DNA of 64,000 nucleotides. It comes from a virus. Numbering within the stretch: position 1 is the stretch's first letter; each line of letters opens with the position of its first letter. Positions 1 to 64,000 of the stretch are shown in pieces. The notes under the pieces are model-generated. The model saw only the letters and a list, made by a program, of their open reading frames with translations, was not told the origin of the DNA and did not search any database. The stretch lies in IMG/VR virus record IMGVR_UViG_3300028364_001588; one strand, 5' to 3'. The position numbers and the translations under genes are program-made.

Positions 1-1797
1 CATCTAATTAATGATGCTGTAATTCCTTTTGATAACGCTGGAACGTCAAGCAAGCTTCCTGTCTACATTAGGCCATCCAGAAAAAGAATGACTGAATACA
101 GAATTCAGCAGTCAAGACTGGAGCGCCAACTATTAAATGAAGCTAAGTTTGACATTCCTGATATTGATGATGAGAAAAGAGATTTTACATATAAAATGCC
201 TTGGCCAAGAAGTATTGATGGATTCAACCCAGATACTAAAGGGACAAAATTTGAAAACTATCAATCTAACATGCTGTTGCTTGCAGGCAACGTTGATATG
301 GACAAAACTGACATTATGGTTAAAACCTTATTGCCAGATAACTACCTTGAATTTGATACTGACACACAGATATATAAAAAGTTTGCATCAGCCTATGCGA
401 AAGAGTTTGATGAGATTAAACAATTTATCGACAACATAGCTTATGGTCACACAATTAATTATAATGACGAAAATAGTGTTCCAGAAAAGTTTTTGGTTAA
501 ATTAAGTAATCTTCTTGGCTGGAAGCTTTCAAGTTCTTTTAGCGAAATTGACCTTTTTGAGTACCTGGCCTCTGAAGAGAATCCTGAACAAAATTCATTT
601 GCATACTACAATGTAGAGATGTGGAAGAGGATATTGATTAATATAAATTGGCTTTACAAGAAAAAAGGAACAAGAGATGCTCTTCAGTTTTTATTTAAAC
701 TAATGGGAGCTCCTGAATGCCTTGTTGTGTTCAACGAGTTTGTGTACGACATACAACAGACTACATCTACTGAGATACCAGACCCAGAAATAAATTTACA
801 ACTTCAGACTGGGGTATCTTTTACAAAAGTAAACCCAAGAGGTTTTCCTAACTATAACTGGAGTAAGTTAATATTCCAAGAAGGAGGAAAAGGAAGAGGT
901 ACTGGTCAAAAATATATTAACCAGTGGGAACCTGAGTTCTTTCCTCTAAAAAGAAATGATAATATCAAAGTTCAAGTTGGAGATACAGGATTTACTGGAA
1001 GTGAGAACGTAATGAACACAAAGGAGCTGTGCGCAACTCTTAGCCCTGCTGCTGCAATTGAGTGCGATGTTAAAGGTTGGTATCAGCAAAGTGGTACATG
1101 CTGGGTGTGGGGAACGCAAGGTATGCCTATTTTTAGCTCAAATACAGTACCTTACGAATATGCTATTGCTAATTGTGATTTTGTCAATCCTGCAGAAATA
1201 TCTGGAATGACACTCACAGAATATACTGAATTTATTTACAAGTCAAACATAGAGCCAAGAAATAGAAAAACAAATGCTCAAGTTCATACTTCATTCTCAT
1301 ACCCTGAGTTAAAGAAGATATATATGAACTATTATTTGATGGCTGACCCTAAATCAAATCAGTTGACTATTAAAAAACTTGAAGCTTTTCTTGATTTGAC
1401 GGAAGTCAACTTCCAGGATTATTTAATGCAACTATTACCTGCTACAACAATTCTTGAATGTCAGGGCACTACTTATAGGAACACTATATTTCACAGACAA
1501 AGATTTGTGTACAAAGAAGGGATTAATGATGGTTCAGAGTTTCAAAACGCTCTACCGCCAGATTTAAGACCTAACATTAAACCGATTCAAATTACTCCTA
1601 AAATAAACGACTTCTTAGAAGGGAGTCTTACTCCAGTTGTAATAAATTCAAGAATTTCTCAAGGTATAAGTAAGAGGATTAATGCGGTTAAAATTAAAGG
1701 ATATATTAACGTCAACGTGTTTGGTGCTGGAATTGAAGGTCATGAAATTTATGGAGAAATTCAACCAGGAGTATCTCAAACTACAATAGCACCATAA
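1..1797 (+). CDS. Baseplate wedge / tail structural protein (P2 gpI / T4 gp7-like motif), 5'-partial
   Basis: Frame 1 is open from base 1, upstream of the ATG at 88. Contains LSNLLGW...WLYKKKGTRDALQFLFKLMG, typical of tail_P2_I-like wedge proteins. Baseplate neighbourhood. Confidence 0.6.
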   Translation, partial: HLINDAVIPFDNAGTSSKLPVYIRPSRKRMTEYRIQQSRLERQLLNEAKFDIPDIDDEKRDFTYKMPWPRSIDGFNPDTKGTKFENYQSNMLLLAGNVDMDKTDIMVKTLLPDNYLEFDTDTQIYKKFASAYAKEFDEIKQFIDNIAYGHTINYNDENSVPEKFLVKLSNLLGWKLSSSFSEIDLFEYLASEENPEQNSFAYYNVEMWKRILININWLYKKKGTRDALQFLFKLMGAPECLVVFNEFVYDIQQTTSTEIPDPEINLQLQTGVSFTKVNPRGFPNYNWSKLIFQEGGKGRGTGQKYINQWEPEFFPLKRNDNIKVQVGDTGFTGSENVMNTKELCATLSPAAAIECDVKGWYQQSGTCWVWGTQGMPIFSSNTVPYEYAIANCDFVNPAEISGMTLTEYTEFIYKSNIEPRNRKTNAQVHTSFSYPELKKIYMNYYLMADPKSNQLTIKKLEAFLDLTEVNFQDYLMQLLPATTILECQGTTYRNTIFHRQRFVYKEGINDGSEFQNALPPDLRPNIKPIQITPKINDFLEGSLTPVVINSRISQGISKRINAVKIKGYINVNVFGAGIEGHEIYGEIQPGVSQTTIAP

Positions 1798-3170
1798 TGA
1801 TAGAGAAAAAATCCATACAAGAAACAACAGGCAACGCTACAAACGTTGCTCAAAGTTTTTATCAAAACATATTCTTTACAACAAAGAATGGAGTCACTGT
1901 TCCTTCTGTTTTCGAAGTTCCACAATATACAACCGTTGGTGGTACGAAGGATTATTACATGCAAGACCCGCTTTCTATATTTACAAACCTTGTAAAGCCT
2001 TTTATTATATTTGACTTTAGCGAAAACACTGCAAGCTTCGGTCCTACTGTTAAAATAAAACATGATGTGTATCGTGTTAGTTGGGATTTGTTTAGCACAG
2101 TTCAAAGTGGCTTAAAATCTTATTCAAATGAAGCAGTTCAAACAGAAGATGTAACAACAGAAACAATTGAAGAGGTTGATAACATCACAGGAGAAATAAA
2201 AAAGAAAACAATTACAAGAACGCTGAGCTCAGACAGCAATGTGCTTAAGTCAAAAAGGAAAGTATCCAACGCAGAAGGAACAAAAGACGAAATGATAACG
2301 ACTCTTCCAACTGTCGCAGATATTCAAGCTCAACTTGATAATCCTATATTTTCAATAACAGCAAGTACAACTGGTATTACTACCAACATATATAACCTTC
2401 AAATAGAGCAGTTTACAAAAAAACTTGGAGAATATAAAACAGAGCTATTCAAAGATAGAGACCAATATATAATTGATACCAATTTTATATTTGAAATTGA
2501 CGTTACAGGCGGGTTAACTGATTACGAAACTGTTGACGAAGATGGAAATGTTTTTGTCAGCACTTATGAAAATCCAAAAACAGGACAAACTGAAAGTTCT
2601 GGAGCAACAATAGGCAAAGGAGAGTTTGAAGGTCTTAATTTTAAGACTGGAGATTATTTCTCATTTTTTGAAGTTCCTGACAAACCTATTCTCGAATACC
2701 CTACGCCAGAGGGTCAAATTGACACTTTTACTCCAGAGATATTTTGGACAAATGGAGAGGGGGCTGATGAATATTTAGTACAAGTTAACTACAACACAGG
2801 AGATACTGGATTTACAGGAACTGTATTTACTTACATTGTTCCTAAATTAGACGAATATAAAGAAGTTGCCATGAGCAAAACCAAAGATACAACTTCTGAA
2901 TTTTCTACAGACAAGACAATTAGAAAGTATCAACTTTCGCTCAAGACAAGTAAATGCTTATTATACAGGGTAGGAAACGTTAAGGTGCTTAAAAATTTAT
3001 TTGATGTTAAACAGAGTGTTGTAACTTTTTCAGATAATAAAACAATATGCACACAGGTTGAGCCGATTAAGACATTTGTTAAAACAGAAAGCGATAGCCC
3101 TTGGACTTCAGAAATAGCAGGGTTGCAATCAGCGCCTTCTATTGATGTGGAAAGTCCTCCGCACCGATAG
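1797..3170 (+). CDS. Putative virion structural protein, possibly C-terminally truncated
   Basis: 457-aa ORF coupled to the upstream gene (TAATG). FN3/Ig-like segment (PEIFWTNGEGADEYLVQVNY). Ends abruptly where an out-of-frame coding fragment begins. Confidence 0.6.
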   Translation: MIEKKSIQETTGNATNVAQSFYQNIFFTTKNGVTVPSVFEVPQYTTVGGTKDYYMQDPLSIFTNLVKPFIIFDFSENTASFGPTVKIKHDVYRVSWDLFSTVQSGLKSYSNEAVQTEDVTTETIEEVDNITGEIKKKTITRTLSSDSNVLKSKRKVSNAEGTKDEMITTLPTVADIQAQLDNPIFSITASTTGITTNIYNLQIEQFTKKLGEYKTELFKDRDQYIIDTNFIFEIDVTGGLTDYETVDEDGNVFVSTYENPKTGQTESSGATIGKGEFEGLNFKTGDYFSFFEVPDKPILEYPTPEGQIDTFTPEIFWTNGEGADEYLVQVNYNTGDTGFTGTVFTYIVPKLDEYKEVAMSKTKDTTSEFSTDKTIRKYQLSLKTSKCLLYRVGNVKVLKNLFDVKQSVVTFSDNKTICTQVEPIKTFVKTESDSPWTSEIAGLQSAPSIDVESPPHR

Positions 3171-3559
3171 AATTAGGTAGTTCTGTTGATTTTTCTGGTG
3201 GTACTTCTGGGGGCGTTATTTACTCTGGAGGGACCGACCTTTATGATATATTCTCTGGAGGAGTTAATACTAATTTTGCAAATACAAACCTAACTCTTAC
3301 TGGAGATAGATTACACACAATTGGGTCTAATAAACTTGTATTTGATGCTGGTTCTGCAAATGGAAGTATTTTATTTTCTGGAGATAGCGCTGTTGACAGT
3401 CAAATAAAACTCATGAACAACTTTTCAAACGAAATGTCGTCATTGGTAGTTATGATTGGGGGCGCATATTTAGATGGAACCGACTCTTCTGGAGTTAAAT
3501 CAAGCCAAATAAAAGCGAGTTCTGGGTCAGCTCCTGCAGAGCGTATGGTTGTGATTTAA
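3146..3559 (+). pseudogene. Fragment of a Gly/Ser-rich fibre-like gene lacking its own start
   Basis: Stop-free frame 3146-3559 reads APIELGSSVDFSGGTSGGVIYSGGTDLYDIFSGGVNTNFANTNLTLTGDRLHT..., with no start codon before this coding-like text. Not in the ORF track. Confidence 0.6.
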
Positions 3560-3564
3560 CTGGA

Positions 3565-4827
3565 GTGCTTGATTTATCTACGATAGCTATACATAATTCT
3601 CTTACATTATTTTTAAACCCAAACCTAACAGGAGTTACTCACTCTGCAACCACTCAATATATGGGTTTTTATGACCTTTCTGATTGTGATATAACAGGCA
3701 ATCACGATATAAGCATGTTTGCAGACTTAGGAGGAACATTTTCTTTAGATGGAAACTCAAACCTAACAGGGATAACGCACACAGGCTCAACAAGCAATTT
3801 CGGTAGCTATAACGTTAGCTCTTGTAATTTAACTGGAAATCATGATGTTAGCATGTTGTTAGGTCTGGGTGGAGACTTTAATGTTTCATCAAACCCTAAC
3901 CTAACAAGTATAACACACGCTGGTTCAACAAGTAATTTTGAAAAATATAGAATTAACTCTACTGGCATTGCGAATCTTGACTTGTCTATGATAACAGTTG
4001 GAGGGGGTACATTTGGTACTTTTTCTGCGAATAATTGCCCAAACCTAACAGCAATTACGCATTCTGCGTCAACAGAATCAATAAAAAGTTATAATGTTTA
4101 TTCTTGTGATTTAATAGGAAATCACGATATAAGCATGCTCTCTAATATGAGCGGAAGCCTTAGTTTTAATTCTAACCTAAATTTAACAAGCGTAACACAC
4201 CCTGCAATAAGCGAGTTAAACACTTATAACGGATATTCATGCGATATGATTGGAACACAAGATATGACCATGATAGATGAGCTTGGTTCATTCAATATGT
4301 ATGCAAATAGTAACTTAACAAGAATATTACACGCACCCTCAAGTAACCCTGGGGACTATACAGCTTGGGGATGCGACCTGCAGCCAGCTCATAATATGTC
4401 GATGCTATCTGGAAGGACTGATTATATAAGAGTTCATGACAACCCAAACTTAACAAGCATAGCGCTTGGGCCTTCTTCTGGCACCTTTAGGAATACAAAC
4501 ACGTCAAGTGCAACAAAAGCAATTAGTATGAATGATTGTGATTTAGGGTTTGTTGATTTTATGCCACTTTCTTCGGCAACGATGAATACTGGAGCAACAC
4601 ACAGAGCCTCAATAACACTTCAAAACAATGGCATGAATGAAGTGGAAGTGAATAGAACACTTGTATCGTTTGATGAAATGTCAACATTAAACCCTTCTGG
4701 CTGGTCTGGTGTAATATTAGACATAAGCGGAAGCAATCAGCCGCCAAATGGCTCAAGCGGAGGATATAATGGAACTGGGGCTACTATTAGTTTAATATCA
4801 AAAGGTTGGACAGTTACAACGTCTTAA
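3565..4827 (+). CDS. LRR/L-domain-like solenoid repeat protein (fibre/adhesin-like), N-terminally truncated
   Basis: About 6 repeats of ~47 aa (CDLTGNHDISML...F.V.SNPNLTSITH). The frame is open from 3499 and the repeat register (AYGCDLTGVLDLS) starts before the GTG, so the native start seems lost. Confidence 0.6.
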   Translation: MLDLSTIAIHNSLTLFLNPNLTGVTHSATTQYMGFYDLSDCDITGNHDISMFADLGGTFSLDGNSNLTGITHTGSTSNFGSYNVSSCNLTGNHDVSMLLGLGGDFNVSSNPNLTSITHAGSTSNFEKYRINSTGIANLDLSMITVGGGTFGTFSANNCPNLTAITHSASTESIKSYNVYSCDLIGNHDISMLSNMSGSLSFNSNLNLTSVTHPAISELNTYNGYSCDMIGTQDMTMIDELGSFNMYANSNLTRILHAPSSNPGDYTAWGCDLQPAHNMSMLSGRTDYIRVHDNPNLTSIALGPSSGTFRNTNTSSATKAISMNDCDLGFVDFMPLSSATMNTGATHRASITLQNNGMNEVEVNRTLVSFDEMSTLNPSGWSGVILDISGSNQPPNGSSGGYNGTGATISLISKGWTVTTS

Positions 4828-4829
4828 TT

Positions 4830-5039
4830 ATGGAAGTTACTCAAGAAAATATAAACGGAACTGTAATAAACAGAACGGATAGCGAAATGTCATGGAGACT
4901 AATTCACGATGGAAACAGGGTTATAGACTTGTTTGAATCGTCTGGAACCACTGTGACCATGTATGATATTTTCCTGGCATCAACCTTAGAAGAGTGTCAA
5001 GCTCAAATCTATTCCTTAGATTTAGACTATAACCCTTAA
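4830..5039 (+). CDS. Small hypothetical protein (fibre-associated?)
   Basis: ATG at 4830, 2 nt after the upstream stop; 69 aa. Confidence 0.55.
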   Translation: MEVTQENINGTVINRTDSEMSWRLIHDGNRVIDLFESSGTTVTMYDIFLASTLEECQAQIYSLDLDYNP

Positions 5040-5911
5040 AGACCTTGAGAAAGATTGAAGAACGTTTGCGCTCTATTAATATTGCTTCTCTCTTCTTTAA
5101 CATCAATGTTACCATCAGAAAACTGTTTCTTCCTTGTAACAAGATTGTATTGTCTATAAAGATTTCCATTGTCATCAAATATTGAGTAAACTCCAGTCTC
5201 AAGGTCTCTTGTTGAGTCTCCGTAAAGAACGTAGCTTAATGTTTTGATTGACTGGTCTACCATTTCAACTTCAACCATAACAGGGTCAAAGAAAGTGTTT
5301 GATATAAGTATTTGCTGACCTGATTTACCAAGGTCAGAACTAACAGTGTTGGTTATTAGACTTGCTTCATCTGGAGTAAGTGTAAGAAATAATTGATTTC
5401 CATTAGGGTCAATTACATAAGTAGTAGAACTTGCGTTTGTTGTGTTATTGTTTGGGTTAACACTTACAAGGTCAGAGCTTGTAATTATTCTATGAAAGTT
5501 TTTAATCTTAACACCATTATCATCAAAATACTCCATTTGGTATCCCACAAGACTTCCAGTGCTTTGAAACTGTAGCTTTGGTATGATTATACCTTTTTTA
5601 GAAATTTGTATCTCCTGGTCGTTATTTGTTATGACGAATGAACAGTCAACTATTTCTGTTTGAAATATTTTTGGCCTAATTAAAAGCAAGTAAAACCCAA
5701 GTTGGTTGAATATGCTGGCTGGAAGTCTTAATTTATATCCACCATCTCCACCAAGCATTTTTCTAAATTCATTATTAGTAACACTATTGTATATTGGTTG
5801 GAAACTTGTGTCACCAAGCGATTCTCTATTTGGAGAATAAGAATATAACACATCAACATCGTTAAAATCTGCGTCACTGAGCTTCACAGTACCATAAGTT
5901 CCTACAGCCAT
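5036..5911 (-). CDS. Putative baseplate/tail structural protein (MAVGTYGT...)
   Basis: 291-aa ORF, last gene of the minus-strand baseplate operon; its start overlaps the endonuclease stop. Confidence 0.6.
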   Translation of the reverse strand: MAVGTYGTVKLSDADFNDVDVLYSYSPNRESLGDTSFQPIYNSVTNNEFRKMLGGDGGYKLRLPASIFNQLGFYLLLIRPKIFQTEIVDCSFVITNNDQEIQISKKGIIIPKLQFQSTGSLVGYQMEYFDDNGVKIKNFHRIITSSDLVSVNPNNNTTNASSTTYVIDPNGNQLFLTLTPDEASLITNTVSSDLGKSGQQILISNTFFDPVMVEVEMVDQSIKTLSYVLYGDSTRDLETGVYSIFDDNGNLYRQYNLVTRKKQFSDGNIDVKEERSNINRAQTFFNLSQGL

Positions 5912-6837
5912 AGTTTTTCTTTTTTATATAAATAATCGGAAATAATTTTATTAACATTTTTTAAATCAAAATAAGGTATTCTCAAAAGGTTAATACCACT
6001 TTTTTTACAATACTCTGTTTTTAATATATCTCTCTGTTTCATTTCCTTAAACTTTATTTTTGCTATAGATTTATCAAAATATAACCTCCAAGGCTCATAG
6101 TGATATTCTCCATCGTATTCTATACATATATTATAATATTGTAAATAGAAATCAAATTTAAGGTGTCTATTTGTCTTAGCGTTCCTGCAATCATCAAAAA
6201 TCTTTTGCTTCTCAAAATCTACATTATTTTTCTTTAAAAATAAAGCCACTTTTCTCTCTCCTTTGGATTCAGAACACTTTTGACAACCAGAACCCATCAG
6301 ATGTATATATGGTTTTTGCTCAAACTCCCCGTGTATTGGACACATTATATTGATGGGCTTGTCATATCTTTCATAGGCAGTTTTCGAATAATCATATTTA
6401 TTATCATGCTTTTCTGATGCATCATCAATGAAGTCTTCTGTAGTCCTGCCGACTCCAGCGCATTTTGGACAACCATTTCCATTAAGGTGTTGATTTGGTT
6501 TCTGCGCAAAATCACCATGCTTAATACAACTAATAACAACTTTAATTTTATTTCCAATATATTTCACCTTTGAGTAGTTGTATCTATCTCCATGAACGTC
6601 CTTTGCTTTTTTAACAAACTCTTTAGTATTTCCGTTTTTATTTCCAGCGCAAATTGAGCAGCCATTTTTAGCTGATACATGTCCATTTGGACTTTGTTCA
6701 AATACACCATGGTCTACACATACAATTTTAATCTTCGTTGAGTTATTTTTGTAATTCACCAAAGAGTAATCATACTTATATCCATGGATGATTTTTGCTT
6801 TTTTAATAAATTCTTCTGTTGTTAGTTTTCTTGGCAT
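5902..6837 (-). mobile_element. Free-standing putative homing endonuclease: DUF723-type Zn-ribbon repeats plus Vsr/DUF559-like PD-(D/E)XK domain
   Basis: Three repeats of H.xxYDYSxxxY...IxCxxHGxFxQxPxxHxxGxGCxxC; C-terminal FDFYL...ICIEYDGEYHY...RDxxKxxYC...LLRIPY. Confidence 0.85.
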
Positions 6838-6866
6838 AAGCCTTTTATTATAAATACATAAGATTT

Positions 6867-6890
6867 TTAAAAATCAACATCAGCTAATTT
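6867..6890 (-). pseudogene. Stranded 5' remnant, part 2 (KLADVDF*), of the 5036-5911 gene
   Basis: AAA TTA GCT GAT GTT GAT TTT TAA matches KLSDADF (residues 10-16) of the intact gene. Confidence 0.7.
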
Positions 6891-6924
6891 TATATTGATT
6901 AAAAATATTTCCATATTTATTAAT

Positions 6925-7476
6925 ATGGACACTATCAGGCTTATAATTAGAGAAGAAATCCGCATCATATTAAACGAAGAACGTCAAGGTGGTGGCTTAA
7001 GTCAGTTTATTAAGAACTGGGGCGATTTTGTATTAGATATTTCTGATTATAGAGAACAAGATTTAGCACAGCTATATAAAGAGGGGGCCAATTCTCTAAG
7101 GTTTAATCTGGAACATAAAGAATTAATTTATCGTGGGATGTCAGTTAATGATGAATGGCTTAATCAATTTATGAAAAGTGATTCTATAAGGTTAGGTAAA
7201 TTCTGGTCTTTCGATAAAGTTGTTAGCAAAGATTTCATGCAAGCTCCAGATGTTTATGATGATGAATTTTCTAAGTTTAAAGGGAAAAATAAATTGTTTA
7301 TTATAGCTAAAGCTCCTGGGTATTTAAGTCATATTGATGTTGATGCTACGGTTGCTCATGGAATTGTCTCATCAGAAAGTGAATTAAGGCTATTAAAAGG
7401 CGCTCCACTTGACGTGGTTTCAATAAAGTTTAACGGCAAGGAGTTGAACTTCGAGAACAAGAATCTAACTTCTTAA
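6925..7476 (+). CDS. Putative R-S-E clade ADP-ribosyltransferase with N-terminal IRLIIREEI motif
   Basis: IYRGM (R), FWSFD (S) and ESELRL (ExE) in canonical order. ATG at 6925, 3 nt after TATTTATT. Confidence 0.6.
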   Translation: MDTIRLIIREEIRIILNEERQGGGLSQFIKNWGDFVLDISDYREQDLAQLYKEGANSLRFNLEHKELIYRGMSVNDEWLNQFMKSDSIRLGKFWSFDKVVSKDFMQAPDVYDDEFSKFKGKNKLFIIAKAPGYLSHIDVDATVAHGIVSSESELRLLKGAPLDVVSIKFNGKELNFENKNLTS

Positions 7477-7488
7477 TAAAAACACTTT

Positions 7489-7527
7489 ATCTGCTAATTT
7501 AACTGTTCCGTAAGTTCCTACTGCCAT
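7489..7527 (-). pseudogene. Stranded 5' remnant, part 1 (MAVGTYGTVKLAD), of the 5036-5911 gene
   Basis: 12 of 13 aa identical to the intact N-terminus, with many synonymous differences; retains a TATTTATA at 7543-7550. Confidence 0.92.
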
Positions 7528-7571
7528 AGTCTTTTTGTTTAATATAAATAATTCATAAAAAAAATAAAACC

Positions 7572-8402
7572 TTAAAGAGAAAACTCTATAAGTTCAAGGC
7601 CTCCATCTTCTTTGTATATGTCCAAATTTAGTTTTAAAGTTTCTCTCAAAGTAGAAAAATTAGATTCAAAAAATTCAAAATCAGTTTGTTTAGAGTTTAT
7701 TATTGTTTCATAAAGATAATTTGCTCCACCAAAATCCGTTATGCTGCCGTCTTTTAGTATTTGTTCTGCAAAAATTAAGAGCCTAAATGAATGCCAAATT
7801 TCCTTCACAGCCCTATATAAATCTCCATTTGAATTAAATTTGCTCTTGGCTATGTTCCAAAGGTCATCTGATTCGAATTTAACTTTGTTTATAAGTTTAT
7901 CACTATCTATGTCAACTGAAAAAGTCTTGTTGTCAATTATAATAAAATTTTCAGGATAGCTAAGAGATTCGATTTCACGCATTTCATGGTTGTCTAATTT
8001 GTTTTGAAAGTCTTCTTGAGAAAAAATGTGAACATCAAAATCGTTTCCATCTATATTTGTTTCTCTAAAAACGTTTCCACTAATATCAGTTGATATTGCT
8101 ATTAAATCCCAGTCAGAACCAACGCCATCAACACCATAAAGCCTTGAGCCTTTTACAGAAGCTAATTGTATTGATTCAATATTGACGCCTATGTTTTCAA
8201 ACACACTCTCAATATCAACAGGTAATTCAATCTTATCTGATGCAGATTTTAATTTAGAAACATTTAAAAAAACAGGGTTTATATCAATGTTTTTAACGAT
8301 TAGTTCTTGTTGTTTTTTGTAACCAATTTTAGTGTTTACGTTCTCATCTGTTTCGAGATTAATATCTACGAACCCTTGTAGTATAATATGTGTTCTTGCC
8401 AT
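7572..8402 (-). CDS. DNA polymerase beta-superfamily nucleotidyltransferase
   Basis: GSRLYG...SDWD motif, third acidic residue in DFDVH, helical C-terminus (WHSFRLLIFAEQI). Confidence 0.75.
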   Translation of the reverse strand: MARTHIILQGFVDINLETDENVNTKIGYKKQQELIVKNIDINPVFLNVSKLKSASDKIELPVDIESVFENIGVNIESIQLASVKGSRLYGVDGVGSDWDLIAISTDISGNVFRETNIDGNDFDVHIFSQEDFQNKLDNHEMREIESLSYPENFIIIDNKTFSVDIDSDKLINKVKFESDDLWNIAKSKFNSNGDLYRAVKEIWHSFRLLIFAEQILKDGSITDFGGANYLYETIINSKQTDFEFFESNFSTLRETLKLNLDIYKEDGGLELIEFSL

Positions 8403-8498
8403 TTTTATATTTATTTTACAATGTCTTATTTGCTACTGATATTTTAGCTTTTTTTTGATAAAACCTACTGCTCCATTAGATTTTAAAACTATAACTCA

Positions 8499-9140
8499 TC
8501 AATAATATCCGTAGCCGTAATTATCTCCTGTAGAATCATCTCCATTGTCTGGGATGAAATCATTCATCACTTCTGTTATATTTTCAAAATAAACCCTCGC
8601 TCTATCGGTTTGGCTATAGCTTCTTCTTATAAAAACAGGGATATAATAACTTGGTTCATATGTAAATGTGGTAAGCGCTGAAAATACTTTTAACTCTCGC
8701 TCTGTTCCGTTAATACTCAGAGGGATATGCTGAAGACCTTTTGATGGTGCTACACCGTTGTACTTAAAAGCTATAGTGTCGATTACAGTCATACCAGTTG
8801 TGCCAACAAGGCTGTTTTCTATAACTTCAGAAGGAGGAAACTGATTGTTCACAACACTTGAATTATAGTAATTATTAAACACATCTGACAATTTTTGGTC
8901 GCTATTGTAAATCTCTCCAAACTCAACAGTTGTTGTTGCTCCAGTTAAATAAGAATAAAAATCATTTATGATAACTAAGTTATCATTGTTATTTAAAAAA
9001 TTTCTAACATTAGAATAGTTAACAATACCGTTTCCAAGCCCTTGAATTTTATTCACCTGGTATCCATTCACATTTTGTAAAGTAGAATTAACTGTCGATG
9101 TTTCTCCAGTAAGTGTGATTAATATTTTGTGCTTTTGCAT
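8499..9140 (-). CDS. Hypothetical protein in baseplate operon
   Basis: 213-aa ORF, tightly packed in the structural operon. Confidence 0.6.
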   Translation of the reverse strand: MQKHKILITLTGETSTVNSTLQNVNGYQVNKIQGLGNGIVNYSNVRNFLNNNDNLVIINDFYSYLTGATTTVEFGEIYNSDQKLSDVFNNYYNSSVVNNQFPPSEVIENSLVGTTGMTVIDTIAFKYNGVAPSKGLQHIPLSINGTERELKVFSALTTFTYEPSYYIPVFIRRSYSQTDRARVYFENITEVMNDFIPDNGDDSTGDNYGYGYY

Positions 9141-9142
9141 TA

Positions 9143-9655
9143 TTATTTATTTATATCTATGTCAAAATAGTCTGCCTTAGATATTATATGATTTGGAACT
9201 ACGTTCACTTTATCAATATCATCAAGAGTTGTTTCTATTGGAGTTCCTTTGTTCCAAGGGAATTCGTTAATACCTATTTGGTCAAACCAAAATATAACTT
9301 CTGAATTACTCGCCTCAGAAACCTCTGCTCTAACGTCACGAATAAAATCAATCATATCATTTGTTAAGTCGCTTCCGTATCTAACTTTATTTTGTGTAAT
9401 ACCATCAAAGAAAGATAATTCAATAAAAAATGGATTAATCTCTTGCCTTGTAATTACCTCAATTTCTTCCTCTCTGTTTATTTGAACATATTCAAACACC
9501 TCATTTGTTCTCGTTAAAAATATAGGCAAATGAAAGTCGAATTCTGGATTGAAATAATATTTCTTATCTTTGTGTAAGAAATTCCAACAACCTGGAGCTA
9601 TCTCCACGGCATCAACGTAAATTTCGTATTGTTGTATGTTATCTATATTCTCCAT
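9143..9655 (-). CDS. Hypothetical protein in baseplate operon
   Basis: ATG at 9655, 4 nt after TATTTATA. Confidence 0.6.
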   Translation of the reverse strand: MENIDNIQQYEIYVDAVEIAPGCWNFLHKDKKYYFNPEFDFHLPIFLTRTNEVFEYVQINREEEIEVITRQEINPFFIELSFFDGITQNKVRYGSDLTNDMIDFIRDVRAEVSEASNSEVIFWFDQIGINEFPWNKGTPIETTLDDIDKVNVVPNHIISKADYFDIDINK

Positions 9656-9670
9656 CAATTATAAATAGTC

Positions 9671-11773
9671 TTAAGATAAAACTTTAGATATTCCTATCAA
9701 ATTATTACATGTAATTAAATCAGCAACAAGTGGGGCTGGTCTAAATGAAGGCAGATAACCAGAAGAGTGAGTGTTTGTGGCTGTGGCTTCTTCTGAATTA
9801 AACACAAGACCTGCAAGAAGAGCGATTCCATTTAAGTAATACCCATCAGTATCAAGAGTGTTTGTTATAGGGTTACATACAGCAACATTTCCTGGAGGCA
9901 AGCTTGGTCCAGAAACGTTTTGTATAGGAGTAACCAAATACACATCAGCGCCAGATGGTGTGGCAGCAATATTTGTAGCTGGAACAAATACGGTTTTAAA
10001 TCCAGGCTTTTTAATCTCAAAACTATACTTACAACTTGTAGCGTTATTATCATTAGCATATAACTTCAGCTCAAAAGGGATTTGCTCAGTTATAGAAGAA
10101 ACTCTTCCTCCAGTATAATTTGGAGTTTCATTAAAACCTTGAAGTGCGTAATCTCCACTACCTGGAAAGAACCCTCCAGTCTCTTGAGGTATGAATCCAT
10201 TAATGTTATACGCTGGATGCTTAGCAGTTAAAGTAACAATTTTAAATTGCTGTGTAATTGTAAATGGCGGCTCAATGTTAACTCCTGCGTATTTTTGTGT
10301 TATTTTCTCAACAAAATCATCTGCAACAAGAGGTCCATTAGCAAATCTAATTCCATTTATGAAAAATGGCCCATTATAATAATTTGAACCTCCGAACCCA
10401 AACCCTGTATCTTTTTCTCTAAAATCAAAAACTGCTGTTTCTTTTGGTAAAGAATCGTGGTTTACATATTTAGAATCTACAGACAAAGTTATGCTATCAC
10501 CAGCTGCAAATAATTGCTCTTGCGTTGTAACTCCAGGAATTACAGGCAGCACAGTAGAGCCTCCTTCGTTCTTTATCTCAACCTCAAAAGTGTCATTCAT
10601 AAAGAACCTGAAGTTATTGTTAACATCGGTTGGTGAACCAACACCTTCTTTTGCTCCAAATATATTCATTTGATAACCTGGAAATTGTCCAAGGTTTTCT
10701 GGGAATATTAATGGGTCGGTAATTGGGTTTATGTTGTTAATAATTTTTTGGAAGTTGTATGTAACAGATACTTTAGGAGTAAGGTCTTTTATAGAAACCG
10801 TGGTTGCTTCTATGTTTACAACCCCTTGGTCTGTAGTTGCGTTGACAGGGTTATCTAAAGAAAGAGAAAATGTTTCTTCATTCTTCTCAATAATATAATC
10901 ACTTAATGCAGTAATATTTATTTCTAACTCTTGTTGTCCAACGCCCCAATTTAGAGTCATAGGGAAGTTAAAAGGAAATGTGTCCACAGTGAAATCTAAT
11001 CCAGGAGCAGCTGTGTCATACGCTTCCGCTGTTGGTGATGTCAAATTAACTGTAACACTTTCAGTTCCGAATACACTTGGCTCTGTCAACTGAACTATCA
11101 CAGTACCCTCTTCGCCTTCATCCAAATAGTAAGCTGATTGTCCAAATCTAATATTTCTCTTAAGAACTTTTTCGATTTGGAAGTTGTTTTTAATCCAATG
11201 TTTGTTATAGAAAAATGGAAAGTCGTTTTGTATAATTTCAAAACCACCATTTATCCCAAGGTCAATAGTGTCTGTTCCATATTCAACGAAAACTCCATCA
11301 GAATCTTTGAATACGAGTTTTTGTTCAACTACAGTTCTTGCGTAATCAACTCCATTTCCAGCAATCTCAAGGTAGATAGTATCTGATAATTCATAATTAT
11401 TAAGCTCAATAATATACTTTCCTCTATGTTTTCCAAAAACATTTTTGTCTCCAAAACCTATTGGCTGAGAAGTTATTGTGGCTATCTGATTTCCAAGAAC
11501 CTGAGCTCCGAACAAAATGTTAGAGTTAGCATAAGCCTTGATTGTTAAATTATCACAATCAATCAAAGGAGAGTTTATTATACCATAAACCCTAAAGCTT
11601 CTGGAAGCGTTTCTCTCTTTTCTAAATTGCTCAGCAAGGTCAAAGTTATTATCAAACCTTTCTCTTTTGATTAGGTTGAATTTTTGCTGAAGGTTTACGT
11701 TGATGTAAATATCATCTATTCCTTTTGCAAGAAAATCTTCACTACCGAGCACTATTTTTTTCTTATCGTCCAT
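9671..11773 (-). CDS. Structural protein with Calx-beta domain
   Basis: Start reassigned to ATG 11773 (MDDKKKI), 2 nt after the upstream stop. IRFGQSAYYLDEG...TAAPGLDF...LNWGVGQQELEINITALSD...ETFSLSL is Calx-beta-like. Confidence 0.65.
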   Translation of the reverse strand: MDDKKKIVLGSEDFLAKGIDDIYINVNLQQKFNLIKRERFDNNFDLAEQFRKERNASRSFRVYGIINSPLIDCDNLTIKAYANSNILFGAQVLGNQIATITSQPIGFGDKNVFGKHRGKYIIELNNYELSDTIYLEIAGNGVDYARTVVEQKLVFKDSDGVFVEYGTDTIDLGINGGFEIIQNDFPFFYNKHWIKNNFQIEKVLKRNIRFGQSAYYLDEGEEGTVIVQLTEPSVFGTESVTVNLTSPTAEAYDTAAPGLDFTVDTFPFNFPMTLNWGVGQQELEINITALSDYIIEKNEETFSLSLDNPVNATTDQGVVNIEATTVSIKDLTPKVSVTYNFQKIINNINPITDPLIFPENLGQFPGYQMNIFGAKEGVGSPTDVNNNFRFFMNDTFEVEIKNEGGSTVLPVIPGVTTQEQLFAAGDSITLSVDSKYVNHDSLPKETAVFDFREKDTGFGFGGSNYYNGPFFINGIRFANGPLVADDFVEKITQKYAGVNIEPPFTITQQFKIVTLTAKHPAYNINGFIPQETGGFFPGSGDYALQGFNETPNYTGGRVSSITEQIPFELKLYANDNNATSCKYSFEIKKPGFKTVFVPATNIAATPSGADVYLVTPIQNVSGPSLPPGNVAVCNPITNTLDTDGYYLNGIALLAGLVFNSEEATATNTHSSGYLPSFRPAPLVADLITCNNLIGISKVLS

Positions 11774-11775
11774 AG

Positions 11776-14700
11776 TTATATTTTTTGCATTGGGATTGTG
11801 ATAATATCTCCATTTAAAGCACTGCTTCCACAATCTGGGGTAATACCTCCAGCTAAAAATCTCATTTCTATAATATAACCTCCTCCAGTAGTATTTGGAA
11901 CCTGGAATAGGGCTCCATTCATTCGTGCGTTCATAGTGTTGTTATTGTCTGGGAAACCGCCAGAAGTTCTACATCCTGAATTTGTGCCAGACTCTTTCAA
12001 AGAAGTTTTAACGTTACCATAACTTGTTGTTAAAGTGTAAACAGGAGGTGTAGACGCTGCGGCAACAGATGAGCCATTTATAGTTATTTGCCCAGGCACA
12101 TTAGAGTTACCAGGCAACGTGTTACCATCCTTATCTCTACATAAAATATTCTTAAACTTAATAGCGTAATTTGCAACAGCATATTCGCTGGTTCCAAAGT
12201 TAAAATTAGAATTCCCAGGCAATTCTATAGAAGCACCTTGCAGTGGTAATTCTGACATTGTAAAAGTGTATGACTCACCTGGGCCAAGAGTTATAGTTGT
12301 TCCTGGTATTTTTGCATCTATATTTCCATTGTTTTTTATCTCAACTTGAAGGTGGTTGGTATAACCAAAGAAGGCGTGCTGACTTGCTCCGCCACCAGTT
12401 ACTTTAGAGAAAAGTTCGTCTTGCAGGTTATTGCCCTCTGTATTATATGCTATTTTAATTTTTTGAGTACCATTAGGTCCTCTTTGAAAGTAAAAGTCTG
12501 AAAAGAAGTAAATAGCAGATGTAGGTATAACCTCTGGCCCTCTTTCGATTCTATCATTAGGGTCAATTACTCTATATAAACTAAGTGCCCCCTCGGAATA
12601 TGTCGCATTATTATCAAGTGCAAGAGCAATATCTTTATCCTCAAAATTATAAACATCAATAGGTAAATTTTGAACTTGTACGATATTGTTACCATTACTT
12701 TGCCCTACAGACAAAATGCCTGGTTCATAATTTGGACCTGTCATTCCAGCGCCATCTCTTGTTGCTTGAGAAAATATAGTATCTCCCCATGGTTCTGCAG
12801 AAACTGGAGGCCAGCCCTCTGGTCTCAACCAATATCCATACCCACACTCAGCTCTTTGATATTTCTCTCCATTAAGAACTTTAGAAACGCCACCTTGCAC
12901 TGGAAAACTTCCATTAGATGGCTCATACCCATTTGAATATGTTTCATTCCAAGCGACCCCTGCTTCATATTTGTATATAAATCCTGCTGTAACTTCTTTT
13001 GAAAACCTATTAGGGAACCAAAAAACGTTTGACGCACTATACTGAACACCGTACCCTCCAGCTATTCCTGGAGTTATTATACTTGATAGACTTACGCTAA
13101 GGCCGTTTAGGTCTCCATCTTTATATTCAGGCTGTTCAAGATAGCGTGGATTAGCTCCTGGCAATCTACCTGCCATTGTAGCTCTAATATAGTTAGGGTC
13201 AATTGGCTTGGCTGGAATTTTATACTTATCTGGATACAGATGATTCCATGGTTTATCATAAGGAGGAAAAGTTTGGAATCCTGTGTTAGTGTTTGGAGTA
13301 TCAGAACTATCTCCTCTGTTTTGATGGAAATGGTCTCTACCAATCCAGCCTCCTGGTTGATTCGTGTATCCCCAATCTCTTTGGAAACCTGTTGTTCTAA
13401 ATATTGAACCTGGTTGATTATAATAAAGCTTGAATTCGTATCCAGCAAGCCAAACGCCTTGTGATGTCGGCTCTGTTCTTGGAACACCGTCATTATCTGT
13501 TCTATAACCTTTAGGGTCATACATATTTGCAGGAACCTTAAAGGCTCTAAATCCATGTTCAAAAAACTTAGCAGACTTTTTAAGTTGAGGAAACTCATTC
13601 TCCCAAAGAAGAGTGTGTTCTTCGTCTTTGTCATATATATTATGAATCTCAACTACAGGTACATTTTTTACTGGAAAGCCTTCTTTTGACATATCTTTAA
13701 TGTCAACATTAAGGGTTGGAGAAAAGTTAAGCAATTCTACAGAACCAAGCTTGTTGTTATCGTAAGCCATTGGCGGAACATAGTATGTCGCCCACTTCTT
13801 AAGGTCATAATTAACAACTATGTCAAGTTCGGTGTATCCTGTTTGTATTGTACCCCATGATTTTACTACATTAATTGGAAATTGCTTAAAAGAAAAATTT
13901 GGAATGGTGTCAAGAATATTATCTTCACTCGCTGGGAATTGAAAGAAATTTAAGGCAATTTCATCCTTAGTAAGACCTTGTTTAAATAGGTCTACTTCAA
14001 ATACAACGATTTGACTTCCGATTGGGGCATCATAAATTATAAACTCCCCATTTTCATTGGTAGTAGTAATGTATTTATATTGGTCTGGAACTGATGTAAA
14101 ATGAGAAACTGACCTAAGATAGCTTTCTGTGTCTGCACTAAAAGATTCAGCATTAAAATACTCACCTGGATTTGAATTTTCTTTATTGTTTAAATAAAGC
14201 CTGTCTCCATTTACATCTGTTGATGTTGATACTGGGTAATCTTCAGATGGGTTAAAGACACCTATAGGAGTGTTTCTAAGTGGGATGCTTATATTGTTAC
14301 CTTCTACGTCTTTTATTGTCTGACGTGCCATTAATCTACCAAATACAACACCTGTATTCGCTTCTTGAGTTGGCATACTATTTACAAGGTTGTTGTAAAT
14401 ATTTAAAGTATCAAGAGTGTCGTGGGTTCTGTTTAATTTTATGTTTACATAGAAGTCGTCAATCTCATGATAAGAATGAAATACGTATTCTAAATGAGCA
14501 GGAACAGCGGCATTAGGGTCAATAACTACTCCTGAGTCTGCAAAAGTTGTTCCTCCAGTGTTAAGAGCTGCGCTTATTGTGCTTACAAATTTTGTATGAA
14601 GATTCTCGACTTCTGGCTGTCTAAGGATTCTATTTACATCAATAGAATATGAGTAACCTGTTGTGTAATTGTTTGTAATAGAGGAGAGCGGTACGTGAAT

Positions 14701-14907
14701 GTTGTCTGAATTTCTTTTCCAAAGACTGGTTCCATTAAAAGTTGTAACATCAGCAACATTATTGTTATTGTCAAATTCAACTATTGTAGGAACTATATCG
14801 AAATCATTTTCAATACCTGGAACTTTATCTAACTTGGTGCTAAAGTATGTTAAAGTGGTCCCAGTGGTAAAATTTTTAATCGTTATTTCCTCTCTTTGAA
14901 TGCTCAT
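11776..14907 (-). CDS. Large baseplate/tail structural protein (carboxypeptidase-regulatory-like beta-sandwich)
   Basis: 1043 aa; GVVFGRL...TTTNENGEFIIYDAPIGSQIV; downstream of the gp6-like gene. Confidence 0.6.
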   Translation of the reverse strand: MSIQREEITIKNFTTGTTLTYFSTKLDKVPGIENDFDIVPTIVEFDNNNNVADVTTFNGTSLWKRNSDNIHVPLSSITNNYTTGYSYSIDVNRILRQPEVENLHTKFVSTISAALNTGGTTFADSGVVIDPNAAVPAHLEYVFHSYHEIDDFYVNIKLNRTHDTLDTLNIYNNLVNSMPTQEANTGVVFGRLMARQTIKDVEGNNISIPLRNTPIGVFNPSEDYPVSTSTDVNGDRLYLNNKENSNPGEYFNAESFSADTESYLRSVSHFTSVPDQYKYITTTNENGEFIIYDAPIGSQIVVFEVDLFKQGLTKDEIALNFFQFPASEDNILDTIPNFSFKQFPINVVKSWGTIQTGYTELDIVVNYDLKKWATYYVPPMAYDNNKLGSVELLNFSPTLNVDIKDMSKEGFPVKNVPVVEIHNIYDKDEEHTLLWENEFPQLKKSAKFFEHGFRAFKVPANMYDPKGYRTDNDGVPRTEPTSQGVWLAGYEFKLYYNQPGSIFRTTGFQRDWGYTNQPGGWIGRDHFHQNRGDSSDTPNTNTGFQTFPPYDKPWNHLYPDKYKIPAKPIDPNYIRATMAGRLPGANPRYLEQPEYKDGDLNGLSVSLSSIITPGIAGGYGVQYSASNVFWFPNRFSKEVTAGFIYKYEAGVAWNETYSNGYEPSNGSFPVQGGVSKVLNGEKYQRAECGYGYWLRPEGWPPVSAEPWGDTIFSQATRDGAGMTGPNYEPGILSVGQSNGNNIVQVQNLPIDVYNFEDKDIALALDNNATYSEGALSLYRVIDPNDRIERGPEVIPTSAIYFFSDFYFQRGPNGTQKIKIAYNTEGNNLQDELFSKVTGGGASQHAFFGYTNHLQVEIKNNGNIDAKIPGTTITLGPGESYTFTMSELPLQGASIELPGNSNFNFGTSEYAVANYAIKFKNILCRDKDGNTLPGNSNVPGQITINGSSVAAASTPPVYTLTTSYGNVKTSLKESGTNSGCRTSGGFPDNNNTMNARMNGALFQVPNTTGGGYIIEMRFLAGGITPDCGSSALNGDIITIPMQKI

Positions 14908-14998
14908 TCTCTTTTATATTAAATATAAGCAAAGAAAAATATGAGATAAATAGTTAATCTCATTTTTTTCTAAATTTATAAAACCTTATTAAAAAAAT

Positions 14999-15332
14999 TT
15001 ATACTAAATTAATAGACTCAATTTTTTCTTTGACTGGGTTAAATAACAAAATGTTTTCAACACCACCTTCGGTTATAATAACCCCATCATAATTGCTGTG
15101 TAACCAATTTAAAACACCCCTCGTTCTTTCTATTAGATTTGAGGGTAGTTTTATAAACAAACTCACCATAACTTGAAGCTTCATTTTTATTTGGTGAAAA
15201 AAACGTCCCATCATAAACATGTCCTATATCATTAAAATCATGTTTATTTGGAGTCCCATGATAAATAACACTATGATTTTTATGGAGGATATTAGTTATT
15301 TCTTCTTGAATTATTTCACGAATCTTATTCAT
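14999..15332 (-). pseudogene. H-Y-E clade (polyvalent-protein type) ADP-ribosyltransferase-like gene with an out-of-frame internal deletion
   Basis: Frame A: MNKIREIIQEEI...IYHGT...GTFFSPNKNEASSYG...KSN. Frame B continues IERTRGVLNWLHSNYDGVIITEGGVENILLFNP. The frame switches near 15133. Confidence 0.6.
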
Positions 15333-16236
15333 GATTATAAATAGTTAATAATTCTTTTTTAGTTATTGAACAATTATGGTTTTTCATTAGATTATCTTCC
15401 CATGGAATCATTTCTAAATTTATAATATTTCCAATTATCTCTGGGTCTATATTATTTCTAAACCCTTTTGCAATCGAAAACCTATGGTCAAGGTGATAAT
15501 TTCCATCTACTCCAGCTTGACCTCTCTTGTTGTAGTTTTCTAATGTATCAAGAGGTTGTTGATTTGTTATTGTTCGAACTTTTTGATAATACTTCTTGAA
15601 TTCTGGGAGTATCTCTTGATATTTCTTATAGGTATATCCAGTTCTTTGTAGGTATATGTGGTCATATGCTCCAGATTCTTTTTTTAATTTCCTTGTTTTT
15701 CTTACTTTATTTTTATGCTCTTCAGATATAACCTTGTCGAGCATGCCTTTATGTTTATCTTCTACCCTAATTATATTTAACTTTTTAAGAATTTTATTCA
15801 CTCCAGAATATGACATACCAATGATATTTGCTACTTCTGGAATTGGTATTCCACTTAAGTAAAGGATTTTAATTTCTTCTGTTTTTGGATTTTTATAATT
15901 TTCTCTATATCCTGGTTTTCTTAAATCAACCTCATTATCTCTCAATATTTTCAGAACCGAAGGTTTAGAACACCCGATAATTTTAGCTATCTCAATTGAT
16001 GTTTTCTCTTCATTAACATATAAATAAACAACCTTGTCTACAGGAAGTTTACTACCTCTTTTAACGCCTTTTTTAGCTTTACTTATACTGCGTGTGGAGT
16101 ATCCGTTTCTCTTGATGATTTTTGATACTCCTGTAGAGCTTATACCAACTTCTTTGGCTACCTTTGTGGTAGACATCTTTTTATTGATGTATAAATCAAT
16201 TATTTTATCCTCTATTTCTTTGTTTAATTTTTTCAT
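15325..16236 (-). mobile_element. Putative homing endonuclease: three HTH repeats plus C-terminal HNH-like domain
   Basis: Repeated LY...S..EIAK..G.S...V.KIL units; YHLDHRFSI...NLEMIPWEDNLMK. Confidence 0.7.
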
Positions 16237-16303
16237 AATAAAAAAGTATCTATCTAATAATAAATAGAGACAAAAAAATAAAGTTAGAAGTAAAATTTCC
16301 TGG

Positions 16304-18199
16304 TTATGTTACAGAAACTGTGTTAGGTGCGCCAGAAGCCGTCCTTATGAGCACGTCTTTTGAAGGGAGTTTGATTTCAAACATAGAAATAGGTGTCCCA
16401 AAAATAGCGTTATCAATATAATCAAATCGAGTTCTAAAAGCTCCAGTGTTTGGGTCTTGAGTTCTGTCTGAAACTGCTTGCGAATGTCTTGTGCTCGAAT
16501 AATCTCCACCTTCCATATTGTAAAATCTTATGTCAACAACATTTATAATTCCAGGTATGTCTCTAAGAAAATCTGTAAGTTGCGATACGTAGATGTTTTG
16601 GTTCATTTGCCATTTTTCTACATCGAAGTATATTTTAATTTGGTTTATCGCTTGAGACTTTACCTCGCTTGCGTTAAATGTTTTATCCACAAACAAATCA
16701 ACTTCTATTTGAAGATTTATGATTTTACCATCATTAATCTCAACATAATCATTAATCATTCTAAATGGAACCATGTATCTTTGCAAGTTCGTCTTGATGA
16801 CGTTAGTAGATACATCGACAAGTTTTCCAGCACCATCTCTTGTGAGTGTATACATCTTAACCTTGTTATCTTCTACTTTTCCAAATATTCTAAATGGAGC
16901 ACCAAACTTACCTGGCATTTGAAATGCTCTGGCAACATAGTCATCCAAAGTTACGGCTCTATTTTGAGATGCGTAATTTGCTGCAATAAAACTTTTAACC
17001 TCATCAACACCTGGGAGACCTACGCCACCAATTGCTGGAACTGGGTTATTAGCTCGTGTAGAAGATAGGACACCTTGAATAAGGTTTATATTCTTTCCAA
17101 GAGATTGGCTGTTGATGTTAGAAACTTCGTTTAAAACATTAGAACCAACATTGCTTAAAGGCCCTCCTCCTGCTCTATATTTTATGAATATTGTAGAGTT
17201 TGGTGGAATCTGGACTCCAAGTGCGGTGTTGTTTAAAATAGCAGAAACATCAAGATTGTTTGAGTCAGGACATTTAACAACATTTGTTAAAGAGTCAATG
17301 TACGCCTCGTAAGCATTGTAGTCTTCAACTCCTCCACCAAAAGTAAGCACGCATGCTCCGTCAGAAAGAAACTCTTTCTCAAATCTTTTTTCTACTTCTA
17401 CATATCTACCAGTCTTTACTCCATCTACAGTGTCTGGAGTGTCATCATTAAGGAATATTTTATCTTCTGGAAGAGCGTCAACTTCGAAGTAATTTAAGTT
17501 AAAATCATTAAACTCAGAATAAGAAGGAGTTCTTTCTATTCCTAATCCGTTAAGAACTATTACAGAAACTATCTCAAGAACATTCTTGTCAGGCAATTCA
17601 ACTTGATAAAATGGTTTGGTTTGAGACGCTGGAACTTCAGCTTTGAATATTTTTGTTACTCCAGCTTTAATTTTTTCTCTTTTAATTATTCTATATCTAA
17701 TAAGGTCCTGGTTTCCGTTGAAAATAGGCTCAATAATTCTGTTGGCAATTCCGTCTTCGCTAAAATCGCTTGCAAAATTTATTTCATTAACTGTTTCAAA
17801 TATTTGACCAGCCCCTTTTACTCTCATTCCAGTTCTATATACTGGAAGATATGTAGCATCTGGACCAGTTGCTGTTGGAGGAACTTCTATGATAACGTCT
17901 GAAATACTCACTGCAGGTCTAACGCCTGGTGGTTTATATCCAAAAGTTTTAGCAAGCCTATAAACAGACCTTCTTTCGGTAACGCCATCAATAAACAATT
18001 CATTAAACTTCTTATCTGTAGCATAAGACAAAAGGTCTCCCACATAAGCGTTAAGCTCCAACATAGCCATACCTGGTGATGTTACGTTAAAATCTTGCCA
18101 TTGTTCTGGGAAAAATGTTTTAAGGTAGTTTATCAAATCCTCTCTAATGGACATGAAATCTCTACTTAAATAATTTACTGTTACAGTTTTTTGTTCCAT
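16304..18199 (-). CDS. Baseplate wedge subunit (T4 gp6 / baseplate J-like)
   Basis: NYLSRDFMSIREDL, AYVGDLLSY, LAKTFGYKP, FGGG, YRAGGG, QNRAVTLDDY. Confidence 0.9.
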   Translation of the reverse strand: MEQKTVTVNYLSRDFMSIREDLINYLKTFFPEQWQDFNVTSPGMAMLELNAYVGDLLSYATDKKFNELFIDGVTERRSVYRLAKTFGYKPPGVRPAVSISDVIIEVPPTATGPDATYLPVYRTGMRVKGAGQIFETVNEINFASDFSEDGIANRIIEPIFNGNQDLIRYRIIKREKIKAGVTKIFKAEVPASQTKPFYQVELPDKNVLEIVSVIVLNGLGIERTPSYSEFNDFNLNYFEVDALPEDKIFLNDDTPDTVDGVKTGRYVEVEKRFEKEFLSDGACVLTFGGGVEDYNAYEAYIDSLTNVVKCPDSNNLDVSAILNNTALGVQIPPNSTIFIKYRAGGGPLSNVGSNVLNEVSNINSQSLGKNINLIQGVLSSTRANNPVPAIGGVGLPGVDEVKSFIAANYASQNRAVTLDDYVARAFQMPGKFGAPFRIFGKVEDNKVKMYTLTRDGAGKLVDVSTNVIKTNLQRYMVPFRMINDYVEINDGKIINLQIEVDLFVDKTFNASEVKSQAINQIKIYFDVEKWQMNQNIYVSQLTDFLRDIPGIINVVDIRFYNMEGGDYSSTRHSQAVSDRTQDPNTGAFRTRFDYIDNAIFGTPISMFEIKLPSKDVLIRTASGAPNTVSVT

Positions 18200-18209
18200 T
18201 TTCTATATT

Positions 18210-18623
18210 TTATTCATGAGAGTGTTCGTCTGCTCCAGATGAACCTGGGTCTACTGGTATAACAACACTTACTTCGTCTACTATTTCACCAAGGTCACGA
18301 GCTTTATAAACAACTTTAACCTCAAGCAAGTTTTCTCCCTCAATAAAATTAAATTTAATCTCTGAAACTTCTACCTCTGGTATAAACACGCCTATTTTTT
18401 CAATAAGCTCACCTTTTAATTTTGCTGCAGATATGTCATCCCAAAGCTCAAATATGTAATCCCACAAAGGAGAATACAACTGACTTCTCATAACTCTATT
18501 TCTTCTCTTTGTTGTGAGTAAAGAAATTAAGTTCGTCTGAATAGCTTCAAGTGATGTCACGTTCGACATGAACACGCCACCCTCTGTTGTTTCTTGAAAT
18601 GGGAATCTAATGCTAATAGGCAT
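18210..18623 (-). CDS. Baseplate gp25 / gpW-like protein
   Basis: IRFPF...IQTNLISLLTTKRRNRVM...LWDYIFE; adjacent to the gp6-like gene. Confidence 0.85.
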   Translation of the reverse strand: MPISIRFPFQETTEGGVFMSNVTSLEAIQTNLISLLTTKRRNRVMRSQLYSPLWDYIFELWDDISAAKLKGELIEKIGVFIPEVEVSEIKFNFIEGENLLEVKVVYKARDLGEIVDEVSVVIPVDPGSSGADEHSHE

Positions 18624-18721
18624 AGTATAGTTTGTTTTTAATATAAATATGCCAACAAAAAAAATAAAGAGTTACAGAGTCTATAAAAAAGAATTAATGA
18701 ATATTTATAAGAAAATACTTT

Positions 18722-20155
18722 ATGGGAGTTTTCAGAATATATCCAAGCAAATCAAATACAATGGCCAGTAATCTATATCAGATATTCAATTCTGGTCAAA
18801 ATGCTGTTACAGATTTGTGGTATGGAGGAGGTGGTACAGACACCGCTTCAGATAGAAGAAATTCTATAAGTAGATTTATTGTAAAATTTGATATTGACGA
18901 ATTAGCGAGAAAGATTAATTCTAAAGAAATTAACGGAGACCTCGTGTCTTCATATAGGTTAAAAATGACCAATGCAATACCAGGAGATAAAATACTTGAA
19001 CCTGAGTATGAGTTTGATGTTCTTGATAAAAGGATTTCAGCATCATATGACCTTATAACTTTTCCAATAAACAAAGATTGGGACGAAGGAAGAGGGTATG
19101 ACCTTTACCAAGAAAACTATCTTGTAAGACAAAATGGAAACCCTATCATAACTGGGTACTCTAACTGGAATTCTGCTACTATGGTAAATTCATGGGATGA
19201 GCCAGGCGTTTTTTCAAATCCTACAGCTTCAACTGCAGTAACTTCTTATTCTACACAACATTTTGACATAGGCAATGAAGATATTGATATGGATATTACT
19301 GACATTGTAAAAGACTGGTTAAGCGGTGGCTCTGTTAACAATGGTGTTGGAGTTGCATATAGAAGAGATTATGAACTACTAAGTACTGACACGAGATATA
19401 TTGCCTCATTTTATACTGAGAAAACAAACTCAGCATTCAAACCATACATAGAAGTTGTTTATAATCAATCATTTCAAGATGATAGAATGCAAGTTACTAA
19501 CAATAGAACTTCAAGATTATTTCTTTACACTTTTAGTGGAAATAGTGCAGTAAACTATTTCTCTGCTGGAACTGTGGATATTCAGACAATGAATGGAGCG
19601 CCAGTAATAACAGGAATTACTCCTACCCAACAGGAAAACGGTGTTTACTATGTTGATGTACTTATGAATTCAGCCACTCGTGGTCAACAATATAAAGATA
19701 TTTGGAAAGGTGTTACTTTTGTTCCAGGTATTGACCAACAAGATATTACTCAAATCTTCACAATAAAAGATAATTATTATTTGAATAATGTGCCTCAAGT
19801 AAATGATTACTCAATATCTGTTTATGGAATTGGGGATAACTCCATACTTTCGATTGGAGAGACGCACAAAGTGTTTGTGGACCTAAGAGTTAACTACAGC
19901 AGTAGAAATCAACCTAAGACAGCTTATGACCTTAAATACAGAATGGTAATGAACAACCAAGATGAGGTTATTCCTTGGACTTCTGTAAATCAAGCGGTGA
20001 TAAACAAGTGTCCTAATAATTATTTCGTTCTGGAAACTGGGTGGCTATTACACAATCAAACCTATACTATTCAATATAGAATAGATGAGTTTGGAACCAA
20101 GAGAGTAATGCCTGAATCTACTACTTTTAGAGTACTAAGGTCTGATGGTTTTTAA
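18722..20155 (+). CDS. DNRLRE-like domain virion protein
   Basis: SRFIVKFD, WDEG.G, MDITDIVKDWL...NNG, FYT......KPYIEV. Confidence 0.6.
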   Translation: MGVFRIYPSKSNTMASNLYQIFNSGQNAVTDLWYGGGGTDTASDRRNSISRFIVKFDIDELARKINSKEINGDLVSSYRLKMTNAIPGDKILEPEYEFDVLDKRISASYDLITFPINKDWDEGRGYDLYQENYLVRQNGNPIITGYSNWNSATMVNSWDEPGVFSNPTASTAVTSYSTQHFDIGNEDIDMDITDIVKDWLSGGSVNNGVGVAYRRDYELLSTDTRYIASFYTEKTNSAFKPYIEVVYNQSFQDDRMQVTNNRTSRLFLYTFSGNSAVNYFSAGTVDIQTMNGAPVITGITPTQQENGVYYVDVLMNSATRGQQYKDIWKGVTFVPGIDQQDITQIFTIKDNYYLNNVPQVNDYSISVYGIGDNSILSIGETHKVFVDLRVNYSSRNQPKTAYDLKYRMVMNNQDEVIPWTSVNQAVINKCPNNYFVLETGWLLHNQTYTIQYRIDEFGTKRVMPESTTFRVLRSDGF

Positions 20156-20618
20156 TAGCATCCTGAAGGATGTCTATAGCTTCGATTGTGGCAAGGTAAA
20201 TATTTCTACTCCTACTATCATTTAACTCAAGTCTTTTAACTACTGTTTCGCTCGGAGTTGAAACTGCTATGAATATTGTACCTGGAGGATTTTCCTCTGT
20301 ACCATAACCTTTTGGGTCAGCATATCCAGTTGTGGCAATTGAATAGTCGGTATTCATGACCTCTTTTGCTCTTTCTGCCATTCTTCTGACAACTTGGTCG
20401 CTGACTTCTGTGTGCTCTTCGATTAATTCTTTCTCTACGCCAAGAACATTCATCTTAGCCTCATTGCTGTAAACAACTAATGAGCCTTCAAAATAGTCTG
20501 AGCTACCAGGGATTGATGTTAATAAACTACTAATGTAGCCTGCTGTACAGCTTTCTGCTGTTGAGATTCTACTTCCTGAATCTTTAAGGCTATCTCCAAT
20601 TTCTCTTATTAACTGCAT
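20127..20618 (-). CDS. cinA: CinA C-terminal domain / NMN deamidase (PncC-like)
   Basis: TAESCTAG, PGSSDYF, YSNEAK...LGV, VS..V...MA, TTGYADP, GTIFIA. Confidence 0.9.
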   Translation of the reverse strand: MQLIREIGDSLKDSGSRISTAESCTAGYISSLLTSIPGSSDYFEGSLVVYSNEAKMNVLGVEKELIEEHTEVSDQVVRRMAERAKEVMNTDYSIATTGYADPKGYGTEENPPGTIFIAVSTPSETVVKRLELNDSRSRNIYLATIEAIDILQDAIKNHQTLVL

Positions 20619-20622
20619 AGTA

Positions 20623-20859
20623 TCACTTTGGTTTGTATCCGTTTTCTTTTAATTCTTCATTAGAAGGGAATCCTAATTCTGCACCGCAGCATTCACAAAC
20701 TCTTCTTAATTGTGATGACCCAGGTTCTGGGTTTGTGTTTTTAATATTAACTATCTCATGCTTGCATGCACTCCTTAGCTCTTTTAGTTCTTCCTCTGAA
20801 TTTTTAATTTCATTGGTAAGTTCGTTTTTTCTTTTTTTAATATATTCACTATCTTCCAT
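20623..20859 (-). CDS. Small Zn-ribbon protein
   Basis: Coiled-coil N-terminus, CKH...CECCG. Confidence 0.6.
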   Translation of the reverse strand: MEDSEYIKKRKNELTNEIKNSEEELKELRSACKHEIVNIKNTNPEPGSSQLRRVCECCGAELGFPSNEELKENGYKPK

Positions 20860-20906
20860 TAAGATAAATTTCGTTCAACTTTCTCTCTCACAAATCTCTT
20901 CTATTA

Positions 20907-20937
20907 CAAATATATGCAAAATTTACAATATTCTAAA
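20907..20937 (-). promoter_or_regulatory. Bacteroidota sigma-A-type promoter (TTTA-N19-TATATTTG)
   Basis: Exact TAnnTTTG -7 box at 20914-20907, upstream of the 20859/cinA pair. Confidence 0.6.
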
Positions 20938-20939
20938 GT

Positions 20940-21911
20940 TTAATTAATCCTAACGTGATTTGAAAGTATTCTCTGAAGGTCTCCTTCTACAGTATATGCA
21001 GATAGTTCATCTGACTCTGGAGATGGGACCAATGGCAACTGAGGCGTGTGTATATGGTTTAGCAAAACCCTAACTATAAGGTCAAGTAATTTTACTAACT
21101 CATCACCAAAAACTGAAGGATGCAATGCATTTGCTGTGTCTCCAAAAGACTTAAGGTCTTCACTGATTTCAAATCCAGAAATCCCCGCATCTCTGAATTT
21201 ACCTAAAATAGAATAGATATTTATATTTGAAGTTGTTAAGTTAGCTTGAGAATATTTTTGAAGCAGTTTTTCTCCATCCTCGTTTTCTTCTGGGTTTTCT
21301 TTTTGAATTAGCTGAAAGTTTGCAGGATTGTCGATATTTACTTCTGTAGTTCCTTTTTTGAATTTACCAGCCACCATAAACACCTCTCTTGGTCTCAATA
21401 TTAAATCAGCATCTGTACGACCTTGTAGGGCTATGTCTCCAATTCTTGGAAATACTTGAGTAGAACCAACGGTTGAGTCTGGGTTCTTATTTAGATTGAA
21501 GTCTGTATATTTGAATACTTGGTTAGCTTCTTTATAGTCTTGAAACTTTAATTTGAATGGGTTGTTTATTTGAGAACCTATGTAATATCTTGGTGCTGAA
21601 TTATCAGCAGGGTTTTCAAGTATAATATAAATCATTTCATCCACAAGTGGAACTATGTGAAAATGAGAAGGTATCATTGGAACACAGAAAGGAAGAGACT
21701 CTGTAGGTGTGTCCCTATCTCTTCCGCCACTTATATTTCCATTATCATCAAGAGAAATTATACGAGCAACAACTCTTTTCATACCCAATGGGTCTTCATT
21801 GTTTGTTACAATAGCTGGGTATACCAACCTTGCCGTTTGATTCCCTGATGAAACCACTCCTCCAGATTGGCCTTGGCCTTGTAAAATTGAGTCTGCTAAC
21901 TTGTTTGACAT
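20940..21911 (-). CDS. Baseplate central spike (gp5/gpV-like OB-fold N-terminus, HxH tip)
   Basis: AIVTNNEDPLGMKRVVARI...P..FHIVPLVDEMIYI...YYIG; C-terminal NHIHT metal-binding motif. Confidence 0.75.
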   Translation of the reverse strand: MSNKLADSILQGQGQSGGVVSSGNQTARLVYPAIVTNNEDPLGMKRVVARIISLDDNGNISGGRDRDTPTESLPFCVPMIPSHFHIVPLVDEMIYIILENPADNSAPRYYIGSQINNPFKLKFQDYKEANQVFKYTDFNLNKNPDSTVGSTQVFPRIGDIALQGRTDADLILRPREVFMVAGKFKKGTTEVNIDNPANFQLIQKENPEENEDGEKLLQKYSQANLTTSNINIYSILGKFRDAGISGFEISEDLKSFGDTANALHPSVFGDELVKLLDLIVRVLLNHIHTPQLPLVPSPESDELSAYTVEGDLQRILSNHVRIN

Positions 21912-21912
21912 A

Positions 21913-22152
21913 TTATCCTTTTATTTTTTTATTTACTTTCTCTTGCTCTAACTCAATCTCTTCATACTCAGCAAAAAGAGTTTCAATAATAGCCATACCA
22001 CTAAGATGCTCTCTTGATACACCTTCTTTTATTGCCTTAGCATCAAGGTCATCAAGAGCTGTTTCAATCACCTTTTTTTTCTCACTGAGTTTATCTGCAA
22101 GATTTTGTGATTCAAGCATTAATTCGTCTCTATTTTTTTTCTTATCTTCCAT
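21913..22152 (-). CDS. Small coiled-coil protein
   Basis: 79 aa, coupled within the operon. Confidence 0.6.
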   Translation of the reverse strand: MEDKKKNRDELMLESQNLADKLSEKKKVIETALDDLDAKAIKEGVSREHLSGMAIIETLFAEYEEIELEQEKVNKKIKG

Positions 22153-22568
22153 TAGCTTGCTATTCCTACGCCAGTATGCGGCACAACTGTTGCCCCAACG
22201 GCAACAACTGGGCCTCCAGCGTTTGCTCCAGAAGCTTGAACTGTTGCTCCAGCATCTGATGCGATGTCTACTCTCATGTCTGTTTGAATTGCTGTTACAA
22301 ATTCTTCTACAAATATTTTTACAAAATTTTCCATAACATTTGGAGTGCCACCGATAAGTGGGCCAGTCGGTATTCCAGCTTCTTCAAACCTGGAAGTTAT
22401 GGATGCTGTTAAAATCTCAGAACTTAATCCAGGTCTTGTCTTAGCAAGAAGTATTTGTTGAATACTTGGTTTTGGTATTGGAATTCTATCCTCTTTTAAT
22501 AAAAAGAGAAGAAAATCCGCCACTTCTTCCGATACTTGTAATTCTGAGTCTATTGGTATTATTGCCAT
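22152..22568 (-). CDS. Hypothetical protein (probably baseplate-associated)
   Basis: 138 aa, Gly/Ala-rich C-terminus, next to the spike gene. Confidence 0.6.
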   Translation of the reverse strand: MAIIPIDSELQVSEEVADFLLFLLKEDRIPIPKPSIQQILLAKTRPGLSSEILTASITSRFEEAGIPTGPLIGGTPNVMENFVKIFVEEFVTAIQTDMRVDIASDAGATVQASGANAGGPVVAVGATVVPHTGVGIAS

Positions 22569-22579
22569 GTTATTATTTT

Positions 22580-23857
22580 TTATGCTTCTATACTTCCGAG
22601 TATTCCAACAAGAGATGATGCTGCGGCTGCATATTTCTGAGCCTTACTCGCCAATTCTGCAGCTTGACCAAGCTTGTTGAATATTTCGAATTTCTGTTTA
22701 ATTTTTTCTGCTTTTCTTTTTTGCTTTTCTATCGCAGTCTTCGCAAAGTAATTAGCAACAAGTTTCTTAAACTCTTTTACAGCAAACACGAGAAGCATTC
22801 TAAGAAGCTCCTTAAGAAGTGCGTTGGCAAGACTTTTTAAGAATGACTGTTGTTCTACTGCTGCTGGTCCGTCAGCTGAATTCATAATTTCACAATTGCT
22901 ATATGCAATGTTTGTGTTATCTATTCCTGCAGCAGCTGGGTCTCCAGATATTGCTGAAAATATTGGACCTAAAAAAGGAAACAACAAAGAAGAGATGTAG
23001 TTAAGAAGCTTTTGAATCAGGATTTGAAAGAAACTTTTTCCTATTGAGTTAGAATTTTCTTCGTTGTTAATTCTTTGTCCAGAATTTTTTACATGCTGAA
23101 CCAATATTCCAAGACTTTGAGATGGCGTTGGAGGCAATGTTGCACTACTTGTAAATTGGCCGCCTTCACCAAAGATATATCCAGGGTCTTCAGGAAGTTT
23201 AATTTTTATTTGCTGACAACTAACTTCAAATACAACTTCTCCTTTCTCAAGTTGTTGCTTTAACTTTACTCTATTGAATTCGACATCTTCTTGAAGTACG
23301 ATTGGGTCACTTGATACACTAAATAGATTTTGACCACAAATAGCGTCCTCAACAAGTCTGTTTATTTCTGTAGCATCTGGGTTAAGCGCATTAGCTGCGT
23401 CTCCCTTTCCAAAAATCATTATAGTAAGATTCTTAGCTATAAGTTGTTTTAAGGCTTGTAAGAACGTAGGAGGTATCAATCCAGCAAGATATGCTCTGTT
23501 TGCAGTTTTATAATCTTCTTTTTGAGCTTGTGTTGCTGATGGATTAATTGTGTTTGGCAACTGCCTTCCTTTTTCTCCAATAGAATCCGCTACTGCATTA
23601 AGAACTTTTTCTTCTAAGAACGTTCCAGCTTCATCAAATACTTTATCTAAAAAAACATTAAAGATTAAATCTGGGTCAATACCAAGAGCTTTTAACACTT
23701 TCATTAGATAGTCAAATACTGATATTTGTTTATCTTTTGGGATGTTAAAATTTATGTCTATATCCGAAGATAATAAACTCTTCATTGAGCCTATTTTTGA
23801 TGTTAGCTCATTTTGTGCCTCTGTAAGAGGGGATGATATTGGAACCTGTAAAGCCAT
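22580..23857 (-). CDS. Hypothetical helical protein (probably virion)
   Basis: 425-aa ORF in a late operon. Confidence 0.6.
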   Translation of the reverse strand: MALQVPISSPLTEAQNELTSKIGSMKSLLSSDIDINFNIPKDKQISVFDYLMKVLKALGIDPDLIFNVFLDKVFDEAGTFLEEKVLNAVADSIGEKGRQLPNTINPSATQAQKEDYKTANRAYLAGLIPPTFLQALKQLIAKNLTIMIFGKGDAANALNPDATEINRLVEDAICGQNLFSVSSDPIVLQEDVEFNRVKLKQQLEKGEVVFEVSCQQIKIKLPEDPGYIFGEGGQFTSSATLPPTPSQSLGILVQHVKNSGQRINNEENSNSIGKSFFQILIQKLLNYISSLLFPFLGPIFSAISGDPAAAGIDNTNIAYSNCEIMNSADGPAAVEQQSFLKSLANALLKELLRMLLVFAVKEFKKLVANYFAKTAIEKQKRKAEKIKQKFEIFNKLGQAAELASKAQKYAAAASSLVGILGSIEA

Positions 23858-24297
23858 TAGTCGTAATCTTCGTCTGCGCCTTTGTTATCGCTTAAGTTTT
23901 CGTCCTTAAGCCTCTTAGCTTCTGCTGCCGCTTCTCTTTTAGCTTTTTCTTCAGCCCTCATTGCGTCAATGATTAACTTTTTGTCTGAATCATTAAAAGA
24001 AGCTGCTCCTCCAGATGCTTCGTCTTCTTTATAGACTATGCCCTTGATTTCTTTGGCCAGTTTTTCAATTCCATCAGACGAGTCAGCTGCTTGCTTTAAA
24101 AAAGCAATCGCATTCTTTCCCATAAGAATAAAGCTTTCTGCTGTATCCATTTGCTCGTCAGACCTTCTATATCTATCCAGAGCCATTTCTCTTTCCTCCA
24201 ACTTATACTTATAAACCTCTGACATAAGAGATTCGTATAGTTCTCTTGTTGGGTTCATGCTTTTTTTAGTAGAGTCGTCATTTGTGTTATCTTCCAT
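23857..24297 (-). CDS. Hypothetical protein
   Basis: 146 aa; TATTTATA at 24320-24327. Confidence 0.6.
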   Translation of the reverse strand: MEDNTNDDSTKKSMNPTRELYESLMSEVYKYKLEEREMALDRYRRSDEQMDTAESFILMGKNAIAFLKQAADSSDGIEKLAKEIKGIVYKEDEASGGAASFNDSDKKLIIDAMRAEEKAKREAAAEAKRLKDENLSDNKGADEDYD

Positions 24298-24332
24298 GAT
24301 AATTGTTTGTTTGTTTAATTATAAATAGAAAG

Positions 24333-24710
24333 TCAAAAAAAATCTATGAAAAATCGAGTAAGAAGTCTTTTTTTTATAGAAATATACATGTCTCTAAATT
24401 TAGAAATAGATACTTGAAATTCTCCGTCTGACAATCCACCATAGTCTTTAAGATAATCAGAAACCCCTTTGTATGTCCAAACGACAGAGCCTTCAATCAA
24501 ATCAAAACTTGACATAAACTCTATTATAGAAAAACAAAGAGAGATGTCTGCATCCTGTTTTGCAGGAATCTCAAACACCTCTCTTTCTAATGTGTCTAAT
24601 AAAAAATGATAAAATTGAATACAATTGTTATCATTAACGCCTATGCTGTCATCATGAAAAAGAACTTCGAGTATTATAAACAACACTTCTTTTTTGATGT
24701 CTGTTTCCAT
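24333..24710 (-). CDS. Hypothetical protein
   Basis: 125 aa, downstream of the sigma-like gene. Confidence 0.55.
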   Translation of the reverse strand: METDIKKEVLFIILEVLFHDDSIGVNDNNCIQFYHFLLDTLEREVFEIPAKQDADISLCFSIIEFMSSFDLIEGSVVWTYKGVSDYLKDYGGLSDGEFQVSISKFRDMYISIKKRLLTRFFIDFF

Positions 24711-24715
24711 GATTT

Positions 24716-25633
24716 CTATTCTGAAAAAAAGAACATGTCATCATCGTGACCAAAATACTTATCCTTGTGCTTTTTAACAAACTCCTGCTTTTTAAGTCTA
24801 TAAAGAATTTTGAATCTGTGGAGAGAATATGTAATATCCTTTGTCTCAAGATTAGTATGTTCTTTTATTAGTTTATAAATAGCACTCTTTGAGTATACGC
24901 CCATTAATTCATGACTTCTAAATATGTCCACAATAGCCTCAGCTACTTTAGCGTCATTTTTAGATATGTCAGTCTTATCTATTACTTCTTCAAAGATTTC
25001 TGTAATATAGTTAAACAGAGCCATAGAGCTATCTAATTCGGATTCTTCATCAATTTCAAATTGACTCAACTCTTCCACTTCCTCACTATGGCTTTCATAG
25101 TCAAGAATAGATTTAGTCTCTTTATCCACTTCCTTCTTTTTGTTTTGAAGGTAGTGTTTGGCTACGGTTCCATAAAAAGAAAAAGATTTAGTATTCTGGT
25201 CTGGGTCAAAGTTGCAAAACTTCTCCAAAACGAAAGACATGCAATCGTTATGAAGAGTTTTAACATCAACTCCAGCTCTAAATAATTTAAAGCTGAAAAT
25301 TATATTTTCGACCAACCTCGTTAGTGGCGTATAGATGCTGTCTCTGAAAACCTTTTCTTTCAAAGCAATGATTTCACGTCTACTTGTGTGTTCAACCATT
25401 GATTCGTTGATTAAGATAAAGTCTTCATCAATACTTAGCTCTTTTTTCTTTCCTTTACTTTTCTCAACCTCTTCTTTGTGTTTATCAATTTTGTATTGAT
25501 AATAGTTAAAGTCGTTTTTCAAGTACTCCTTGACTGCATCTTCAGTCTCTTTAGTCCAATATTCCTTCTTTCTCTTTTTAGCTACCTTTATAGTCTTTAG
25601 AGTGTCTTTATACTTTTTCTGGTTGCTGTCCAT
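24716..25633 (-). CDS. Phage sigma factor, T4 gp55-like (late transcription)
   Basis: YWTKETEDAV...LVENII...DCMSFVLEKFCNFDPDQNTKSFSFYGTVAKHYL resembles sigma region 2 of gp55. Start reassigned to ATG 25633 (MDSNQ). Confidence 0.7.
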   Translation of the reverse strand: MDSNQKKYKDTLKTIKVAKKRKKEYWTKETEDAVKEYLKNDFNYYQYKIDKHKEEVEKSKGKKKELSIDEDFILINESMVEHTSRREIIALKEKVFRDSIYTPLTRLVENIIFSFKLFRAGVDVKTLHNDCMSFVLEKFCNFDPDQNTKSFSFYGTVAKHYLQNKKKEVDKETKSILDYESHSEEVEELSQFEIDEESELDSSMALFNYITEIFEEVIDKTDISKNDAKVAEAIVDIFRSHELMGVYSKSAIYKLIKEHTNLETKDITYSLHRFKILYRLKKQEFVKKHKDKYFGHDDDMFFFSE

Positions 25634-26561
25634 ATGACTTGTTTCTATCTTCGTCAAAGAAGTATTCTTTTTTGGCAAGGTCCATCCAGAACCCCATTTC
25701 TGCTGGAGAAACGCCTCCTTTGTCTGGTTCAATTGTTGTAACGTTTCCTGGAATTTTAGAAGATGAATGATTAAACTCTTGAGAATTTCTCACTCTAAAT
25801 TCGTAACCAATTCTTGGAACCGTCATCATTTTTACATCATTATAAATCATTCTTAAAAAGAACTCATAATAGTGACTTACTTTAACACTTTCCTTCATTG
25901 GTAAAAATCTACCATCTTTCTCTTCGCTGTATTCTTCAAGCTCACTTACTCTATAAAGGCCTCCAAGTGGATTAGCACAGTTATATCTTAAAAGTAGGTT
26001 CATATCAAACTTACCTGCTTCTTCAGCAATACCTTCTGCCCAACACGCTTCATTCATTAATCCTGAAAGAGCTCCGTTTTGCCAGTTTTTAACCATTGGC
26101 AAGAAAAAACCTATTTCTTCGTTTTCATTCATAAAAGCATTGGCAATATTATACCAATTTGCTCCTACTGCGTCTCCAGACTCTATAATAGAGAATGCTT
26201 CATAGTCGTTTTCAAGAGCTAAGTTGAATATGTCATTAAACACTTTTGGAAAGCTACTTACAGATGCTTTTACAACACTTAAGTTTACGCTTTTCTCAGC
26301 TTTTATTACTTCTTCTACAGGCTCTTCTCCTTCTTGGTGTGTTTTCACCATTCTTACTTCAGCTTCTTTTGCTGTTTTAGCAAGAATTTCTACTTCTTTA
26401 TCAGACAATCCAGCATCCAACACAACAACATCAACTGCGTGAGTTTGCGAAGCCAGTCCGAAAAACAATTCGTTTAACTGACCTTCGTGGTTGATTTTGT
26501 CCAAGTATAACCCTACAAGTATATTACTGCTTGAGGCTTTCAAGTTCTTTGATTCTTTCAT
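25608..26561 (-). CDS. GT-A (GT2-like) glycosyltransferase, divergent
   Basis: LASQT..VDVVVLD; YEFFLRMIYNDVKMMTVPRIGY; the DxD is atypical (ESGD). Confidence 0.55.
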   Translation of the reverse strand: MKESKNLKASSSNILVGLYLDKINHEGQLNELFFGLASQTHAVDVVVLDAGLSDKEVEILAKTAKEAEVRMVKTHQEGEEPVEEVIKAEKSVNLSVVKASVSSFPKVFNDIFNLALENDYEAFSIIESGDAVGANWYNIANAFMNENEEIGFFLPMVKNWQNGALSGLMNEACWAEGIAEEAGKFDMNLLLRYNCANPLGGLYRVSELEEYSEEKDGRFLPMKESVKVSHYYEFFLRMIYNDVKMMTVPRIGYEFRVRNSQEFNHSSSKIPGNVTTIEPDKGGVSPAEMGFWMDLAKKEYFFDEDRNKSYGQQPEKV

Positions 26562-27723
26562 CTTTGTACTGATTTAATAAATTATTAATATTTTCTTTCT
26601 CTCCCTCCGTAGTGTATTTACTAAGAGTGTCTTCGTATGTTTTTTGGATGTCTTCATTATCCATATCACCATTCAACCATTTGTCGATAGCAATTCCAAG
26701 AATTTCTGCAGTTTGAAAAATGTCACCATTGTTACACCAGAAACCGTTTTCGTTATTCATATACTCTTTACCACCGAATGAAGCCCAACCAATAGTATGA
26801 GTTCCACAAGCCATTGCTTCAAGTGGTGCTGTACCAAATCCTGCAATGTCATCTGTATACAAGTAGAATGCACAATTTCCTAATCTCTCAGCAAATTGCT
26901 CTCTATCCATACCTTCGAGTTCTTGGAATCTTACCCACTTAAGGTGAGGATAGAATGCGTAGAACGTCTTGATGATGTTATAAGTCTTAAGTTTGTTTTC
27001 TGGACCTCTTGATGCAGAGAATGCTACCATTGGTAATTTGTCCGACATTTTTTCAGGAACTTTAAAGTATTCTCTATTGATTCCTTGTTTAAAATCTTTA
27101 ATGTTAAGACCTGGCATAACTGATACTAAGTATTCAGAAATTGCGTCTGATGCTGAAATTACATCTGTAATCCCAAAGTGTTGCCACTTTTCTCCTGGCT
27201 GCATTGCATTTAATACATAAAACCAGCTTTGTGCAAATATAATTCTCTTACAAGAAACTTGCATTGTTTTCTTCATTACATCTGGAAAACCTTCAGGAAT
27301 GATTAAGAAATCTTCTGGACTTACATTAAGAGGAATACAATCTTGTTCAGTTCCATCTGAAAATTTAATTTTTTTATCTCCAAGAGGACTAATTGAAATA
27401 TTTGAGATGTCAAAATCAACCCACTTAGGATTGAACTTCTCAAAAATATCTGTTTGTTTCTTAGCTTTTGCAGAAGCTTCATAAGAAGCTCTTTGGTCTT
27501 GTCTTGGTTCATAAACAATCTCTACATCAAATCCATCATCTGATAAATTTTTAGCTGCTTTTAAAATTACCCCAATCCCACCACTTGGCGAATTCATTGG
27601 TGGACAATAAAAGTAAGTCTTAAATTTGTTTTCTCTAAGATTACTAATCGCATTGTCGATTACCTCATTTTGAGTTGGCTGTCTTTCTTGTTGTACTTCT
27701 TGTACTTCAGTGTTGTTTTCCAT
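26524..27723 (-). CDS. GT-B (GT4-like) glycosyltransferase
   Basis: PSGGIGVI, IIPEGF, GFGTAPLEAMACG. Confidence 0.8.
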   Translation of the reverse strand: MENNTEVQEVQQERQPTQNEVIDNAISNLRENKFKTYFYCPPMNSPSGGIGVILKAAKNLSDDGFDVEIVYEPRQDQRASYEASAKAKKQTDIFEKFNPKWVDFDISNISISPLGDKKIKFSDGTEQDCIPLNVSPEDFLIIPEGFPDVMKKTMQVSCKRIIFAQSWFYVLNAMQPGEKWQHFGITDVISASDAISEYLVSVMPGLNIKDFKQGINREYFKVPEKMSDKLPMVAFSASRGPENKLKTYNIIKTFYAFYPHLKWVRFQELEGMDREQFAERLGNCAFYLYTDDIAGFGTAPLEAMACGTHTIGWASFGGKEYMNNENGFWCNNGDIFQTAEILGIAIDKWLNGDMDNEDIQKTYEDTLSKYTTEGEKENINNLLNQYKDERIKELESLKQ

Positions 27724-27810
27724 GAAATTATATTTATTTCGATTAATTAAAGTTCTAACGTGTATTCGAAATAAATATAGAAAGCATAAATAGTAAAATA
27801 AATAGTTTTT

Positions 27811-27846
27811 AAAAAAAAGACCAAGAAATTAATCTTGGTCTTTTTT
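27811..27846. terminator. Bidirectional intrinsic terminator
   Basis: A8-GACCAAGA-N6-TCTTGGTC-T6. Confidence 0.85.
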
Positions 27847-27856
27847 AAATTTGTAA

Positions 27857-28050
27857 TTGCAGCGACTAAAGAGAGTCTAACAGCAGGCCAGACTTGTAAG
27901 CTTGTCCAGAATCAAATCCTGCCTTTTCAGCTTGTTCAGATTATCATCCTGCTTCTAAATTCCACGAGTCTTCCTGGGTCTTGTATTATGGTTTACGCAA
28001 GGTTACTGGTTTGCTCTCACTAATGTTAACCTTTTTTCGTGTCGCTACAA
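27857..28050 (-). ncRNA. Candidate structured ncRNA (~195 nt), family not recognised
   Basis: Ends pair (UUGUAGCGAC/GUCGCUGCAA). Nested stems GAGAG/CUCUC, CAGUA/UGCUG, CCA..GACU/AGUC-UGG and two tandem GCAGGAU..UCUG.ACAAGCU hairpins. More GC-rich than other intergenic DNA; followed by a terminator. Confidence 0.6.
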
Positions 28051-28056
28051 AACAAA

Positions 28057-28899
28057 TTATGCTTTATTTTCAGTATCTTCCTTAAGATTTGAATCATCTT
28101 CACCAACAGTGTCTCCATCAACTACTGCAGAAAAGAAAGTGTTATTATCCATTGCCATATTTTCAAGCGTAACATCTCCAAGAGAAGCTGACACTGAATA
28201 TGAAACATTGCTCATTTGAGCTCTTGACACAATACCTCTTGACAAAGTATCATAAGCTACAGAAGCACCTCCAGCTGTTGACGCATAGTTCATAGCGTTT
28301 CCAGAAGAAATACCAAATCTACTTGCAGCTAAAACAGCATCTTGATTTGCTCCCATGTAACTAAATGTCCAAGCTCCAGTTTTTTCAAGTTCACTAACAA
28401 TTTTTTTAATGGAGTCAGAACTATGCTCTCTCGAAGCGTTTTCGTCACCATCAGTCATAACAACAACAAGCGCTGTTGAAAGATTTTCGCTTTCTTTGTT
28501 TTTCTTATCCAATTGAACTCTAAGGTTTGAGATACCAACTCCCATTGCATCATGCAAGGCTGTACCACCTCTTGGAGGGAACTCTGTACCATCAAAGTTT
28601 TTAACACTTGAAATAGGTTCGTTTTCCAACACTGTGTCAATTTCTGTATCAAACACAACAAGAGATACAAAATATCTTTGTTCAGGATATTTCTCCTCAA
28701 GGTGTCTAATTGTTCCAAGCTGTTCATTTAATCCGCTAATTGTCGAATTCCAGCAAGAGCTCATAGAACCACTTCTATCTAACACTAATAAATAGTGTGT
28801 GTCTAAATTTTTGTCTACCGTTGTGGTAGTAGTTGTAACTACAGTTGTAGTCGTTTTTGTAACAGTCTTCTTTTTTGAATCTTTTTTGTTTTTTGCCAT
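28057..28899 (-). CDS. Stand-alone vWA (MIDAS) domain protein
   Basis: LVLDRSGSM, GGTALHDA, VMTDGDENASRE, YMGANQDA. Confidence 0.9.
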   Translation of the reverse strand: MAKNKKDSKKKTVTKTTTTVVTTTTTTVDKNLDTHYLLVLDRSGSMSSCWNSTISGLNEQLGTIRHLEEKYPEQRYFVSLVVFDTEIDTVLENEPISSVKNFDGTEFPPRGGTALHDAMGVGISNLRVQLDKKNKESENLSTALVVVMTDGDENASREHSSDSIKKIVSELEKTGAWTFSYMGANQDAVLAASRFGISSGNAMNYASTAGGASVAYDTLSRGIVSRAQMSNVSYSVSASLGDVTLENMAMDNNTFFSAVVDGDTVGEDDSNLKEDTENKA

Positions 28900-28983
28900 T
28901 GTGTAATTTTTTAATAAGTAATTCTAAATACTATTTAAAAAAAATTATGGACATAACAAAGTGTTTTTGAAAATTGAGGTAAA

Positions 28984-29703
28984 TTATTTTTTCTCCTTAT
29001 CTCCAACAAACAAATCCTCTATAAAAGAAGGGTTAACATCTCTAATAGATTTGAAGCTATGTTCAACTTCATCGTACTGATTAAATGGGTGCTCTATTTT
29101 TATAATAGTTTTTCCTTTTGGTACATTTTGAATAACTTCAGGAACACAATCAATTATAATATCACAATAATCCCATTTTTCATAATCCTCTTGAATGAAT
29201 GCTATGTTTCTAACTCTACACGCATTCTTTGCAAGGAAGTGAAATGTAGCTGGAATCGCTTTACTATCTGTATTAGATATAAGAATTGTTTTATAAAGAT
29301 TATTTTGAAGCCCGTAAGCCTGAATTCTGTTTAGCGCATCTGAAGCTCCTTCATACTCATCAGCGTCTCCATATATCTTGAAGGGCTTGATGTTGTTCAT
29401 GAAGTTTAAAAGAGCCTCTTCTGGTGATAATACAGTTTCTCCATCAAGAGCAATTTCCTCTCCGAACTTGTAGTGGTTGTTCAAGTTGTATGTATTAACT
29501 GGAAGAGATATAAGCTCTTTCTCTTGAAGGTTTATTCTTTTTTCAAGATTTTCCAACTCTTCTTCAGTGTTCTCCTTTACAGTCATATCTTTGTTCATCT
29601 CTACAAGAGATGGATTGTGGATATATTTACTTCTGTATTGTTTATCAAACGCACTATGAAGGTCTCTCAATACTCCGTCAATGCTAATTCCTAATGTTTT
29701 CAT
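28984..29703 (-). CDS. HAD-superfamily 5'(3')-deoxyribonucleotidase-like protein with degenerate motif I
   Basis: GISIDGVLRD (DxD changed to SxD); KWDYCDIIIDCVP...HPFN. Confidence 0.65.
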   Translation of the reverse strand: MKTLGISIDGVLRDLHSAFDKQYRSKYIHNPSLVEMNKDMTVKENTEEELENLEKRINLQEKELISLPVNTYNLNNHYKFGEEIALDGETVLSPEEALLNFMNNIKPFKIYGDADEYEGASDALNRIQAYGLQNNLYKTILISNTDSKAIPATFHFLAKNACRVRNIAFIQEDYEKWDYCDIIIDCVPEVIQNVPKGKTIIKIEHPFNQYDEVEHSFKSIRDVNPSFIEDLFVGDKEKK

Positions 29704-29749
29704 TTTCTAAATTTATAATGTCCTGGTAAATAGTTGTAGAAATTTAAAC

Positions 29750-29779
29750 AAAAAAAAGAGGAATATCAAATTCCTCTTT
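29750..29779 (-). terminator. Intrinsic terminator following the stranded 3' remnant
   Basis: AAAGAGGAAT-TTG-AT-ATTCCTC followed by T8. Confidence 0.75.
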
Positions 29780-29783
29780 CATC

Positions 29784-29822
29784 TTATTCAAATGTTGTAT
29801 ATCCTCCACGTATGAAGTGTAT
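29784..29822 (-). pseudogene. Stranded 3' remnant (IHFIRGGYTTFE*) of the A1-like gene
   Basis: Matches the current C-terminus IHFIRGCFTTLD* on the far side of the endonuclease. Confidence 0.9.
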
Positions 29823-29856
29823 TTATATAAATAAAATTTTTACCTATTTATAAATT

Positions 29857-30726
29857 ATGAAAACAAATAAGTTTATAGAAGAGTCGATTAAAATTCATGG
29901 AAATCGCTATAATTATAAAAACACAAAATACACAAACGCAAGAACTAAAATTAAAATAATTTGCCCAGAACACAATGAGTTTGAACAGTTGCCTGGAAAT
30001 CACAAAAGAGGTAATGGATGTCCTAAGTGTATTTATAACAAATTAACTAAAAAAGAAGTTTTAAAGCAATTTAAAAAAATACATGGAGATAAATATGATT
30101 ATTCTTTAATTGATTACAATGGAGATAATGTTAAAGTAAAAATAATTTGTTCAGAACATGGAGTATTTAAACAAGTTCCAGGAATACACAAATTAGGTAG
30201 TGGTTGCAAAAAATGCGCTGGACTTGAGAAATTAGATAATGAAAAAGTGGTGGAGCAATTTAAAGAAACACATGGAGATAAATATAATTATTCTTTAATT
30301 AACTATATTAATGCTCATACAAAAGTTAATATTATATGTCCAGAGCATGGAAGGTGGAGACAAACTCCAAATAATCATAAAAACGGAAATGGGTGTCCTA
30401 TATGTAAAGAATCTAAAGGAGAAAGAAAAATCAGAAATTTATTAAATGAAAATAAAGTCAATTTCATCTCGCAATATAAATTTAAAGATTGCAAAAATAT
30501 ATTGCAATTACCTTTCGATTTTTATTTACCAGAATATAATATATGCATTGAATACAATGGAATGCAACATTATAAACCAATTGAACACTTTGGGGGTAGA
30601 CTTGGTTTCAAAAAAAGAATTATTAATGATAATATAAAAAAAGGATATTGTGAAAAAAACAATATCCTTTTAATAACTATTAACTACAACGAAGATGTAG
30701 AGAAAAAACTTAATCTAAAGTGGTAA
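29857..30726 (+). mobile_element. Free-standing putative homing endonuclease: DUF723 repeats plus Vsr/DUF559-like domain
   Basis: Same architecture as 5902-6837; LPFDFYLPEYNICIEYNGMQHY. Confidence 0.85.
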
Positions 30727-32335
30727 AACACCCTCGTATAAAGTGTATCTGCTGGGCTTTTCCATCTGAGTGAATAATTGAGTGTGATTGCAACCACGGG
30801 CTTGCTCCAATATTATATCCAACTCTAAGAATTGTAGAAGTTCCTACTTGAATTACTCCATCCATACGGCCTGGAGAGTGTGAATGTCCAATAATCATTT
30901 TTGTACTCAACTTTCTAAACTGAACAATTGACCCACGACTACCTGAAGCTCCGATGTCTCCATGTTGTCCAACTTCCCATTCATGAATTCTATGAGTGTG
31001 GCTTCTGCCCAGTGTAATGAAATTAGGAAACTTTTCGTTAATCAAATAAGGAATAACTCCATCTGGAGCATCTTCCCCAAGCAACAAAGCCGCATAGTTC
31101 ATGTAACAAAGAGAGTTTTTCATTGTTGACTCTTTTCTCCAATCAACATCTCTAAGCCATCTGTCAAGGAAATCATCATGATTACTTCTAACTATGACTG
31201 TCTTATATTCTCTGAATGCCTCAAGGCCATCAAGCATAAAATCAATCTCTTTTTTAAGGTCGTTCTTTCCAGAGATTTCCTTTTTGTATTGAGCAAACGC
31301 ATCCTTTCTGTCGTGATGACTAATAGAGTGTCCGTCAAAAACATCATGAAGAACTACCTCTTTAGGCTTCAGCTTTTTAAACAAAACATTTAAAGTTGTA
31401 TTCATTACATCTTTATCTGTTTCGCCAAAGTGAATATCCCCAAGAATAGCGCCATCAATAGACTTATTTCTCTTTATAACTGTTTTACCAATCAACTCTT
31501 CTCCTTGAAATGTTAGGCCAGGTATTAAATCAACCTCTTCATAACCACCATCAAAAGACACATTATAATAAAGGTCGTTAAAATTACCATCTTCCGTTGC
31601 AGTGACTTGCCTTGTGTAAAAAACTTCTTCATCTTTAATCTCAACAACAACAAAACCAAGGGTGTGGTGAAACTCTCCTTTCTTTCCTGCTTTTGAGTCT
31701 GTATAATTTTCTAAAGTTACAGCTCCAGTTGTCATCATCATCTTTGGTGCTGTACCTTCTAATGCAGAAACCATTTTCATTTGCATCTTAGGGTGTCCAA
31801 ATATAGATGATTCTGGTCCAGAAAAACCTTCCAATGCTGTCATTGGGTTTGTGGCTGTAGGAGAAATTTTGACATCACCACAAACAATCAATCGCTTGTG
31901 AGCATTTTGTCTTGCGGCAAATAAATAAGGCTCTACTCTTGAGTGCCATGATTCAAAATCTTTATCATCAAATACAGATGTTGGATTTTTGTATCTACCA
32001 GCTATTATATGAACTTCTGCGTTAATCTCTTTTGCATAAGCTTCGATATTTCTAAGAAACACTTCGTGTACTGGAGTGTTGTTTTGTGCCCATGTAAATA
32101 TGAATCTCTTAGATTTTTTGCTAATCTTTTTCTTTTTAGCTTTTTTGAACTGGGGTGAATCCTCAGTAGCAGTTTTTTTAATTCCAAGCTTTACAAGCCA
32201 GTTTCGAGTTGTTTTTTCGCCTTTTCCGAAAAATTGCATTAACTCACTTATCCTTTCGTCATAAGCTAAATTGGATGAATAATAAATCTCCTTCGCATGA
32301 AGAATATCATCCTCTGTTAGTTTTTTGAATTTCAT
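30710..32335 (-). CDS. T5 A1-like protein (HTH plus calcineurin-like metallophosphoesterase/nuclease)
   Basis: TWAQNNTPVH, GDIH, HDVFDG, SNHD, HGD, GHSHSP. Start reassigned to ATG 32335 (MKFKK). Confidence 0.75.
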   Translation of the reverse strand: MKFKKLTEDDILHAKEIYYSSNLAYDERISELMQFFGKGEKTTRNWLVKLGIKKTATEDSPQFKKAKKKKISKKSKRFIFTWAQNNTPVHEVFLRNIEAYAKEINAEVHIIAGRYKNPTSVFDDKDFESWHSRVEPYLFAARQNAHKRLIVCGDVKISPTATNPMTALEGFSGPESSIFGHPKMQMKMVSALEGTAPKMMMTTGAVTLENYTDSKAGKKGEFHHTLGFVVVEIKDEEVFYTRQVTATEDGNFNDLYYNVSFDGGYEEVDLIPGLTFQGEELIGKTVIKRNKSIDGAILGDIHFGETDKDVMNTTLNVLFKKLKPKEVVLHDVFDGHSISHHDRKDAFAQYKKEISGKNDLKKEIDFMLDGLEAFREYKTVIVRSNHDDFLDRWLRDVDWRKESTMKNSLCYMNYAALLLGEDAPDGVIPYLINEKFPNFITLGRSHTHRIHEWEVGQHGDIGASGSRGSIVQFRKLSTKMIIGHSHSPGRMDGVIQVGTSTILRVGYNIGASPWLQSHSIIHSDGKAQQIHFIRGCFTTLD

Positions 32336-32365
32336 AAATTGTTGTCTTATTATTTCTTCTAAGTG

Positions 32366-32397
32366 CAAATTAAAGAAAAAAAAGGCAACCAAACAAA
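32366..32397 (-). promoter_or_regulatory. Near-consensus Bacteroidota promoter (TTTG-N20-TTAATTTG)
   Basis: Directly upstream of the A1-like gene; one mismatch in the -7 box. Confidence 0.45.
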
Positions 32398-32400
32398 TAT

Positions 32401-33224
32401 TTATCTACTTTTTAAAATCTTAACCCACTCATCAAGACTCTTTTCTGGTCTCCAATTCAGAACTTTCTCTGTATCTGAGGGAAATTCTTCTGAAGTAAAT
32501 CTTTCTCCTTTTCTTTCTGGAATCATGATTACATCATCACTAAATTTCTTGGCAAGTTCAATCAATTCAACATTTTGCCCAGAACGAAGCATCCACTCTC
32601 TGTTTAAATTCATGTGAGTTGTCATCTCAACTCCACGAACAACGTCTTCAACGTGTGTAAAATCTCTTGATTGAGTTCCAGGAGAAACCACAGTAATTGG
32701 CCTGCCTTCTTTCATAATGTTTTTTGTCTGCGGAAACCCAATCATCACGAAGTGTGGTTGGGATGAGCAGGCCTCTTTTTGTTAGTATACGACAAATATA
32801 CAAAAAAAATTTAATTAATTTCAAGTTTTCTTTTTTTTATCTGCACCACCATTTCCAAATTTAGAACTACTGGCTGAATAAATTATTTTTGGCACCTTTT
32901 CTTTTACAGTATTCAATAACTTCAGATGTACCACGAAGATTTGATTTCATAACATACTCTATGTCATCAAAGCTTTTGACAATTCTTGAATATTCTCCAA
33001 GGTGATATACGATGTTTGGGTTAAACTGAGTTGTTACAAATCTAAGGTTTTATTTCCCAAGTATTTCCATGAACATAGTGAACGCCATCAATGTGATTAT
33101 CTCTACTCCCTGTGAAGTAATTATCAAGAGCCATTATTTCAGCATAAGGATGCTCTTCTTTTAAATGCTTTACCAAGTGAGTTCCTATAAACCCAGCCCC
33201 GCCCGTTACTAATATTTTATTCAT
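32401..33224 (-). pseudogene. NAD-dependent epimerase pseudogene (two frameshifts; centre replaced by a promoter/leader)
   Basis: ILVTGGAGFIG...; shifted frames give VYHLGEYSRIVKSF and IIYSASSSKFG; the YxxxK region is missing; the C-terminal half GTQSRDFTHVEDV restarts at ATG 32715. Confidence 0.85.
32793..32824 (-). promoter_or_regulatory. Bacteroidota sigma-A-type promoter (TTG-N21-TATATTTG) inside the epimerase pseudogene
   Basis: Exact -7 box at 32800-32793; TTG at 32824-32822. Confidence 0.65.
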
Positions 33225-34254
33225 GTTCTAAATCATATTTAACCATTCTTTCAACAAGTTCGTCAAGGTCAACTTTTGCCTCCCATCCAAGAACCGCTTT
33301 TGCCTTTGATGGGTCTCCAATTAACCTATCAACTTCTGCTGGTCTAAAATACCTTGGGTCCACCTCTACAAGCAGGTCTCCAGATTCTTTGTCGTAACCT
33401 TTTTCATTCACACCCTCACCTCTCCATTCAATATCCCAACCAAGATGTTTAGCTGTCATCTCAATAAATGTACGAACTTTATAAGTTCTACCAGTTGCAA
33501 GAACAAAATCTTCTGGCTTATCCTGCTGCAACATTCTCCACATTCCCTCTACATACTCCTGAGCATGTCCCCAATCTCTTTCTGCCTCCATGTTGCCAAT
33601 AGTCAAAACCTTACGCTTGCCTTTTTTGATTTGAGCCATGTTGGTTGTAATCTTTCTTGTAACGAATGTTTTACCTCTTCTCTCACTTTCGTGATTAAAC
33701 AAAATTCCATTGCATGCAAATAAATTATAGGATTCACGATAATTCTTGATTATCCAAAAACCATAAAGCTTAGCGCAGCCATAAGGGCTTCTTGGGTGCA
33801 TCGGAGAGTTCTCGTCATAAAAACCTTCACTGTTCTTGTTATACTCAAGCCCTCCATATAATTCAGAGGTTGATGCTTGGTAAAACTTAGCACCAGGACA
33901 ATGCGCTCTCATTGCTTCAAGAATAGTAAGCGTTCCAAGTGCGTCTACATTTGCTGTATAGTGAGGTACTTCAAAAGAAACTGCAACATGCGATTGAGCT
34001 GCCAGGTTATATATCTCATCTGGCTGAGTCTCTGCAATAAGCCTCATAATGTTTGAGGGGTCTGTAACATCTCCGTGATGAAGATGAAGTCGCTCGTGGT
34101 CCATTATGTGTTCAATTCTTTCTGTATTGAATGTACTTGCTCTTCTCATTGTTGCATGCACCTCATACCCTTTTTCTAAAAGAAGTTCCGCAAGGTAAGA
34201 ACCATCTTGTCCTGTAACGCCCGTAACCAGGGCAATTTTGTTTTTTTCTATCAT
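33217..34254 (-). CDS. gmd: GDP-mannose 4,6-dehydratase
   Basis: [64 protein letters not shown] 34254 overlaps the endonuclease TGA (ATGA). Confidence 0.97.
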
Positions 34255-35066
34255 ATTTCCCACTTATATTTGTATTGTTCCATTATTCCTTTTTCGGGTG
34301 TAATCCATTTCAAAAAAGCAATTGTATCTTTTTTATCAAACCTTATTCTATTTCTACTTGTTACTGATGGTTTAAATCCTTTTTTATTTAATTTTTCTAC
34401 TAAAAATTGATTATCTTCTTTTGTAAAAGAATCTGTGCATAAATAAACATTTCCATCAGTTGTATAACCGTCTCCAACAAACCACCAATAGCAAGATTTT
34501 GGTGTAATCAAAATATCTCTTGGCACTATTTTTTCTTTTTTTGGATACCATCTTAAATTTTCACTCAATAAATCATGATACATATTAGATTTGGAGTGAT
34601 AACATTTTGTATGTTCGCTTTGCCAAATTGGACTAAAATCAATAGAATGTAATTCTTTAAAAATCTCTTCTGGAGTTTCTTTAAACTTAAAGCCAAAAGT
34701 CAATCTTGCTGATATTCTTGATTTTTCAGATAAACACCCGTCACTTAGTAATAATCCATCTAAAACCTCTTTTTCTTCATTACTTAAATTACAGTACCTA
34801 AATTTAGAATCATCCCATTTACTTGATTCGCTCATTTTTTCTTTAGACTCTTCTGAATGACTTTTTCCATAAAAGGCGTTTAAATCACCTTTTCTGCCCT
34901 TTTTTTTATTAACTTCATCTGAATACTTTCTACCCTCACCTTGTTGGCCATTATATCTTCCAGAACAAACTCTGGAGCAAAACTCTTTTTCTCTTTCTCT
35001 TTTTCTTTTGGGATTAAATTCAAACTCTTCATTACATAATTTGCATTTCTTTTTTTCCTTTTCCAT
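34251..35066 (-). mobile_element. Free-standing LAGLIDADG homing endonuclease with Zn finger and NUMOD3
   Basis: CKLC..FCSRVC; FYGKSHSEESKEKMS; LDGLLLSDG and WWFVGDG. Confidence 0.85.
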
Positions 35067-35101
35067 AACTTTTTATTATAAATAGTTATAAAAATTTCTA
35101 T

Positions 35102-35143
35102 TCCAGCAATACCTGTTATAAATGCATTTTATATTCTTCGCAT
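35102..35143 (-). pseudogene. Stranded 5' remnant of a gmd allele (MRRI*NAFITGIAG)
   Basis: ATG CGA AGA ATA TAA AAT GCA TTT ATA ACA GGT ATT GCT GGA aligns with [10 protein letters not shown] of Gmd; one in-frame TAA. Confidence 0.75.
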
Positions 35144-35415
35144 TTTAATTTTTCTCTTCTATAATAAAAATCGTTATCATATTCATCTTTTATAAATTCT
35201 CCAACAGTTAAATTTGATAATCTAATTCCAATTGTAGGTGAATACATATAATTAAACAACATTTCTAAATTACTATTAGTTGCCTTCATAAATGATTCGA
35301 TGTTTAATGTGGATTTAATTCTATTATAATAATCCTCTTTACCTTCAAACATTTTCTCGTTTACTATTTTTAACAACTCCGCTTCTACGTCTATACCATA
35401 TTTTTTCATATCCAT
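35116..35415 (-). CDS. Hypothetical protein
   Basis: 99 aa, coupled to the ColD-like stop. Confidence 0.5.
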   Translation of the reverse strand: MDMKKYGIDVEAELLKIVNEKMFEGKEDYYNRIKSTLNIESFMKATNSNLEMLFNYMYSPTIGIRLSNLTVGEFIKDEYDNDFYYRREKLKCEEYKMHL

Positions 35416-36596
35416 TACTTAATTGCGTCAGTTACTGTTTTACAAATAAACTCTATTTCCTTCTTGCCCATCTTAGGGTGATTAGGAACATAAATACCAC
35501 AGTCATCGACTGTTTTTGCATTTAGAGTTTCGTGTCTACCATATCTTTTGATGAAGAAAGGTTGAGTTCCCATTGAGCCGCAGATAAGTGGTCTACACTC
35601 AACATCAGCTTCAATAAGTGCTGCTACAGCTTTTTCTTTATCTTTCTTAGATTGGAATATCATTGGATAACAAAAAGATGCTGTGAATGAATCTTTGTGC
35701 TCTGTCGGCTTCCATATTTTCTTTTTCTTGTCGTATGATTTAATTGCATCCAAGAAGTAGTAGAAGTTTTCGTTTCTTGTATCAATCATGTCATCAACTT
35801 TATCAAGCTGCTTAATTCCAATTACTGCCTGAAGGTCTGTTGACCTAAGATTGAATCCTGGCTCATAGAAAGTGTATAAGGCAGAGAATTCATCCACTCC
35901 CCACTTAGTTCTTAATCTTTGTTGAGTCGCTGAGTCAAGGTCTCTATCCCACCCATGACTTCTAAGCATTACAAGAAGGTCATAAACATCTTTATCGTTC
36001 GTACAAACCATTCCGCCCTCAATAGTACTCATTGTATGGCCGAAGTAAGTTGAAAACGATGACATCAATCCAAAGTTTCCAAGACGAACTCCGTCAAACT
36101 CAGTTCCTTGAGATTCACAATTGTCTTCGAGAAGTTCAACTCCATAAGTTTTACAAAGTTCAACAATCTTATCCATATCTGGAGAAAGACCAAGAACTGA
36201 AACAAGAATCATTGCTGCAGGTTTGTGGTGTCTAAATATAGCTTCAAGTTGACTTACATCAACAGCAAGATTATTCATGTTACAATCAACGATAAGAGGG
36301 TCGAATCCAAGTTGGATTACTGGAGCCATATCAGTTGCCCAAGCAAGAGCTGGAACCACCACTTTATTATTTCTTAGGTTACCCATCACTTTAAGCGCAT
36401 AAAGCATGAGAAGGTTCGCTGAAGAACCAGAGTTTACAAATACAGAATATTTACTACCAATCCATTTGGACCATTTCTCTTCAAATTCTCTCGTTTTTGG
36501 TCCCATAGTCAAGCGGGGCGCTGGTTTTTGAGACAACCACTTTATAAGGTTTGCAATATCCTCATCATCTATTGTGTCTTTTACTAATTTTATCAT
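35415..36596 (-). CDS. colD: DegT/DnrJ-fold PLP enzyme, ColD-like GDP-4-keto-6-deoxymannose 3-dehydratase
   Basis: VNSGSSANLLM, EDNCES, LRSHGW, PGFNLR. His replaces the Schiff-base Lys (FSTYFGHTMSTIEGG). Start reassigned to 36596. Confidence 0.75.
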   Translation of the reverse strand: MIKLVKDTIDDEDIANLIKWLSQKPAPRLTMGPKTREFEEKWSKWIGSKYSVFVNSGSSANLLMLYALKVMGNLRNNKVVVPALAWATDMAPVIQLGFDPLIVDCNMNNLAVDVSQLEAIFRHHKPAAMILVSVLGLSPDMDKIVELCKTYGVELLEDNCESQGTEFDGVRLGNFGLMSSFSTYFGHTMSTIEGGMVCTNDKDVYDLLVMLRSHGWDRDLDSATQQRLRTKWGVDEFSALYTFYEPGFNLRSTDLQAVIGIKQLDKVDDMIDTRNENFYYFLDAIKSYDKKKKIWKPTEHKDSFTASFCYPMIFQSKKDKEKAVAALIEADVECRPLICGSMGTQPFFIKRYGRHETLNAKTVDDCGIYVPNHPKMGKKEIEFICKTVTDAIK

Positions 36597-36601
36597 AATT
36601 T

Positions 36602-36895
36602 TTATTTTTGATTTATAAACATATTTGCTATACACTTTGAAATAATATTCAAATTTTCTTTAAAGAAATCTTCACCTTCTGGAGAACTATTCCAAAACAT
36701 AAATCCTGGAGTATTTTCAATTTTTTTCATTTGTTCTATATTTTTTTTTGACACCTCTTCATCAACTCTTAACTCTAAACAAATATTTTGTCCTAACTGA
36801 ATTGTTCCTTGGTCGTCTTTTTTTAAATAACCAACCATACCAACTGGCATTTCTGTTTTAAAAACTTCTTTAAAATAAACCTCTCTTATTGTCAT
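36602..36895 (-). CDS. Hypothetical protein carried with the GIY-YIG endonuclease
   Basis: 97 aa between the endonuclease and the regenerated colD start. Confidence 0.55.
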   Translation of the reverse strand: MTIREVYFKEVFKTEMPVGMVGYLKKDDQGTIQLGQNICLELRVDEEVSKKNIEQMKKIENTPGFMFWNSSPEGEDFFKENLNIISKCIANMFINQK

Positions 36896-37888
36896 TTATA
36901 TTTCGTTTAATTTTTTATTTAACCCGTTCTTTATTAAAAAATTATTATAAGCATCTGCAGCTTCAATCTCTGTATCAAAAGTTCCAACATACTTATGTTT
37001 TCCATTATTCCAAACACTTGTCTCCCATTTATCTTTTTTAGCTCTATATGTTACTCCTGTGAATTGAGAGGAAAACTTCTTAGAGATGTCTATGCTCTTC
37101 CAGTCTTTTATGTTGTTTAATTTTGTCTCATCTCCATATAGCTCATAAGCTTTCTGGTTGTATGCAACAGCTGCATCAATTTCTTTTTTGAAGTGTCCAA
37201 TAATAATCGACTCTCTATCAAACCTCAGCGTAGCTCTATAAAGCTTTTGAGTAGATATGTAGCTTACTCCTATAAAATTGGAACTTGAACTGTCGTGTTT
37301 ATAGCCAATTCCATTTTTAGAAATCTTGTCTTTAATCTCTTGACTATGTGTCCTGCCCAAATTTATCTCTCTCAATTTTTCTTTTGTCTCGTCAGACATC
37401 TCCCTGCCCTTATTTGCTTCAGAGATTTTCCTACTAATCTCCTTTTTCTTTTTCTCAGAGAAGTTAGAACGTGTCTTCATCATTTTCTTTTTCACCTCCT
37501 CTGGGGGCTTTCTTCCAAGAAGCTTTCCTTTGTTGCCTTTAGAAATTTTTCTCTTTGTTTCCTCCGATAAAATCCTTCCAGTAGCGCCTTCTCCTCCGTC
37601 TGTAGCATTAACCAAAATTCCTTTACTCTTATCCGCTCTTCCGAGTAATTTTATATAAAACTCCTCAGCGTAATTACATCTACCTTCACTCTCGCAAATT
37701 TTAACCAGTTTTATCTCTGGCAATAAACCTTCCTTTTTGAGAGACTTAATCCAGTTGGTCTTATGAGTTCTTGATGAGTCTTGCATGTGCCCATTCATTA
37801 GTCTATAAGTTAACTTCTTAGTGGTTTTGCCCACGTATCTAACTTCTCCAGCCCTTGGGTCAATTAGAAAATAAATTTTGTATTCCAT
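36896..37888 (-). mobile_element. Free-standing GIY-YIG homing endonuclease with NUMOD3 repeats and two AP2 domains
   Basis: KIYFLIDPR..EVRYVGKT, N.TDGGEG, SEETKRKIS repeats, FIGVS...EIDAAVAYN and FTGVT...EIEAADAYN. Confidence 0.9.
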
Positions 37889-37921
37889 AACTATAAATAG
37901 CTAAAAAAACTAAATTATTAA

Positions 37922-38026
37922 CTAACCTTTTGTAAGTCTTGGGTAGGTTTTTAACCATTCGATTAAGTTGTCTACATCATCTTTGTCGATGGTGTCTTTT
38001 ACGAGTGCAATTTTTTCTTTAGCCAT
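37922..38026 (-). pseudogene. Stranded 5' remnant (34 aa) of a colD-like allele
   Basis: MAKEKIALVKDTIDKDDVDNLIEWLKTYPRLTKG* versus the intact MIKLVKDTIDDEDIANLIKWLSQKPAPRLTMG. Confidence 0.93.
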
Positions 38027-38079
38027 GTTTCATATCATTTTAATAATAATATGAAAATCATTTCAAATAATCAAGTGGT

Positions 38080-38994
38080 TTATTTCCAGGTTTGCTGTAA
38101 AATAGAATAGGTTGAGCCTATTCCGTGATAAAGTCTTGTTGGTTTAAAATCTGGAAATATACTTTTCATTTTTTCTATTGAAACATCTTTTCTAAATTGA
38201 CCATCTGGCATTGTTGAATCATATTCAATTTTCATACCATCTGCTTTGCAAGCTCTGATTGCTGCTCTTGCAATATCATCAATAGAAACATTTTGTTCTG
38301 TAGCCACATTGAAGCTGTCATAAACGTTTTCATAAATACATCTTCTGATGATAGCAGCAAGGTCGTTTGAGTGCATAAACTGTCTCAACGGAGCTCCTGT
38401 TCCAAATAAAGTAATTTTTTCTTCACCAGTAGATTTTGCTTGGTGAATCTTTTTTATGAGCGCAGCAACAAAATGACTATTTTCTCCAAACTTATCGTGC
38501 TCTCCATAAAGATTGCAAGGAGTAAGGTATTGATAGTTGGTGCCGTGTTCTTTATTGCAAGCATCTATTTGAACTGCCAGGCATCTCTTAGCGTATCCAT
38601 ATGAAAAGTTTGTAGGAGTCGGAGGCCCTTGGTGAAGCATCTCTTCTGTCATTGGGTATTCGTCAACTTTATCTGGATATATACATGTACTTAGTATTCC
38701 AATAAATCTTTCAACACCATTAAACTTAGCATACTCAACAAGGAGCGTGTTCATTAAAACATTGTCAGTAAAATAAGTGGATGGCTTTTTTATATTGTCA
38801 ATTATTCCACCAACTTTTGCTGCAAGATGAATTACTATTCTTGGCTGAAGTTCTTGATACATTTGAGCAACGCCTCTTTCTGATGTTAAGTCATAGTCTT
38901 TTGACGATAAATAAACTGCGCCTGGCATTATCTTTTTAAGCGACCTGCCAACCATCCCGCTACCACCTGTAATTACTATCTTATTTTGTTCCAT
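38080..38994 (-). CDS. fcl: GDP-L-fucose synthase family epimerase/reductase (Fcl/ColC-like)
   Basis: ITGGSGMVG, HLAAKVGGI, STCIYP, YGYAKR, PCNLYG, GTGAPLRQF, PDGQFRK. Confidence 0.9.
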   Translation of the reverse strand: MEQNKIVITGGSGMVGRSLKKIMPGAVYLSSKDYDLTSERGVAQMYQELQPRIVIHLAAKVGGIIDNIKKPSTYFTDNVLMNTLLVEYAKFNGVERFIGILSTCIYPDKVDEYPMTEEMLHQGPPTPTNFSYGYAKRCLAVQIDACNKEHGTNYQYLTPCNLYGEHDKFGENSHFVAALIKKIHQAKSTGEEKITLFGTGAPLRQFMHSNDLAAIIRRCIYENVYDSFNVATEQNVSIDDIARAAIRACKADGMKIEYDSTMPDGQFRKDVSIEKMKSIFPDFKPTRLYHGIGSTYSILQQTWK

Positions 38995-38997
38995 TTT

Positions 38998-39780
38998 TTA
39001 TATTTTAATCCAACCTTCGCAATAAATATCCTTCGTATCATGAGAAGCAAGCGCTGCTCCAAACCACAAACTTGGAGCTATAACTGTTTTTTCTAAATTT
39101 CTGTTAAGCCAAGCTCCCCACCAACTAAAAGATGAGTTACAAATTATATTATTTTTACAATGACTCATCAAATAAAGGTCTTCATAATCTTTATTACCTT
39201 CAATAAATTTGAATTTTTCAGGTAGGTCTGGAAAGTTGCTCTTACACCATTCTATGTCATCAGAAAATATTAAGAACACAGAATCTTTGGGCATTTTTTT
39301 AATTGCCTTCATATAGTAGTTCATACTTTGAGTGGGGTGGTGATTTGGTGACTTTAGATAATCGCCTCTTCTAACGTGAATAGAACAAGTGTTTTCATTA
39401 CTAAGAATATCTTGCATTTCTTCACTAATATCCACATCGTATGACATAAACTCTTTTCTTATGTCCTCTTCGCAGTCTTTAAAGTATTTCTCAGACTGAT
39501 AATAACCAGACAAAAGCACGTTTCTATCTGGATAGTCTGGAACCTCTTGATAATGGAATCCATTTTCATTATGTTGTATTTGTGAGTTTATAGGATTAGA
39601 AAACTCTATATTTTTTAATATATTATCTTCATATGTGTCAATGCTTTTGTGTACAATAACAACTCCTTCTTTATATAAAATAAGTTCTTTGTTAAATTTT
39701 TTTGAATATGAGTATGCAACTGCTATTTGAAATAGTATGTTGCCAATTCCGCCCTGAAGGGTTGTAGTTACTTTATTCAT
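38998..39780 (-). CDS. GT11 alpha-1,2-fucosyl/colitosyltransferase
   Basis: GGIGNILFQ, GYYQSEKYF, SIHVRRGDY, FSDDIEWC, NSSFSWWGAWL. Confidence 0.93.
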   Translation of the reverse strand: MNKVTTTLQGGIGNILFQIAVAYSYSKKFNKELILYKEGVVIVHKSIDTYEDNILKNIEFSNPINSQIQHNENGFHYQEVPDYPDRNVLLSGYYQSEKYFKDCEEDIRKEFMSYDVDISEEMQDILSNENTCSIHVRRGDYLKSPNHHPTQSMNYYMKAIKKMPKDSVFLIFSDDIEWCKSNFPDLPEKFKFIEGNKDYEDLYLMSHCKNNIICNSSFSWWGAWLNRNLEKTVIAPSLWFGAALASHDTKDIYCEGWIKI

Positions 39781-40283
39781 TGTTTTTAAAATATTCATCA
39801 AATTTTTCCTTTTTTCTATTCAACTGTATATTAGAATTTTTATATATAATATCAATATCTTTAAGATTGTTAATACCATCATCTTCAAGGTCAATAATAT
39901 TAACATTTCCCATTTCCATTCCATTTTTTTTTCACAAAAACGATTTAGTTATATTGAGGTCGTTATATGGAATTGGATTTGCGTTACTATGTTGACCACA
40001 GGCCTCTTTTCTTATCAAACTCTTTACCATTGAAATCTGCTAAATAAAACTTTGTGTCAGATAAGCTCTCCATATGATTAAAATAAACACTTGTTCTACC
40101 GATTCCAGCTCCAATATCTAAAATAGATTTTGGCTTAGATTTGAATATAAAGCCTTTAACACACTGATACTCATCTTCACTTCTTTCAGTATATTGTTTG
40201 TCAGACTTATTTATTTGAAGATGCTTCAAGTCATCCATTAATTCCTGATTATCACTCTCGAAGTTAAATTTAAAATTACTCAT
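39773..40283 (-). pseudogene. Class I SAM methyltransferase pseudogene
   Basis: ILDIGAGIGR motif I; coding text continues through three frameshifts (GQHSNANPIPYNDLNITKSF / CEK / NGMEMGNVNIIDL...DIDIIY). Confidence 0.7.
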
Positions 40284-41406
40284 TTTCATTGTATATATGA
40301 TTAACATCAGCTCTACTAACAGCAAGTCTAACTGCTGGAGTTTCTCCGATGGCGGTTATTTTGTGTTTCTTTCCTTTTTCTATAAACACAAGGTCTCCTT
40401 CTTTTACTATAATTTCTCTACCTTCAACAGTCCATTTCCATTCTCCGCCAAGAATATACCACCATTCATTCCAATTGTCATGATAATGCATTCTATTGCC
40501 TTCTCCTGGCATTTGACTTATTAAGGTAGCACTGTTGTTTTCTGTATCAACCAAACGTTTACTCCACGATTCATTCTTTGGATTGTTTTCTATAATCTCT
40601 ACAACGCTCACACGTTCATTATTAACATCAAAAAGGTCGTTATTAACAACTCCATCTTTTGCAAGAATACTTGGAACGTCTACTTCAATTCTCTCTTTAT
40701 TTTCTGAGTCGTAATATTCTGGCTCTGCAGGTTCTATTTTAATTGCAGAAGCAACCACTTCAGCTATAACAAAATCTTCTTCATTATCAACATCAATAGT
40801 TGAATATCCGTCAAGCTCATAATATCCAGTACTACGACAACTCCCATGATATGCTGAGCCGAAAGTAGCCATGTCATTTACAAACTCTTTAGAGTTCCAG
40901 GCCATCAAAGCTGTTGCATATATTTTAACTGGAACTACCTCTTGAGACGGAGGTAATGGTAAAGTTCTATCAAAGTTTATCGCTTCATCGCCATAAACAC
41001 AGCTTATTTGAGCGTGTTTAACTGAAATCATGGTTTTGTAATCACCATCTTCCATTGCTTCAACAAAACCTTGAATATCTTCTGGAGTTACAAAAGGCGA
41101 AGTAGGCAATAGTTGATATAAGGTTTCGCACTCGATGTTCTCAATAAAGTCAAGAGCAAAATCATCATTAGTAGCTGTATCACTTGCATGAATATCTGGT
41201 CTTTTATAAAACTTAATACCGTACTCATTAGCAATTTTCTCAAAAACATCTGACTCTGAATTAAGATATATTTCATCAAAACAACCAGATGCTTTTGCAG
41301 CTTCAATTATATAAGCAATCATAGGCTTTCCGTCAATTATACGAAGATTTTTTCTCTTAACTCTTTTGCTGCCCATCCTGGCTGGTATCATTGCTACTCT
41401 TTTCAT
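40276..41406 (-). CDS. CMP-nonulosonate-synthetase-like cytidylyltransferase fused to a cupin domain
   Basis: IPARMGSKRVKRKN, PTSPF, IDVDNEEDF; C-terminal HYH...EWWYI..G...HKI. Confidence 0.88.
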   Translation of the reverse strand: MKRVAMIPARMGSKRVKRKNLRIIDGKPMIAYIIEAAKASGCFDEIYLNSESDVFEKIANEYGIKFYKRPDIHASDTATNDDFALDFIENIECETLYQLLPTSPFVTPEDIQGFVEAMEDGDYKTMISVKHAQISCVYGDEAINFDRTLPLPPSQEVVPVKIYATALMAWNSKEFVNDMATFGSAYHGSCRSTGYYELDGYSTIDVDNEEDFVIAEVVASAIKIEPAEPEYYDSENKERIEVDVPSILAKDGVVNNDLFDVNNERVSVVEIIENNPKNESWSKRLVDTENNSATLISQMPGEGNRMHYHDNWNEWWYILGGEWKWTVEGREIIVKEGDLVFIEKGKKHKITAIGETPAVRLAVSRADVNHIYNENE

Positions 41407-42528
41407 TTATTTTTGTTTAGAATATTCTCTTAAAATATTTTTAAATTCATCATCTGGACGCACCTCTTGTTTGAAAACGTATCCAGGTTCTTTAGAAAGA
41501 ATAAGGCCCAAGTGTGTCTGAGTGTTCTTTTTATCTTTCTTCAATAACTCTATAAATCTATCTAAAAAGTAATCATTTGAGTTATAAAAATCAATCATAA
41601 CTTCTTTAATATATGTTCCTCCCCAAAAGTTTTTAAGAAAACTATTGGATTTCAAATAAGTTTCTTCATTTGATATTCCTATTTTCCACGAAACATAGTT
41701 AGCCATATCCATTCCATGAACCACAGCAATACCATGAGGAACTCCATAATTCGTTAAAGATTCGATAACGTGACCAAAAGAATGTCCATAGTTAAACACA
41801 AGCCTTGGCCCTTTGTCGAACTCATCAATTTCAACCATTCGCTTCTTTATGCGAAGAGATTGTGTAATAACTTCATCAAGTCTATTTCTATCACTGTGAG
41901 CTTCTTTAAAAAACTCAAGTTCAAAACCTCCTTGAATCATAAAATAATGAGCCATTTCTCCTAATCCAGATATTATCTGATTTCCTGGAAGTGTACTTAA
42001 AAAATTTGTGTCAATGATGATTTGATGAGGTGGATAGAATCCTCCAAGTTGATTTTTGTAATTACCAAAGTTTATTGATGATTTGCCGCCAATACAACTA
42101 TCTCCTTGAGCAAGAAGAGTTGTAGGATAAAACACCCAGTCTACACCCCTATATAGAGTAGATGCTATAAATCCAGATATATCTTGAACTACTCCACCTC
42201 CAATAGCTATTATTTTATTTCCTTTTCTAAATCCAGACTCAATTATCTCTCCAACACACTTGCCTACTTCTGAATATTCTTTGCTTTTTTCAGACACATC
42301 AACTACAACTTTCTTGTGAGCCCCAAGAATACCTTGGCCATTAGAGTTCTCAAGCCAATATAAAAATTCTTTCATATTACCATGTTCACTCTGGTCATAT
42401 ATAGACTTATCTATTATGATTACATCACCATCGCTAATTAAACTTCTAATGCTATCATAAAAGCCTTCAAACCTTACTTCGTAGTCATGAATGCTCGACT
42501 TTATTTTAAACGACTGTAAATCCTCCAT
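41407..42528 (-). CDS. 3-dehydroquinate synthase-family sugar-phosphate cyclase
   Basis: IGGGVVQD, PTTLLAQGDSCIGGK, KNQLG, FNYGHSFGH, VPHGIAV. Confidence 0.9.
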   Translation of the reverse strand: MEDLQSFKIKSSIHDYEVRFEGFYDSIRSLISDGDVIIIDKSIYDQSEHGNMKEFLYWLENSNGQGILGAHKKVVVDVSEKSKEYSEVGKCVGEIIESGFRKGNKIIAIGGGVVQDISGFIASTLYRGVDWVFYPTTLLAQGDSCIGGKSSINFGNYKNQLGGFYPPHQIIIDTNFLSTLPGNQIISGLGEMAHYFMIQGGFELEFFKEAHSDRNRLDEVITQSLRIKKRMVEIDEFDKGPRLVFNYGHSFGHVIESLTNYGVPHGIAVVHGMDMANYVSWKIGISNEETYLKSNSFLKNFWGGTYIKEVMIDFYNSNDYFLDRFIELLKKDKKNTQTHLGLILSKEPGYVFKQEVRPDDEFKNILREYSKQK

Positions 42529-43207
42529 CTACGATAATGTTTTGACCTGTTATATATGTATTTTCCTTGCTGCACATAAAACAAACAACATTAGCCATTT
42601 CTTCTACTTCAGCAAGTCTTCCGAGAGGAATCTTAGAAGCATACCCATCCATCTCTTCCTGAGAAAGAGATTCTTTAGTTAAGTCCGTAAGCGTAAATCC
42701 AGGAGACACACAATTAACAAGGATGTTATCTGGGCCAAGCTCAATAGAAAGAGCTCTGGTCATGCCAGTAAGCCCTGCTTTTGTTGTTGAATAAAGACTT
42801 CTCTTTTCTCTCGATGTGACGCTCATTATTGATGATATATTAACAATGTGTCCACTACCTCTTTTTTTCATAGAGATAGCAGCTGCCTTGCACAAAAAAT
42901 ATGGAGCCTTTAAGTTAACATCAAAAAGTCCATCATAATCTTCTACGCTAACTTCTGGAATTAATTTTATATTATTAATTCCTGCGTTGTTTATTAAGAC
43001 ATCAATCTCTAAACCCTCAAGCTCTTTGAAAAATCTTGGAGAAGTATAGTATGGATTAGAGAAGTTCATTCGAATATACTGAAAACCTTCAATATCTGGG
43101 TCTTCTCCAGTGCCAGTTATGATAACATCACAACCGTTTGCTTTGAATTGGTCTGCAATAGCTCTTCCAATACCTCTTGTGCCGCCTGTAACAAGAACTG
43201 TTCTCAT
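42506..43207 (-). CDS. Short-chain dehydrogenase/reductase
   Basis: TGGTRGIG, NNAG, YSTTK, PG, VDGG. Confidence 0.93.
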   Translation of the reverse strand: MRTVLVTGGTRGIGRAIADQFKANGCDVIITGTGEDPDIEGFQYIRMNFSNPYYTSPRFFKELEGLEIDVLINNAGINNIKLIPEVSVEDYDGLFDVNLKAPYFLCKAAAISMKKRGSGHIVNISSIMSVTSREKRSLYSTTKAGLTGMTRALSIELGPDNILVNCVSPGFTLTDLTKESLSQEEMDGYASKIPLGRLAEVEEMANVVCFMCSKENTYITGQNIIVDGGFTVV

Positions 43208-43210
43208 TTC

Positions 43211-43837
43211 TTATTCTTCTGTACTCTTATCATCAAGAGGTCTTGACAATGGTTGAGATACACTTTTTCTCATTCTCTCCGCCTTAATAGTTGGACATTT
43301 AGCGCCACAAGCATGAATAAGCTGGTAGAAAAGTACAAGTGTTAAAATCTCTGTTGTGTGAAAATATTCTGTATCAAAAGTAAGCTCATGAACCCCTTCT
43401 GGTAATACATCAGAACGCTGTCCAGAAATCATTGCAGCCTTATAACCATGTTGTTTAGCCCAATAAAGAGCAGACACTACGTTTTTCGATGTTCCAGAAC
43501 ATGAAAGACCTACTACAAGAGCGTCTTTGCTAATTTTATCAGTCTTTTCAAAAAGACCTAACCATTCAACAAATAAATTGTTAAACCCATAGTCATTAGC
43601 AACAGATGTCATCATACACTGACTTTCCATTGTATATACCATCTTTTTTATATCGGCTTTAGCAAACAATCTATTACAATCGTCTGCAGCATGATTACCT
43701 ACAGCCCAAAGACCTCCGTTTGCAACAACGTAAACTTCGCTGCTTTCTTTAAACATTTTCAAAAATTCTTTGTATTCTTCTGTTTCCAAAGTATTCGCAA
43801 ACCTTTCTTCAAAGTTCTCAAAATCAAGATGTTTCAT
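43211..43837 (-). CDS. SIS-domain sugar-phosphate isomerase (GmhA-like)
   Basis: ANGG, H.A.D, TSVANDYG, LSCSGTSKNV, EIL. Confidence 0.8.
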   Translation of the reverse strand: MKHLDFENFEERFANTLETEEYKEFLKMFKESSEVYVVANGGLWAVGNHAADDCNRLFAKADIKKMVYTMESQCMMTSVANDYGFNNLFVEWLGLFEKTDKISKDALVVGLSCSGTSKNVVSALYWAKQHGYKAAMISGQRSDVLPEGVHELTFDTEYFHTTEILTLVLFYQLIHACGAKCPTIKAERMRKSVSQPLSRPLDDKSTEE

Positions 43838-43839
43838 AA

Positions 43840-43868
43840 TTTTTATATTTTTTATATTTTTTATATTT
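43840..43868. repeat. Short tandem repeat, (TTTTTTATA) x ~3
   Basis: Seen directly upstream of the SIS gene start. Confidence 0.6.
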
Positions 43869-43916
43869 TATTTTATCAAAAATACTAAAAAAAAAAGTAC
43901 GAACCAAATGTATTTG

Positions 43917-44669
43917 TTATTTATCTACAAATAATTCATCAAATTCTACGTATTCTAAAAACTCATTTATTGGAGAATCTGGTGAACTTGATATAATTTC
44001 AAAATCAGGTATACTTTTTTGTTGCTCTGAGAAAAGCTTCCAGTAGTGCGTGCCTGCGTGATAAGTGTCTTTTCCTTGGTTTACTCCCTCTTTGAACGTT
44101 TTAATATCAAAGTAGTCTGGTCGAAAATGACTTAAATCCTCGTTTGAAGCAACGCTTGCGCTTCTACTAACATATTTAGCATCCACACCCAAAAGAACTA
44201 CTCTTTTATATCCAAGAGAACGAGCGACATCCACAGCGCATGCTCCAGCGTTTCCACAGAAGCTAACCCTCTTTCCATCAAGTTCATGACTCGTATCTTT
44301 GGTGGTTTTTAAAAGACTCCCACTTCCGCAGTCAGATATTCTGACTATTTTTTCTCCATTTTCTGACCTCATTTTATCAACCCATCCCGACATTTTGTAA
44401 GGATTGCCAAGGTGTTTCATTATGAAAAGCTTTTTAATATCTCTTTCTTTTATTATGCTTTCTATATCTTTGTGAATTGTTTTTATCAACTTAGAGTCTA
44501 TAATAAGATAATAAGTTGGAGTGAACCCCCAGTCATCATAAGCAATATACTGTCTATTCATACTAATCGTATTTTGACCAGCCAGTTTAGACATATCTAT
44601 TTTGTTTAAGCTTTTTCCACTGCCTATGATAAAAACAGTATCCTTATTTGCTATCTTATCGTTTTTCAT
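43917..44669 (-). CDS. GT42/Maf (DUF115)-like CMP-sugar transferase, copy 2
   Basis: FIIGSGKSL, SMNRQY, LGYKRVVLLGVD, HF..DYF. Confidence 0.7.
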   Translation of the reverse strand: MKNDKIANKDTVFIIGSGKSLNKIDMSKLAGQNTISMNRQYIAYDDWGFTPTYYLIIDSKLIKTIHKDIESIIKERDIKKLFIMKHLGNPYKMSGWVDKMRSENGEKIVRISDCGSGSLLKTTKDTSHELDGKRVSFCGNAGACAVDVARSLGYKRVVLLGVDAKYVSRSASVASNEDLSHFRPDYFDIKTFKEGVNQGKDTYHAGTHYWKLFSEQQKSIPDFEIISSSPDSPINEFLEYVEFDELFVDK

Positions 44670-44674
44670 AATAT

Positions 44675-45403
44675 TTAAAATAATTCATCAAACTCTATAT
44701 ATTCTAAGAACTCATTTATTGGAGAACCTGGAGAGCTTGATATAATTTCAAAATCAGGCATGCTTTTTTGTTGCTCTGAGAAAAGCTTCCAATACTTTGT
44801 GCCTGAATTAACTCCATCTGGACCCTGATGTACTCCTTGCTTAAAAGTGTTAACATCAAAATAGTCAGAACGAAAGTGACTCAAATCCTTATTGGCCTTA
44901 ACACTTTCTTTTCTGTCAGTGTATTTAGCGTCTATTCCTAATAGTACAACTTTTTTGTATCCAAGAGAACGAGCGACCTCTACAGAACAAGCGCCAGCAT
45001 TGCCATCAAATCCCATTCTTTTATTGTCTAAGTCAGGTCCTGATGTTACAAATCTTTCGCTTCCACCTGTGTGTATTTTCACTATCTTATCGCCTTTTTC
45101 TTTTTTCATTATATCAATCCATGCTGCCATTTGATTCTGTGGATGATGCATGATGAAAAATTTTTTAATATCTGACTCTTCTTTTATTAATTTCTCCACG
45201 TCTTTGTGAATCGTATTTATTAGTTGAGCATCTATAATAAGGTAGTAAGTTGGAATAAATCCCCAGTCATCATAAGCAATGTACTGTCTATTCATACTAA
45301 TCGTGTTGTGATTAGCCAATTTAGACATATCCACTTTATTTAGACTATTGCCACTGCCAATAATAAAAACAGTGTCTTTGTCTGCTATTTTTTTATTCTC
45401 CAT
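44675..45403 (-). CDS. GT42/Maf (DUF115)-like CMP-sugar transferase, copy 1
   Basis: Tandem paralogue of 43917-44669 with long identical stretches. Confidence 0.7.
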   Translation of the reverse strand: MENKKIADKDTVFIIGSGNSLNKVDMSKLANHNTISMNRQYIAYDDWGFIPTYYLIIDAQLINTIHKDVEKLIKEESDIKKFFIMHHPQNQMAAWIDIMKKEKGDKIVKIHTGGSERFVTSGPDLDNKRMGFDGNAGACSVEVARSLGYKKVVLLGIDAKYTDRKESVKANKDLSHFRSDYFDVNTFKQGVHQGPDGVNSGTKYWKLFSEQQKSMPDFEIISSSPGSPINEFLEYIEFDELF

Positions 45404-45414
45404 CTCTTTTTAAT

Positions 45415-46152
45415 TTATAAACTTGTGATTTGTTTAAAAATATCACTTTTTACTTTGTTATTTATTTTACGCATTTCTTCAATATCACTTTCTGTTATCT
45501 TCCTGTTCTTATATTGTTCATAGTTAAACGTTTCAATTCCATTTTGACATTCCACTTGTAATCCACAAAAAAGCATTTCCAAATATTTTGCTTTGTTTTG
45601 ATATGCTACCTCTCCAGCCTCTCCCTTCCCCTCGCTTGTCACGTAACCTTTTGAGTGCATAGATGCCATGTAATAAACATCTTTAATAGTGTTTCCTCTA
45701 ATGTGCTTGCACTTATCTGGAAATGTCCTTCCAAATAACTTGTGACCAAAATAACACTGTTTCCCATTACGTTCGTTGTTAAAAACTGGAAAAGGTGTTT
45801 CTGACAAGTAGAAATCGGATATGTATGTATGAACTGAGAATCTATCTTTATATTTTTTATCAAACAATATAAACATATCAACCAGTTCTTCAGCAACAAG
45901 TGTATCGACAAATGGAAACCTTGACTCATCATAAAATAAGGAAATAATTTTAATACCCTGCTCTTTAGCTGATTTCACTTCTTCTTTTCTTCTGCCTATT
46001 AATTCTGGCATGTCTATGAAAAGCCAATATTTAGTTCCATCAAGAGTTTGTCCCTTATCTTCATAAAAGTCAGAAGGATACATTGAGCTAAGTCCATGAA
46101 AACCATGAACTTTATTAAACTCGAAACCTCCATCAAATGTGCATTTAATCAT
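45415..46152 (-). CDS. Hypothetical protein in glycan cluster (possible GT-B fragment)
   Basis: 245 aa; KAKYLEMLFCG resembles GT-B C-terminal motifs. Confidence 0.5.
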   Translation of the reverse strand: MIKCTFDGGFEFNKVHGFHGLSSMYPSDFYEDKGQTLDGTKYWLFIDMPELIGRRKEEVKSAKEQGIKIISLFYDESRFPFVDTLVAEELVDMFILFDKKYKDRFSVHTYISDFYLSETPFPVFNNERNGKQCYFGHKLFGRTFPDKCKHIRGNTIKDVYYMASMHSKGYVTSEGKGEAGEVAYQNKAKYLEMLFCGLQVECQNGIETFNYEQYKNRKITESDIEEMRKINNKVKSDIFKQITSL

Positions 46153-46173
46153 AATGTAATTTTTATAGTATTT

Positions 46174-47070
46174 TTAATCTGTAGATTCTATGTTTTTTTT
46201 CATTATTTCATAAGTCTTTTCAAAACCTTCTTTCAAAGAGTGCTCAGGCTCCCATCCAGTTAAATCTTTCAATAAAGTCACGTCAGCAACAAACTCCATA
46301 ACACCATCTACATCTCTATTTAGCGAAACTATTTCTTTGCCAGAAATTTCTTCAATAATATTAGTAATATCTTCAATCGAAGACATCGAACCACTGCCTA
46401 AATTTAACATACCTACATAATCTGTATCCAAAAGTCTTACAATAGCACTTGCTGCATCTGAAGTGAAAATAAAATCTCTCTTTGGCTTTTTTGACCAAAC
46501 AGATGGATTCTCCTTAGTTAATACATCTTTTATTAGAGTAGGAACTAAGTCTGGCCTTATTAAAGATGTGTCTCCATAAATGTTGCACAATCTTATATTT
46601 ACTATTGGAACTTCTTTCTTATAAAACTCAACAACCTGCTCAGCTAAAAACTTGCTAAAAATGTATTCATTTTGATATGGATGAAGCTCATCTGATTCAT
46701 TAACTGGCCTTCCCTTGGGTTCGTTTCCATATAGCAATATACTTGTAAAGCACACAAACTTGTCTATGTTTCTATTCTTCATATAGTGCAAAACTTTCTT
46801 AAGAGGAATTACATTATAGTCAAGCCCCATCGTACAGCTTGCATTTATTTCGTGGTGATTTGAATTCCCTATTAGGAATATAACATTATCAAACTCAACA
46901 TCATCAAGTAAATGTAGGCTATCCATATCAGGCACATGAATGTGTTCGTTTTCAATTTTAGAACCTGGTTGAGAAGGGTGATTTCTACCAACGGAAACAA
47001 TCTCTGGATAGTCTCTAAGAAAGATGTGTCCAAGAAATCCGCTTCCTCCGAATAATATTGTTTTTTTCAT
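46174..47070 (-). CDS. NAD-dependent sugar epimerase/dehydratase
   Basis: GGSGFLG, YIFSK, RLCNIYG, RDFIF. Confidence 0.9.
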   Translation of the reverse strand: MKKTILFGGSGFLGHIFLRDYPEIVSVGRNHPSQPGSKIENEHIHVPDMDSLHLLDDVEFDNVIFLIGNSNHHEINASCTMGLDYNVIPLKKVLHYMKNRNIDKFVCFTSILLYGNEPKGRPVNESDELHPYQNEYIFSKFLAEQVVEFYKKEVPIVNIRLCNIYGDTSLIRPDLVPTLIKDVLTKENPSVWSKKPKRDFIFTSDAASAIVRLLDTDYVGMLNLGSGSMSSIEDITNIIEEISGKEIVSLNRDVDGVMEFVADVTLLKDLTGWEPEHSLKEGFEKTYEIMKKNIESTD

Positions 47071-47076
47071 AATGAT

Positions 47077-47286
47077 TTATTTATATGATTTAAGTTTCTC
47101 AAACTCTTCTTCTGTCAATTTGAATTCTGTTATAAATTCATCAATTATTATTTCTGAATTTGAATTATAGTATGTATTATAAATTCTTTCTCCTACTTGT
47201 ATTTTACAACCAGACGTAGACCTTAGTGACATTTCAAGCAATTCTTTGTTAGAAAAGTTTGTGTTATTTTTTTCTATTTTCTCCAT
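47077..47286 (-). CDS. Small hypothetical protein
   Basis: 69 aa, fills the gap in the operon. Confidence 0.5.
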   Translation of the reverse strand: MEKIEKNNTNFSNKELLEMSLRSTSGCKIQVGERIYNTYYNSNSEIIIDEFITEFKLTEEEFEKLKSYK

Positions 47287-47287
47287 G

Positions 47288-48034
47288 TTATTTATATGTT
47301 TTAATTTTTTTTAAAAAAGGTTTATTAGCAACTTCCTTATGAACACTCCACTGTAGCTGCTGGTCTACTTTGTCATCGCTAATAGGGTTATCTCTATTGT
47401 AGATATAAAGTATTGTATCATTAAACACTGTTTTCTCATGTCCAGCCATTTCTAAAATTGGAAACATGATAACAGTATCATAAGAACTTTTATAAAAATC
47501 TCCACTTTTATCTTTTAGTCCAGAGAAATTCTCATCCTGCTCTTCCATTGATTGATACAAACCTGCTCTGAAAGTTCTTAGGTGAGACACTTTAAATGGA
47601 ATGTTTCTAATATTAGAAAATTCTTCTGGAGAATATGCTCTTGCAAATCCTCTTTGACCATTTGTCCAATTTGCTTGACCATACATAATCCAACAATCCT
47701 CTTCTTTGTATTGTTCATCAATATAGGAAAGAACTTTTTTATTTGGAAACCAATCATCTCCATCCAAAAGCACAACTATGTCATCTGGGTCACAATGGTC
47801 CATAATAGCGTTGTGAATATTTTCAAGAGCTGTCTTACGAACTTCATTCTTAATTATAGTTGCCCTGTCATCATCATGAGGTAGTTTATCATAAGAGCCA
47901 TCTGTTGACATATCATCAATGAAAATAACTTCATAGTTATCATATTTCTGTGACATTGCTGTAGCAACACATTTCTCTAAAAATTCTCCTGGGTTGTAAA
48001 AAGGTGTGATTACCTTCATTCTATTATTGCTCAT
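47288..48034 (-). CDS. GT2 glycosyltransferase
   Basis: ITPFYN, IDDMSTDGS, LDGDD. Confidence 0.9.
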   Translation of the reverse strand: MSNNRMKVITPFYNPGEFLEKCVATAMSQKYDNYEVIFIDDMSTDGSYDKLPHDDDRATIIKNEVRKTALENIHNAIMDHCDPDDIVVLLDGDDWFPNKKVLSYIDEQYKEEDCWIMYGQANWTNGQRGFARAYSPEEFSNIRNIPFKVSHLRTFRAGLYQSMEEQDENFSGLKDKSGDFYKSSYDTVIMFPILEMAGHEKTVFNDTILYIYNRDNPISDDKVDQQLQWSVHKEVANKPFLKKIKTYK

Positions 48035-48290
48035 TTGTTATGTTTTTAACGTGTTCATCTAATCTCTTGATAACAGACCTAAAGTCTTCATCAACTTCTT
48101 CTCCTACCACATATTTTGGATACACACATTCAACTCTAATGTTTGATTCATCTCTTACTGGAATAAAATACTGAGTCAATTCTTCATCTTTGAGACCTTT
48201 GCTTATGGTATCAATATGTTCTTCCACATCGCTGTGGTCTAAATTTCCAATACCAATATAGTATGCTATTATAATTTTTTTATTGCTCAT
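48024..48290 (-). CDS. Small hypothetical protein
   Basis: 88 aa, overlapping both neighbours in the operon. Confidence 0.55.
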   Translation of the reverse strand: MSNKKIIIAYYIGIGNLDHSDVEEHIDTISKGLKDEELTQYFIPVRDESNIRVECVYPKYVVGEEVDEDFRSVIKRLDEHVKNITNEQ

Positions 48291-49269
48291 TTTCTTCTTT
48301 TTTTTCTACCATCTTTGCAACTGCATCAATAGAGTTATTTATTACTTTCTGCTCTTCTTCCGTTAGGTCATCAAACAGTTTTCCATGCTTCTTTGCTGCG
48401 ATAGCATCGAGAGCACCTTTTCCTGAGTCTAATAAAAACCCAAGGTCAAGCTCTTGGTGGCACCCTTCTATTTCTAAACTTAGAAAATCTATATCCTTTA
48501 AAATCGGTGCCTCACCTTTGATTAATTGTTCATTCATTCTTTGTCTGGCTTTTTTAGCCTGAATGTCTTTTAGTGTCATAGTCATCTCGTTTTCAACAGA
48601 CATTTGAACCCTTCCTATTGGAACATTTACAAGTGTGCTGTGATTGTATGATGCCATTTTGTTTCTTGGGAACATTTCGGCAAAGTCAAACAGAGCCATT
48701 TCTAACTCTTCGGCTCCAGTGAATTTAGACTTGCGAACAAGTTTATAAATATCTTTTCTCCTAAAGATGTGGCCATTCAATGCAAATGGGTATCCGAAGT
48801 CAAGATAGTGAAGACTCCAATCCCATTTCATTGTATTGCCGTCATGCTCCATATCGTGCATTACATTGTCTGCACCGAGCGTATAACACTTGGTTACGTT
48901 TTCTCCAAGCCTAAGAGAAAAGCAAACAACATCTTCATCAGACTCAATCTGAGTTGTGATGTCTTCTGTTTTTACTTCCCTGTATAATATGTCATCATCC
49001 AAGAAGAAGCAGGCATAATCATGTTTGGTTTTAAGTAGTGCAAGAACTTGTTCTTTAAATTCCTTTTCTTGCATCACAAAATTTACATCACTAAAATTGG
49101 GGTCATTAATAACTCTCCCATATCCTTTATCATAATCTTCGCTCGTATGACTTACGATTACATTTAAGTCAAAAACTCCAGAAGCATGTTTGTTTACACT
49201 TTCAAGAAACAGTCTCAACTGAGCTGCTTTATCACGACTAAATACTATTGCATTAATTTTATGATTCAT
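48280..49269 (-). CDS. GT-A fold glycosyltransferase
   Basis: IVFSRDKAAQL, FFLDDD, FSLRLG, GYPFAL.GHIFR. Confidence 0.7.
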   Translation of the reverse strand: MNHKINAIVFSRDKAAQLRLFLESVNKHASGVFDLNVIVSHTSEDYDKGYGRVINDPNFSDVNFVMQEKEFKEQVLALLKTKHDYACFFLDDDILYREVKTEDITTQIESDEDVVCFSLRLGENVTKCYTLGADNVMHDMEHDGNTMKWDWSLHYLDFGYPFALNGHIFRRKDIYKLVRKSKFTGAEELEMALFDFAEMFPRNKMASYNHSTLVNVPIGRVQMSVENEMTMTLKDIQAKKARQRMNEQLIKGEAPILKDIDFLSLEIEGCHQELDLGFLLDSGKGALDAIAAKKHGKLFDDLTEEEQKVINNSIDAVAKMVEKKEENEQ

Positions 49270-49606
49270 CACTATTTGTTTCTGGAGTATTATGTCTATT
49301 TAGAATTTCAATAATTTTATCTTTATTTTGAAGTCCTACAAACTTATCAACTTGTTGTCCTTCTTTAATTACAATGACTGTTGGCAAGTTTCTTATACCA
49401 TATTTAGCTGATAGTTCTGGGTTTTCATCTACATTTATTTTTACAACAGTAACATTCTCTACCTCCTCAGATACCTTCTCAAGTTCTGGAGAGAGAGTTT
49501 TGCAAGGCCCACACCAATTGGCATAGAAATCTACGAGTAATATATTTTTTTCAGAGTCCAATATTTGCTGAAACTCTTCTTGATTTGCGTTAATTAACTT
49601 TCCCAT
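49259..49606 (-). CDS. trxA: Thioredoxin
   Basis: VDFYANWCGPCK active site. Confidence 0.95.
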   Translation of the reverse strand: MGKLINANQEEFQQILDSEKNILLVDFYANWCGPCKTLSPELEKVSEEVENVTVVKINVDENPELSAKYGIRNLPTVIVIKEGQQVDKFVGLQNKDKIIEILNRHNTPETNSDES

Positions 49607-49739
49607 TTCTTAAATTTTTTATTTTTTATCGGTTTATACAAATTATCTCTATTTATAATAAAGCATTTGCTTTTAGGAAAAATAAATAATTGCATTGAGA
49701 AAATCAATTTTTTTGAATATTTATTAGAAAACAATAAAG

Positions 49740-50123
49740 ATGAACAAATCAAAAGTTAGCCCAAACGCTATTAAGAAAGCTGTCTTCGCAGAAGGTCTTA
49801 GAATCAAAAGGAAGGAAGAGCTTTACGAGGAGGTAAAACGAATCGAAACAGAACTCGGAACTATCAACGAAGCAAGTGAGAACATTCTTTCTGAAATCGG
49901 TATGGCAGGTTCATTTGGTTTTGTAGGAGACCAGTCAGATAATCACAAGCATGGATTTGTGGATGACAACTTCCAAAATATTTCTAACATCGCAAGATTA
50001 GAAAAAGAATTTGCTTCAGCAGATTCTAAAGAATCAATGAACGAAGACGTTATTGATGAGAATACACAACTTAAGGCTCAAATCGAAGAGCTTAAGAAAC
50101 AACTTGAGGAATCAAAAAAATAA
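49740..50123 (+). CDS. Acidic coiled-coil protein, probable head/internal protein
   Basis: TATTTATT upstream; shares a helical module with 50155 and 60258. Confidence 0.6.
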   Translation: MNKSKVSPNAIKKAVFAEGLRIKRKEELYEEVKRIETELGTINEASENILSEIGMAGSFGFVGDQSDNHKHGFVDDNFQNISNIARLEKEFASADSKESMNEDVIDENTQLKAQIEELKKQLEESKK

Positions 50124-50154
50124 TCAATCATAAACCAAAAAAAACTATTAAGTC

Positions 50155-50976
50155 ATGAAAAAAGACAAATTTCAAATAACAATGCCTGAGCTTCAAAAGC
50201 TAATCAAAGAAGAATACTCTTCTATGGCAAAAAAAGCTTCAAGAGCTGGAGAGATTCAGAACAGACTTAAAGCTATTAACGAAGAATTAGAAACTTTACC
50301 TGAAACTCTTTCAGAAGTAGAAGCTGGCGGCCTTAAAGGTGTTAAGTCAACTGGATGGACTGGAGCTGGAGAAGAAGATAAGAAGTATGATGAAAAATTC
50401 GAAAAAATCGGAACTCACTTAAAGGAGGATGAAGAAATCGAAGGAGAAATGGAAATGGGCGGAGAAGAAGAGTCTATGGGAGGTCCAGAAATGGGAGAGC
50501 CAGAGATGGAAGCTCCAGAAATGGGATATTTCGAATTAAAATTCGCAGAACTTGGAAAAGAGCTTGATGCTAAAGTAGGTGGTGAAGAAATGGATATGGA
50601 AGTTGAAGCTGGTGACGGTGAAGAAATGGAAGTTGAAATGGGCGTTGAAGAGAACGTTGAAATGGCATCTAATGATTCTGTTGCTTCTGAAGGTCTTTCT
50701 GAGGAAGTTGAAGTTGAAGAAGAAGTTGTTGCTGAAGAAATGGAAACAGAGGAAGAAGCAGAAATTGTTTCTGAAGACCTTGAAGAGCCAATCGAAGGAA
50801 AAACTCCAGCACAAGATTCTGATGCAAGATTCAATGATTACATGGAAAAAGATAAGCACGTTAAAGAAAGCGTAAATGCTCCAGGAGCTGGAGTTTTAAG
50901 CGAAGGATATTCTACTCAAAAGAAAACTGCACTTAGCAGCGAACTTGAAAGAATGAAAAGACTTGCTAAGTTATAA
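50155..50976 (+). CDS. Scaffold-like acidic head protein
   Basis: Glu/Met-rich low-complexity core; C-terminal ELERMKRLAKL resembles the scaffold C-terminus. Confidence 0.65.
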   Translation: MKKDKFQITMPELQKLIKEEYSSMAKKASRAGEIQNRLKAINEELETLPETLSEVEAGGLKGVKSTGWTGAGEEDKKYDEKFEKIGTHLKEDEEIEGEMEMGGEEESMGGPEMGEPEMEAPEMGYFELKFAELGKELDAKVGGEEMDMEVEAGDGEEMEVEMGVEENVEMASNDSVASEGLSEEVEVEEEVVAEEMETEEEAEIVSEDLEEPIEGKTPAQDSDARFNDYMEKDKHVKESVNAPGAGVLSEGYSTQKKTALSSELERMKRLAKL

Positions 50977-50987
50977 GAGAATCACCA

Positions 50988-51641
50988 ATGGATGGTAATA
51001 AAAATATAATTAGAAACCTAATTAAAAAAGAAAGCCTGAGAATTATAAAAGAATCTCAGGCTTCTTTTTTGAAGGAGGATTCTGGTGACGTTCAAAATGT
51101 CATCAAGGATGTCGATGAAGGTATTATCGGTGTTAATGAAAAAAGACTGGCCAAACTTGAAGGTGAGGAAAAATCTGCTAAAGATAAAGAAGATTTTGCT
51201 GAACTTAAAAGAATCAAAGAGGAACAGCTTGACTCTACAGAAAAACTTATTAGAGGTTATGCTAAAAAAGTAGAACTTCTTACCAAGGTTAGAGTTGAAC
51301 TGCAAGAAGAAATGATAAACATTGAAACTAATGGTTCTGGAGTATTTAAAAACCAAGAGATGAGCGAATTCAATAACGAAAGCTTTGAAAAAGATTGGGG
51401 ACTTAGAATTGAGACTCCCAACACTTCTACTGGCCTTGTTAAAGTATTAGATACTAACGCATACAAAGTTGTTGACACAAATATACCAAGCCTTGTAGTG
51501 GGCGATTTACTTCAGTTACCAGACCTTAAAATAGGAGGAGCTGGTAGTGTTAAAGTTTATAGAAAAGTTGGAGAGAGACATGAAAATGTTGCCAACTTCA
51601 AAATAGAAAATATCACTAAACTGGTTAAGAATCCACAATAA
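50988..51641 (+). CDS. Probable internal head protein
   Basis: N-terminal IIRNLIKKES motif; coiled coil followed by a small beta domain. Confidence 0.55.
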   Translation: MDGNKNIIRNLIKKESLRIIKESQASFLKEDSGDVQNVIKDVDEGIIGVNEKRLAKLEGEEKSAKDKEDFAELKRIKEEQLDSTEKLIRGYAKKVELLTKVRVELQEEMINIETNGSGVFKNQEMSEFNNESFEKDWGLRIETPNTSTGLVKVLDTNAYKVVDTNIPSLVVGDLLQLPDLKIGGAGSVKVYRKVGERHENVANFKIENITKLVKNPQ

Positions 51642-51657
51642 CAAAAAACTATAAAAC

Positions 51658-51694
51658 AAAAAAGCTCGTTAAAATTAATTAACGAGCTTTTTTT
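51658..51694. terminator. Bidirectional intrinsic terminator
   Basis: AAAAAAGCTCGTTAA...TTAACGAGCTTTTTT between convergent genes. Confidence 0.9.
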
Positions 51695-51707
51695 ATGTTC
51701 CAATGTA

Positions 51708-51914
51708 TTATTTTAAAAGTTGTCTTCCATCATCTGTTGTGATGTTATCTTCTCTTTCGACAATATCGTTTTTACCAACGCTAATTTTCTTAGCAACCTT
51801 TTTCAAAGGAGTGTCAACTTTTTCAGGACTCAATAATCCTTTGTCGTTTTTTTTATTATCTGTACTTTCAGTTATCATATCTTTATTTTTAATTGAGAAT
51901 CTCTCTCCCATCAT
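51708..51914 (-). CDS. Small protein, KGLLS...TxDGR family, copy 2
   Basis: KGLLSPEK...ITTDDGRQLLK. Confidence 0.6.
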   Translation of the reverse strand: MMGERFSIKNKDMITESTDNKKNDKGLLSPEKVDTPLKKVAKKISVGKNDIVEREDNITTDDGRQLLK

Positions 51915-52092
51915 TGGTTAATAGCTTGCCTTCGTTTTTAGACATAAGTCCATCGCTTTTTTTAGATTCCTCTATTTTTTTAGCTTTCTTTTGAGCGTTT
52001 TCTCTTAGAGCTTCACGACTTAAAAGTCCTTTGTCTGCCTTTTTAGATTTATCGTCTCCAGGCATTTCTGGTGAAAAATATTGCATGTTCAT
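51889..52092 (-). CDS. Small protein, KGLLS...TxDGR family, copy 1
   Basis: KGLLSREA...LLTNDGREILN; TATTTATA at 52106-52113. Confidence 0.6.
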   Translation of the reverse strand: MNMQYFSPEMPGDDKSKKADKGLLSREALRENAQKKAKKIEESKKSDGLMSKNEGKLLTNDGREILN

Positions 52093-52142
52093 CTTTGTTG
52101 TTTTCTATAAATAGAAAAAAATAATAAAATTTACCCCTAAAA

Positions 52143-52931
52143 TTAAGTGTTCCTAATTGTGCCTGGCATTTTTCCAGAATCTTCAAATTGCTCAAACCTA
52201 TCAATAATATCAATAAGAATTTGTTCACGAACAATATCATCACGTTCGAATTTAAAATTTTCACAACCATTTATTGTGCTAATTATATCTACAAAAGTAT
52301 CGACAGCAACATATTTCTTGTTAATGTCATTTTGTCTTGTATCTCCCATGAAAACAATCTTACTATTTCTACCAAGACGAGTAACAATACTCTTAAGTGC
52401 TTTTATGTCAAAGTTTTGGAATTCATCCACAATAATATAAGAATCTTTTAAAGAACGCCCTCTTAAAAACTGAGCTGGTTTAAATTCTATCAACTTCTCA
52501 TCCCACAGGTGTTTAAAGTCTCCTGGAGATAAGAATTCTTCGAAAGAATCTATAAATGATTCTGCAAATACTGCCATTTTTTCATCAAGCGTACCTGGAA
52601 GTGCCCCTGGGTCTCTTGTTCCAGATAAAACCTCAGTAGGTTTTGATAGGATTATTTTCTTACACTTACCAGCAAGTAATGCTTGAACTGCTGAATAACA
52701 TGCGATAAATGTCTTTGATGTTCCTGGAGGCCCTGTTACAGTTATGATTTTGTTTTTTTCAAGGATTGATAAAACTTTTTTTTGTTTGCTTGTAAGTTCG
52801 AAATCTAAACCTTTTATTTTAACAAATTCATTTGTTGTTTTTACTGAGTTTTTATAGTTTTGAACCTCTTCTAAATCAAATTTAGAAGGTTTTTTACTTT
52901 CTCTTCTCGGTGTGTTTCTATTTTTAGCCAT
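52143..52931 (-). CDS. phoH: PhoH-family ATPase
   Basis: GPPGTSKT, GALPGTLDEK, FLRGRSL, DEFQN, TRLG, GDTRQND, DIVR. Confidence 0.95.
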   Translation of the reverse strand: MAKNRNTPRRESKKPSKFDLEEVQNYKNSVKTTNEFVKIKGLDFELTSKQKKVLSILEKNKIITVTGPPGTSKTFIACYSAVQALLAGKCKKIILSKPTEVLSGTRDPGALPGTLDEKMAVFAESFIDSFEEFLSPGDFKHLWDEKLIEFKPAQFLRGRSLKDSYIIVDEFQNFDIKALKSIVTRLGRNSKIVFMGDTRQNDINKKYVAVDTFVDIISTINGCENFKFERDDIVREQILIDIIDRFEQFEDSGKMPGTIRNT

Positions 52932-53029
52932 ATATTATTTTGTATAGTAATAAATAAGCATTTTTTTTGTGAAATACAAGCATATTCGGTTTAATAAAAA
53001 TCTGAATATTTATATAGAAAGCCTCTAAA

Positions 53030-54118
53030 ATGAAATTAAACACTGAAGAATTAAAGACTTTAATTGCAAATCAAATAAGAAACGAGAATCTAAACGGCTC
53101 TCTTCCTGATGATGCAATCGAAAGAATAAAAGAAAAAATACTTGCAAAGAACGCTCACGAGTCTGCGCAAGGAATACCAGAAGTAGTTTCTGAAGACAGT
53201 TTTAATACCGATGATAGAGTGTTTCCTGACGAAAGAGAAGGAACTCCTTCTCCAGAGCAACAATTAGATATGACTGGAAGTACTCAGCCAGAAGTTTTTG
53301 TAGATGCTGGAGCCGTATCTATGAATAACACAACTGCGCCAACTATGGGATACACCCCAGAGCTTCCAGAGATGCTTAAAAAAGCTGCACCTGGAGAATT
53401 GTTTGTGTTTAGATATAATGACGTAGGAGAAAGCGGAGAAAACCTTAGCTTTAAGCCTATGAGGCTAATGAATGACCCTGATGTAAAGAAGTCGATGAAC
53501 GACCTTTGGATACAGGAGGGAAAAACAAAAGCAGACGTATATGTTGCTAAGCTTGAAAAGATGGGAGAAATTGAGTTTAATTATTCAGATGGGACAAGTA
53601 AGTTTACAGAAACAGCTTCACTTCCAGATTATGCTGGGGGACCTCAATATAAAGACAACCCTTATGCTGAAAAGTCATTACCACAAATAGATGCTGCTAC
53701 AAAAAACGAACTTGAGACCTACGTTAAATCATCAGTTGATTTAGAAAAAGTTGTTCATGACATCGTGATGAATATTGTTAAAGACTCTCTTCTTACTAAT
53801 ACAGAAAAAGCTGTGAGTACAGATGGTGTACAGGAAGATATAGCACCAAGAGTTGATAGGCCTGGATATGGCGCAGAAACTACTCAAATGGTTAGACCAA
53901 TGGAAGAAGGTTTTACTCTTTCTATGAGAGAAATTGCAGAGGGAGAATCTTATAAAAAGATTGACCTACCTAAAGGTTTGAATGAAGCTATATCATCAGG
54001 AGACAAAGGTATGCTGGTTCAAGAAAATGAAACTATGCAACAGTGGGAATTTGAAAATAAGACATATTTCACCCCAACGGATAGGCTTTCAAAAACAAAA
54101 GGATACATTAAGTCTTAA
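53030..54118 (+). CDS. Probable internal head protein
   Basis: N-terminal MKLNTEELKTLIANQI; acidic; TATTTATA upstream. Confidence 0.55.
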   Translation: MKLNTEELKTLIANQIRNENLNGSLPDDAIERIKEKILAKNAHESAQGIPEVVSEDSFNTDDRVFPDEREGTPSPEQQLDMTGSTQPEVFVDAGAVSMNNTTAPTMGYTPELPEMLKKAAPGELFVFRYNDVGESGENLSFKPMRLMNDPDVKKSMNDLWIQEGKTKADVYVAKLEKMGEIEFNYSDGTSKFTETASLPDYAGGPQYKDNPYAEKSLPQIDAATKNELETYVKSSVDLEKVVHDIVMNIVKDSLLTNTEKAVSTDGVQEDIAPRVDRPGYGAETTQMVRPMEEGFTLSMREIAEGESYKKIDLPKGLNEAISSGDKGMLVQENETMQQWEFENKTYFTPTDRLSKTKGYIKS

Positions 54119-54172
54119 AAACACTTTAATTTTATTCATTTGGATTTTACATTAAAAGAAAACAAACAAATT

Positions 54173-54445
54173 ATGAGTACTTGGAAAATTAAGAACATAA
54201 CAGATAATCCAGTTAAAATTTCTGTAGCACTTGGTGCCAACAGTAATCCTGGGATTATATTAAAGCCTGGTGAAATGGTTTTGTCTATTGCAAGACTTAC
54301 AGCGCCATTGGACGCACAAGAAAGAAGAAGCGCAGTTGAAGTTGACAGAAGCTTTGATAATTCTGAACTTAACTTACCTCTCGGTACTGTTATGTTAGAT
54401 ATTGATGCAGCGACTCAAAACGTAGAAGATTATTCTGGAGAGTAA
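54173..54445 (+). CDS. Hypothetical protein
   Basis: ATG at 54173 after an A-rich leader. Confidence 0.55.
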   Translation: MSTWKIKNITDNPVKISVALGANSNPGIILKPGEMVLSIARLTAPLDAQERRSAVEVDRSFDNSELNLPLGTVMLDIDAATQNVEDYSGE

Positions 54446-54804
54446 TGTTTAAGCCTGAATTAAAAGATACTGGTTGGGAAATAGCCCCAGAAGTAATTTT
54501 TGAAATTACTGGAGAAAACTACAAAGAGTCAGAACGAATTTTTTTAAACAACTATAATTATAGTGTAGAAGAGAAAAAATTATCAACCCTAATGAATAAT
54601 TCTTTAATGAATATAATTTGGGACTCAATTACTATCTCAGAATTAGAAAATCATTTTAAGAAAGCTATCTCTGAAGAAGATAGTCAACTTAGATTAGAAC
54701 TTGATGAAGGTGTTGTATTTGGGTGGTTACACTATAATAGAAATAATAAAATTAACACCTTTAGATTTAAAATAAACTTAAAGGGAGGGTTTAGTAAGTG
54801 CTAA
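54445..54804 (+). CDS. Hypothetical protein
   Basis: 119 aa, TAATG-coupled. Confidence 0.5.
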   Translation: MFKPELKDTGWEIAPEVIFEITGENYKESERIFLNNYNYSVEEKKLSTLMNNSLMNIIWDSITISELENHFKKAISEEDSQLRLELDEGVVFGWLHYNRNNKINTFRFKINLKGGFSKC

Positions 54805-54828
54805 ACATAACATACTTAAAATCAATTG

Positions 54829-54856
54829 AAAGAGGTCAGAAATGTCCTCTTTTTTT
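54829..54856 (+). terminator. Intrinsic terminator
   Basis: AAAGAGG...CCTCTTTTTTT. Confidence 0.7.
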
Positions 54857-54926
54857 GCTTTTTATAATTTAAGTATTGATTTTGTGACAATCAAGATTTA
54901 TATTTTTAGAAATCATACTTAAATTC

Positions 54927-56234
54927 ATGAAAGATAAGATTAAAATACTAATTATCCCCTCAGATACAATGGGAGTGGGACATTTTCGTTCGATTTGGCC
55001 AGCCCAATCAATGGAGAGAGATTATAGCGATAAAGTTGATGTAGAAATCAACCACCAACCAAACATTGAGAATATTGAATACCTTACGTCATTCGATATA
55101 ATTCATTTTCACAGACACATAGGTCCTTATGAAGGTTCTGCTGAATTATTTCCAAAAATACAAGCTGCAGGAACAATACTTGTCATGGATATTGATGACT
55201 TTTGGGAACCGCCTTCAACTCACCCTCTTTATGAAGTCGTGAAGAAAGAACGGTTATCTGAAAAGATTAGTGGAAATTTGAAGCTGGTTGACTACGTGAC
55301 AACGACTACTGAAGTTTTTGCCGAGCAAATAAGACAGTTTAACAAAAATGTTTTCGTTATTCCTAATGCACTAAACATGGAGCACAAAATGTGGGTTTCT
55401 GAATCACAAGAAAATCCTACAGATAGATGTAGAATATCTTGGATTGGAGGTTCTTCTCACTTGCATGACCTTGAGCTTATGAAGCCAGGTTTTCAAAGAT
55501 TATGGGGCAACTCTGAATTAAAGGACAAATTTCAAATAATCATGTGTGGATTTGACACAAGAGGTAGTATTACAGAAATGACTCCAGAAGGTCAAGGTAG
55601 AACACGACCAATTAAGCCACACGAAACTGTATGGTTAAAATTTGAGGAGTTTTTTACAAGCAATCACAAAGGGGCAGAAAACGACCCAGAGTATTACAAG
55701 TGGCTTAGTAAAATAAAAAAACCTAAATCAAGTGATTATAAAGATGCTCAGTATGAAAAAGACTATGTGAGAAGATGGACTCTTCCGCTTACACAATACG
55801 GTAGACACTATGATTATTGTGACGTTTGTCTTGCTCCGCTAATTGATACGTGGATTGAGAAAAAAGAGCATAAAAAACCAGACGGACGAGTTAGTGTTCA
55901 AGAAATAAAAAGAAGACACGTATTTAACGAAGTTAAGTCGGAGCTTAAGATTATTGAGGCTGGTATGAAAAAGAAAGTTCTTATTGCACAGGACTTCGGA
56001 ATCTATAAAGAATTAATAGAGGATGGAAAAACTGGATTGCTCGTTAAGAATGACCAAAAAGATTGGTATAAACATATGAAGCGAGTAATTGAAGACCCTG
56101 AGTACAGAGCTGAGCTTGCTGAAAATCTACATGAATTTGTTAAAGACAAATATGAGATTACAGGCGTTACTGGAGATAGAATTAAAATCTATGAGCAGAT
56201 AATGGAAAAAGTTAAATCAAAAGAATTAGCATAA
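54927..56234 (+). CDS. GT-B (GT4-like) glycosyltransferase
   Basis: GVGHFRSIWP, MDIDD, IPNAL, WIGGSSH, LAPL, FNEVKSELKIIEAG. Confidence 0.85.
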   Translation: MKDKIKILIIPSDTMGVGHFRSIWPAQSMERDYSDKVDVEINHQPNIENIEYLTSFDIIHFHRHIGPYEGSAELFPKIQAAGTILVMDIDDFWEPPSTHPLYEVVKKERLSEKISGNLKLVDYVTTTTEVFAEQIRQFNKNVFVIPNALNMEHKMWVSESQENPTDRCRISWIGGSSHLHDLELMKPGFQRLWGNSELKDKFQIIMCGFDTRGSITEMTPEGQGRTRPIKPHETVWLKFEEFFTSNHKGAENDPEYYKWLSKIKKPKSSDYKDAQYEKDYVRRWTLPLTQYGRHYDYCDVCLAPLIDTWIEKKEHKKPDGRVSVQEIKRRHVFNEVKSELKIIEAGMKKKVLIAQDFGIYKELIEDGKTGLLVKNDQKDWYKHMKRVIEDPEYRAELAENLHEFVKDKYEITGVTGDRIKIYEQIMEKVKSKELA

Positions 56235-56235
56235 C

Positions 56236-56273
56236 AAAAAAAGGGACTTCATAACGAAGTCCCTTTCTTTTTT
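56236..56273. terminator. Bidirectional intrinsic terminator
   Basis: AAAGGGACTTC-ATAAC-GAAGTCCCTTT between convergent genes. Confidence 0.9.
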
Positions 56274-56290
56274 CACTCTGGAGAGAATGA

Positions 56291-58612
56291 TTACAACTTA
56301 ATAGTTGCTTGTTTGTCGATAACAGTACATGTAATGTCTGTTCCATCAAATGGAATTGTCATTTCATTTTGGTCTCTATTCTCAAATTCTGAGAACCAAG
56401 ATTTACCAACAATAGTTAAGAATTTAGCTCTTGAGATTTGACCCATAAGCTTAGTCTTAGTTTTTCTAAAGTCATCAGATTTAGCATAAATCCACTCTTC
56501 AATCATCATTGACTTCTTGTCCTCTGGAAGGCTTGAGATAGTTTTTTCAAAAGCGATAAACTCTCTGATTGAAGGTGCTGCAAGAGCTTCTTTACCAGAA
56601 AGACTGTCGTCAAGTCCAGCGATGATTTTCTTTTCAGCAGATTCAAACTCTTTTTTAGTAGGATTAGCTGTAAGACCTTTGATTTTAACCTCAAGTGTGT
56701 TAACCTCAATTTCTTCATTCATCTTCTCTACTTTGCTCTTAGGACTGAATCCATTAGCTGTAAGTCCGATTTCTTTAAGCCATGCTGTAGCATCTTCACC
56801 ATAAAGGTCAAGGAAACCTTTGCTTGCTCCATCAAAGAATCTTTTCTTGTATTGTCCAAACACATAGTTAGACGCTTTAAGCTTAGCAAGTTCATGCGCT
56901 TCTTTGAATAACGCTTCAGCAGAAAGAGATTGAACCATCTGTCTATTAATTACAGGAAGCTTAGAGAAGTTAAGAACATAAATTGTTCCTTCTGCATAAG
57001 TTTCTCCTTCTAAAAGACCATTAGCCTGAAGTGTATCAAATGTAGTTTTGCTTAAACTAACTGGTAACTCATAAGTCCAGATTACACCGTCTTGAATGAT
57101 TGTGTAGTTTCTAAATATTTGAGTATCAAACTTAGCGTCAAGCCCATAACTGTTTGAAGGCAAGTTTACATATCCCTTAAAGTTAACGAGAACTGAAAGG
57201 TTTGCTCTTGTTTCGTTCCAAGTAAGACTTGAAAAAGAAGATGCTGGCATTTCTTCATTAAAAATAAATTTAATTGGCTCAACAATGTTTGCTTTAACTT
57301 CTTGAAGTTTTGCTTCAAGACCGTCAAGGTCTCCTTCGTTTAATAAATCAGATAGAGAAGATTTATCTTCATCCGTCATCTCAGACTTAACAGCAACCGC
57401 TTTTCCTCCAGTTCTTTTGTAAGAAAAAGATTCGTGTCTTGGGTACCAAACATTCTCGTCATCAGACATAAGAGTGTCAAATAAATCCATAACACAAAAC
57501 GCATCTTCTGCAGGTTCTAAGTCTGGATTGTATCCTTGTTGGTATCTTTCGCTTGGGTTTCTCATTGCATTAATGAACTTAAATTCAAGTTCGTTAATCT
57601 TTTGAGTACCAAAAGTGTTTGTTTTTTCAGTAATCAAATAAGCATCACCTAAGAAGCCTAATATTTCAGAAACTGTATTATAATCACTCACTCTTGAGTA
57701 TGCAAAGGCAGCTCCATAAAGTCCAGCGAAAATAGAATCAGAAGTATCTCCTCTAAGCACTGCATCAGAGATGAAGTTTTCATCACCAAGATATTTAGCA
57801 TTTGGAGTTTCTTCAGTAAAGTAGAATAAATCTACATCACCTTCAACGCTTAAGAAAATTTCATTATCTTCATTTGGAAGATATGTAACGATGTCTCCAT
57901 CAATAACATTGAATACAACTCCATTGTGCGGAGTGTGGTCAAGCTTAACATAACGTCTTTTAGATGTTTGACCTCCAGTGAATACTTTTTCAGAATATGG
58001 CTCATACTCATCGAAGCCTTCGCTAAAAGTATGTACTCCACCGATTGTGGTAGCCATCTCATTAAGGAGTTGTTTGTTGCAGTACCATCCGTACTCTACG
58101 ATGATTGCGCTTGAAAGTTCTTCCTTAACATCTTCAACAGCCTTAAGGACTTCTGAAGTTGTGTTACGATTATCGTGACCATCAGTCAAGAAAAACATTG
58201 TGTGAAGCATATCTGGGTTTCTCTTAGAAACTCTTTTGATTACTTCTTTTAATTCAACAAGCGGCTCTTTGAACGATGTCAAACACTGCGGTGTTAAATA
58301 TTTATCAATAAGGTTTTTTACCTTACTAAGTTCAGTTGTTCCATTTACGTGGTAATCCTCAAGAAGAACTCCGCACTCGTTTCTACCTGAGAACCAAATC
58401 AGCGTAACTGAATCACTTAGCTTAAGCATTGTAGAAATTTTGTTGTAGAGGTCTCTTCTAATAGAGTCCAATTCTCCCCACATTGAACCTGAACAGTCGA
58501 TAATGAATGTGTGATGTGCCGATACATCTACAACCTTTTGGTTTCCGTTTTCTGGTTTTACAACCTGATTCAAGAAGTTAAGATTGTCCGAGGCTTTTAA
58601 ATACTTAGACAT
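56291..58612 (-). CDS. Large protein with N-terminal vWA (MIDAS) domain
   Basis: FIIDCSGSM, T.F..PL, FFLTDGHDN; the remaining ~550 aa are unrecognised. Confidence 0.8.
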   Translation of the reverse strand: MSKYLKASDNLNFLNQVVKPENGNQKVVDVSAHHTFIIDCSGSMWGELDSIRRDLYNKISTMLKLSDSVTLIWFSGRNECGVLLEDYHVNGTTELSKVKNLIDKYLTPQCLTSFKEPLVELKEVIKRVSKRNPDMLHTMFFLTDGHDNRNTTSEVLKAVEDVKEELSSAIIVEYGWYCNKQLLNEMATTIGGVHTFSEGFDEYEPYSEKVFTGGQTSKRRYVKLDHTPHNGVVFNVIDGDIVTYLPNEDNEIFLSVEGDVDLFYFTEETPNAKYLGDENFISDAVLRGDTSDSIFAGLYGAAFAYSRVSDYNTVSEILGFLGDAYLITEKTNTFGTQKINELEFKFINAMRNPSERYQQGYNPDLEPAEDAFCVMDLFDTLMSDDENVWYPRHESFSYKRTGGKAVAVKSEMTDEDKSSLSDLLNEGDLDGLEAKLQEVKANIVEPIKFIFNEEMPASSFSSLTWNETRANLSVLVNFKGYVNLPSNSYGLDAKFDTQIFRNYTIIQDGVIWTYELPVSLSKTTFDTLQANGLLEGETYAEGTIYVLNFSKLPVINRQMVQSLSAEALFKEAHELAKLKASNYVFGQYKKRFFDGASKGFLDLYGEDATAWLKEIGLTANGFSPKSKVEKMNEEIEVNTLEVKIKGLTANPTKKEFESAEKKIIAGLDDSLSGKEALAAPSIREFIAFEKTISSLPEDKKSMMIEEWIYAKSDDFRKTKTKLMGQISRAKFLTIVGKSWFSEFENRDQNEMTIPFDGTDITCTVIDKQATIKL

Positions 58613-58648
58613 AATACTCTGTTATTTGTTAAAATTTAATTGTCGATG

Positions 58649-58679
58649 CGAAGATATAGAAAAAAGATACTCCAGCAAA
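58649..58679 (-). promoter_or_regulatory. Bacteroidota-type promoter (TTTG-N19-TATCTTCG)
   Basis: Correct spacing; one mismatch in the -7 box; upstream of the large vWA gene. Confidence 0.55.
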
Positions 58680-58745
58680 ATTTTTCTTGATTTATTGTCT
58701 TTTTTGATGTATTTATTAGAAAGAGACTCTATAAAAATTTTTACA

Positions 58746-59567
58746 ATGAAAAACATTAGTTATAACTTCGGGGCAATTAGAGATAGTATTGCAAGATTAT
58801 CTTCAAAAGAATTGATGGAACAGAACAAAAGCTTAACGCTTGAAAGGTATGTTTCAAAAACTCAATTGAGCCCAGACCTAAAGAAACAACAATTAATCTA
58901 CAAGAACATCCAGGAATGTAAACCATTTCCAAAGGAAAGATTAGCTGAAAGATTTCTTAATCAGAATCTGAGTATGTTTAAAAATTCCAACTGGAATGAC
59001 GTGATATTTGAAAACAAGCAGCTTAGATATGACCTACTTGGAGCTCCAGATGTAAGTCACGTTGGTGCAAACAATAATAACGATAAATTATTTGAAGCAA
59101 TAAACACTCTTATTGAGTCTGTAACAAATAGAGCTTTTTCTGATTTTGAATCAGAGGGTAAAGCTTATGAGTTCGTACTTGAATATCTTACAAGAGAAGT
59201 TTCTGAAGAAGAGGTTTCTGAAGAAAAAGATGACGCTCCAGCTTTAAAAGAAGCTTGGAAGTTTGTAACAAAACTTGCAGTAAATAATTTCAATGAAAGA
59301 TACGAGCATTTAAACGAATCTGAAAAAGAAGTTCTTGCCGTATTACTTTCTAACAACAAAGATAAAACTGACTTCTTTCAGAACATTAAAAAAGAAAGTA
59401 TTCAATTGATTGATTCTTTGCTTGAAGAATCTGAAAAAGTTCATCACGATACTTTAATTGGTTTTAAAGAAAAAATGGAGAAAATGGACAATGTTGCTCC
59501 AGGAATGATTGACGAGCATATTCTTGAGTGTATTAATTTGAGACAGGCATTAAATGAATTAAAATAA
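58746..59567 (+). CDS. Helical protein of the head module
   Basis: Start reassigned to ATG 58746, downstream of TATTTATT (58710-58717). Confidence 0.65.
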   Translation: MKNISYNFGAIRDSIARLSSKELMEQNKSLTLERYVSKTQLSPDLKKQQLIYKNIQECKPFPKERLAERFLNQNLSMFKNSNWNDVIFENKQLRYDLLGAPDVSHVGANNNNDKLFEAINTLIESVTNRAFSDFESEGKAYEFVLEYLTREVSEEEVSEEKDDAPALKEAWKFVTKLAVNNFNERYEHLNESEKEVLAVLLSNNKDKTDFFQNIKKESIQLIDSLLEESEKVHHDTLIGFKEKMEKMDNVAPGMIDEHILECINLRQALNELK

Positions 59568-59598
59568 TTGTATAGCGATTATTTTTTAACTGTGCAAG

Positions 59599-59627
59599 AA
59601 AAAGTGAGATTAATTCTCACTTTTTTT
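59599..59627 (+). terminator. Intrinsic terminator
   Basis: AAAAAGTGAGA-TTAAT-TCTCACTTTTTTT. Confidence 0.8.
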
Positions 59628-59682
59628 GTTTTCGGCAATTTCTTTGTTTATATTTCTTTTATTAAGGGAAATAATTTAAAAC

Positions 59683-60198
59683 ATGGAAGTAAAGACAAAA
59701 AGAACAGCGAGAGAGATTAAGATTGGCAACGAACTGTTAGATAACAAAAATATAAATGTAAAGATTGGAACAGTTGAGAACAGAGAGGCTCCAGAGACAA
59801 TTTACATATTTATTAGTTTTTGGGCAAAGCCAACGATAGAAATAGAGAATGAATCTCAAGATTTTCTTAAAGATATTTTAAACAAGAAACTTGGGGCGAT
59901 ATATAGGTCAAAACTAAAACCTTATCTAAGTGAAAATAAATACTTCACAAATGAGAAGGATAATATTTATATCAAAAACATACCTGAGAACATTAACTAT
60001 AACAACAAGAGAAATTTTATTTCAGTAGAATTATATCTCCACACTCTAAACATACAAGATGGCAACAGCGTGCCGTTAAGCAATAAAAAAAATACAGAGT
60101 TATTTGATGAGGCGCTAAGGGTTTCAAATATTATTGGCAACTCACCCTTACTGAGCGATGGTGATGAATTTAAGATATTCAAAAAATCAATGAACTAA
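59683..60198 (+). CDS. Hypothetical protein
   Basis: 171-aa ORF upstream of the protease locus. Confidence 0.65.
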   Translation: MEVKTKRTAREIKIGNELLDNKNINVKIGTVENREAPETIYIFISFWAKPTIEIENESQDFLKDILNKKLGAIYRSKLKPYLSENKYFTNEKDNIYIKNIPENINYNNKRNFISVELYLHTLNIQDGNSVPLSNKKNTELFDEALRVSNIIGNSPLLSDGDEFKIFKKSMN

Positions 60199-60202
60199 TT
60201 AC

Positions 60203-60233
60203 AAAGCTTCCTTATTAAGGAGGCTTTTTTTTT
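60203..60233 (+). terminator. Intrinsic terminator
   Basis: AAAGCTTCCTT-ATT-AAGGAGGC followed by T9. Confidence 0.85.
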
Positions 60234-60257
60234 GCTATTTATTAGAAACAATTAGCA

Positions 60258-61358
60258 ATGAACAAAAACGAAATACAAAAGTTAATAGCAGAATCTCTAT
60301 ATGAATTAACTCATGAGGATGTTTCTCCAGAAGACCAGTCGATGGATACATCAGAATTCGAAGACTCTCTTGGGAGTGGAGAAGAAGATTATGAAGACGA
60401 AGACATTAACCTTGGATTAGAACCTATATCTATGTCATCAATTGACATTCCTATTCAAGATAAAGGAGTATTCAGTGCTATGGGTGGTAACGAACCTTAT
60501 GATGATGAATTTTCTGACTTAAATGGTTATCAAGAATTTGGTGATGATTATGAAGGTAACTATCAAGATGACGTTTCTGTATCTCCAGGATATTTTAATG
60601 AAGAAGAAGTTCCAATGTCAGCAATTGACATGCCGATTAAAGATAAAGCTATTTTTAGCGCCATGGATGGAGACGATACTATGGATGACATGTCTGACAT
60701 TGCTAAATACAGAAGAGACAAAGGTGGTGACTACGAAGGTGGATTCCAGGATGATGTTTCTGTATCTCCAGGATACTACAACGAAAGCGAAGATGACATG
60801 GACCCAATTGCAATAGCTAAGACTAATGCATCATCAAACTACGACCCAACAGAAGATGCTATGGCATATGCTGGAGAACACTGGGGCTCACTATCTCCAC
60901 AAGAAAAAGAAGAAATTTTTGCAGATATGGAAAATGATTTCGCAAGAAATATGGGTGAAGCAATTGAGTTTACTCCAGAAGAACTTCAAAAAATAATTAG
61001 CGAAGGTGTAGAAAGATTACATAGAAAAACTCTTATTGAGAATAGGCTTAAACAAATCAACAACGAACTTAATTTAATGGCTGACCCAGAAGCTTGGGAA
61101 AATGCTAAAATAGAAGCAAAGGCTCAACTTGCAAAAAAATCAATTGCTTGGAATAATATATCTACAAGAGAAGACCTTTTATCGGAAATGAGTTTTAGAG
61201 ATATTAAAATGCCAGTTGCTAAACCAATAGATGTAGCTACAAACAAGGCTAAATCAAAGTGGGATAACATGCAGAAAGAATCGGTGTCTGATATTATGTC
61301 AAGAGCATCAGACCTAATGGCAGAAGCTAAAAAGAAATACAACGACATCTCAAAATAA
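60258..61358 (+). CDS. Highly acidic probable internal head protein with a 61-aa tandem duplication
   Basis: MNKNEIQKLIAESL N-terminus; two DDVSVSPGY-containing units 183 nt apart. Confidence 0.65.
   Translation: MNKNEIQKLIAESLYELTHEDVSPEDQSMDTSEFEDSLGSGEEDYEDEDINLGLEPISMSSIDIPIQDKGVFSAMGGNEPYDDEFSDLNGYQEFGDDYEGNYQDDVSVSPGYFNEEEVPMSAIDMPIKDKAIFSAMDGDDTMDDMSDIAKYRRDKGGDYEGGFQDDVSVSPGYYNESEDDMDPIAIAKTNASSNYDPTEDAMAYAGEHWGSLSPQEKEEIFADMENDFARNMGEAIEFTPEELQKIISEGVERLHRKTLIENRLKQINNELNLMADPEAWENAKIEAKAQLAKKSIAWNNISTREDLLSEMSFRDIKMPVAKPIDVATNKAKSKWDNMQKESVSDIMSRASDLMAEAKKKYNDISK
60420..60785 (+). repeat. Two diverged 183-nt in-frame repeat units
   Basis: GTTTCTGTATCTCCAGGATA occurs at 60573 and 60756. 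Confidence 0.85.
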
Positions 61359-61376
61359 GGTGCTTTATAAATTTAG

Positions 61377-61402
61377 AAAACCCTGCAATGTAGGGTTTTT
61401 TT
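61377..61402 (+). terminator. Intrinsic terminator
   Basis: AAAACCCTGC-AAT-GTAGGG followed by T7. Confidence 0.85.
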
Positions 61403-61462
61403 AGTTTACCACCTAAATTTCGAAAAAATCAAATATTTATAAGAGAACAACATTACAACATC

Positions 61463-62131
61463 ATGATAAAAGATAATGGAAAATATATAATCTCAGAATT
61501 CTATGAATTCAAGATTGAACCGAATTTAATTACGGAGTCTGAGAAAGCTGGAAAACCTCTTGTTATGACAGGGATTCTACAAAAAGCAGATACGCTTAAT
61601 AGAAACGGTAGAGTTTATCCTTATGAGATTCTTAAAAGAGAAGCTGATAAGTATATGGAACTTGTTGAGAACAACACTGCAGGTGGGGAACTTGACCACC
61701 CAGACTCAGCAGTTGTATCTCTTGCTAATGTTTCACACAGAGTATCAGAAATGTGGTGGGACGGAAAAGACCTTTATGGTAAAGTTATTATTGCAGAAGA
61801 AACTCCTGCAGGTAAAATTCTTAGAGGACTTCTTAAATCTGGATTTATGTTAGGAATATCATCAAGAGGTGTTGGTTCTGTAAAATCAGAAGGAGACCAA
61901 GATATTGTACAAGAAGATTTTGAATTAATTGCATTTGACTTTGTGTCATCTCCATCTACTCCAGGAGCTTACTTATTCAAAGAAGGAAAAGGATATGGAA
62001 ATAGAGGTGCTGGTATGGTTCCTTTAGGTGAGAGCTCAGGTGTCATAACTACGATTGATGTTCAAGAGAAGGGTAATAATTATTCTAAATTAAATGAAAT
62101 AGCAAATAGCGATTTCTGGAAAAATAAATAA
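61463..62131 (+). CDS. Prohead core protease (T4 gp21-like)
   Basis: NRNGRVYP, GELDHP, VSH, TPAGKIL, GISSRGVGS, DFVSSPS. Confidence 0.96.
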   Translation: MIKDNGKYIISEFYEFKIEPNLITESEKAGKPLVMTGILQKADTLNRNGRVYPYEILKREADKYMELVENNTAGGELDHPDSAVVSLANVSHRVSEMWWDGKDLYGKVIIAEETPAGKILRGLLKSGFMLGISSRGVGSVKSEGDQDIVQEDFELIAFDFVSSPSTPGAYLFKEGKGYGNRGAGMVPLGESSGVITTIDVQEKGNNYSKLNEIANSDFWKNK

Positions 62132-62207
62132 AAAGATTAACGAGATTTAGATTTTACAAAATTTGTAAATATTTATTAGAAATCAACAGTCATAAAATAA
62201 ACACAAC

Positions 62208-63569
62208 ATGAGCGACAAGATTAACAAATCATCATTACAAGAAGCGAAAGCAAATTTTGAAGAGATTCGAAAGTTTGCACTTGAAGAAGCTACAAAAGGT
62301 CTTGAAGAAGAAGTTAGCGCAAAAGTTATTGAACTTATGAATAAATCAATCGAAAGCGATTTAGTCAAAGAAGGTGTTACAATTAATGCTGACGGAACTA
62401 CAATAACAATTGACGATTCAGGAGATGTTACAGTAGATGCAGATGTTGATGGTATTGAAGGTGGGGATATGGAAATTGAACCAGCTGGAGAACCAATAGG
62501 AATGGATTCAGAAATGGATTCAGATATTGATTCAGAAATAGTAGTTTCTGATGAAGATGATGAAATTGAAATTGATAACTCAGAAATAGACGAAATGAAC
62601 AACTTAGACGAAATGAGCTTTGAAGAACAAGAGATGGCTGCGGCTGCTCCTGCTCCTGAAGCTGCACCTGTTGCACCAGAAGCTGCTCCAGTAGAGGAGA
62701 TGCCAATGGATATGCCAGCAGAAGAAATGCCAGCAGAAGATGCTATGGCAAACCCATTTGAAATGTTAGCAGGAAAATTGGACCAACTTATGTCTATGAT
62801 GGGCGGAGACGCTGGGGCTGGAGGAGATGAAATTGAAATCATTGATGACGCTGGAATGGAAGCTGCACCTGCGGCTGCACCTGCTGCGCCAGAAGCTGCA
62901 CCTGTTGCTGAAGAAATTACTTTTGAAGTGGTAAACAACGAAATGGAAATGCCAGAAATGGACATGGGAGACGATGTTCTTGAAATCGTTGGAGAAATGG
63001 ATGAAGAACCTATTGAAGAAGTTAAGATGATGGGAGTTGGACATACTGTTCAAAGAAGTACTGGAACGAGTGCTGGACCTGAATCTGCAAAGAAAAGAGA
63101 AAGAATTGCTGAAAGCAATAAAAAAGATATAGCTCAACATGAGGCAAAATTTGCCGAGCTCATTAAGGAAAACGAGGGTTTAAAATCGGAGAAAGAAGAA
63201 TTAGAAGGAAGACTTATTAAGTTTGAAAACGGATTCGTAAAGCTCCAAGAGAATTTTGGTCAAATGCAAGATTACAACGCTAAGTTGGTAATGGCATACA
63301 AAGTTGCAATGTCTGGTGGACTTACAACTGACGAAAAAGTTCAAATCTCTGAGCAGTTCGACAAGTGCGATACTGTAGAAGATGCTGAAAAACTTTATAA
63401 GTCAATTGTGAATGAACACAAAATCAAGGTGAATAAAAACCCTGAGAAAAGCATTAAAAGCAACACTGTAAAAGCAGTACACGCTAAGAGCGAATCTAAG
63501 CCACTATACGAAAGTAGAGAGGTTTCAAGAATGAAGCAACTTGCAGGTATCAAAAACTTAAACGGATAA
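62208..63569 (+). CDS. Major scaffold / prohead core protein (gp22-like position)
   Basis: Between protease and MCP; acidic low-complexity centre, coiled coil, C-terminal RMKQLAGI. Confidence 0.85.
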   Translation: MSDKINKSSLQEAKANFEEIRKFALEEATKGLEEEVSAKVIELMNKSIESDLVKEGVTINADGTTITIDDSGDVTVDADVDGIEGGDMEIEPAGEPIGMDSEMDSDIDSEIVVSDEDDEIEIDNSEIDEMNNLDEMSFEEQEMAAAAPAPEAAPVAPEAAPVEEMPMDMPAEEMPAEDAMANPFEMLAGKLDQLMSMMGGDAGAGGDEIEIIDDAGMEAAPAAAPAAPEAAPVAEEITFEVVNNEMEMPEMDMGDDVLEIVGEMDEEPIEEVKMMGVGHTVQRSTGTSAGPESAKKRERIAESNKKDIAQHEAKFAELIKENEGLKSEKEELEGRLIKFENGFVKLQENFGQMQDYNAKLVMAYKVAMSGGLTTDEKVQISEQFDKCDTVEDAEKLYKSIVNEHKIKVNKNPEKSIKSNTVKAVHAKSESKPLYESREVSRMKQLAGIKNLNG

Positions 63570-63628
63570 AAATTATATGTTTTTCGCAAGAAAAAGTGAA
63601 TAAAATTTAAAAACACTTTTTTTAAACA

Positions 63629-63636
63629 TATTTATT
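63629..63636 (+). promoter_or_regulatory. TATTTAT(A/T) putative late-promoter motif (one of 20 gene-proximal copies)
   Basis: Sense-strand copies sit 3-30 nt before starts of the MCP, scaffold, protease, gp25-like and other late genes; full list in findings. Confidence 0.75.
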
Positions 63637-63660
63637 ATTAACAAATTAAAAACTTAAAAA

Positions 63661-64000
63661 ATGAGCGAATTATTGAACAGTGGTAAAGTTGGACTTACAG
63701 TCTTCAAAAACTTAGCTGAACAAAGAAAGGCGATTGTAACAAGTTGGTCTGATTCAGGACTTCTTGACGAAGGGTACGATGTAAATGGTGCTCCAATCAG
63801 AATGAAAGGAATCAAAGCTGCAAACGTAGCACAACTTTTAGAAAATCAAGCTGCAGCAATGTTGAACGAGGTAACTCTTGATTCATCTGCAGGTAGATTC
63901 GATACTGTTGCATTCCCAATCGTAAGAAGAGTATTCTCAAGATTACTTGCTAACGAAATTGTTTCTGTACAGCCTTTGGCATTACCATCAGGATTATTAT
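63661..64000 (+). CDS. Major capsid protein (T4 gp23-like), 3'-partial
   Basis: Not in the ORF track (no stop in window). Translates MSELLNSG...VAQLLENQA...FPIVRRVFSRLLANEIVSVQPLALPSGL. Confidence 0.95.
   Translation, partial: MSELLNSGKVGLTVFKNLAEQRKAIVTSWSDSGLLDEGYDVNGAPIRMKGIKAANVAQLLENQAAAMLNEVTLDSSAGRFDTVAFPIVRRVFSRLLANEIVSVQPLALPSGLL

Follow-up and report, generated by a model that had tools for sequence, protein, structure and literature searches.

The MobA / gene 60 bypass cassette of T4-like phages was reportedly described by Bonocora and colleagues in 2011. T4-like phages also carry the free-standing Seg and Mob endonucleases, known for intron-less homing and marker exclusion (PMC2988022), and for the homing of the T4 td intron one-sided illegitimate repair at microhomologies has been documented (Parker et al. 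1999, in the account given by PMC2988022). Another system is found in fungal mitochondria, where mobile endonuclease ORFs (mORFs) create “gene hybrids” in atp6 of Allomyces macrogynus, atp9 of Rhizopus, cox2 of Mortierella, and atp6, atp9, cox2 and nad3 of Glomus (PMC3630166).

We analysed a 64,000-nucleotide stretch of viral DNA (the window), which we interpret, with a probability of roughly 0.78, as a piece of the genome of a probable, uncultured jumbo phage, containing four terminus-replacement cassettes built around endonuclease genes (HEGs; Table 1). Two of the HEGs are EDxHD/Vsr-like DUF723 genes, one is LAGLIDADG and one GIY-YIG, and all four ORFs are intact. In each cassette the 3′ side of a free-standing HEG is fused to a private copy of a short host-gene end, and the older, native end, still accompanied by its promoter or terminator, remains stranded on the 5′ side of the HEG; a gene end duplicated around the endonuclease ORF, one copy joined and one stranded, is thus found in 4/4 cassettes. 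Three of the four are N-terminal, with the HEG upstream of the host gene in the same orientation. In the C-terminal cassette, that of A1, the HEG converges with the host gene and the two share 17 nt on opposite strands, the last 17 nt of the replacement terminus doubling as the C-terminus of HEG 2. The link between HEG and private terminus means that the host gene remains whole with neither intron nor intein. The original prediction, that HEGs had inserted intron-less into coding DNA close to a terminus and that the gene had been regenerated with a divergent one, therefore holds for all four cassettes. Of the shared architecture that it proposed, the stranded terminus stands in all four, but the position given for the structural-gene remnant and the inclusion of TATTTATA as a cassette part do not.

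Table 1. Features of the four cassettes, grouped by host gene (positions in the window).
Feature	Position	Strand	Remarks
Host gene 1, 291 aa	5036..5911	-	“Structural gene” of the original prediction; aa identity 93% to G001, 64% to G002
Replacement start of host gene 1	5873..5934	-	Promoter-like motif 5934-5927 plus first 13 codons of live structural gene
HEG 1	5902..6837	-	Three treble-clef zinc-finger repeats (DUF723/DUF4379) plus EDxHD/Vsr-like nuclease domain
Candidate remnant of the original prediction	6867..6914	-	MEIFLINIKLADVDF and stop, ending IKLADVDF; beside HEG 1 promoter
Passenger ORF, 183 aa	6925..7476	+	Strand opposite HEG 1; between remnant and HEG 1
Stranded native start of host gene 1	7489..7550	-	TATTTATA at 7550-7543, leader, ATG at 7527, 13 codons (MAVGTYGTVKLAD), then break
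Stranded native A1 C-terminus and terminator hairpin	29750..29822	-	IHFIRGGYTTFE and stop at 29822-29784
Cassette edge of A1	29820..29852	.	14-nt palindrome TATTTATATAAATA; second TATTTATA 4 nt before HEG 2 start
HEG 2, DUF723/EDxHD-like	29857..30726	+	Convergent with A1; 43% aa identity to HEG 1
Host gene 2, A1-like DNA-transfer/phosphoesterase protein	30710..32335	-	phrog_1745
Replacement A1 C-terminus	30710..30748	-	Last 12 codons and stop; ends IHFIRGCFTTLD and stop
Host gene 3, GDP-mannose 4,6-dehydratase (gmd)	33217..34254	-	Pfam PF16363, E = 7.5e-143
Replacement gmd N-terminus	34207..34254	-	16 codons up to Gln; ATG overlaps HEG 3 stop (ATGA)
HEG 3, LAGLIDADG_2 (I-SceI-like) + NUMOD3	34251..35066	-	TATTTATA at 35084-35077
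Stranded native gmd N-terminus	35099..35143	-	MRRI*NAFITGIAGI, in-frame stop; break (/) inside GxTGQ/DG dinucleotide-binding motif
Host gene 4, DegT/ColD-type aminotransferase (colD)	35415..36596	-	Pfam PF01041, E = 7.9e-66
Replacement colD N-terminus	36501..36596	-	MIKLVKD...SQKPAPRLTMG
Passenger ORF, 97 aa	36602..36895	-	Between HEG 4 and colD; only in window and G001
HEG 4, GIY-YIG + NUMOD3 + AP2	36896..37888	-	TATTTATA at 37899-37892
Stranded native colD N-terminus	37922..38026	-	34-codon ORF ending YPRLTKG and stop

That four endonuclease genes of three families are present, as had been proposed, is confirmed by Pfam and PHROG matches together with a structural model. The DUF723/DUF4379 zinc-finger proteins at 5902-6837(-) and 29857-30726(+) match phrog_559 at 1e-73 and 1e-79, HEG 3 matches LAGLIDADG_2 at 6.6e-17, and HEG 4 scores 25.2 bits against GIY-YIG (PF01541), for which the cut-off is 22.6. 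When the predicted DUF723 model (pLDDT 91) is compared to known structures, the best matches of its C-domain are the catalytic domain of I-Bth0305I (3r3p, TM 0.66 on target) and Vsr, and the catalytic residues E194, D229, E240, H246 and D270 are invariant in 25 homologues. The dN/dS values of the HEGs, about 0.07-0.13 with synonymous sites near saturation, indicate strong purifying selection. We found no Rfam family at gathering score in the window and no intron match with E <= 1 in 4500-8600 and 28500-39000, and every HEG is an ORF complete with start and stop codons rather than an in-frame part of the host protein. On this evidence the HEGs are not borne by a group I intron or an intein, there being neither an intron family match nor an in-frame embedding.

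Two relatives provide most of the empty sites. G001 (80-86% nucleotide identity) lacks three of the four HEGs, and G002 lacks all four save a gutted LAGLIDADG gene; the structural gene and A1 are empty in both, gmd in G001, and colD in G002 and L012, one of the other viral contigs compared (L numbers). As anticipated, a sequence like the remnant joins the gene body seamlessly in relatives without the insertion (G001, G002, L012), and these alleles resemble the remnant rather than the replacement. Though the short remnants comprise only 24-39 nt of sequence each, the structural-gene remnant matches G001 at 36/39 nt and the joined copy at 27/39, the A1 remnant matches G001 at 31/39 nt and the live copy at 29/39, and the colD remnant matches L012 at 73.5%, against 61% for live colD. 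A joined copy that is discordantly divergent beside a stranded copy near to the relatives is seen for gmd, A1 and colD, and weakly for the structural gene. As the window is metagenome-derived, one might suspect a strain-chimeric assembly artefact, but all junction sequences are base-for-base identical in the MEGAHIT (ENA), Logan and JGI assemblies, and the same stranded and joined architecture is found in many unrelated contigs (L012, L014, L016, L037 twice, L092, L117, L143, L145, L147), so that we regard this explanation as having practically no chance of being right.

For the structural gene, which matched no family, the sequence resembling the 7489-7550 remnant runs straight into the gene body in both G001 and G002. 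This remnant lies about 650 nt away from HEG 1, with the opposite-strand passenger ORF between; the latter is missing at the equivalent site in G001 and G002, matched no Pfam or PHROG family, and has viral hypothetical proteins as its atlas neighbours. A remnant directly beside HEG 1, as originally predicted, is not borne out: when 6867-6914 is compared to the gene start, the protein score of 34 is at the 99th percentile of the window-wide null and the nucleotide score is not significant, a borderline result by which the segment could be either an older second remnant or a chance match, and the solid remnant is that at 7489-7550. The motif and ribosome-binding region of the replacement lie within the 3′ end of the HEG 1 ORF, the stop of which overlaps the gene start (ATGGCTGTAG). 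The replacement terminus matches G001 at 28/39 nt compared to 85.1% for the rest of the gene, and is no statistical outlier in its own gene (rank 0.12). In L069 a relative of HEG 1 (60% amino acid identity) immediately precedes the same structural gene; no clear remnant was found there.

At A1, the final 15 nt of the remnant agree fully with the live end of the gene in G001, which also shares the terminator. The replacement terminus matches G001 at only 64.1% (25/39), compared to 86.9% for the rest of the gene (rank 0.009 of 530 windows). Relatives of HEG 2 occupy the same position, converging on the A1 end, in L035/L036, L037 and L056, the L056 copy being degenerate; no clear remnant was found in L035. 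The palindrome TATTTATATAAATA lies at the equivalent cassette edge in L037, and the junction codon is the same in L037 and the window. A second cassette in L037 is placed at the N-terminus of A1, and its remnant is 46 codons long.

A similar discordance is found in gmd, where the replacement terminus, at 64.6% to G001, is the lowest 16-codon window in the gene (mean 83.7, rank 0.003). When the window is read in all six frames, the Rossmann pattern of the remnant turns up at only four places, and real SDR genes account for the three besides the remnant. All relatives of HEG 3 that we found lie directly upstream of a gmd gene, and the LAGLIDADG relatives (41-65% amino acid identity) and the L143 copy (about 74% nucleotide identity) each have a remnant ending in TGQ. 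The break codon is identical in G002, L012, L014, L016 and L143, and six lineages of very different divergence share both the junction and the opening bases of the element; G002 has kept the remnant though its HEG is gutted. That the break falls in a conserved motif had been noted at the outset, and is the case both here (GxTGQ/DG) and in colD, where it lies at the start of the DegT domain. A point against the cassette interpretation is that in live gmd the GQ/DG junction is still intact, and that no consistent “immune” spelling was found among HEG-linked alleles.

The discordance could also arise if insertion of the HEG itself doubled the gene end on the spot, for instance by staggered or template-switch repair, and the two copies diverged later with no foreign donor terminus. 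In agreement with this, the gmd cassette is seemingly vertical in the window and L143, yet the live N-termini are identical at 16/30 positions and the remnants at 28/30, which shows that the live copy can evolve fast in place. However, the live A1 terminus is nearer to that of the HEG-linked L012 allele (71.8%, the remainder of the gene standing at 61.2%), with which it has TGTTTTACCAC in common, than to that of the close relative G001 (64.1%, the remainder at 86.9%). The colD replacement likewise has a 2-codon insertion that is common to G001, L143 and L147, but missing from all native alleles and remnants. We thus consider duplication in place improbable.

The colD remnant aligns with no indel to the native N-termini of L012 and G002, and has 26/34 amino acids in common with L012; independent assemblies annotate it as a gene of 34 aa. 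Those relatives of HEG 4 (58-82% amino acid identity) for which context was fetched all lie directly upstream of colD, and GIY-YIG/colD remnants are also found in L143, L145 and L147, which lack the 97-aa passenger ORF. Here the break varies: it follows NLIE in L145, YPRL in L147 and RLTKG in the window, and colD cassettes carry differing, unrelated cargo between remnant and HEG. These observations, together with the opposite-strand ORF of the structural-gene cassette and the precedent of microhomology joins in td-intron homing, are what one would expect if every cassette arose in this lineage by repair that was homologous on the gene-body side and illegitimate on the HEG-promoter side, the broken end recording the point of cleavage and resection. 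Such a strict model is nonetheless doubtful, since junctions are shared, that of gmd by six lineages, that of A1 by L037 and the window, and that of colD, together with the leader, by the window and L143 (51/59 identical), and independent illegitimate joins would not hit one and the same base time after time. Variable junctions and intervening cargo are confined to the colD family and the structural-gene cassette. Illegitimate promoter-side repair, as first proposed, thus fits these two, but the shared junctions mean that it is no rule for every event; the gmd, A1 and window/L143 colD cassettes look to have been inherited, or copied with the remnant as left arm.

The motif TATTTATA, which had been taken as a component of the cassettes, occurs 27 times in the window compared to 7.65 expected. 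Fifteen of these copies are at most 45 nt 5′ of an ATG opening an ORF of at least 45 codons, compared to 17% of random positions, and the motif also precedes genes other than HEGs. The distance to it is 0-25 nt in the colD, gmd and A1 cassettes, but the motif is found close to starts throughout this phage and is no cassette feature.

As phage genomes are mosaic, the duplications might be ordinary scars of recombination between related phages, with the nucleases adjacent by coincidence and without a causal role. The scan for duplicated termini suggested at the outset speaks against this: among 86 non-redundant other HEG loci, flank-to-flank similarity exceeds the 99th percentile of a cross-locus null in 16 and its maximum in 7, whereas a 1.3-kb intergenic insertion in the window, in which no nuclease domain was recognised, is free of duplication. 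The same nuclease family, gene and codon are moreover paired across distant contigs, and with the strong purifying selection on the HEGs we find coincidental scars very hard to credit. The cassettes of the window and L143 diverge at approximately the rate of their host genes. This co-divergence and the selection on the HEGs imply that the cassettes are no recent scars, and there is no sign of recent horizontal movement in that clade; their patchy distribution could partly reflect loss.

We propose that terminus replacement would work as follows, with cutting and immunity assumed by analogy to known LAGLIDADG, GIY-YIG and EDxHD families. The nuclease would cut cassette-free alleles close to the junction, and the break would be repaired from a co-infecting, cassette-bearing genome, with the gene body as one homology arm and the remnant plus any upstream synteny as the other. 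The divergent private terminus would shield the resident gene from cutting and reduce loss mediated by the repeat. A one-sided illegitimate join probably founds a cassette, and such joins may occasionally re-create it in a new context, bringing in cargo ORFs; afterwards cassettes would persist through descent and homing as selected, active nucleases.

Several of these features are known from other systems. The DUF723 C-domain resembles I-Bth0305I and the EDxHD family (PMC3239194; PDB 3r3p) in its predicted Vsr-like fold and conserved acidic and histidine residues, but I-Bth0305I is intron-encoded in phage recA, whereas the DUF723 HEGs here are free-standing, with three zinc-finger repeats as DNA-binding module. 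The T4 Seg/Mob genes (PMC2988022) are likewise phage GIY-YIG/HNH-type genes without introns that cut a neighbour gene in a relative infecting the same cell and take flanking markers along when they are copied; they differ in sitting between genes with no duplicated terminus, and their immunity comes from target polymorphisms rather than a private replacement terminus. In the MobA / gene 60 cassette (bioRxiv 10.1101/2022.08.31.505936) a phage HEG also moves together with an extra piece of sequence within a coding region, a piece that disrupts the target site and allows the gene to work unspliced, but the rescue is a 50-nt translational bypass and a gene split instead of a duplicated, re-spelled terminus. 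One-sided repair in td-intron homing, as PMC2988022 reports it, offers an experimental route into a site with homology on one side, through microhomology joins after resection, though with engineered substrates and an intron, and alone it leaves the fixed gmd and A1 junctions unexplained.

A family-independent strategy of this kind, of which the original prediction knew no description, has in fact been described: LAGLIDADG and GIY-YIG mORFs with foreign C-termini are known from fungal mitochondria (PMC3630166); for phages we found no description of terminus replacement in the literature. New here are the recurrence of the HEG-target pairs LAGLIDADG-gmd, GIY-YIG-colD and DUF723-A1 in distant viral contigs, the constancy of the junction in gmd (after TGQ) and A1 as against its variation in colD, the purifying selection on the HEGs, and the flank duplication at 16/86 other HEG loci. 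As in the fungal mORFs, a free-standing LAGLIDADG or GIY-YIG ORF brings with it a gene end of foreign origin, on its far side the native end is left stranded, and the strategy is independent of endonuclease family. The figures are also very similar: in the fungal cases native ends agree with a close relative at about 91-98%, inserted ends at about 64-81%. Unlike the fungal cases, for which only C-termini are described, three of the four cassettes here replace an N-terminus with its start codon, once together with a promoter-like motif; the hosts are phages, EDxHD/Vsr-like nucleases are involved as a third family, the HEG overlaps the gene or is coupled to it in translation, and cargo ORFs are carried along.

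Four homing endonuclease genes (HEGs), all within one 32-kb part of the window, lie in cassettes of one architecture, in which the HEG is joined to a private replacement copy of one end of a host gene (the live terminus) and the native end of that gene is stranded as a remnant. The window corresponds to positions 18246-82245 in an IMG/VR virus record of 101.5 kb; its GC content is about 34%. HEG-encoding contigs in three assemblies (ENA MEGAHIT, Logan and JGI) are 100% identical to it over 6.9-7.0 kb and cover all tested junctions. An INPHARED megablast with 28000-39000 and 3500-9200 gave no match, and no close deposited phage genome, so relatives were drawn from IMG/VR and metagenome assemblies. 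Two of these are collinear with the window, G001 (IMGVR_UViG_3300049783_001779) at about 80-86% nucleotide identity and G002 (IMGVR_UViG_3300009130_001605) at about 65%; IMGVR_UViG_3300033119_002206 (L012 and L035) is a third relative of the group and the Logan contig L143 a fourth. Judging by CheckV completeness (14% for the 46 kb of G001, 23% for the 76 kb of G002), the virus is probably a jumbo phage with a genome near 300 kb.

Components of the cassettes in the window and in related contigs
Feature	Position	Strand	Description
Structural gene	5036-5911	-	host gene
HEG 1	5902-6837	-	DUF723/DUF4379 zinc-finger repeats; PHROG 559 match 1e-73
Structural-gene remnant	7550-7489	-	TATTTATA, leader and 13 codons
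A1 remnant	29822-29784	-	encodes IHFIRGGYTTFE and a stop, then a terminator also present in G001
HEG 2	29857-30726	+	DUF723/DUF4379 zinc-finger repeats; PHROG 559 match 1e-79
A1	30710-32335	-	host gene
gmd	33217-34254	-	host gene
LAGLIDADG HEG	34251-35066	-	LAGLIDADG_2 and NUMOD3
gmd remnant	35143-35099	-	reads MRRI*NAFITGIAGI (asterisk, stop)
colD	35415-36596	-	host gene
GIY-YIG HEG	36896-37888	-	GIY-YIG, NUMOD3 and AP2
colD remnant	38026-37922	-	34-codon ORF, typical DegT N-terminus
Conserved remnant stretches, window	35067-35137, 37889-37948		beside HEG promoters
Conserved remnant stretches, L143	5837-5909, 3442-3500		beside HEG promoters
gmd remnant, L012			KTVLITGIPGQ
gmd remnant, L014			MQNRALITGITGQ
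gmd remnant, L016			HITGFTGQ
gmd remnant, L143			AFITGITGI

The proteins of HEG 1 and HEG 2 share 43% identity. The three HEG types had at best weak matches among PDB sequences (for instance I-SceI, E = 0.07), and DUF723 required a fold search: the AlphaFold model has a pLDDT of 91, and the best solved matches of its C-domain are the catalytic domain of I-Bth0305I and Vsr. The alignment of 25 homologues contains three Cys/His repeats, with E194, D229, E240, G243, H246 and D270 invariant, and the description of these enzymes as Vsr-like in the original prediction stands owing to these residues and structural matches. The GIY-YIG domain exceeds the Pfam cut-off when the scan is restricted to the first 100 residues. 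Each of the four HEGs has its own start and its own stop, and no intron families were detectable at them. Two other insertions relative to G001 were seen. One, of 1.3 kb (14983-16303) within an intergenic spacer, encodes small ORFs and a protein of 303 aa in which several helix-turn-helix domains resemble HEG DNA-binding modules; this protein has no recognised nuclease domain, and the insertion no flanking duplication. The other, of 572 nt, lies outside the window, about 7.6-8.2 kb ahead of its start in the genome record, and includes what tblastn picks up as a weak DUF723-type nuclease-domain remnant (E = 1e-4).

At colD, the stop of the remnant is followed after 22 nt by TATTTATA and the GIY-YIG gene, and the live gene starts at 36596, downstream of a 97-aa passenger ORF. 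No gap is needed to align the remnant with the native N-terminus at the empty site of L012 (26/34 residues, 73.5% of nucleotides) or of G002. Two codons are inserted in the live N-terminus, whose identity to the remnant is 61%. The 34-codon stub is annotated as a gene in two assemblies. In a six-frame reading of the window (64 kb), the Rossmann-type pattern of the gmd remnant is found four times; the other three are real dehydrogenase genes. The live gmd terminus (16 codons) is discordant with its gene, being 64.6% identical to G001 against a gene mean of 83.7%, the minimum among all gene windows. The window also holds a broken NAD-dependent epimerase/dehydratase gene (32401-33224, minus strand), of which 60 aa of the N-terminal part (33224-33042) and 115 aa of the C-terminal part (32748-32401) are left; G001 has at this locus an intact 289-aa gene and some 48 nt of extra sequence. 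Between colD and gmd, G001 has two ORFs (L001, 1267-1890; 67 and about 150 aa) homologous to ORFs of L012, the longer of which has no stop before gmd and is in frame with it.

A similar discordance is found at A1, where the live end, IHFIRGCFTTLD and a stop, shares 17 nt with the convergent HEG and is 64.1% identical to G001, compared with 86.9% for the remaining gene (rank 0.009). The final 15 nt of the remnant are identical to the live A1 end of G001. The edge of this cassette (29820-29833) is a perfect 14-nt palindrome, TATTTATATAAATA, containing TATTTATA on both strands. Between A1 and the terminator, G001 has a 76-aa ORF (L001, 5480-5710) that is absent from the window and G002. For the structural gene, the original prediction had proposed a stranded copy, with the ORF at 6914-6867 (minus strand) as its probable candidate. 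A stranded copy is present, but that ORF is borderline only. A single 64-nt stretch of G001 aligns by BLAST to the window twice, at 7553-7490 and 5936-5873, which places the true remnant at the first of these. Its identity is 36/39 nt with G001 and 27/39 with the live copy, and ORF 6925-7476 (plus strand) separates this remnant from the HEG. This passenger and that of L145, a contig with a related colD cassette (2956-3414, minus strand), are unrelated, yet have a common N-terminal amphipathic leader, starting MDTIRLIIREE... and MNIRKIIREV..., respectively.

The motif TATTTATA had also been placed in the cassette architecture. It is found 27 times in the window against 7.65 expected, with 15 of the 27 copies at most 45 nt upstream of an ATG opening an ORF 45 or more codons long (17% for random positions), and several of the start-proximal copies belong to ordinary genes. 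Though present at cassettes, TATTTATA is a general start-proximal, promoter-like motif of the phage and does not belong to the architecture.

The same triplets of enzyme, gene and junction recur in other contigs. LAGLIDADG relatives in viral contigs (41-65% identity) all lie directly upstream of gmd with overlapping stop and start, an arrangement that persists in contigs differing in GC content and gene context, and the L143 gene (about 74% nucleotide identity to that of the window) has the same placement. Immediately 5′ of each of these HEGs is a gmd N-terminal remnant, ending after the same Gln codon (GxTGQ/DGSYLAE, slash at the junction). The gmd site of G002 has MSKNKTAIIFGITGQ, then a 245-nt wreck of the HEG. 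A search of HEG-linked alleles for a uniform "immune" spelling at the gmd junction was negative. At the A1 C-terminus, convergent DUF723 relatives are present in L035/L036, in L037 and, as a degenerate HEG, in L056. The viral contig L037 has an A1 remnant, INFINGEYTTLT and a stop, with a terminator, the same first codon as in the window and the same palindrome at the equivalent element edge; at the A1 N-terminus it has another cassette, running from a 46-codon remnant ORF through a DUF723 HEG to live A1. In this region of L037 (2303-5745) one A1-like gene therefore has cassettes at both ends, each pairing a remnant with a DUF723 HEG; just upstream there is also a GIY-YIG gene. In L069, a relative of HEG 1 (60% identity) lies directly upstream of a homologue of the structural gene (68% identity). 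Remnants in L035 and L069 amount to a 5-residue and a 2-3-codon match only, and were not counted.

A pattern search for GIY-YIG in viral contigs gave nothing, and relatives were gathered by protein search and contig look-ups. Those for which context was fetched (58-82% identity) all lie directly upstream of colD. The L143 junction is as in the window, with only six remnant codons kept. The L145 remnant differs from the live copy at 10/59 nt, all synonymous, and breaks after ...NLIE, followed by a 152-aa ORF on the opposite strand; that of L147, about 1 kb upstream and separated by four small ORFs, breaks after ...YPRL. A shared cargo family was considered, but BLASTP finds no relationship among the passengers carried by the window, L143, L145 and L147. 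For a blind scan, 300 nt on either side of 86 non-redundant HEGs were compared and set against a cross-locus null. The scan, which misses remnants of 10-13 codons, placed 16 of the 86 loci above the 99th percentile of the null and 7 above its maximum, including clean duplications that are N-terminal (L092) or C-terminal on the opposite strand (L117 and L127). A 90-nt duplication in G001 near 30.0-30.7 kb was rejected as a cassette, being an internal repeat of a fibre-like gene.

We regard the architecture, the empty sites, the discordance of the termini, the recurring triplets and the purifying selection on the HEGs as shown; the mechanism draws on what is known of the enzyme families. LAGLIDADG enzymes cleave at or beside the insertion site. 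I-Bth0305I likewise cuts at or next to its insertion site (PMC3239194), and I-TevI and the Seg proteins, of the GIY-YIG family, cut at a distance, followed by long resection (PMC2988022). By analogy, we infer that the LAGLIDADG and EDxHD enzymes here would cut at or next to the insertion site and the GIY-YIG enzyme at a distance. These habits match the junctions, which are fixed for gmd and A1 and scattered, with cargo, for colD, and a two-stage sequence is thus favoured. A rare one-sided, illegitimate event would create the cassette, as in T4, for which such an event is summarised in PMC2988022 as experimentally demonstrated; the cassette would then persist by descent and ordinary two-armed homing, with the remnant as a short left arm. 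One-sided repair had been proposed for all four cassettes. It suits the colD family and the structural-gene cassette, with their scattered junctions and cargo, but does not hold as a general rule, given the fixed junctions of gmd and A1.

Between the window and L143, identity is about 75-82% throughout the HEGs and host genes, HEG dN/dS is 0.07-0.13 and synonymous differences are 0.6-0.7 per site, like those of the host genes. Hence the cassettes are old and co-diverging with the host genes, and their proteins are kept functional; such strong purifying selection suggests that the nucleases matter in competition between co-infecting phages. In the same comparison both remnants are much more conserved than the near-saturated synonymous sites of adjacent genes: the gmd remnant is identical at 28/30 positions, and the end of the colD remnant with the HEG leader at 51/59. 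The live gmd N-terminus is identical at just 16/30, an unexpected contrast; ungapped gmd comparisons with L012, G002 and L147 were misaligned by indels and left out. One tentative reading, to which we give a probability of roughly 35%, would join these observations: terminus-replacement cassettes would be widespread and long-lived, at least three HEG families would live by them in phage coding sequence without splicing, and the remnant would be functional. I-TevI autoregulates at its own promoter, and the remnant half-site by the HEG promoter could similarly be an autoregulation operator; it could also be a left homology arm that is maintained. Diversifying selection would then drive the live terminus to escape cutting, and the tight overlap of HEG and gene would serve as an anti-deletion device.

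The cassettes provide selfish nucleases with a route into essential or conserved phage coding sequence that needs neither ribozyme nor intein and opens more sites, and they explain short orphan ORFs and "recoded" gene ends miscalled by annotation pipelines. For phylogenetics, phage gene termini can differ in history from the gene body. The defined enzyme-target pairs (LAGLIDADG and the GxTGQ/DG codons of gmd, GIY-YIG and the N-terminus of colD, EDxHD and the C-terminus of A1) could give new site-specific nucleases.

Though the feature is real and robust, its principle is already known. No phage description of terminus-duplicating HEGs was found in the literature searched, and the nearest precedent comes from fungal mitochondria, the mORF "gene hybrid", in which LAGLIDADG or GIY-YIG ORFs bring a foreign C-terminus (64-81% identical to relatives) and the native one is left stranded (91-98%) (PMC3630166). 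Unlike the fungal mORFs, the present cassettes sit in phages, replace N-termini including translation starts, involve an EDxHD-type enzyme too, and have overlapping HEG and host gene. Existing descriptions do not extend to such a density (four cassettes in 32 kb), to replacement at N-termini, to conserved pairs of enzyme and target or to the odd conservation of the remnants.

Follow-up and report, generated by a model that had tools for sequence, protein, structure and literature searches.

Why should a phage genome hold the beginning of a conserved gene twice, once as the 5' end of the living gene and once as a displaced remnant on the far side of an endonuclease gene? The question is raised by a locus in the virus record IMGVR_UViG_3300028364_001588, a 101.5-kb metagenome assembly with a completeness estimate of 31%, of which a stretch of 64,000 nucleotides, hereafter the window, was analysed; all locus coordinates refer to the minus strand unless marked otherwise. 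As laid out in Table 1, the locus appears to hold two nested scars, here called stub 1 and stub 2, with a 183-aa gene between them. A filler of 12 nt (7477-7488) separates the stop of this gene from stub 1, a TATA vestige (6894-6891) directly precedes stub 2, and the stop of the endonuclease gene overlaps the first codons of the live target gene by 10 nt.

Table 1. Features of the locus in the window, listed in the direction of the target gene.
Feature	Position	Strand	Basis or composition
Upstream neighbour, 276-aa nucleotidyltransferase-like gene	7572..8402	-	phrog_388, E 2.7e-8
Native promoter-like TATTTATA of the target gene, now ahead of the stub only	7543..7550	-	Motif comparison with relatives
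Stub 1 (young scar), 20-codon dead ORF	7465..7527	-	Native codons 1-13 (7527-7489), 7 foreign codons, stop
183-aa gene between both scars (cargo)	6925..7476	+	ORF list
Stub 2 (old scar, putative travelling half target site)	6867..6890	-	Native-type codons 10-16 and TAA
Promoter-like TATTTATA of the endonuclease gene	6849..6856	-	11 nt 5' of its ATG
Putative free-standing homing endonuclease gene, 311 aa	5902..6837	-	phrog_559, phrog_9084, Pfam DUF723/DUF4379
Copy of the target gene's promoter-like motif within the endonuclease 3' end	5927..5934	-	At the native distance of 15 nt from the live ATG
Replacement codons 1-16 of the live gene	5864..5911	-	Resistance-type core, codons 10-13 (5884-5873)
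Live target gene, 291 aa, conserved, of no assigned function	5036..5911	-	ORF list, homologues

The target gene is present as a single copy in the 101.5-kb record, and its protein shares 82-94% amino acid identity with close relatives. A sequence-only reading of the locus had called it a baseplate-operon gene, an assignment that we could not confirm: the gene has no family match in Pfam, PHROGs or NCBIfam, and its AlphaFold model (pLDDT 62.6, low confidence over residues 1-13) has no clear fold match, structure searches bringing up weak or unspecific resemblances to beta-barrels (best E 0.02 with Foldseek, best Z 6.6 with VIA-align). Its neighbours are likewise without a Pfam or PHROGs match, save for the upstream nucleotidyltransferase-like gene, whose homologues precede the intact target gene in the endonuclease-free relatives L001, L002 and L085 and which is hence a marker of the native left context of the target gene. 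Among phage GenBank records the target gene has no relative, and DNA matches are confined to the endonuclease gene.

A direct comparison of the two gene starts bears out the principal observation of the sequence-only reading, namely that the live start (5911-5873) and stub 1 (7527-7489) agree in 12 of 13 residues, A12S being the sole change, even as 12 of 39 bases differ, spread over 9 of the 13 codons. The continuation of the remnant at 6890-6867 is, as had been proposed, codons 10-16 followed by TAA; the 13 nt said to separate it from the endonuclease's motif hold when counted from codon 16, stop included, TATTTATA beginning 10 nt past the stop itself. Taken alone, the 21 nt of stub 2 are weakly above chance (109 of 2000 shuffles reach their score); the stub is nevertheless solid because it recurs at the same place in 14 other loci. 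When both stubs are joined and set against the live copy, identical bases amount to 22/30 in the upstream 30 nt, 22/27 in codons 1-9 and 12/21 in codons 10-16.

Comparison with relatives indicates which of the two ends is the original. Ahead of stub 1 stand a T-run, TATTTATA and a 15-nt spacer, as in endonuclease-free relatives, and over codons 1-9 its spelling matches that of the endonuclease-free L001, L085 and L004 at 25 of 27 bases, so that stub 1 resembles the window's own closest non-carrier relatives. Of the 21 bases in codons 10-16, the stub has 16-20 in common with non-carrier alleles and the live copy 11-13, the live copy being most similar to the alleles of other carriers. These results uphold the proposal that the original 5' end was displaced and persists as the stub, and that a re-spelled replacement has taken its place in the live gene, since relatives hold their single gene copy at the position of the stub and spell it likewise. 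The notion of a recoded N-terminus survives in part: the live gene is re-spelled, but the change does not extend across the whole N-terminus. Divergence is concentrated in codons 10-16, where nucleotide identity to other alleles falls to 43-67%, most other segments reaching 75-90%; in carrier versus non-carrier pairs this segment ranks in the top 2-14% for divergence. Some of the changes are non-synonymous (A12S, V14A).

The same site was found empty in 30 syntenic endonuclease-free relatives, in which the target gene, spelled like the stub, directly follows its promoter, and filled in 16 loci with the endonuclease (the window, L126, L006, L118, L092, L090, L014, L117 and L133-L140). As L092 comes without upstream DNA, counts of the half-site cover the other 15 carriers, the window and 14 more, and in all 15 a native-type half-site of about codons 10-16 lies before the promoter motif of the endonuclease. 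The junction after codon 16 (TTT, then non-gene sequence), already placed there by the sequence-only reading, is shared by all 12-13 AT-rich carriers with upstream DNA, and lies about two codons later, near codon 18, in the two GC-richer loci L014 and L117, whose half-site comprises codons 12-18. Such a junction is not to be equated with the position of a cut. A search of viral contigs for further stubs by DNA pattern returned the known L006 contig and four unrelated coding coincidences.

Resistance-type changes of the live gene cluster in codons 10-13 and not in codons 16-17: all 16 carriers are altered within this core, which is conserved between pairs of non-carriers. Between a carrier and its nearest non-carrier, codons 10-16 differ at 6-10 of 21 bases, which places them in the top 2-19% of windows, whereas non-carriers differ from each other at 1-3 of 21. 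The pattern AAATTRGCN at codons 10-12 is absent from 15 of 16 carriers, the exception (L138, which retains the AAATTAGC core) having a changed codon 13, and from 14 of 30 non-carriers (Fisher p = 0.0016, phylogeny not corrected for). Altered cores are not confined to carriers, occurring also in the three non-carriers L089, L091 and L099, for which an earlier loss of the endonuclease would account. Carriage is patchy, with at least four changes on well-supported branches of a gene tree of 8 carriers and 30 non-carriers, and an independent pairs test gave four starred pairs and none opposite, which is too few for significance.

The endonuclease has an ORF to itself, complete with start and stop codon, that is embedded in neither an intron nor an intein, and no intron family was detected in 4800-8600 at E up to 1. 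Its product matches phrog_559 (E 1.8e-73), phrog_9084 ('homing endonuclease', E 2.7e-24) and phrog_681; upwards of 4,600 proteins in public data are closely related to it. It contains three zinc-finger DNA-binding repeats of the DUF723/DUF4379/CapR type (Pfam DUF723, DUF4379); the C-terminal nuclease domain, which has no secure family assignment, displays S..E, DFY, IEYDG..H and D..K motifs conserved in the family alignment, which are putative catalytic residues. The label of phrog_559, HNH endonuclease, which implies a beta-beta-alpha-metal motif, was not adopted, as no HNH family appears among the Pfam hits, whether of the endonuclease at E up to 0.1 or of 16 members of its family at E up to 0.01; nor does LAGLIDADG or GIY-YIG occur among the Pfam hits listed for the endonuclease. 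A PD-(D/E)XK or Vsr-like fold, a group that includes the EDxHD homing endonucleases, is a candidate: the motifs DFY, IEYDG..H and D..K are conserved, hits to DUF2726 and DUF5889 stay below threshold, and some relatives are named 'very-short-patch-repair endonuclease' by JGI. Among solved structures no relative was found by sequence or profile.

How the live gene is expressed after such a rearrangement was also considered. The motif TATTTATA is enriched (27 copies versus 7.65 expected), and 14 of the 27 copies sit 3-29 nt upstream of an ORF of at least 50 aa; it may act as a promoter. A scan for sigma-70-type promoters remained at chance level. Expression of the live gene through the endonuclease transcript, as had been assumed, is not required, because the gene keeps its own TATTTATA at the native spacing; read-through from the endonuclease gene is also possible, since a search for intrinsic terminators found none.

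Taken together, these observations are probably best explained by an intron-less homing cassette that brings along, as a rescue copy, the very gene start which it disrupts, the cleavage being putative. The mobile unit would consist of four parts: 21 bp that once formed the left half of the target site (native codons 10-16); a promoter-like motif with the endonuclease gene; a second promoter-like motif embedded in the 3' end of the latter; and replacement codons 1-16, re-spelled in codons 10-13 and in frame with the gene body. The target gene would stay whole because the insert brings both a promoter-like motif and 16 re-spelled codons. In genomes without the endonuclease, the enzyme would recognise the native sequence around codons 10-20, and its own genome would be spared for lack of a full target site, since the stub is a left half ending at codon 16 and the live copy joins an altered left half to the native right half; no intact native 32-mer is found within the window. 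After the cut, repair would copy the cassette from a co-infecting donor, with the gene body serving as right-hand homology. That the enzyme cuts, where exactly it does so and by which pathway the break is mended we infer from this arrangement.

The last invasion at the window appears to have been one-sided, a mode of illegitimate double-strand-break repair during homing that is documented in T4 (PMC2988022). The recipient's promoter and codons 1-13 would have been left behind as stub 1 and joined, without homology, to the donor DNA left of the cassette, i.e. the 183-aa gene, while the donor's older stub 2 would have been carried along in the same event. The apparent 12-bp direct repeat would then be the overlap of two scars. 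Among the carrier loci found, none has the contiguous intact codon 1-16 stub predicted as the intermediate right after a two-sided invasion.

The same repeat admits another explanation, which we deem unlikely, whereby the 183-aa gene would be a small mobile element in its own right, which jumped into a once-contiguous codon 1-16 stub and duplicated 12 bp of target (codons 10-13). Codons 10-13 do flank the insert left and right, the two copies agreeing at 11 of 12 bases, and all four homologues of the gene that we found stand in unrelated contexts of other phages, with a conserved CCATATTTATTA box before the ATG and, in one instance, arranged as two tandem copies next to a GIY-YIG fragment. However, the two copies of codons 10-13 differ by one base in the window and in L126 alike; TATA, and not codon 9, precedes stub 2; and the gene has no family match and no transposase or nuclease signature in profile searches including Pfam and PHROGs. 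The window and L137 are homologous from 6894 exactly, with TATA and codon 10, and leftward of this point their genes are unrelated. Because L137 and at least four further left contexts end at or near codon 10, that point is the boundary of the cassette and not the insertion site of the 183-aa gene, which we take to be flank cargo rather than a transposon with a 12-bp target duplication. A resemblance of its product to ADP-ribosyltransferases was set aside as a likeness at motif level (YRG, WSF, invariant E-x-E) with no family hit; its fold model has a pLDDT of 34, and its Atlas look-alikes are unnamed viral clusters.

A further proposal, compatible with the homing cassette, concerns the persistence of stub 2: the codon 10-16 half-site might be an operator that the endonuclease binds uncut, thereby autoregulating its own promoter. 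There is a precedent in I-TevI, which represses its own late promoter through an operator resembling its homing site (PMC2988022). The start codon and the first 5-9 codons have been lost in at least four ways and the native-type segment has survived in 15 of 15 carriers, 10-15 nt upstream of the endonuclease's TATTTATA where this was counted (the window, L006, L118 and L090). We nonetheless hold the proposal to be rather improbable, as microhomology alone explains some of the boundaries (TTAAA in the spacer and in codons 9-10 of L136 and L139), a stretch of 21 AT-rich bases is too short to test for conservation, and retention could just as well reflect use as a homology arm next to the break.

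Far less probable is a history in which the promoter and 16 codons were duplicated in tandem first, the endonuclease gene settled later between the copies, and the spelling differences are drift. Direct repeats around an insert can arise in this manner, and the relatives diverge highly overall (14-25% of bases), but none of the 30 relatives has the duplication without the endonuclease, the divergence is focal to codons 10-16 in carrier versus non-carrier comparisons, the live 5' end groups with the 5' ends of carriers and the stub with the window's non-carrier relatives, and the pattern recurs at other genes with the same endonuclease family. Finally, a chimeric assembly, conceivable for a partial metagenomic contig, or a stub that is the start of a deleted paralogue can be dismissed almost entirely: L126, a contig from another sample and another assembler with 90% nucleotide identity, has the identical layout including both stub pieces, so that the architecture is not an assembly artefact; variants of it occur in 14 further contigs; and non-carriers hold one gene copy exactly at the position of the stub.

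The preferred reading, a homing cassette with a rescue copy, gains in breadth from other insertions of the same endonuclease family. Duplicated gene ends flank its members at no fewer than four other sites (L037, window 29857-30726, L078 and L062/L063), among them a re-spelled, duplicated 29-residue N-terminus of a methyltransferase-like gene at L037, and in 5 of 5 sites examined the endonuclease gene has the stub on its promoter side. A high-scoring candidate of the flank-duplication scan, L052, proved to be two paralogous long ORFs and not a stub. As a tentative generalization, to which we would give somewhat less than even chances as a whole, this zinc-finger-repeat family may habitually spread as a natural 'home-and-rescue' drive, entering at the first or last codons of conserved phage genes with a cleavage-resistant replacement end and, in N-terminal cases, a replacement promoter as well; the 21-bp native half-site may be functional, as homology arm or autoregulation operator, and not a passive scar; and successive one-sided invasions may stack scars and drag neighbours such as the 183-aa gene into structural operons. 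If true, stacked one-sided invasions would constitute a route for cargo genes between phages.

With regard to known systems, the endonuclease gene shows three traits of a free-standing homing endonuclease: patchy presence, a target altered in carriers, and no intron or intein. Such enzymes are familiar from T4-like phages (SegB-G, MobE, 'intronless homing'; PMC2988022, PMC2790892), with which the present locus shares an intergenic endonuclease gene that has its own, here putative, late-type promoter and sometimes overlaps its neighbours, polymorphisms that would protect the carrier, and patchy distribution. In the T4 type, flanking markers are co-converted and the conserved neighbour gene is cut in endonuclease-free phages, as we infer here. 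In coding regions, T4-type endonucleases do not rebuild the gene they enter, whose product is then made as two polypeptides (mobE in Aeh1 nrdA, mobA in gene 60), and we found no published report in which T4-type cases leave a stub behind or come with a gene end that is duplicated and re-spelled. The homing endonucleases of Vibrio phage ICP1 combine CapR/DUF723 zinc-finger repeats with a T5orf172 (GIY-YIG-related) nuclease (PMC10448857); they resemble ours in the fusion of tandem repeats to a nuclease domain, and their genes lie at boundaries of genetic exchange between phages, but the C-terminal domain here differs in bearing the IEYDG..H motif, and gene-end replacement has not been described for the ICP1 enzymes.

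The closest known system appears, from its layout, to be the mobile endonuclease ORFs (mORFs) of fungal mitochondria, which make 'gene hybrids' in atp6 of Allomyces macrogynus, in atp6, atp9, cox2 and nad3 of Glomus, in Rhizopus atp9 and in Mortierella cox2 (PMC3630166). In both, one end of a gene is occupied by an endonuclease ORF, and the gene body is read in frame with a divergent version of that end, of foreign origin. The native end survives out of place as a stub that is not expressed but remains similar to close relatives, and many of the differences are synonymous; at our locus, too, the duplicated ends flank the ORF, with the in-frame copy divergent and the displaced copy relative-like. 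The fungal elements, however, replace C-termini, with the replacement before the ORF and the stub after it, whereas the phage locus replaces an N-terminus, and its cassette must for that reason carry a promoter-like motif and a start codon. Moreover, the fungal enzymes are LAGLIDADG or GIY-YIG proteins of organelles, in contrast to the zinc-finger-repeat, putatively PD-(D/E)XK-like protein of a large phage. The phage cassette hence works like an mORF hybrid but belongs to none of those element families. Its layout of drive plus rescue is known for gene ends in fungal mitochondria, and our search of the open-access literature brought up no phage in which a homing endonuclease has such a duplicated, re-spelled gene end next to it.

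The usual view is that a homing endonuclease in coding DNA either requires an intron or intein or leaves the gene in two pieces that both work; the phage locus represents a third solution, a presumably resistant spare copy of the gene end without an intron, and with 16 carrier loci and 30 empty relatives it is well documented at one site. The comparison predicts the target (codons about 10-20) together with a set of natural resistance alleles, and suggests how unrelated genes enter conserved phage operons. It also carries a warning for annotation: where a gene start or end recurs as a short duplicate next to an endonuclease gene, the duplicate is a scar, and neither a gene nor an assembly error. 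Lastly, the cassette bears on a design that gene-drive engineers reached independently: engineered 'home-and-rescue' or cleave-and-rescue drives pair an essential target with a re-coded, cleavage-resistant rescue copy of the disrupted part. Those drives are designed, CRISPR-based and intended for diploid animals, whereas the phage cassette is natural, guided by a protein, and would spread between co-infecting phage genomes.

The target gene, a conserved gene of unassigned function, is represented in the window by two versions of its beginning, namely a displaced native 5' end (the stub, in two pieces) and the working 5' end (the live copy), with an endonuclease gene directly upstream of the latter. 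The window belongs to a 101.5-kb virus record of 31% estimated completeness, whose source is probably a very large phage, since contigs of relatives reach 494 kb. The sequence-only reading had noticed a recoded gene start, and this observation holds: live start and stub share 12/13 residues while differing at 12/39 bases, and identical bases between the live copy and the joined stub amount to 22/30 in the promoter, 22/27 in codons 1-9 and 12/21 in codons 10-16. The arrangement is real and inherited, because L126, a related locus from another sample (independent assembly, 90% identical), has the same layout, down to the two pieces of stub and the 183-aa gene on the other strand. To judge from the sequence comparisons, it is quite probable that an intron-less homing endonuclease cassette, with putative cleavage activity, brings its own promoter-like motif and re-spelled codons 1-16 as a rescue for the gene start that it destroys; no intron was detected at the locus.

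Layout of the target-gene locus in the window
Feature	Position	Strand	Remark
Nucleotidyltransferase-like gene, 276 aa	8402-7572	-	phrog_388
T-run, then motif TATTTATA	7550-7543	-	
Stub 1	7527-7465	-	ATG at 7527 opening target codons 1-13, then 7 unrelated codons, stop at 7465
Opposite-strand gene, 183 aa	6925-7476	+	
Stub 2	6890-6867	-	24 bases: target codons 10-16 + TAA
Second TATTTATA	6856-6849	-	
Endonuclease gene, 311 aa	6837-5902	-	
Target gene, complete, 291 aa	5911-5036	-	10-base overlap with endonuclease stop

We gathered 46 target-gene loci from viral and metagenome collections, 30 without the endonuclease and 16 carrying it. Gene order is conserved in the 30 endonuclease-free loci, where a T-run, TATTTATA and a 15-nt spacer lead directly into a target gene spelled like the stub and present once per genome. 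The stub represents the gene's original beginning; the possibility, raised with the sequence-only reading, that it begins a paralogue deleted in relatives is excluded, because these loci carry a single copy, with stub-like spelling, directly after the native promoter region. The position directly before the target gene is hypervariable among loci: it is occupied by the nucleotidyltransferase-like gene in the window, by a 622-aa fusion in L003, by remnants of 74-105 aa in two loci (L004, L007) and by an unrelated gene of 604-634 aa in two others (L006, L014).

In the carriers (the window, L126, L006, L118, L092, L090, L014, L117 and L133-L140), a homologous endonuclease gene (60-93% amino acid identity) directly precedes the target gene, and all 15 that have upstream DNA (L092 has none) retain a native-type segment, or half-site, just before the endonuclease promoter motif, at a distance of 10-15 nt in the four loci counted. 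This segment covers codons ~10-16, or codons 12-18 in two GC-richer loci (L014, L117). In AT-rich carriers the sequence that stems from the gene invariably stops after codon 16, which bears out the replacement N-terminus with a junction at codons 16-17 proposed earlier; in the GC-richer two it continues to about codon 18. What lies to the left differs: the recipient's codons 1-13 and the 183-aa gene in the window and L126, two small unrelated genes in L137, the stop codon of a 634-aa gene in L006 and L118, two types of fusion with the native promoter (L090 and L133-135; L136 and L139), and the end of an upstream ORF, now reading into the piece, in L138; in L014, L117 and L140 the piece spans codons 6-16/18. 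Given these different contexts, each of these loci has lost the start codon or has it split off, by at least four independent routes, and the half-site has always been kept. In L138 (L138:991-1461) the upstream ORF, of 146 aa, runs into the codon 10-16 stub and ends at its stop codon, the scar having turned into the C-terminus of another gene.

In codons 10-16 the live gene of the window is 43-67% identical to other alleles, apart from that of L090, itself a carrier, at 76%; most other segments of the gene reach 75-90%. When a carrier was set against the non-carrier closest to it, in nine such pairings, these 21 bases showed 6-10 differences, among the top 2-19% of all windows, whereas five non-carrier pairs gave 1-3, among the least divergent windows. 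AAATTRGCN at codons 10-12 is absent in 15/16 carriers versus 14/30 non-carriers (Fisher p = 0.0016, ignoring relatedness), and L138, the sole carrier keeping it, has codon 13 changed; a test on phylogenetically independent pairs was non-significant with too few pairs, none of them in the wrong direction. Since the solutions at residue 11 vary among carriers (Leu by another codon, Thr, Met, Ser, Cys or Ala), the pattern fits repeated selection against one DNA sequence rather than for a particular protein. The N-terminal tail may tolerate substitutions, as residues 1-13 are of low confidence in the AlphaFold model.

Native sequence in the stub comprises the left half and ends at codon 16; the live copy combines an altered left half with a native right half, codons 15-20 being nearly invariant across all alleles. 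Neither copy would therefore be expected to serve as a target, and the window has no intact native 32-base site, even with up to 3 mismatches allowed; a recognition site spanning roughly codons 10-20 is suggested. The scars place the putative break end no more closely than at or 3' of codon 13-16 (codon 18 in the GC-richer clade). Equating the junction with the cut site is unsupported. The window and L137 are homologous from 6894 on, where the bases TATA, probably a promoter vestige, lead into codon 10; further left their sequences are unrelated. Because homology starts there and a boundary near codon 10 recurs within a few bases in other contexts, 6894 is predicted to mark where the travelling cassette begins on its left, rather than where the 183-aa gene was inserted. 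In the simplest history for the window, which we moderately favor, a donor cassette with its stub already trimmed to codons 10-16 and the 183-aa gene on its left flank would have invaded a native allele; the right side would have been repaired by homology within the gene body, and the left break end, with the recipient promoter and codons 1-13, would have been joined beyond the 183-aa gene without homology, leaving nested scars. One-sided illegitimate repair is documented for T4 intron homing in a passage of PMC2988022 citing Parker et al. 1999. That the 183-aa gene instead jumped in, making a 12-bp target duplication, appears unlikely.

A tree that leaves out the first 20 residues and comprises 8 carriers and 30 non-carriers shows the carriers in scattered positions, and its well-supported branches force at least four gains or losses. 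Three non-carriers have mixed alleles: L099 (L099:1-160) a carrier-type spacer and altered core, L089 (L089:2150-2260) a native spacer and carrier-type codons, and L001 (L001:5950-6060) native sequence to codon 12 and carrier-like sequence from codon 13. Such alleles may have arisen when recombination between stub and live repeat removed the endonuclease, or when conversion took place without transfer.

As regards expression, TATTTATA is plausibly a phage promoter element, since it occurs 27 times in the window versus 7.65 expected and 14 copies lie 3-29 nt upstream of ORFs. The live gene has its own copy at the native 15-nt spacing, encoded in the last codons of the endonuclease; the duplication thus takes in the promoter region, and expression through the endonuclease transcript, as formerly supposed, is not required. 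Read-through from the endonuclease gene is possible because no terminator was found in between. The promoter-like motif at 7550 now faces the 183-aa gene of the other strand at its 3' end (stub ORF 7465-7527 versus 6925-7476), where convergent transcription could possibly exert antisense effects on it. This gene has only four homologues among 5.8 billion proteins and a conserved CCATATTTATTA box 2 nt before its ATG, in the window and in L119/L121. YRG, WSF and an invariant E-x-E in its product recall R-S-E ADP-ribosyltransferases; a family search gave no match, and the predicted fold reaches only pLDDT 34.

The endonuclease contains three DUF723/DUF4379/CapR-type zinc-finger repeats (four in some homologues), of a type reported as DNA-binding modules in phage homing endonucleases (PMC10448857), and a C-terminal domain with conserved S..E, DFY, IEYDG..H and D..K, likely of Vsr/PD-(D/E)XK-like fold; its PHROG label, 'HNH', is unsupported by Pfam. 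The family numbers 4,695 proteins at E <= 1e-60, and translated flanks of 64 family loci were scanned for duplications, with mismatched pairs as the null (95th percentile 36, maximum 47). L037 (2895-4000; score 69), an independent N-terminal case, has a family endonuclease flanked by two differently spelled copies of the N-terminal 29 residues of an NPPY-motif methyltransferase-like gene, the stub being a 30-codon ORF whose stop lies shortly before the endonuclease gene. A gene on the opposite strand has its C-terminus duplicated at L078 (score 57), at L062/L063 (45, at the null maximum) and around the window's second family copy (29857-30726; 46, at the null maximum, duplication confirmed). 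The latter (region 29750-30750), 289 aa and 44% identical to the first, separates a displaced stub of the C-terminus of an opposite-strand 560-aa gene (30710-32392) from the working C-terminus of that gene; a gene end is handled here in the way that a gene start is at the target locus. At 5/5 sites the endonuclease gene has the stub on the flank that bears its promoter and the working copy on the 3' flank. A third, fragmentary nuclease-domain match (36% identity over residues 199-287) lies outside the window, at G000:C1:10177-10422. Family endonucleases occur immediately downstream of the target gene in L023, L027 and L028 (about 2046-4044) and in L135 (4601-5530), where both sides of the gene are occupied; because of this adjacency, a second homing site may exist at the 3' end of the gene.

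Literature searches among open-access papers found no phage report of a duplicated, re-spelled gene end beside a homing endonuclease. In its mode of working the layout resembles the fungal mORF 'gene hybrids' (Allomyces atp6; Glomus atp6, atp9, cox2 and nad3; PMC3630166), but it does not belong to those element families, for the nuclease is different, the replaced part is an N-terminus plus promoter, and the element resides in a phage. It likewise works in the manner of T4-type intron-less homing, with the difference that the intruding endonucleases in T4 cases split genes without rebuilding them.

What the first reader, a model, noticed from the sequence alone, without database searches (positions are those of the whole stretch)
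27857..28050. Unannotated ~195-nt structured RNA downstream of a vWA gene
Seen (minus strand): a 10-bp closing stem, then nested stems UAGUGAGAG/CUCUCUUUA, CAGUA/UGCUG and CCA-GGAA-GACUCGU/ACAAGUC-UGG, plus a side hairpin CUUG/CAAG. At the apex are two tandem 29-nt-spaced units, AGCAGGAUGAUAAUCUGAACAAGCU and GGCAGGAUUUGAUUCUGGACAAGCU. G-U pairs favour this strand. It starts 6 nt after the vWA stop and ends just before a terminator. It matches no tRNA, SRP, tmRNA or riboswitch consensus I recognise. Inference: a processed ncRNA with duplicated protein-binding sites, e.g. a sponge/decoy (three CAGGA motifs recall CsrB repeats), a 6S-like rod, or a partner of the vWA protein by analogy with Ro60-Y RNA.
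Basis: partly seen in the sequence, partly recalled or inferred. Interest (0 to 1): 0.72.

Follow-up and report, generated by a model that had tools for sequence, protein, structure and literature searches.

The report
New pseudoknotted RNA in huge phages
A real, strongly conserved, doubly pseudoknotted RNA of about 115-195 nucleotides sits at the 3' end of a vWA gene in a small clade of uncultivated huge phages; it matches no known RNA family and its function is still unknown.

Summary
The structured RNA is real, but its evidence comes from relatives, not from folding energy (z = -1.6 in the window).

- **Distribution:** I found 11 related phage loci with the element. It always lies between the vWA stop codon and the same terminator, once per genome.
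- **Covariation:** 24 of 60 proposed pairs change on both sides, against 11.9 +/- 2.1 in shuffles and 3-8 in slid controls.
- **Conservation:** the core is 91% identical, while the neighbouring vWA gene is 54% identical at third codon positions.

- **Core:** a three-way junction with a covarying loop-to-bulge pseudoknot and a probable second, 5' pseudoknot.
- **Tandem units:** the "two tandem units" are the two arms of one long hairpin capped by a GAAA-type loop.
- **Dispensable parts:** that hairpin and the closing stem are each missing in two relatives.

Rfam 15 gives no match. The CsrB-like and 6S-like readings fail their tests, and the Ro60/Y RNA analogy has no support: no TROVE gene in the 101 kb held.

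Five syntenic relatives carry no recognisable element (one keeps only a short hairpin), and one keeps a vestige, so it is dispensable.

My best guess (about 0.4) is a stable 3'-UTR-borne ncRNA that binds a conserved partner.

The scan noted this stretch twice before on this same genome, and never on other DNA.

The parts
28057..28899 (-). vWA (YegL-like) gene whose 3' UTR carries the RNA
   Evidence: 280-aa ORF. Weak Pfam VWA hit; phrog_7371 at 1.7e-41. MIDAS-type DxSxS motif seen in the translation.
27857..28050 (-). Whole structured RNA element (194 nt)
   Evidence: CM R1 hit at 197.6 bits, E = 6.9e-44, the only copy in the window and in the 101-kb record. Covariation.
28041..28050 (-). P1 closing stem, 5' strand (pairs with 27857-27866)
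   Evidence: Helix 1: 5 of 10 pairs change on both sides. The stem is absent in L014 and L017, so it is dispensable.
27857..27866 (-). P1 closing stem, 3' strand
   Evidence: helix 1.
28033..28040 (-). A-rich joining strand J1, nearly invariant
   Evidence: Invariant columns. Retained even in the vestigial L004.
28027..28032 (-). PKa 5' strand (probable 5' pseudoknot; pairs with 28000-28005)
   Evidence: One A-U / G-C double change and one mismatch (helix 2). The second possible partner, further 3', is excluded by the window and L014 changes. PKa overlaps P3 by 2 nt.
28014..28022 (-). P2 5' strand (pairs with 27867-27875)
   Evidence: 95.8% of cells paired, one A-U to G-U change, otherwise invariant (helix 3).
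28004..28008 (-). P3 5' strand (pairs with 27881-27885)
   Evidence: Invariant, so compatible but unproven (helix 4).
27983..27996 (-). Pd hairpin (3 bp) with an 8-nt loop; loop bases 27988-27991 form PKb with 27962-27965
   Evidence: Helix 5 has 2 of 3 pairs with double changes. Helix 6 (the pseudoknot) has 5 of 7 pairs with double changes. Seven different complementary loop/bulge pairs occur. Mean longest run of complementary bases is 5.4 for a sequence's own loop and bulge, against 3.9 for loop and bulge taken from different sequences.
27962..27977 (-). P4 5' strand (27975-27977 and 27968-27970) followed by the PKb 3' strand (27962-27965)
   Evidence: helices 7 and 8: one C-G to U-A compensatory change (L017) and two G-U changes.
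27897..27955 (-).
   Evidence: Helices 9, 11 and 12 have 4/4, 4/6 and 2/3 pairs with double changes. The whole domain is replaced by about 10-25 nt in L002 and L017.
27867..27893 (-). 3' strands of P4 (27888-27893), P3 (27881-27885) and P2 (27867-27875) with invariant joining bases
   Evidence: An alternative 7-bp hairpin within this stretch is compatible but shows no covariation and breaks in two sequences.
27811..27846 (-). Intrinsic terminator (A-tract, 8-bp stem, 6-nt loop, U8) that ends the vWA-RNA transcript
   Evidence: Sequence. Conserved in all relatives, with or without the RNA.

Best explanation
**Shown**
- This is a genuine, vertically inherited RNA domain, transcribed as the 3' end of the vWA mRNA in a clade of uncultivated huge phages.
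- Its core is about 115 nt: stacked helices P2-P3 lead into a three-way junction (P3, Pd, P4).
- The Pd loop pairs with a bulge just inside P4 (pseudoknot PKb).
- A G-rich 5' segment probably pairs with the junction strand next to P3 (PKa).
- A closing stem (P1) and a roughly 60-nt apical hairpin with a GNRA-type loop are optional peripheral parts.
- Helix sequences drift with compensation, while junction and bulge nucleotides are almost invariant.

**Inferred, about 0.4**
- The RNA works as an autonomously folded module ending at the intrinsic terminator.
- I expect it to accumulate as a stable 3'-UTR-derived ncRNA. Its invariant junction core would be the binding surface or pocket for one conserved partner, a host or phage protein or a small ligand.
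- It would be an accessory function used during infection.
- It is not a base-pairing sRNA and not a sponge of repeated motifs.
For: **Distribution**
- There are 11 homologues, always directly after the vWA stop and before the same terminator.
- There is one copy per genome.

**Structure**
- Covariation is strong: 92.7% of cells are paired, and 24 pairs have double changes against 11.9 +/- 2.1 in shuffles (0 of 500 shuffles reach it). Slid controls give 3-8.
- The pseudoknot loop and bulge match best within a sequence.
- G-U pairs fix the strand.

**Selection**
- The core is 91% identical, against 75% for vWA nucleotides and 54% at third codon positions.

**Context**
- The terminator is retained right after the element in all loci.
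- The loci are fully syntenic, with no variable protein gene linked to the RNA.
- No ORF is conserved on either strand, and indels are not multiples of 3.
- There is no long complementarity to the rest of the genome.
- A nested deletion vestige in L004 and RNA-free relatives show that it is dispensable.

**Base rate (my own knowledge)**
- Complex orphan bacterial and phage RNAs such as OLE, raiA, ROOL, GOLLD and HEARO have so far turned out to be trans-acting RNPs or assemblies.
Against: - There are no expression data, so neither a discrete RNA species nor processing is shown.
- I found no promoter directly upstream. The RNA may simply remain part of the mRNA and act in cis.
- No partner is identified.
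- The invariant helices P2, P3, P4a and P6 and the PKa pairing rest on very little or no covariation.
- The nested consensus is far above the predicted MFE, for example -24 against -52 kcal/mol in the window. That calculation ignores both pseudoknots.
- Only 9 full and 2 partial sequences from one narrow clade were available.
Confidence: 0.4

Rival explanations
1. Cis-acting processive antiterminator, working like HK022 put or Bacillus EAR. The nascent RNA would modify the RNA polymerase that made it. That polymerase would then read through the terminator 10 nt downstream into the co-directional genes: glycosyltransferase, a 317-aa ORF and a sigma-like factor.
For: The element lies immediately upstream of a strong terminator, and the downstream genes are co-directional and syntenic in all loci. 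It has a pseudoknotted fold of about 115-200 nt with invariant junctions. From my own knowledge, EAR also lies between genes of a polysaccharide operon.
Against: The same terminator and the same promoter-like TATTTA-type motifs follow in relatives that lack the RNA, so downstream genes do not need it. A strong terminator is kept right behind the element in all 11 loci. No Rfam antiterminator family matches.
Confidence: 0.12
2. Ligand-sensing or self-cleaving RNA: a new riboswitch-like aptamer or ribozyme that sets the fate of the vWA mRNA 3' end (cleavage, decay or stability).
For: The architecture is typical of aptamers and ribozymes: invariant junction nucleotides, two pseudoknots, and dispensable peripheral helices with a GNRA-type loop. 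A conserved alternative 7-bp hairpin competes with P4/P2, and alternative unit hairpins compete with the long apical hairpin. These allow a conformational switch.
Against: I found no expression platform. By eye, no segment is complementary to the terminator's 5' half, and the terminator is the same in RNA-free relatives. A 3'-UTR position is unusual for riboswitches. There is no match to any known ribozyme or riboswitch model, and the strand order differs from the HDV-type nested double pseudoknot.
Confidence: 0.15
3. RNA partner of the co-encoded vWA protein, forming an RNP assembled in cis.
For: In all 11 loci the RNA is on the same transcript as the vWA gene, 2-20 nt after its stop. The vWA protein has a Lys-rich N-terminus.
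Against: Synteny is fixed across the whole clade, so the linkage carries no information. Five relatives keep the vWA gene with no recognisable RNA and one keeps only a vestige. No TROVE domain is found in the record. vWA domains are not known RNA binders (my own knowledge). The vWA model was of low confidence (pLDDT 54.6), so the fold gives no evidence.
Confidence: 0.1
4. Self-assembling RNA.
For: The PKb sequences are hypervariable but always complementary, while the rest of the core is invariant. Covariation cannot tell intra- from intermolecular pairing. Phage-associated ROOL and GOLLD RNAs are reported to form RNA-only complexes (10.1101/2024.12.08.627333, listed).
Against: An intramolecular H-type pseudoknot is sterically simple here, with about 15 nt between the two strands. 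There is no evidence for oligomers.
Confidence: 0.08
5. CsrB-like sponge or 6S-like RNA polymerase decoy.
For: The window has three CAGGA motifs. The length of about 190 nt is close to that of 6S.
Against: Two of the GGA motifs lie inside covarying or invariant helices. The third, in the P4 bulge, is not GGA in any relative. The domain that carries them is absent in L002 and L017. The fold is not a rod with a central bubble, and P1 is dispensable. No Rfam CsrB, Rsm or 6S hit is found, even at E = 10.
Confidence: 0.02
6. Not a functional RNA: a DNA-level element (single-strand initiation site, recombination site) or a decaying remnant of a mobile element.
For: Presence is patchy, with a vestige in L004 and possibly in L027. 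G-T wobble pairs would also be tolerated in single-stranded DNA.
Against: There is one copy per genome, always at the same site, with no flanking repeats. Purifying selection is far stronger than on the neighbouring coding DNA. The pairs are strand-specific, on the transcribed sense strand. No reverse transcriptase or TnpB is found in the record.
Confidence: 0.04

Closest known systems
Orphan complex bacterial and phage ncRNAs (ROOL, GOLLD, raiA, OLE)
   Same: Phage-associated or accessory. An intricate conserved fold with pseudoknots and invariant junctions. Function not deducible from context.
   Different: Much smaller (115-195 nt). No Rfam match to any of them. Embedded in a 3' UTR rather than being a free-standing gene. 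Restricted to one narrow phage clade.
Processive antiterminator RNAs (HK022 put, Bacillus EAR)
   Same: A cis-encoded structured RNA between co-directional genes and just upstream of an intrinsic terminator. EAR is also pseudoknotted and lies in a polysaccharide gene cluster (my own knowledge).
   Different: No sequence or model similarity. Relatives without the RNA keep the same terminator and downstream promoter-like motifs. Function not tested.
Viral 3'-UTR pseudoknotted elements such as flavivirus xrRNA
   Same: 3'-UTR location. A three-way junction with one pseudoknot from the 5' end into the junction and a second from a hairpin loop to a downstream strand.
   Different: The strand order and sizes differ. 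This is a DNA phage of bacteria. There is no evidence for exonuclease resistance, and the resemblance is recalled from memory only.
Ro60-Y RNA / bacterial Rsr-YrlA
   Same: An ncRNA of about 100-200 nt with a closing stem, encoded next to a protein with a vWA domain (PMC4201824 and PMC12135203, listed).
   Different: No TROVE ring protein. No tRNA-like module. No Rfam Y RNA hit. The closing stem is dispensable here, whereas in Y RNAs it is the Ro-binding site.
Candidate structured RNAs of IMG/VR (DNAVirus_X set, PMC10690425)
   Same: The same kind of object (a covarying intergenic phage motif) from the same database. That pipeline required at least 3 IMG/VR regions, and this element has 3.
   Different: That catalogue spans 29-151 nt, and its alignments are not held here. 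I could not check whether a partial version of this motif is already listed.

Membership tests
Any Rfam 15 family | Covariance-model score at or above the family's gathering threshold | tested here: not met
   There are 0 hits at gathering level in the window. At E <= 10, only terminator-driven or chance hits appear in the window and in 8 homologous loci. The best is VrrA at 31.8 bits against a threshold of 50.
CsrB/RsmZ-type sponge | Many A(N)GGA motifs exposed in loops or single strands | tested here: not met
   The window has three GGA motifs. Two lie in helices P6 and P7, and the third is absent in all relatives. The domain is deleted in L002 and L017.
6S RNA | Long rod with a central asymmetric bubble, and conserved closing and terminal stems | tested here: not met
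   The covariation-supported fold is a three-way junction with pseudoknots. P1 is absent in L014 and L017. No 6S model hit.
Y RNA / YrlA with Ro60 | A TROVE-domain (Ro60/Rsr) protein encoded by the genome | tested here: not met
   PF05731 is absent from the 101-kb record, while the positive controls were found. The record is only about 31% of the genome, so absence is not proven.
Y RNA / YrlA with Ro60 | Conserved Ro-binding closing stem and, for YrlA, a tRNA-like module | tested here: not met
   The closing stem is variable and dispensable. ARAGORN finds nothing.
Type III toxin-antitoxin RNA (ToxI-like) | Tandem direct repeats upstream of an endoribonuclease toxin gene | tested here: not met
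   The two units are complementary arms of one hairpin. The downstream gene is a GT1 glycosyltransferase.
Transcriptional riboswitch | Aptamer whose 3' part competes with a terminator (an expression platform) | tested here: inconclusive
   By eye, no complementarity exists between the element and the terminator's 5' half, and RNA-free relatives have an identical terminator. Internal alternative hairpins exist but do not covary.
Processive antiterminator RNA (put, EAR) | The RNA causes read-through of downstream terminators in cis | not testable with these tools
   Only the position (10 nt upstream of a terminator) fits. There is no model similarity.
Self-cleaving ribozymes (hammerhead, twister, HDV-like, pistol, hatchet, glmS) | Family-specific core fold and conserved nucleotides | tested here: not met
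   No Rfam hit. The strand order (PKa-5', P2/P3-5', PKa-3', Pd, P4, P3/P2-3') differs from the HDV nested double pseudoknot, which I recalled from memory. Catalysis itself was not tested.
Retron msr/msd or TnpB/IscB guide RNA | An adjacent reverse transcriptase or TnpB/IscB gene | tested here: not met
   PF00078 and PF07282 are absent from the record. The neighbouring genes are syntenic and unrelated.

The most novel reading that the evidence does not exclude
The element founds a new functional RNA class specific to huge phages. It would be either a new ligand-binding or catalytic RNA acting from a 3' UTR, or a self-assembling RNA whose hypervariable loop-bulge pair gives lineage-specific intermolecular recognition.
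Probability: 0.2. Interest if true: 0.8.

Novelty: categorically new. Interest (0 to 1): 0.6.

Why it matters
Huge phages are known almost only from metagenomes, and their non-coding repertoire is largely unexplored. This RNA has the hallmarks that have preceded discoveries of riboswitches, ribozymes and RNP scaffolds: a double-pseudoknot core, near-invariant junction nucleotides and dispensable peripheral helices.

It also comes with natural deletion variants: no closing stem, no apical domain, a vestige only, or no element at all. These already define a minimal core of about 115 nt for experiments.

If a partner or an activity is found, it would add an RNA-based accessory function to phage biology. 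"New" here means a new RNA family. Whether the mechanism is new is not known. An unnamed entry in a published bulk catalogue of IMG/VR motifs cannot be excluded.

Tried and rejected
- **Rfam:** gathering and E <= 10 searches on the window and on 8 homologous loci gave nothing relevant.
- **ARAGORN:** nothing.
- **GenBank phages:** blastn of the region gave no match.
- **IMG/VR motif scans:** four exact or degenerate scans found only the two known relatives plus chance hits in coding DNA: L007, L008, L011 and L038.
rejected.
- **Two separate unit hairpins, and the 7-bp hairpin inside the 3' strand:** compatible, but without covariation. They are kept only as possible alternative conformers.
- **Second possible partner for the 5' G-rich strand:** rejected on the changes in the window and in L014.
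- **Coding potential on either strand:** rejected.
- **Trans base-pairing target in the phage genome:** nothing beyond chance.
- **TROVE, reverse transcriptase, TnpB:** absent.
- **Literature search for the core sequence:** no paper.
- **vWA structure model:** too poor (pLDDT 54.6) to search with. The PDB profile search was empty.
- **My own idea that the upstream 239-aa gene is HAD-like:** no HMM support.

Full report
**1. Where it is**

The window is part of a 101.5-kb IMG/VR virus record that CheckV rates about 31% complete, so the phage is a huge one.

On the minus strand the gene order is:
- an A1-like DNA-transfer gene,
- a 239-aa ORF,
- a 280-aa vWA gene at 28057-28899 (weak Pfam VWA hit; phrog_7371 at 1.7e-41),
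- the 194-nt element at 27857-28050,
- a strong intrinsic terminator at 27811-27846,
- promoter-like AT-rich DNA,
- a GT1 glycosyltransferase at 26524-27723.

**2. The window alone proves little**

- The minus-strand MFE is -48 kcal/mol with z = -1.59. The plus strand gives z = -1.07.
- Rfam 15 gives no hit at gathering level. Lax E-value searches return only terminator-driven or chance hits.
- ARAGORN finds nothing.

**3. Relatives**

I searched IMG/VR, JGI metagenomes and GTDB genomes with the vWA protein or its alignment. This returned 17 distinct syntenic loci.

| State of the element | Loci |
|---|---|
| Present, directly after the vWA stop and before the same terminator | window, L002, L003, L012, L014, L017, L021, L028, L029; L013 and L018 are cut by contig ends |
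| Stop codon followed by a short spacer and the terminator only | L019/L020, L027, L034, L037 |
| Vestige of about 45 nt | L004 |

- A profile and then a covariance model found the element in 11 of these loci.
- L004 keeps the closing stem, the A-rich joining strand and the base of P2.
- Gene order is identical in all loci.
- On a vWA protein tree the RNA-bearing loci group together. L004 is nested among them, so it is a loss. L019 and L034 form an outgroup.
- Each genome fragment has one copy.
- Motif scans of IMG/VR found no copy in any other context.

**4. Selection**

Over 92 core columns the RNA is on average 91% identical between loci. The adjacent vWA gene is 75% identical in nucleotides and 54% at third codon positions.

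No reading frame is conserved on either strand, and length differences are not multiples of three.

**5. Structure**

I wrote a structure by hand on alignment A4, built model R1 and realigned (A5). On A5:
- 92.7% of cells form standard pairs.
- 24 of 60 pairs show changes on both sides, against 11.9 +/- 2.1 in column shuffles (0 of 500 reach it).
- Sliding the partners by 1-3 columns gives 3-8 such pairs.

| Support | Helices |
|---|---|
| Well supported | P1 (5/10 pairs), Pd hairpin (2/3), inner part of P4 (one compensatory change, two G-U changes), apical helices P5 (4/4), P7 (4/6), P8 (2/3), pseudoknot PKb (5/7) |
| Invariant, so compatible but unproven | P2, P3, outer part of P4, P6 |
| One double change plus one mismatch | PKa |

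- **PKb** joins the Pd loop to the bulge just inside P4. Seven different loop/bulge pairs occur. Each loop matches its own bulge as well as or better than any other sequence's bulge.
- **PKa** joins a G-rich 5' segment to the junction strand next to P3. A competing partner further 3' is excluded by the changes in the window and in L014.
- **Strand.** Pairs that are G-U in all sequences fix the RNA to the vWA-sense strand.
- **Energy.** The nested consensus lies well above the predicted MFE. Those energies ignore both pseudoknots, so the comparative evidence decides.

**6.

- The closing stem, P2, P3 and the outer parts of the fourth stem stand.
- The CUUG/CAAG side hairpin is refuted: one pair is broken in 9 of 11 sequences.
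- The inner part of the fourth stem belongs to PKb.
- The two 'tandem units' are the two arms of one hairpin capped by a GAAA-type loop. Folding each unit on its own remains possible but shows no covariation.
- L002 and L017 replace the whole apical domain with a short stretch. L014 and L017 lack P1.
- The functional core is therefore about 115 nt.

**7. Families considered**

- No Rfam family fits, including across 8 homologous loci.
- CsrB-type sponge fails. Two of the GGA motifs are paired and the third is absent in all relatives; the domain that carries the paired ones is dispensable.
- 6S fails: the fold is not a rod, and P1 is dispensable.
- Y RNA/Ro60 lacks support: no TROVE gene in the 101 kb, no tRNA-like module, and the closing stem is not conserved.
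- ToxI-like repeats fail: the units are complementary arms, and the downstream gene is a glycosyltransferase.
- No reverse transcriptase or TnpB is present.
- A published catalogue of more than 10,000 IMG/VR motifs (PMC10690425) could contain a partial version. Its motifs are 29-151 nt and its alignments are not held here.
- A full-text search for the core sequence found no paper.

**8. How it most likely works**

Shown: a compact, doubly pseudoknotted RNA with invariant junctions. It is made as the 3' end of the vWA transcript and is always followed by a retained strong terminator. It is dispensable, since it has been lost or was never present in close relatives, and it is not linked to any variable protein gene.

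Inferred:
- The invariant single-stranded and junction nucleotides form a specific three-dimensional site for one conserved partner.
- The terminator defines the 3' end of a stable RNA.
- The function is accessory.

| Reading | My estimate |
|---|---|
| Stable 3'-UTR-borne ncRNA or RNP | about 0.4 |
| New 3'-UTR aptamer or ribozyme | 0.15 |
| put/EAR-like antiterminator | 0.12 |
| vWA partner | 0.1 |
| Self-assembly through an intermolecular PKb | 0.08 |
| Non-RNA or non-functional | 0.04 |
| Sponge or 6S-like | 0.02 |

None of these can be settled without expression or biochemical data.

**9. Limits**

- Only 9 complete and 2 truncated sequences from one narrow clade were available.
- The host is unknown.
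- The vWA structure model was too poor to use.

**10. Verdict**

This is a real, new RNA family of unknown function. Interest is moderate to high for RNA biologists and phage genomicists.

The scan had flagged this stretch twice before in other readings of the same genome, and never on other DNA.

Noticed in passing
window 27724-27810 and the same region of all loci (e.g. L019:3300-3435): The spacer between the terminator and the glycosyltransferase start is conserved even in RNA-free relatives. It carries several TATTTA-type promoter-like motifs and a 7-nt inverted repeat flanking about 23 nt just before the ATG. It has no Shine-Dalgarno sequence. Similar TATTTA motifs precede the vWA gene and the 239-aa gene.
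   Followed up: no
L004:3775-3820 and L027:515-550: L004 keeps a deletion vestige of the element: the closing stem, the A-rich strand and the P2 base capped by a short loop. L027 has only a short AU-rich hairpin at the same place, which may be an older vestige.
   Followed up: partly
L018:1351-1426: This truncated copy, sister of L021 on the vWA tree, departs from the consensus right after the PKa 3' strand and carries a G-to-A change in P3. It may be a rearranged variant. The contig ends before this can be judged.
   Followed up: no
window 29857-30726 (+): An HNH/treble-clef homing endonuclease gene lies between the A1-like gene and the 239-aa gene in this genome only. None of 14 syntenic relatives has it.
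   Followed up: partly
window 27811-27846 versus 27973-27981: The 5' half of the terminator stem is nearly identical (8 of 9 nt) to the invariant strand that leads into P4. RNA-bearing loci and the L004 vestige share this terminator type, while RNA-free loci have other stems. This may be common descent or a functional alternative pairing.
   Followed up: partly
window 28984-29703 (-): The 239-aa ORF upstream of the vWA gene is conserved in all relatives at 57-94% identity. It has no Pfam, PHROG or NCBIfam match, and an N-terminal motif that looked HAD-like by eye is not supported. Together with the A1-like gene this recalls the T5 pre-early region, from memory only.
   Followed up: partly
window 28816-28899 (-): The vWA protein begins with a Lys-rich stretch followed by a Thr/Val-rich run of about 20 residues ahead of the vWA fold. 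tblastn does not align this low-complexity N-terminus in most relatives.
   Followed up: no
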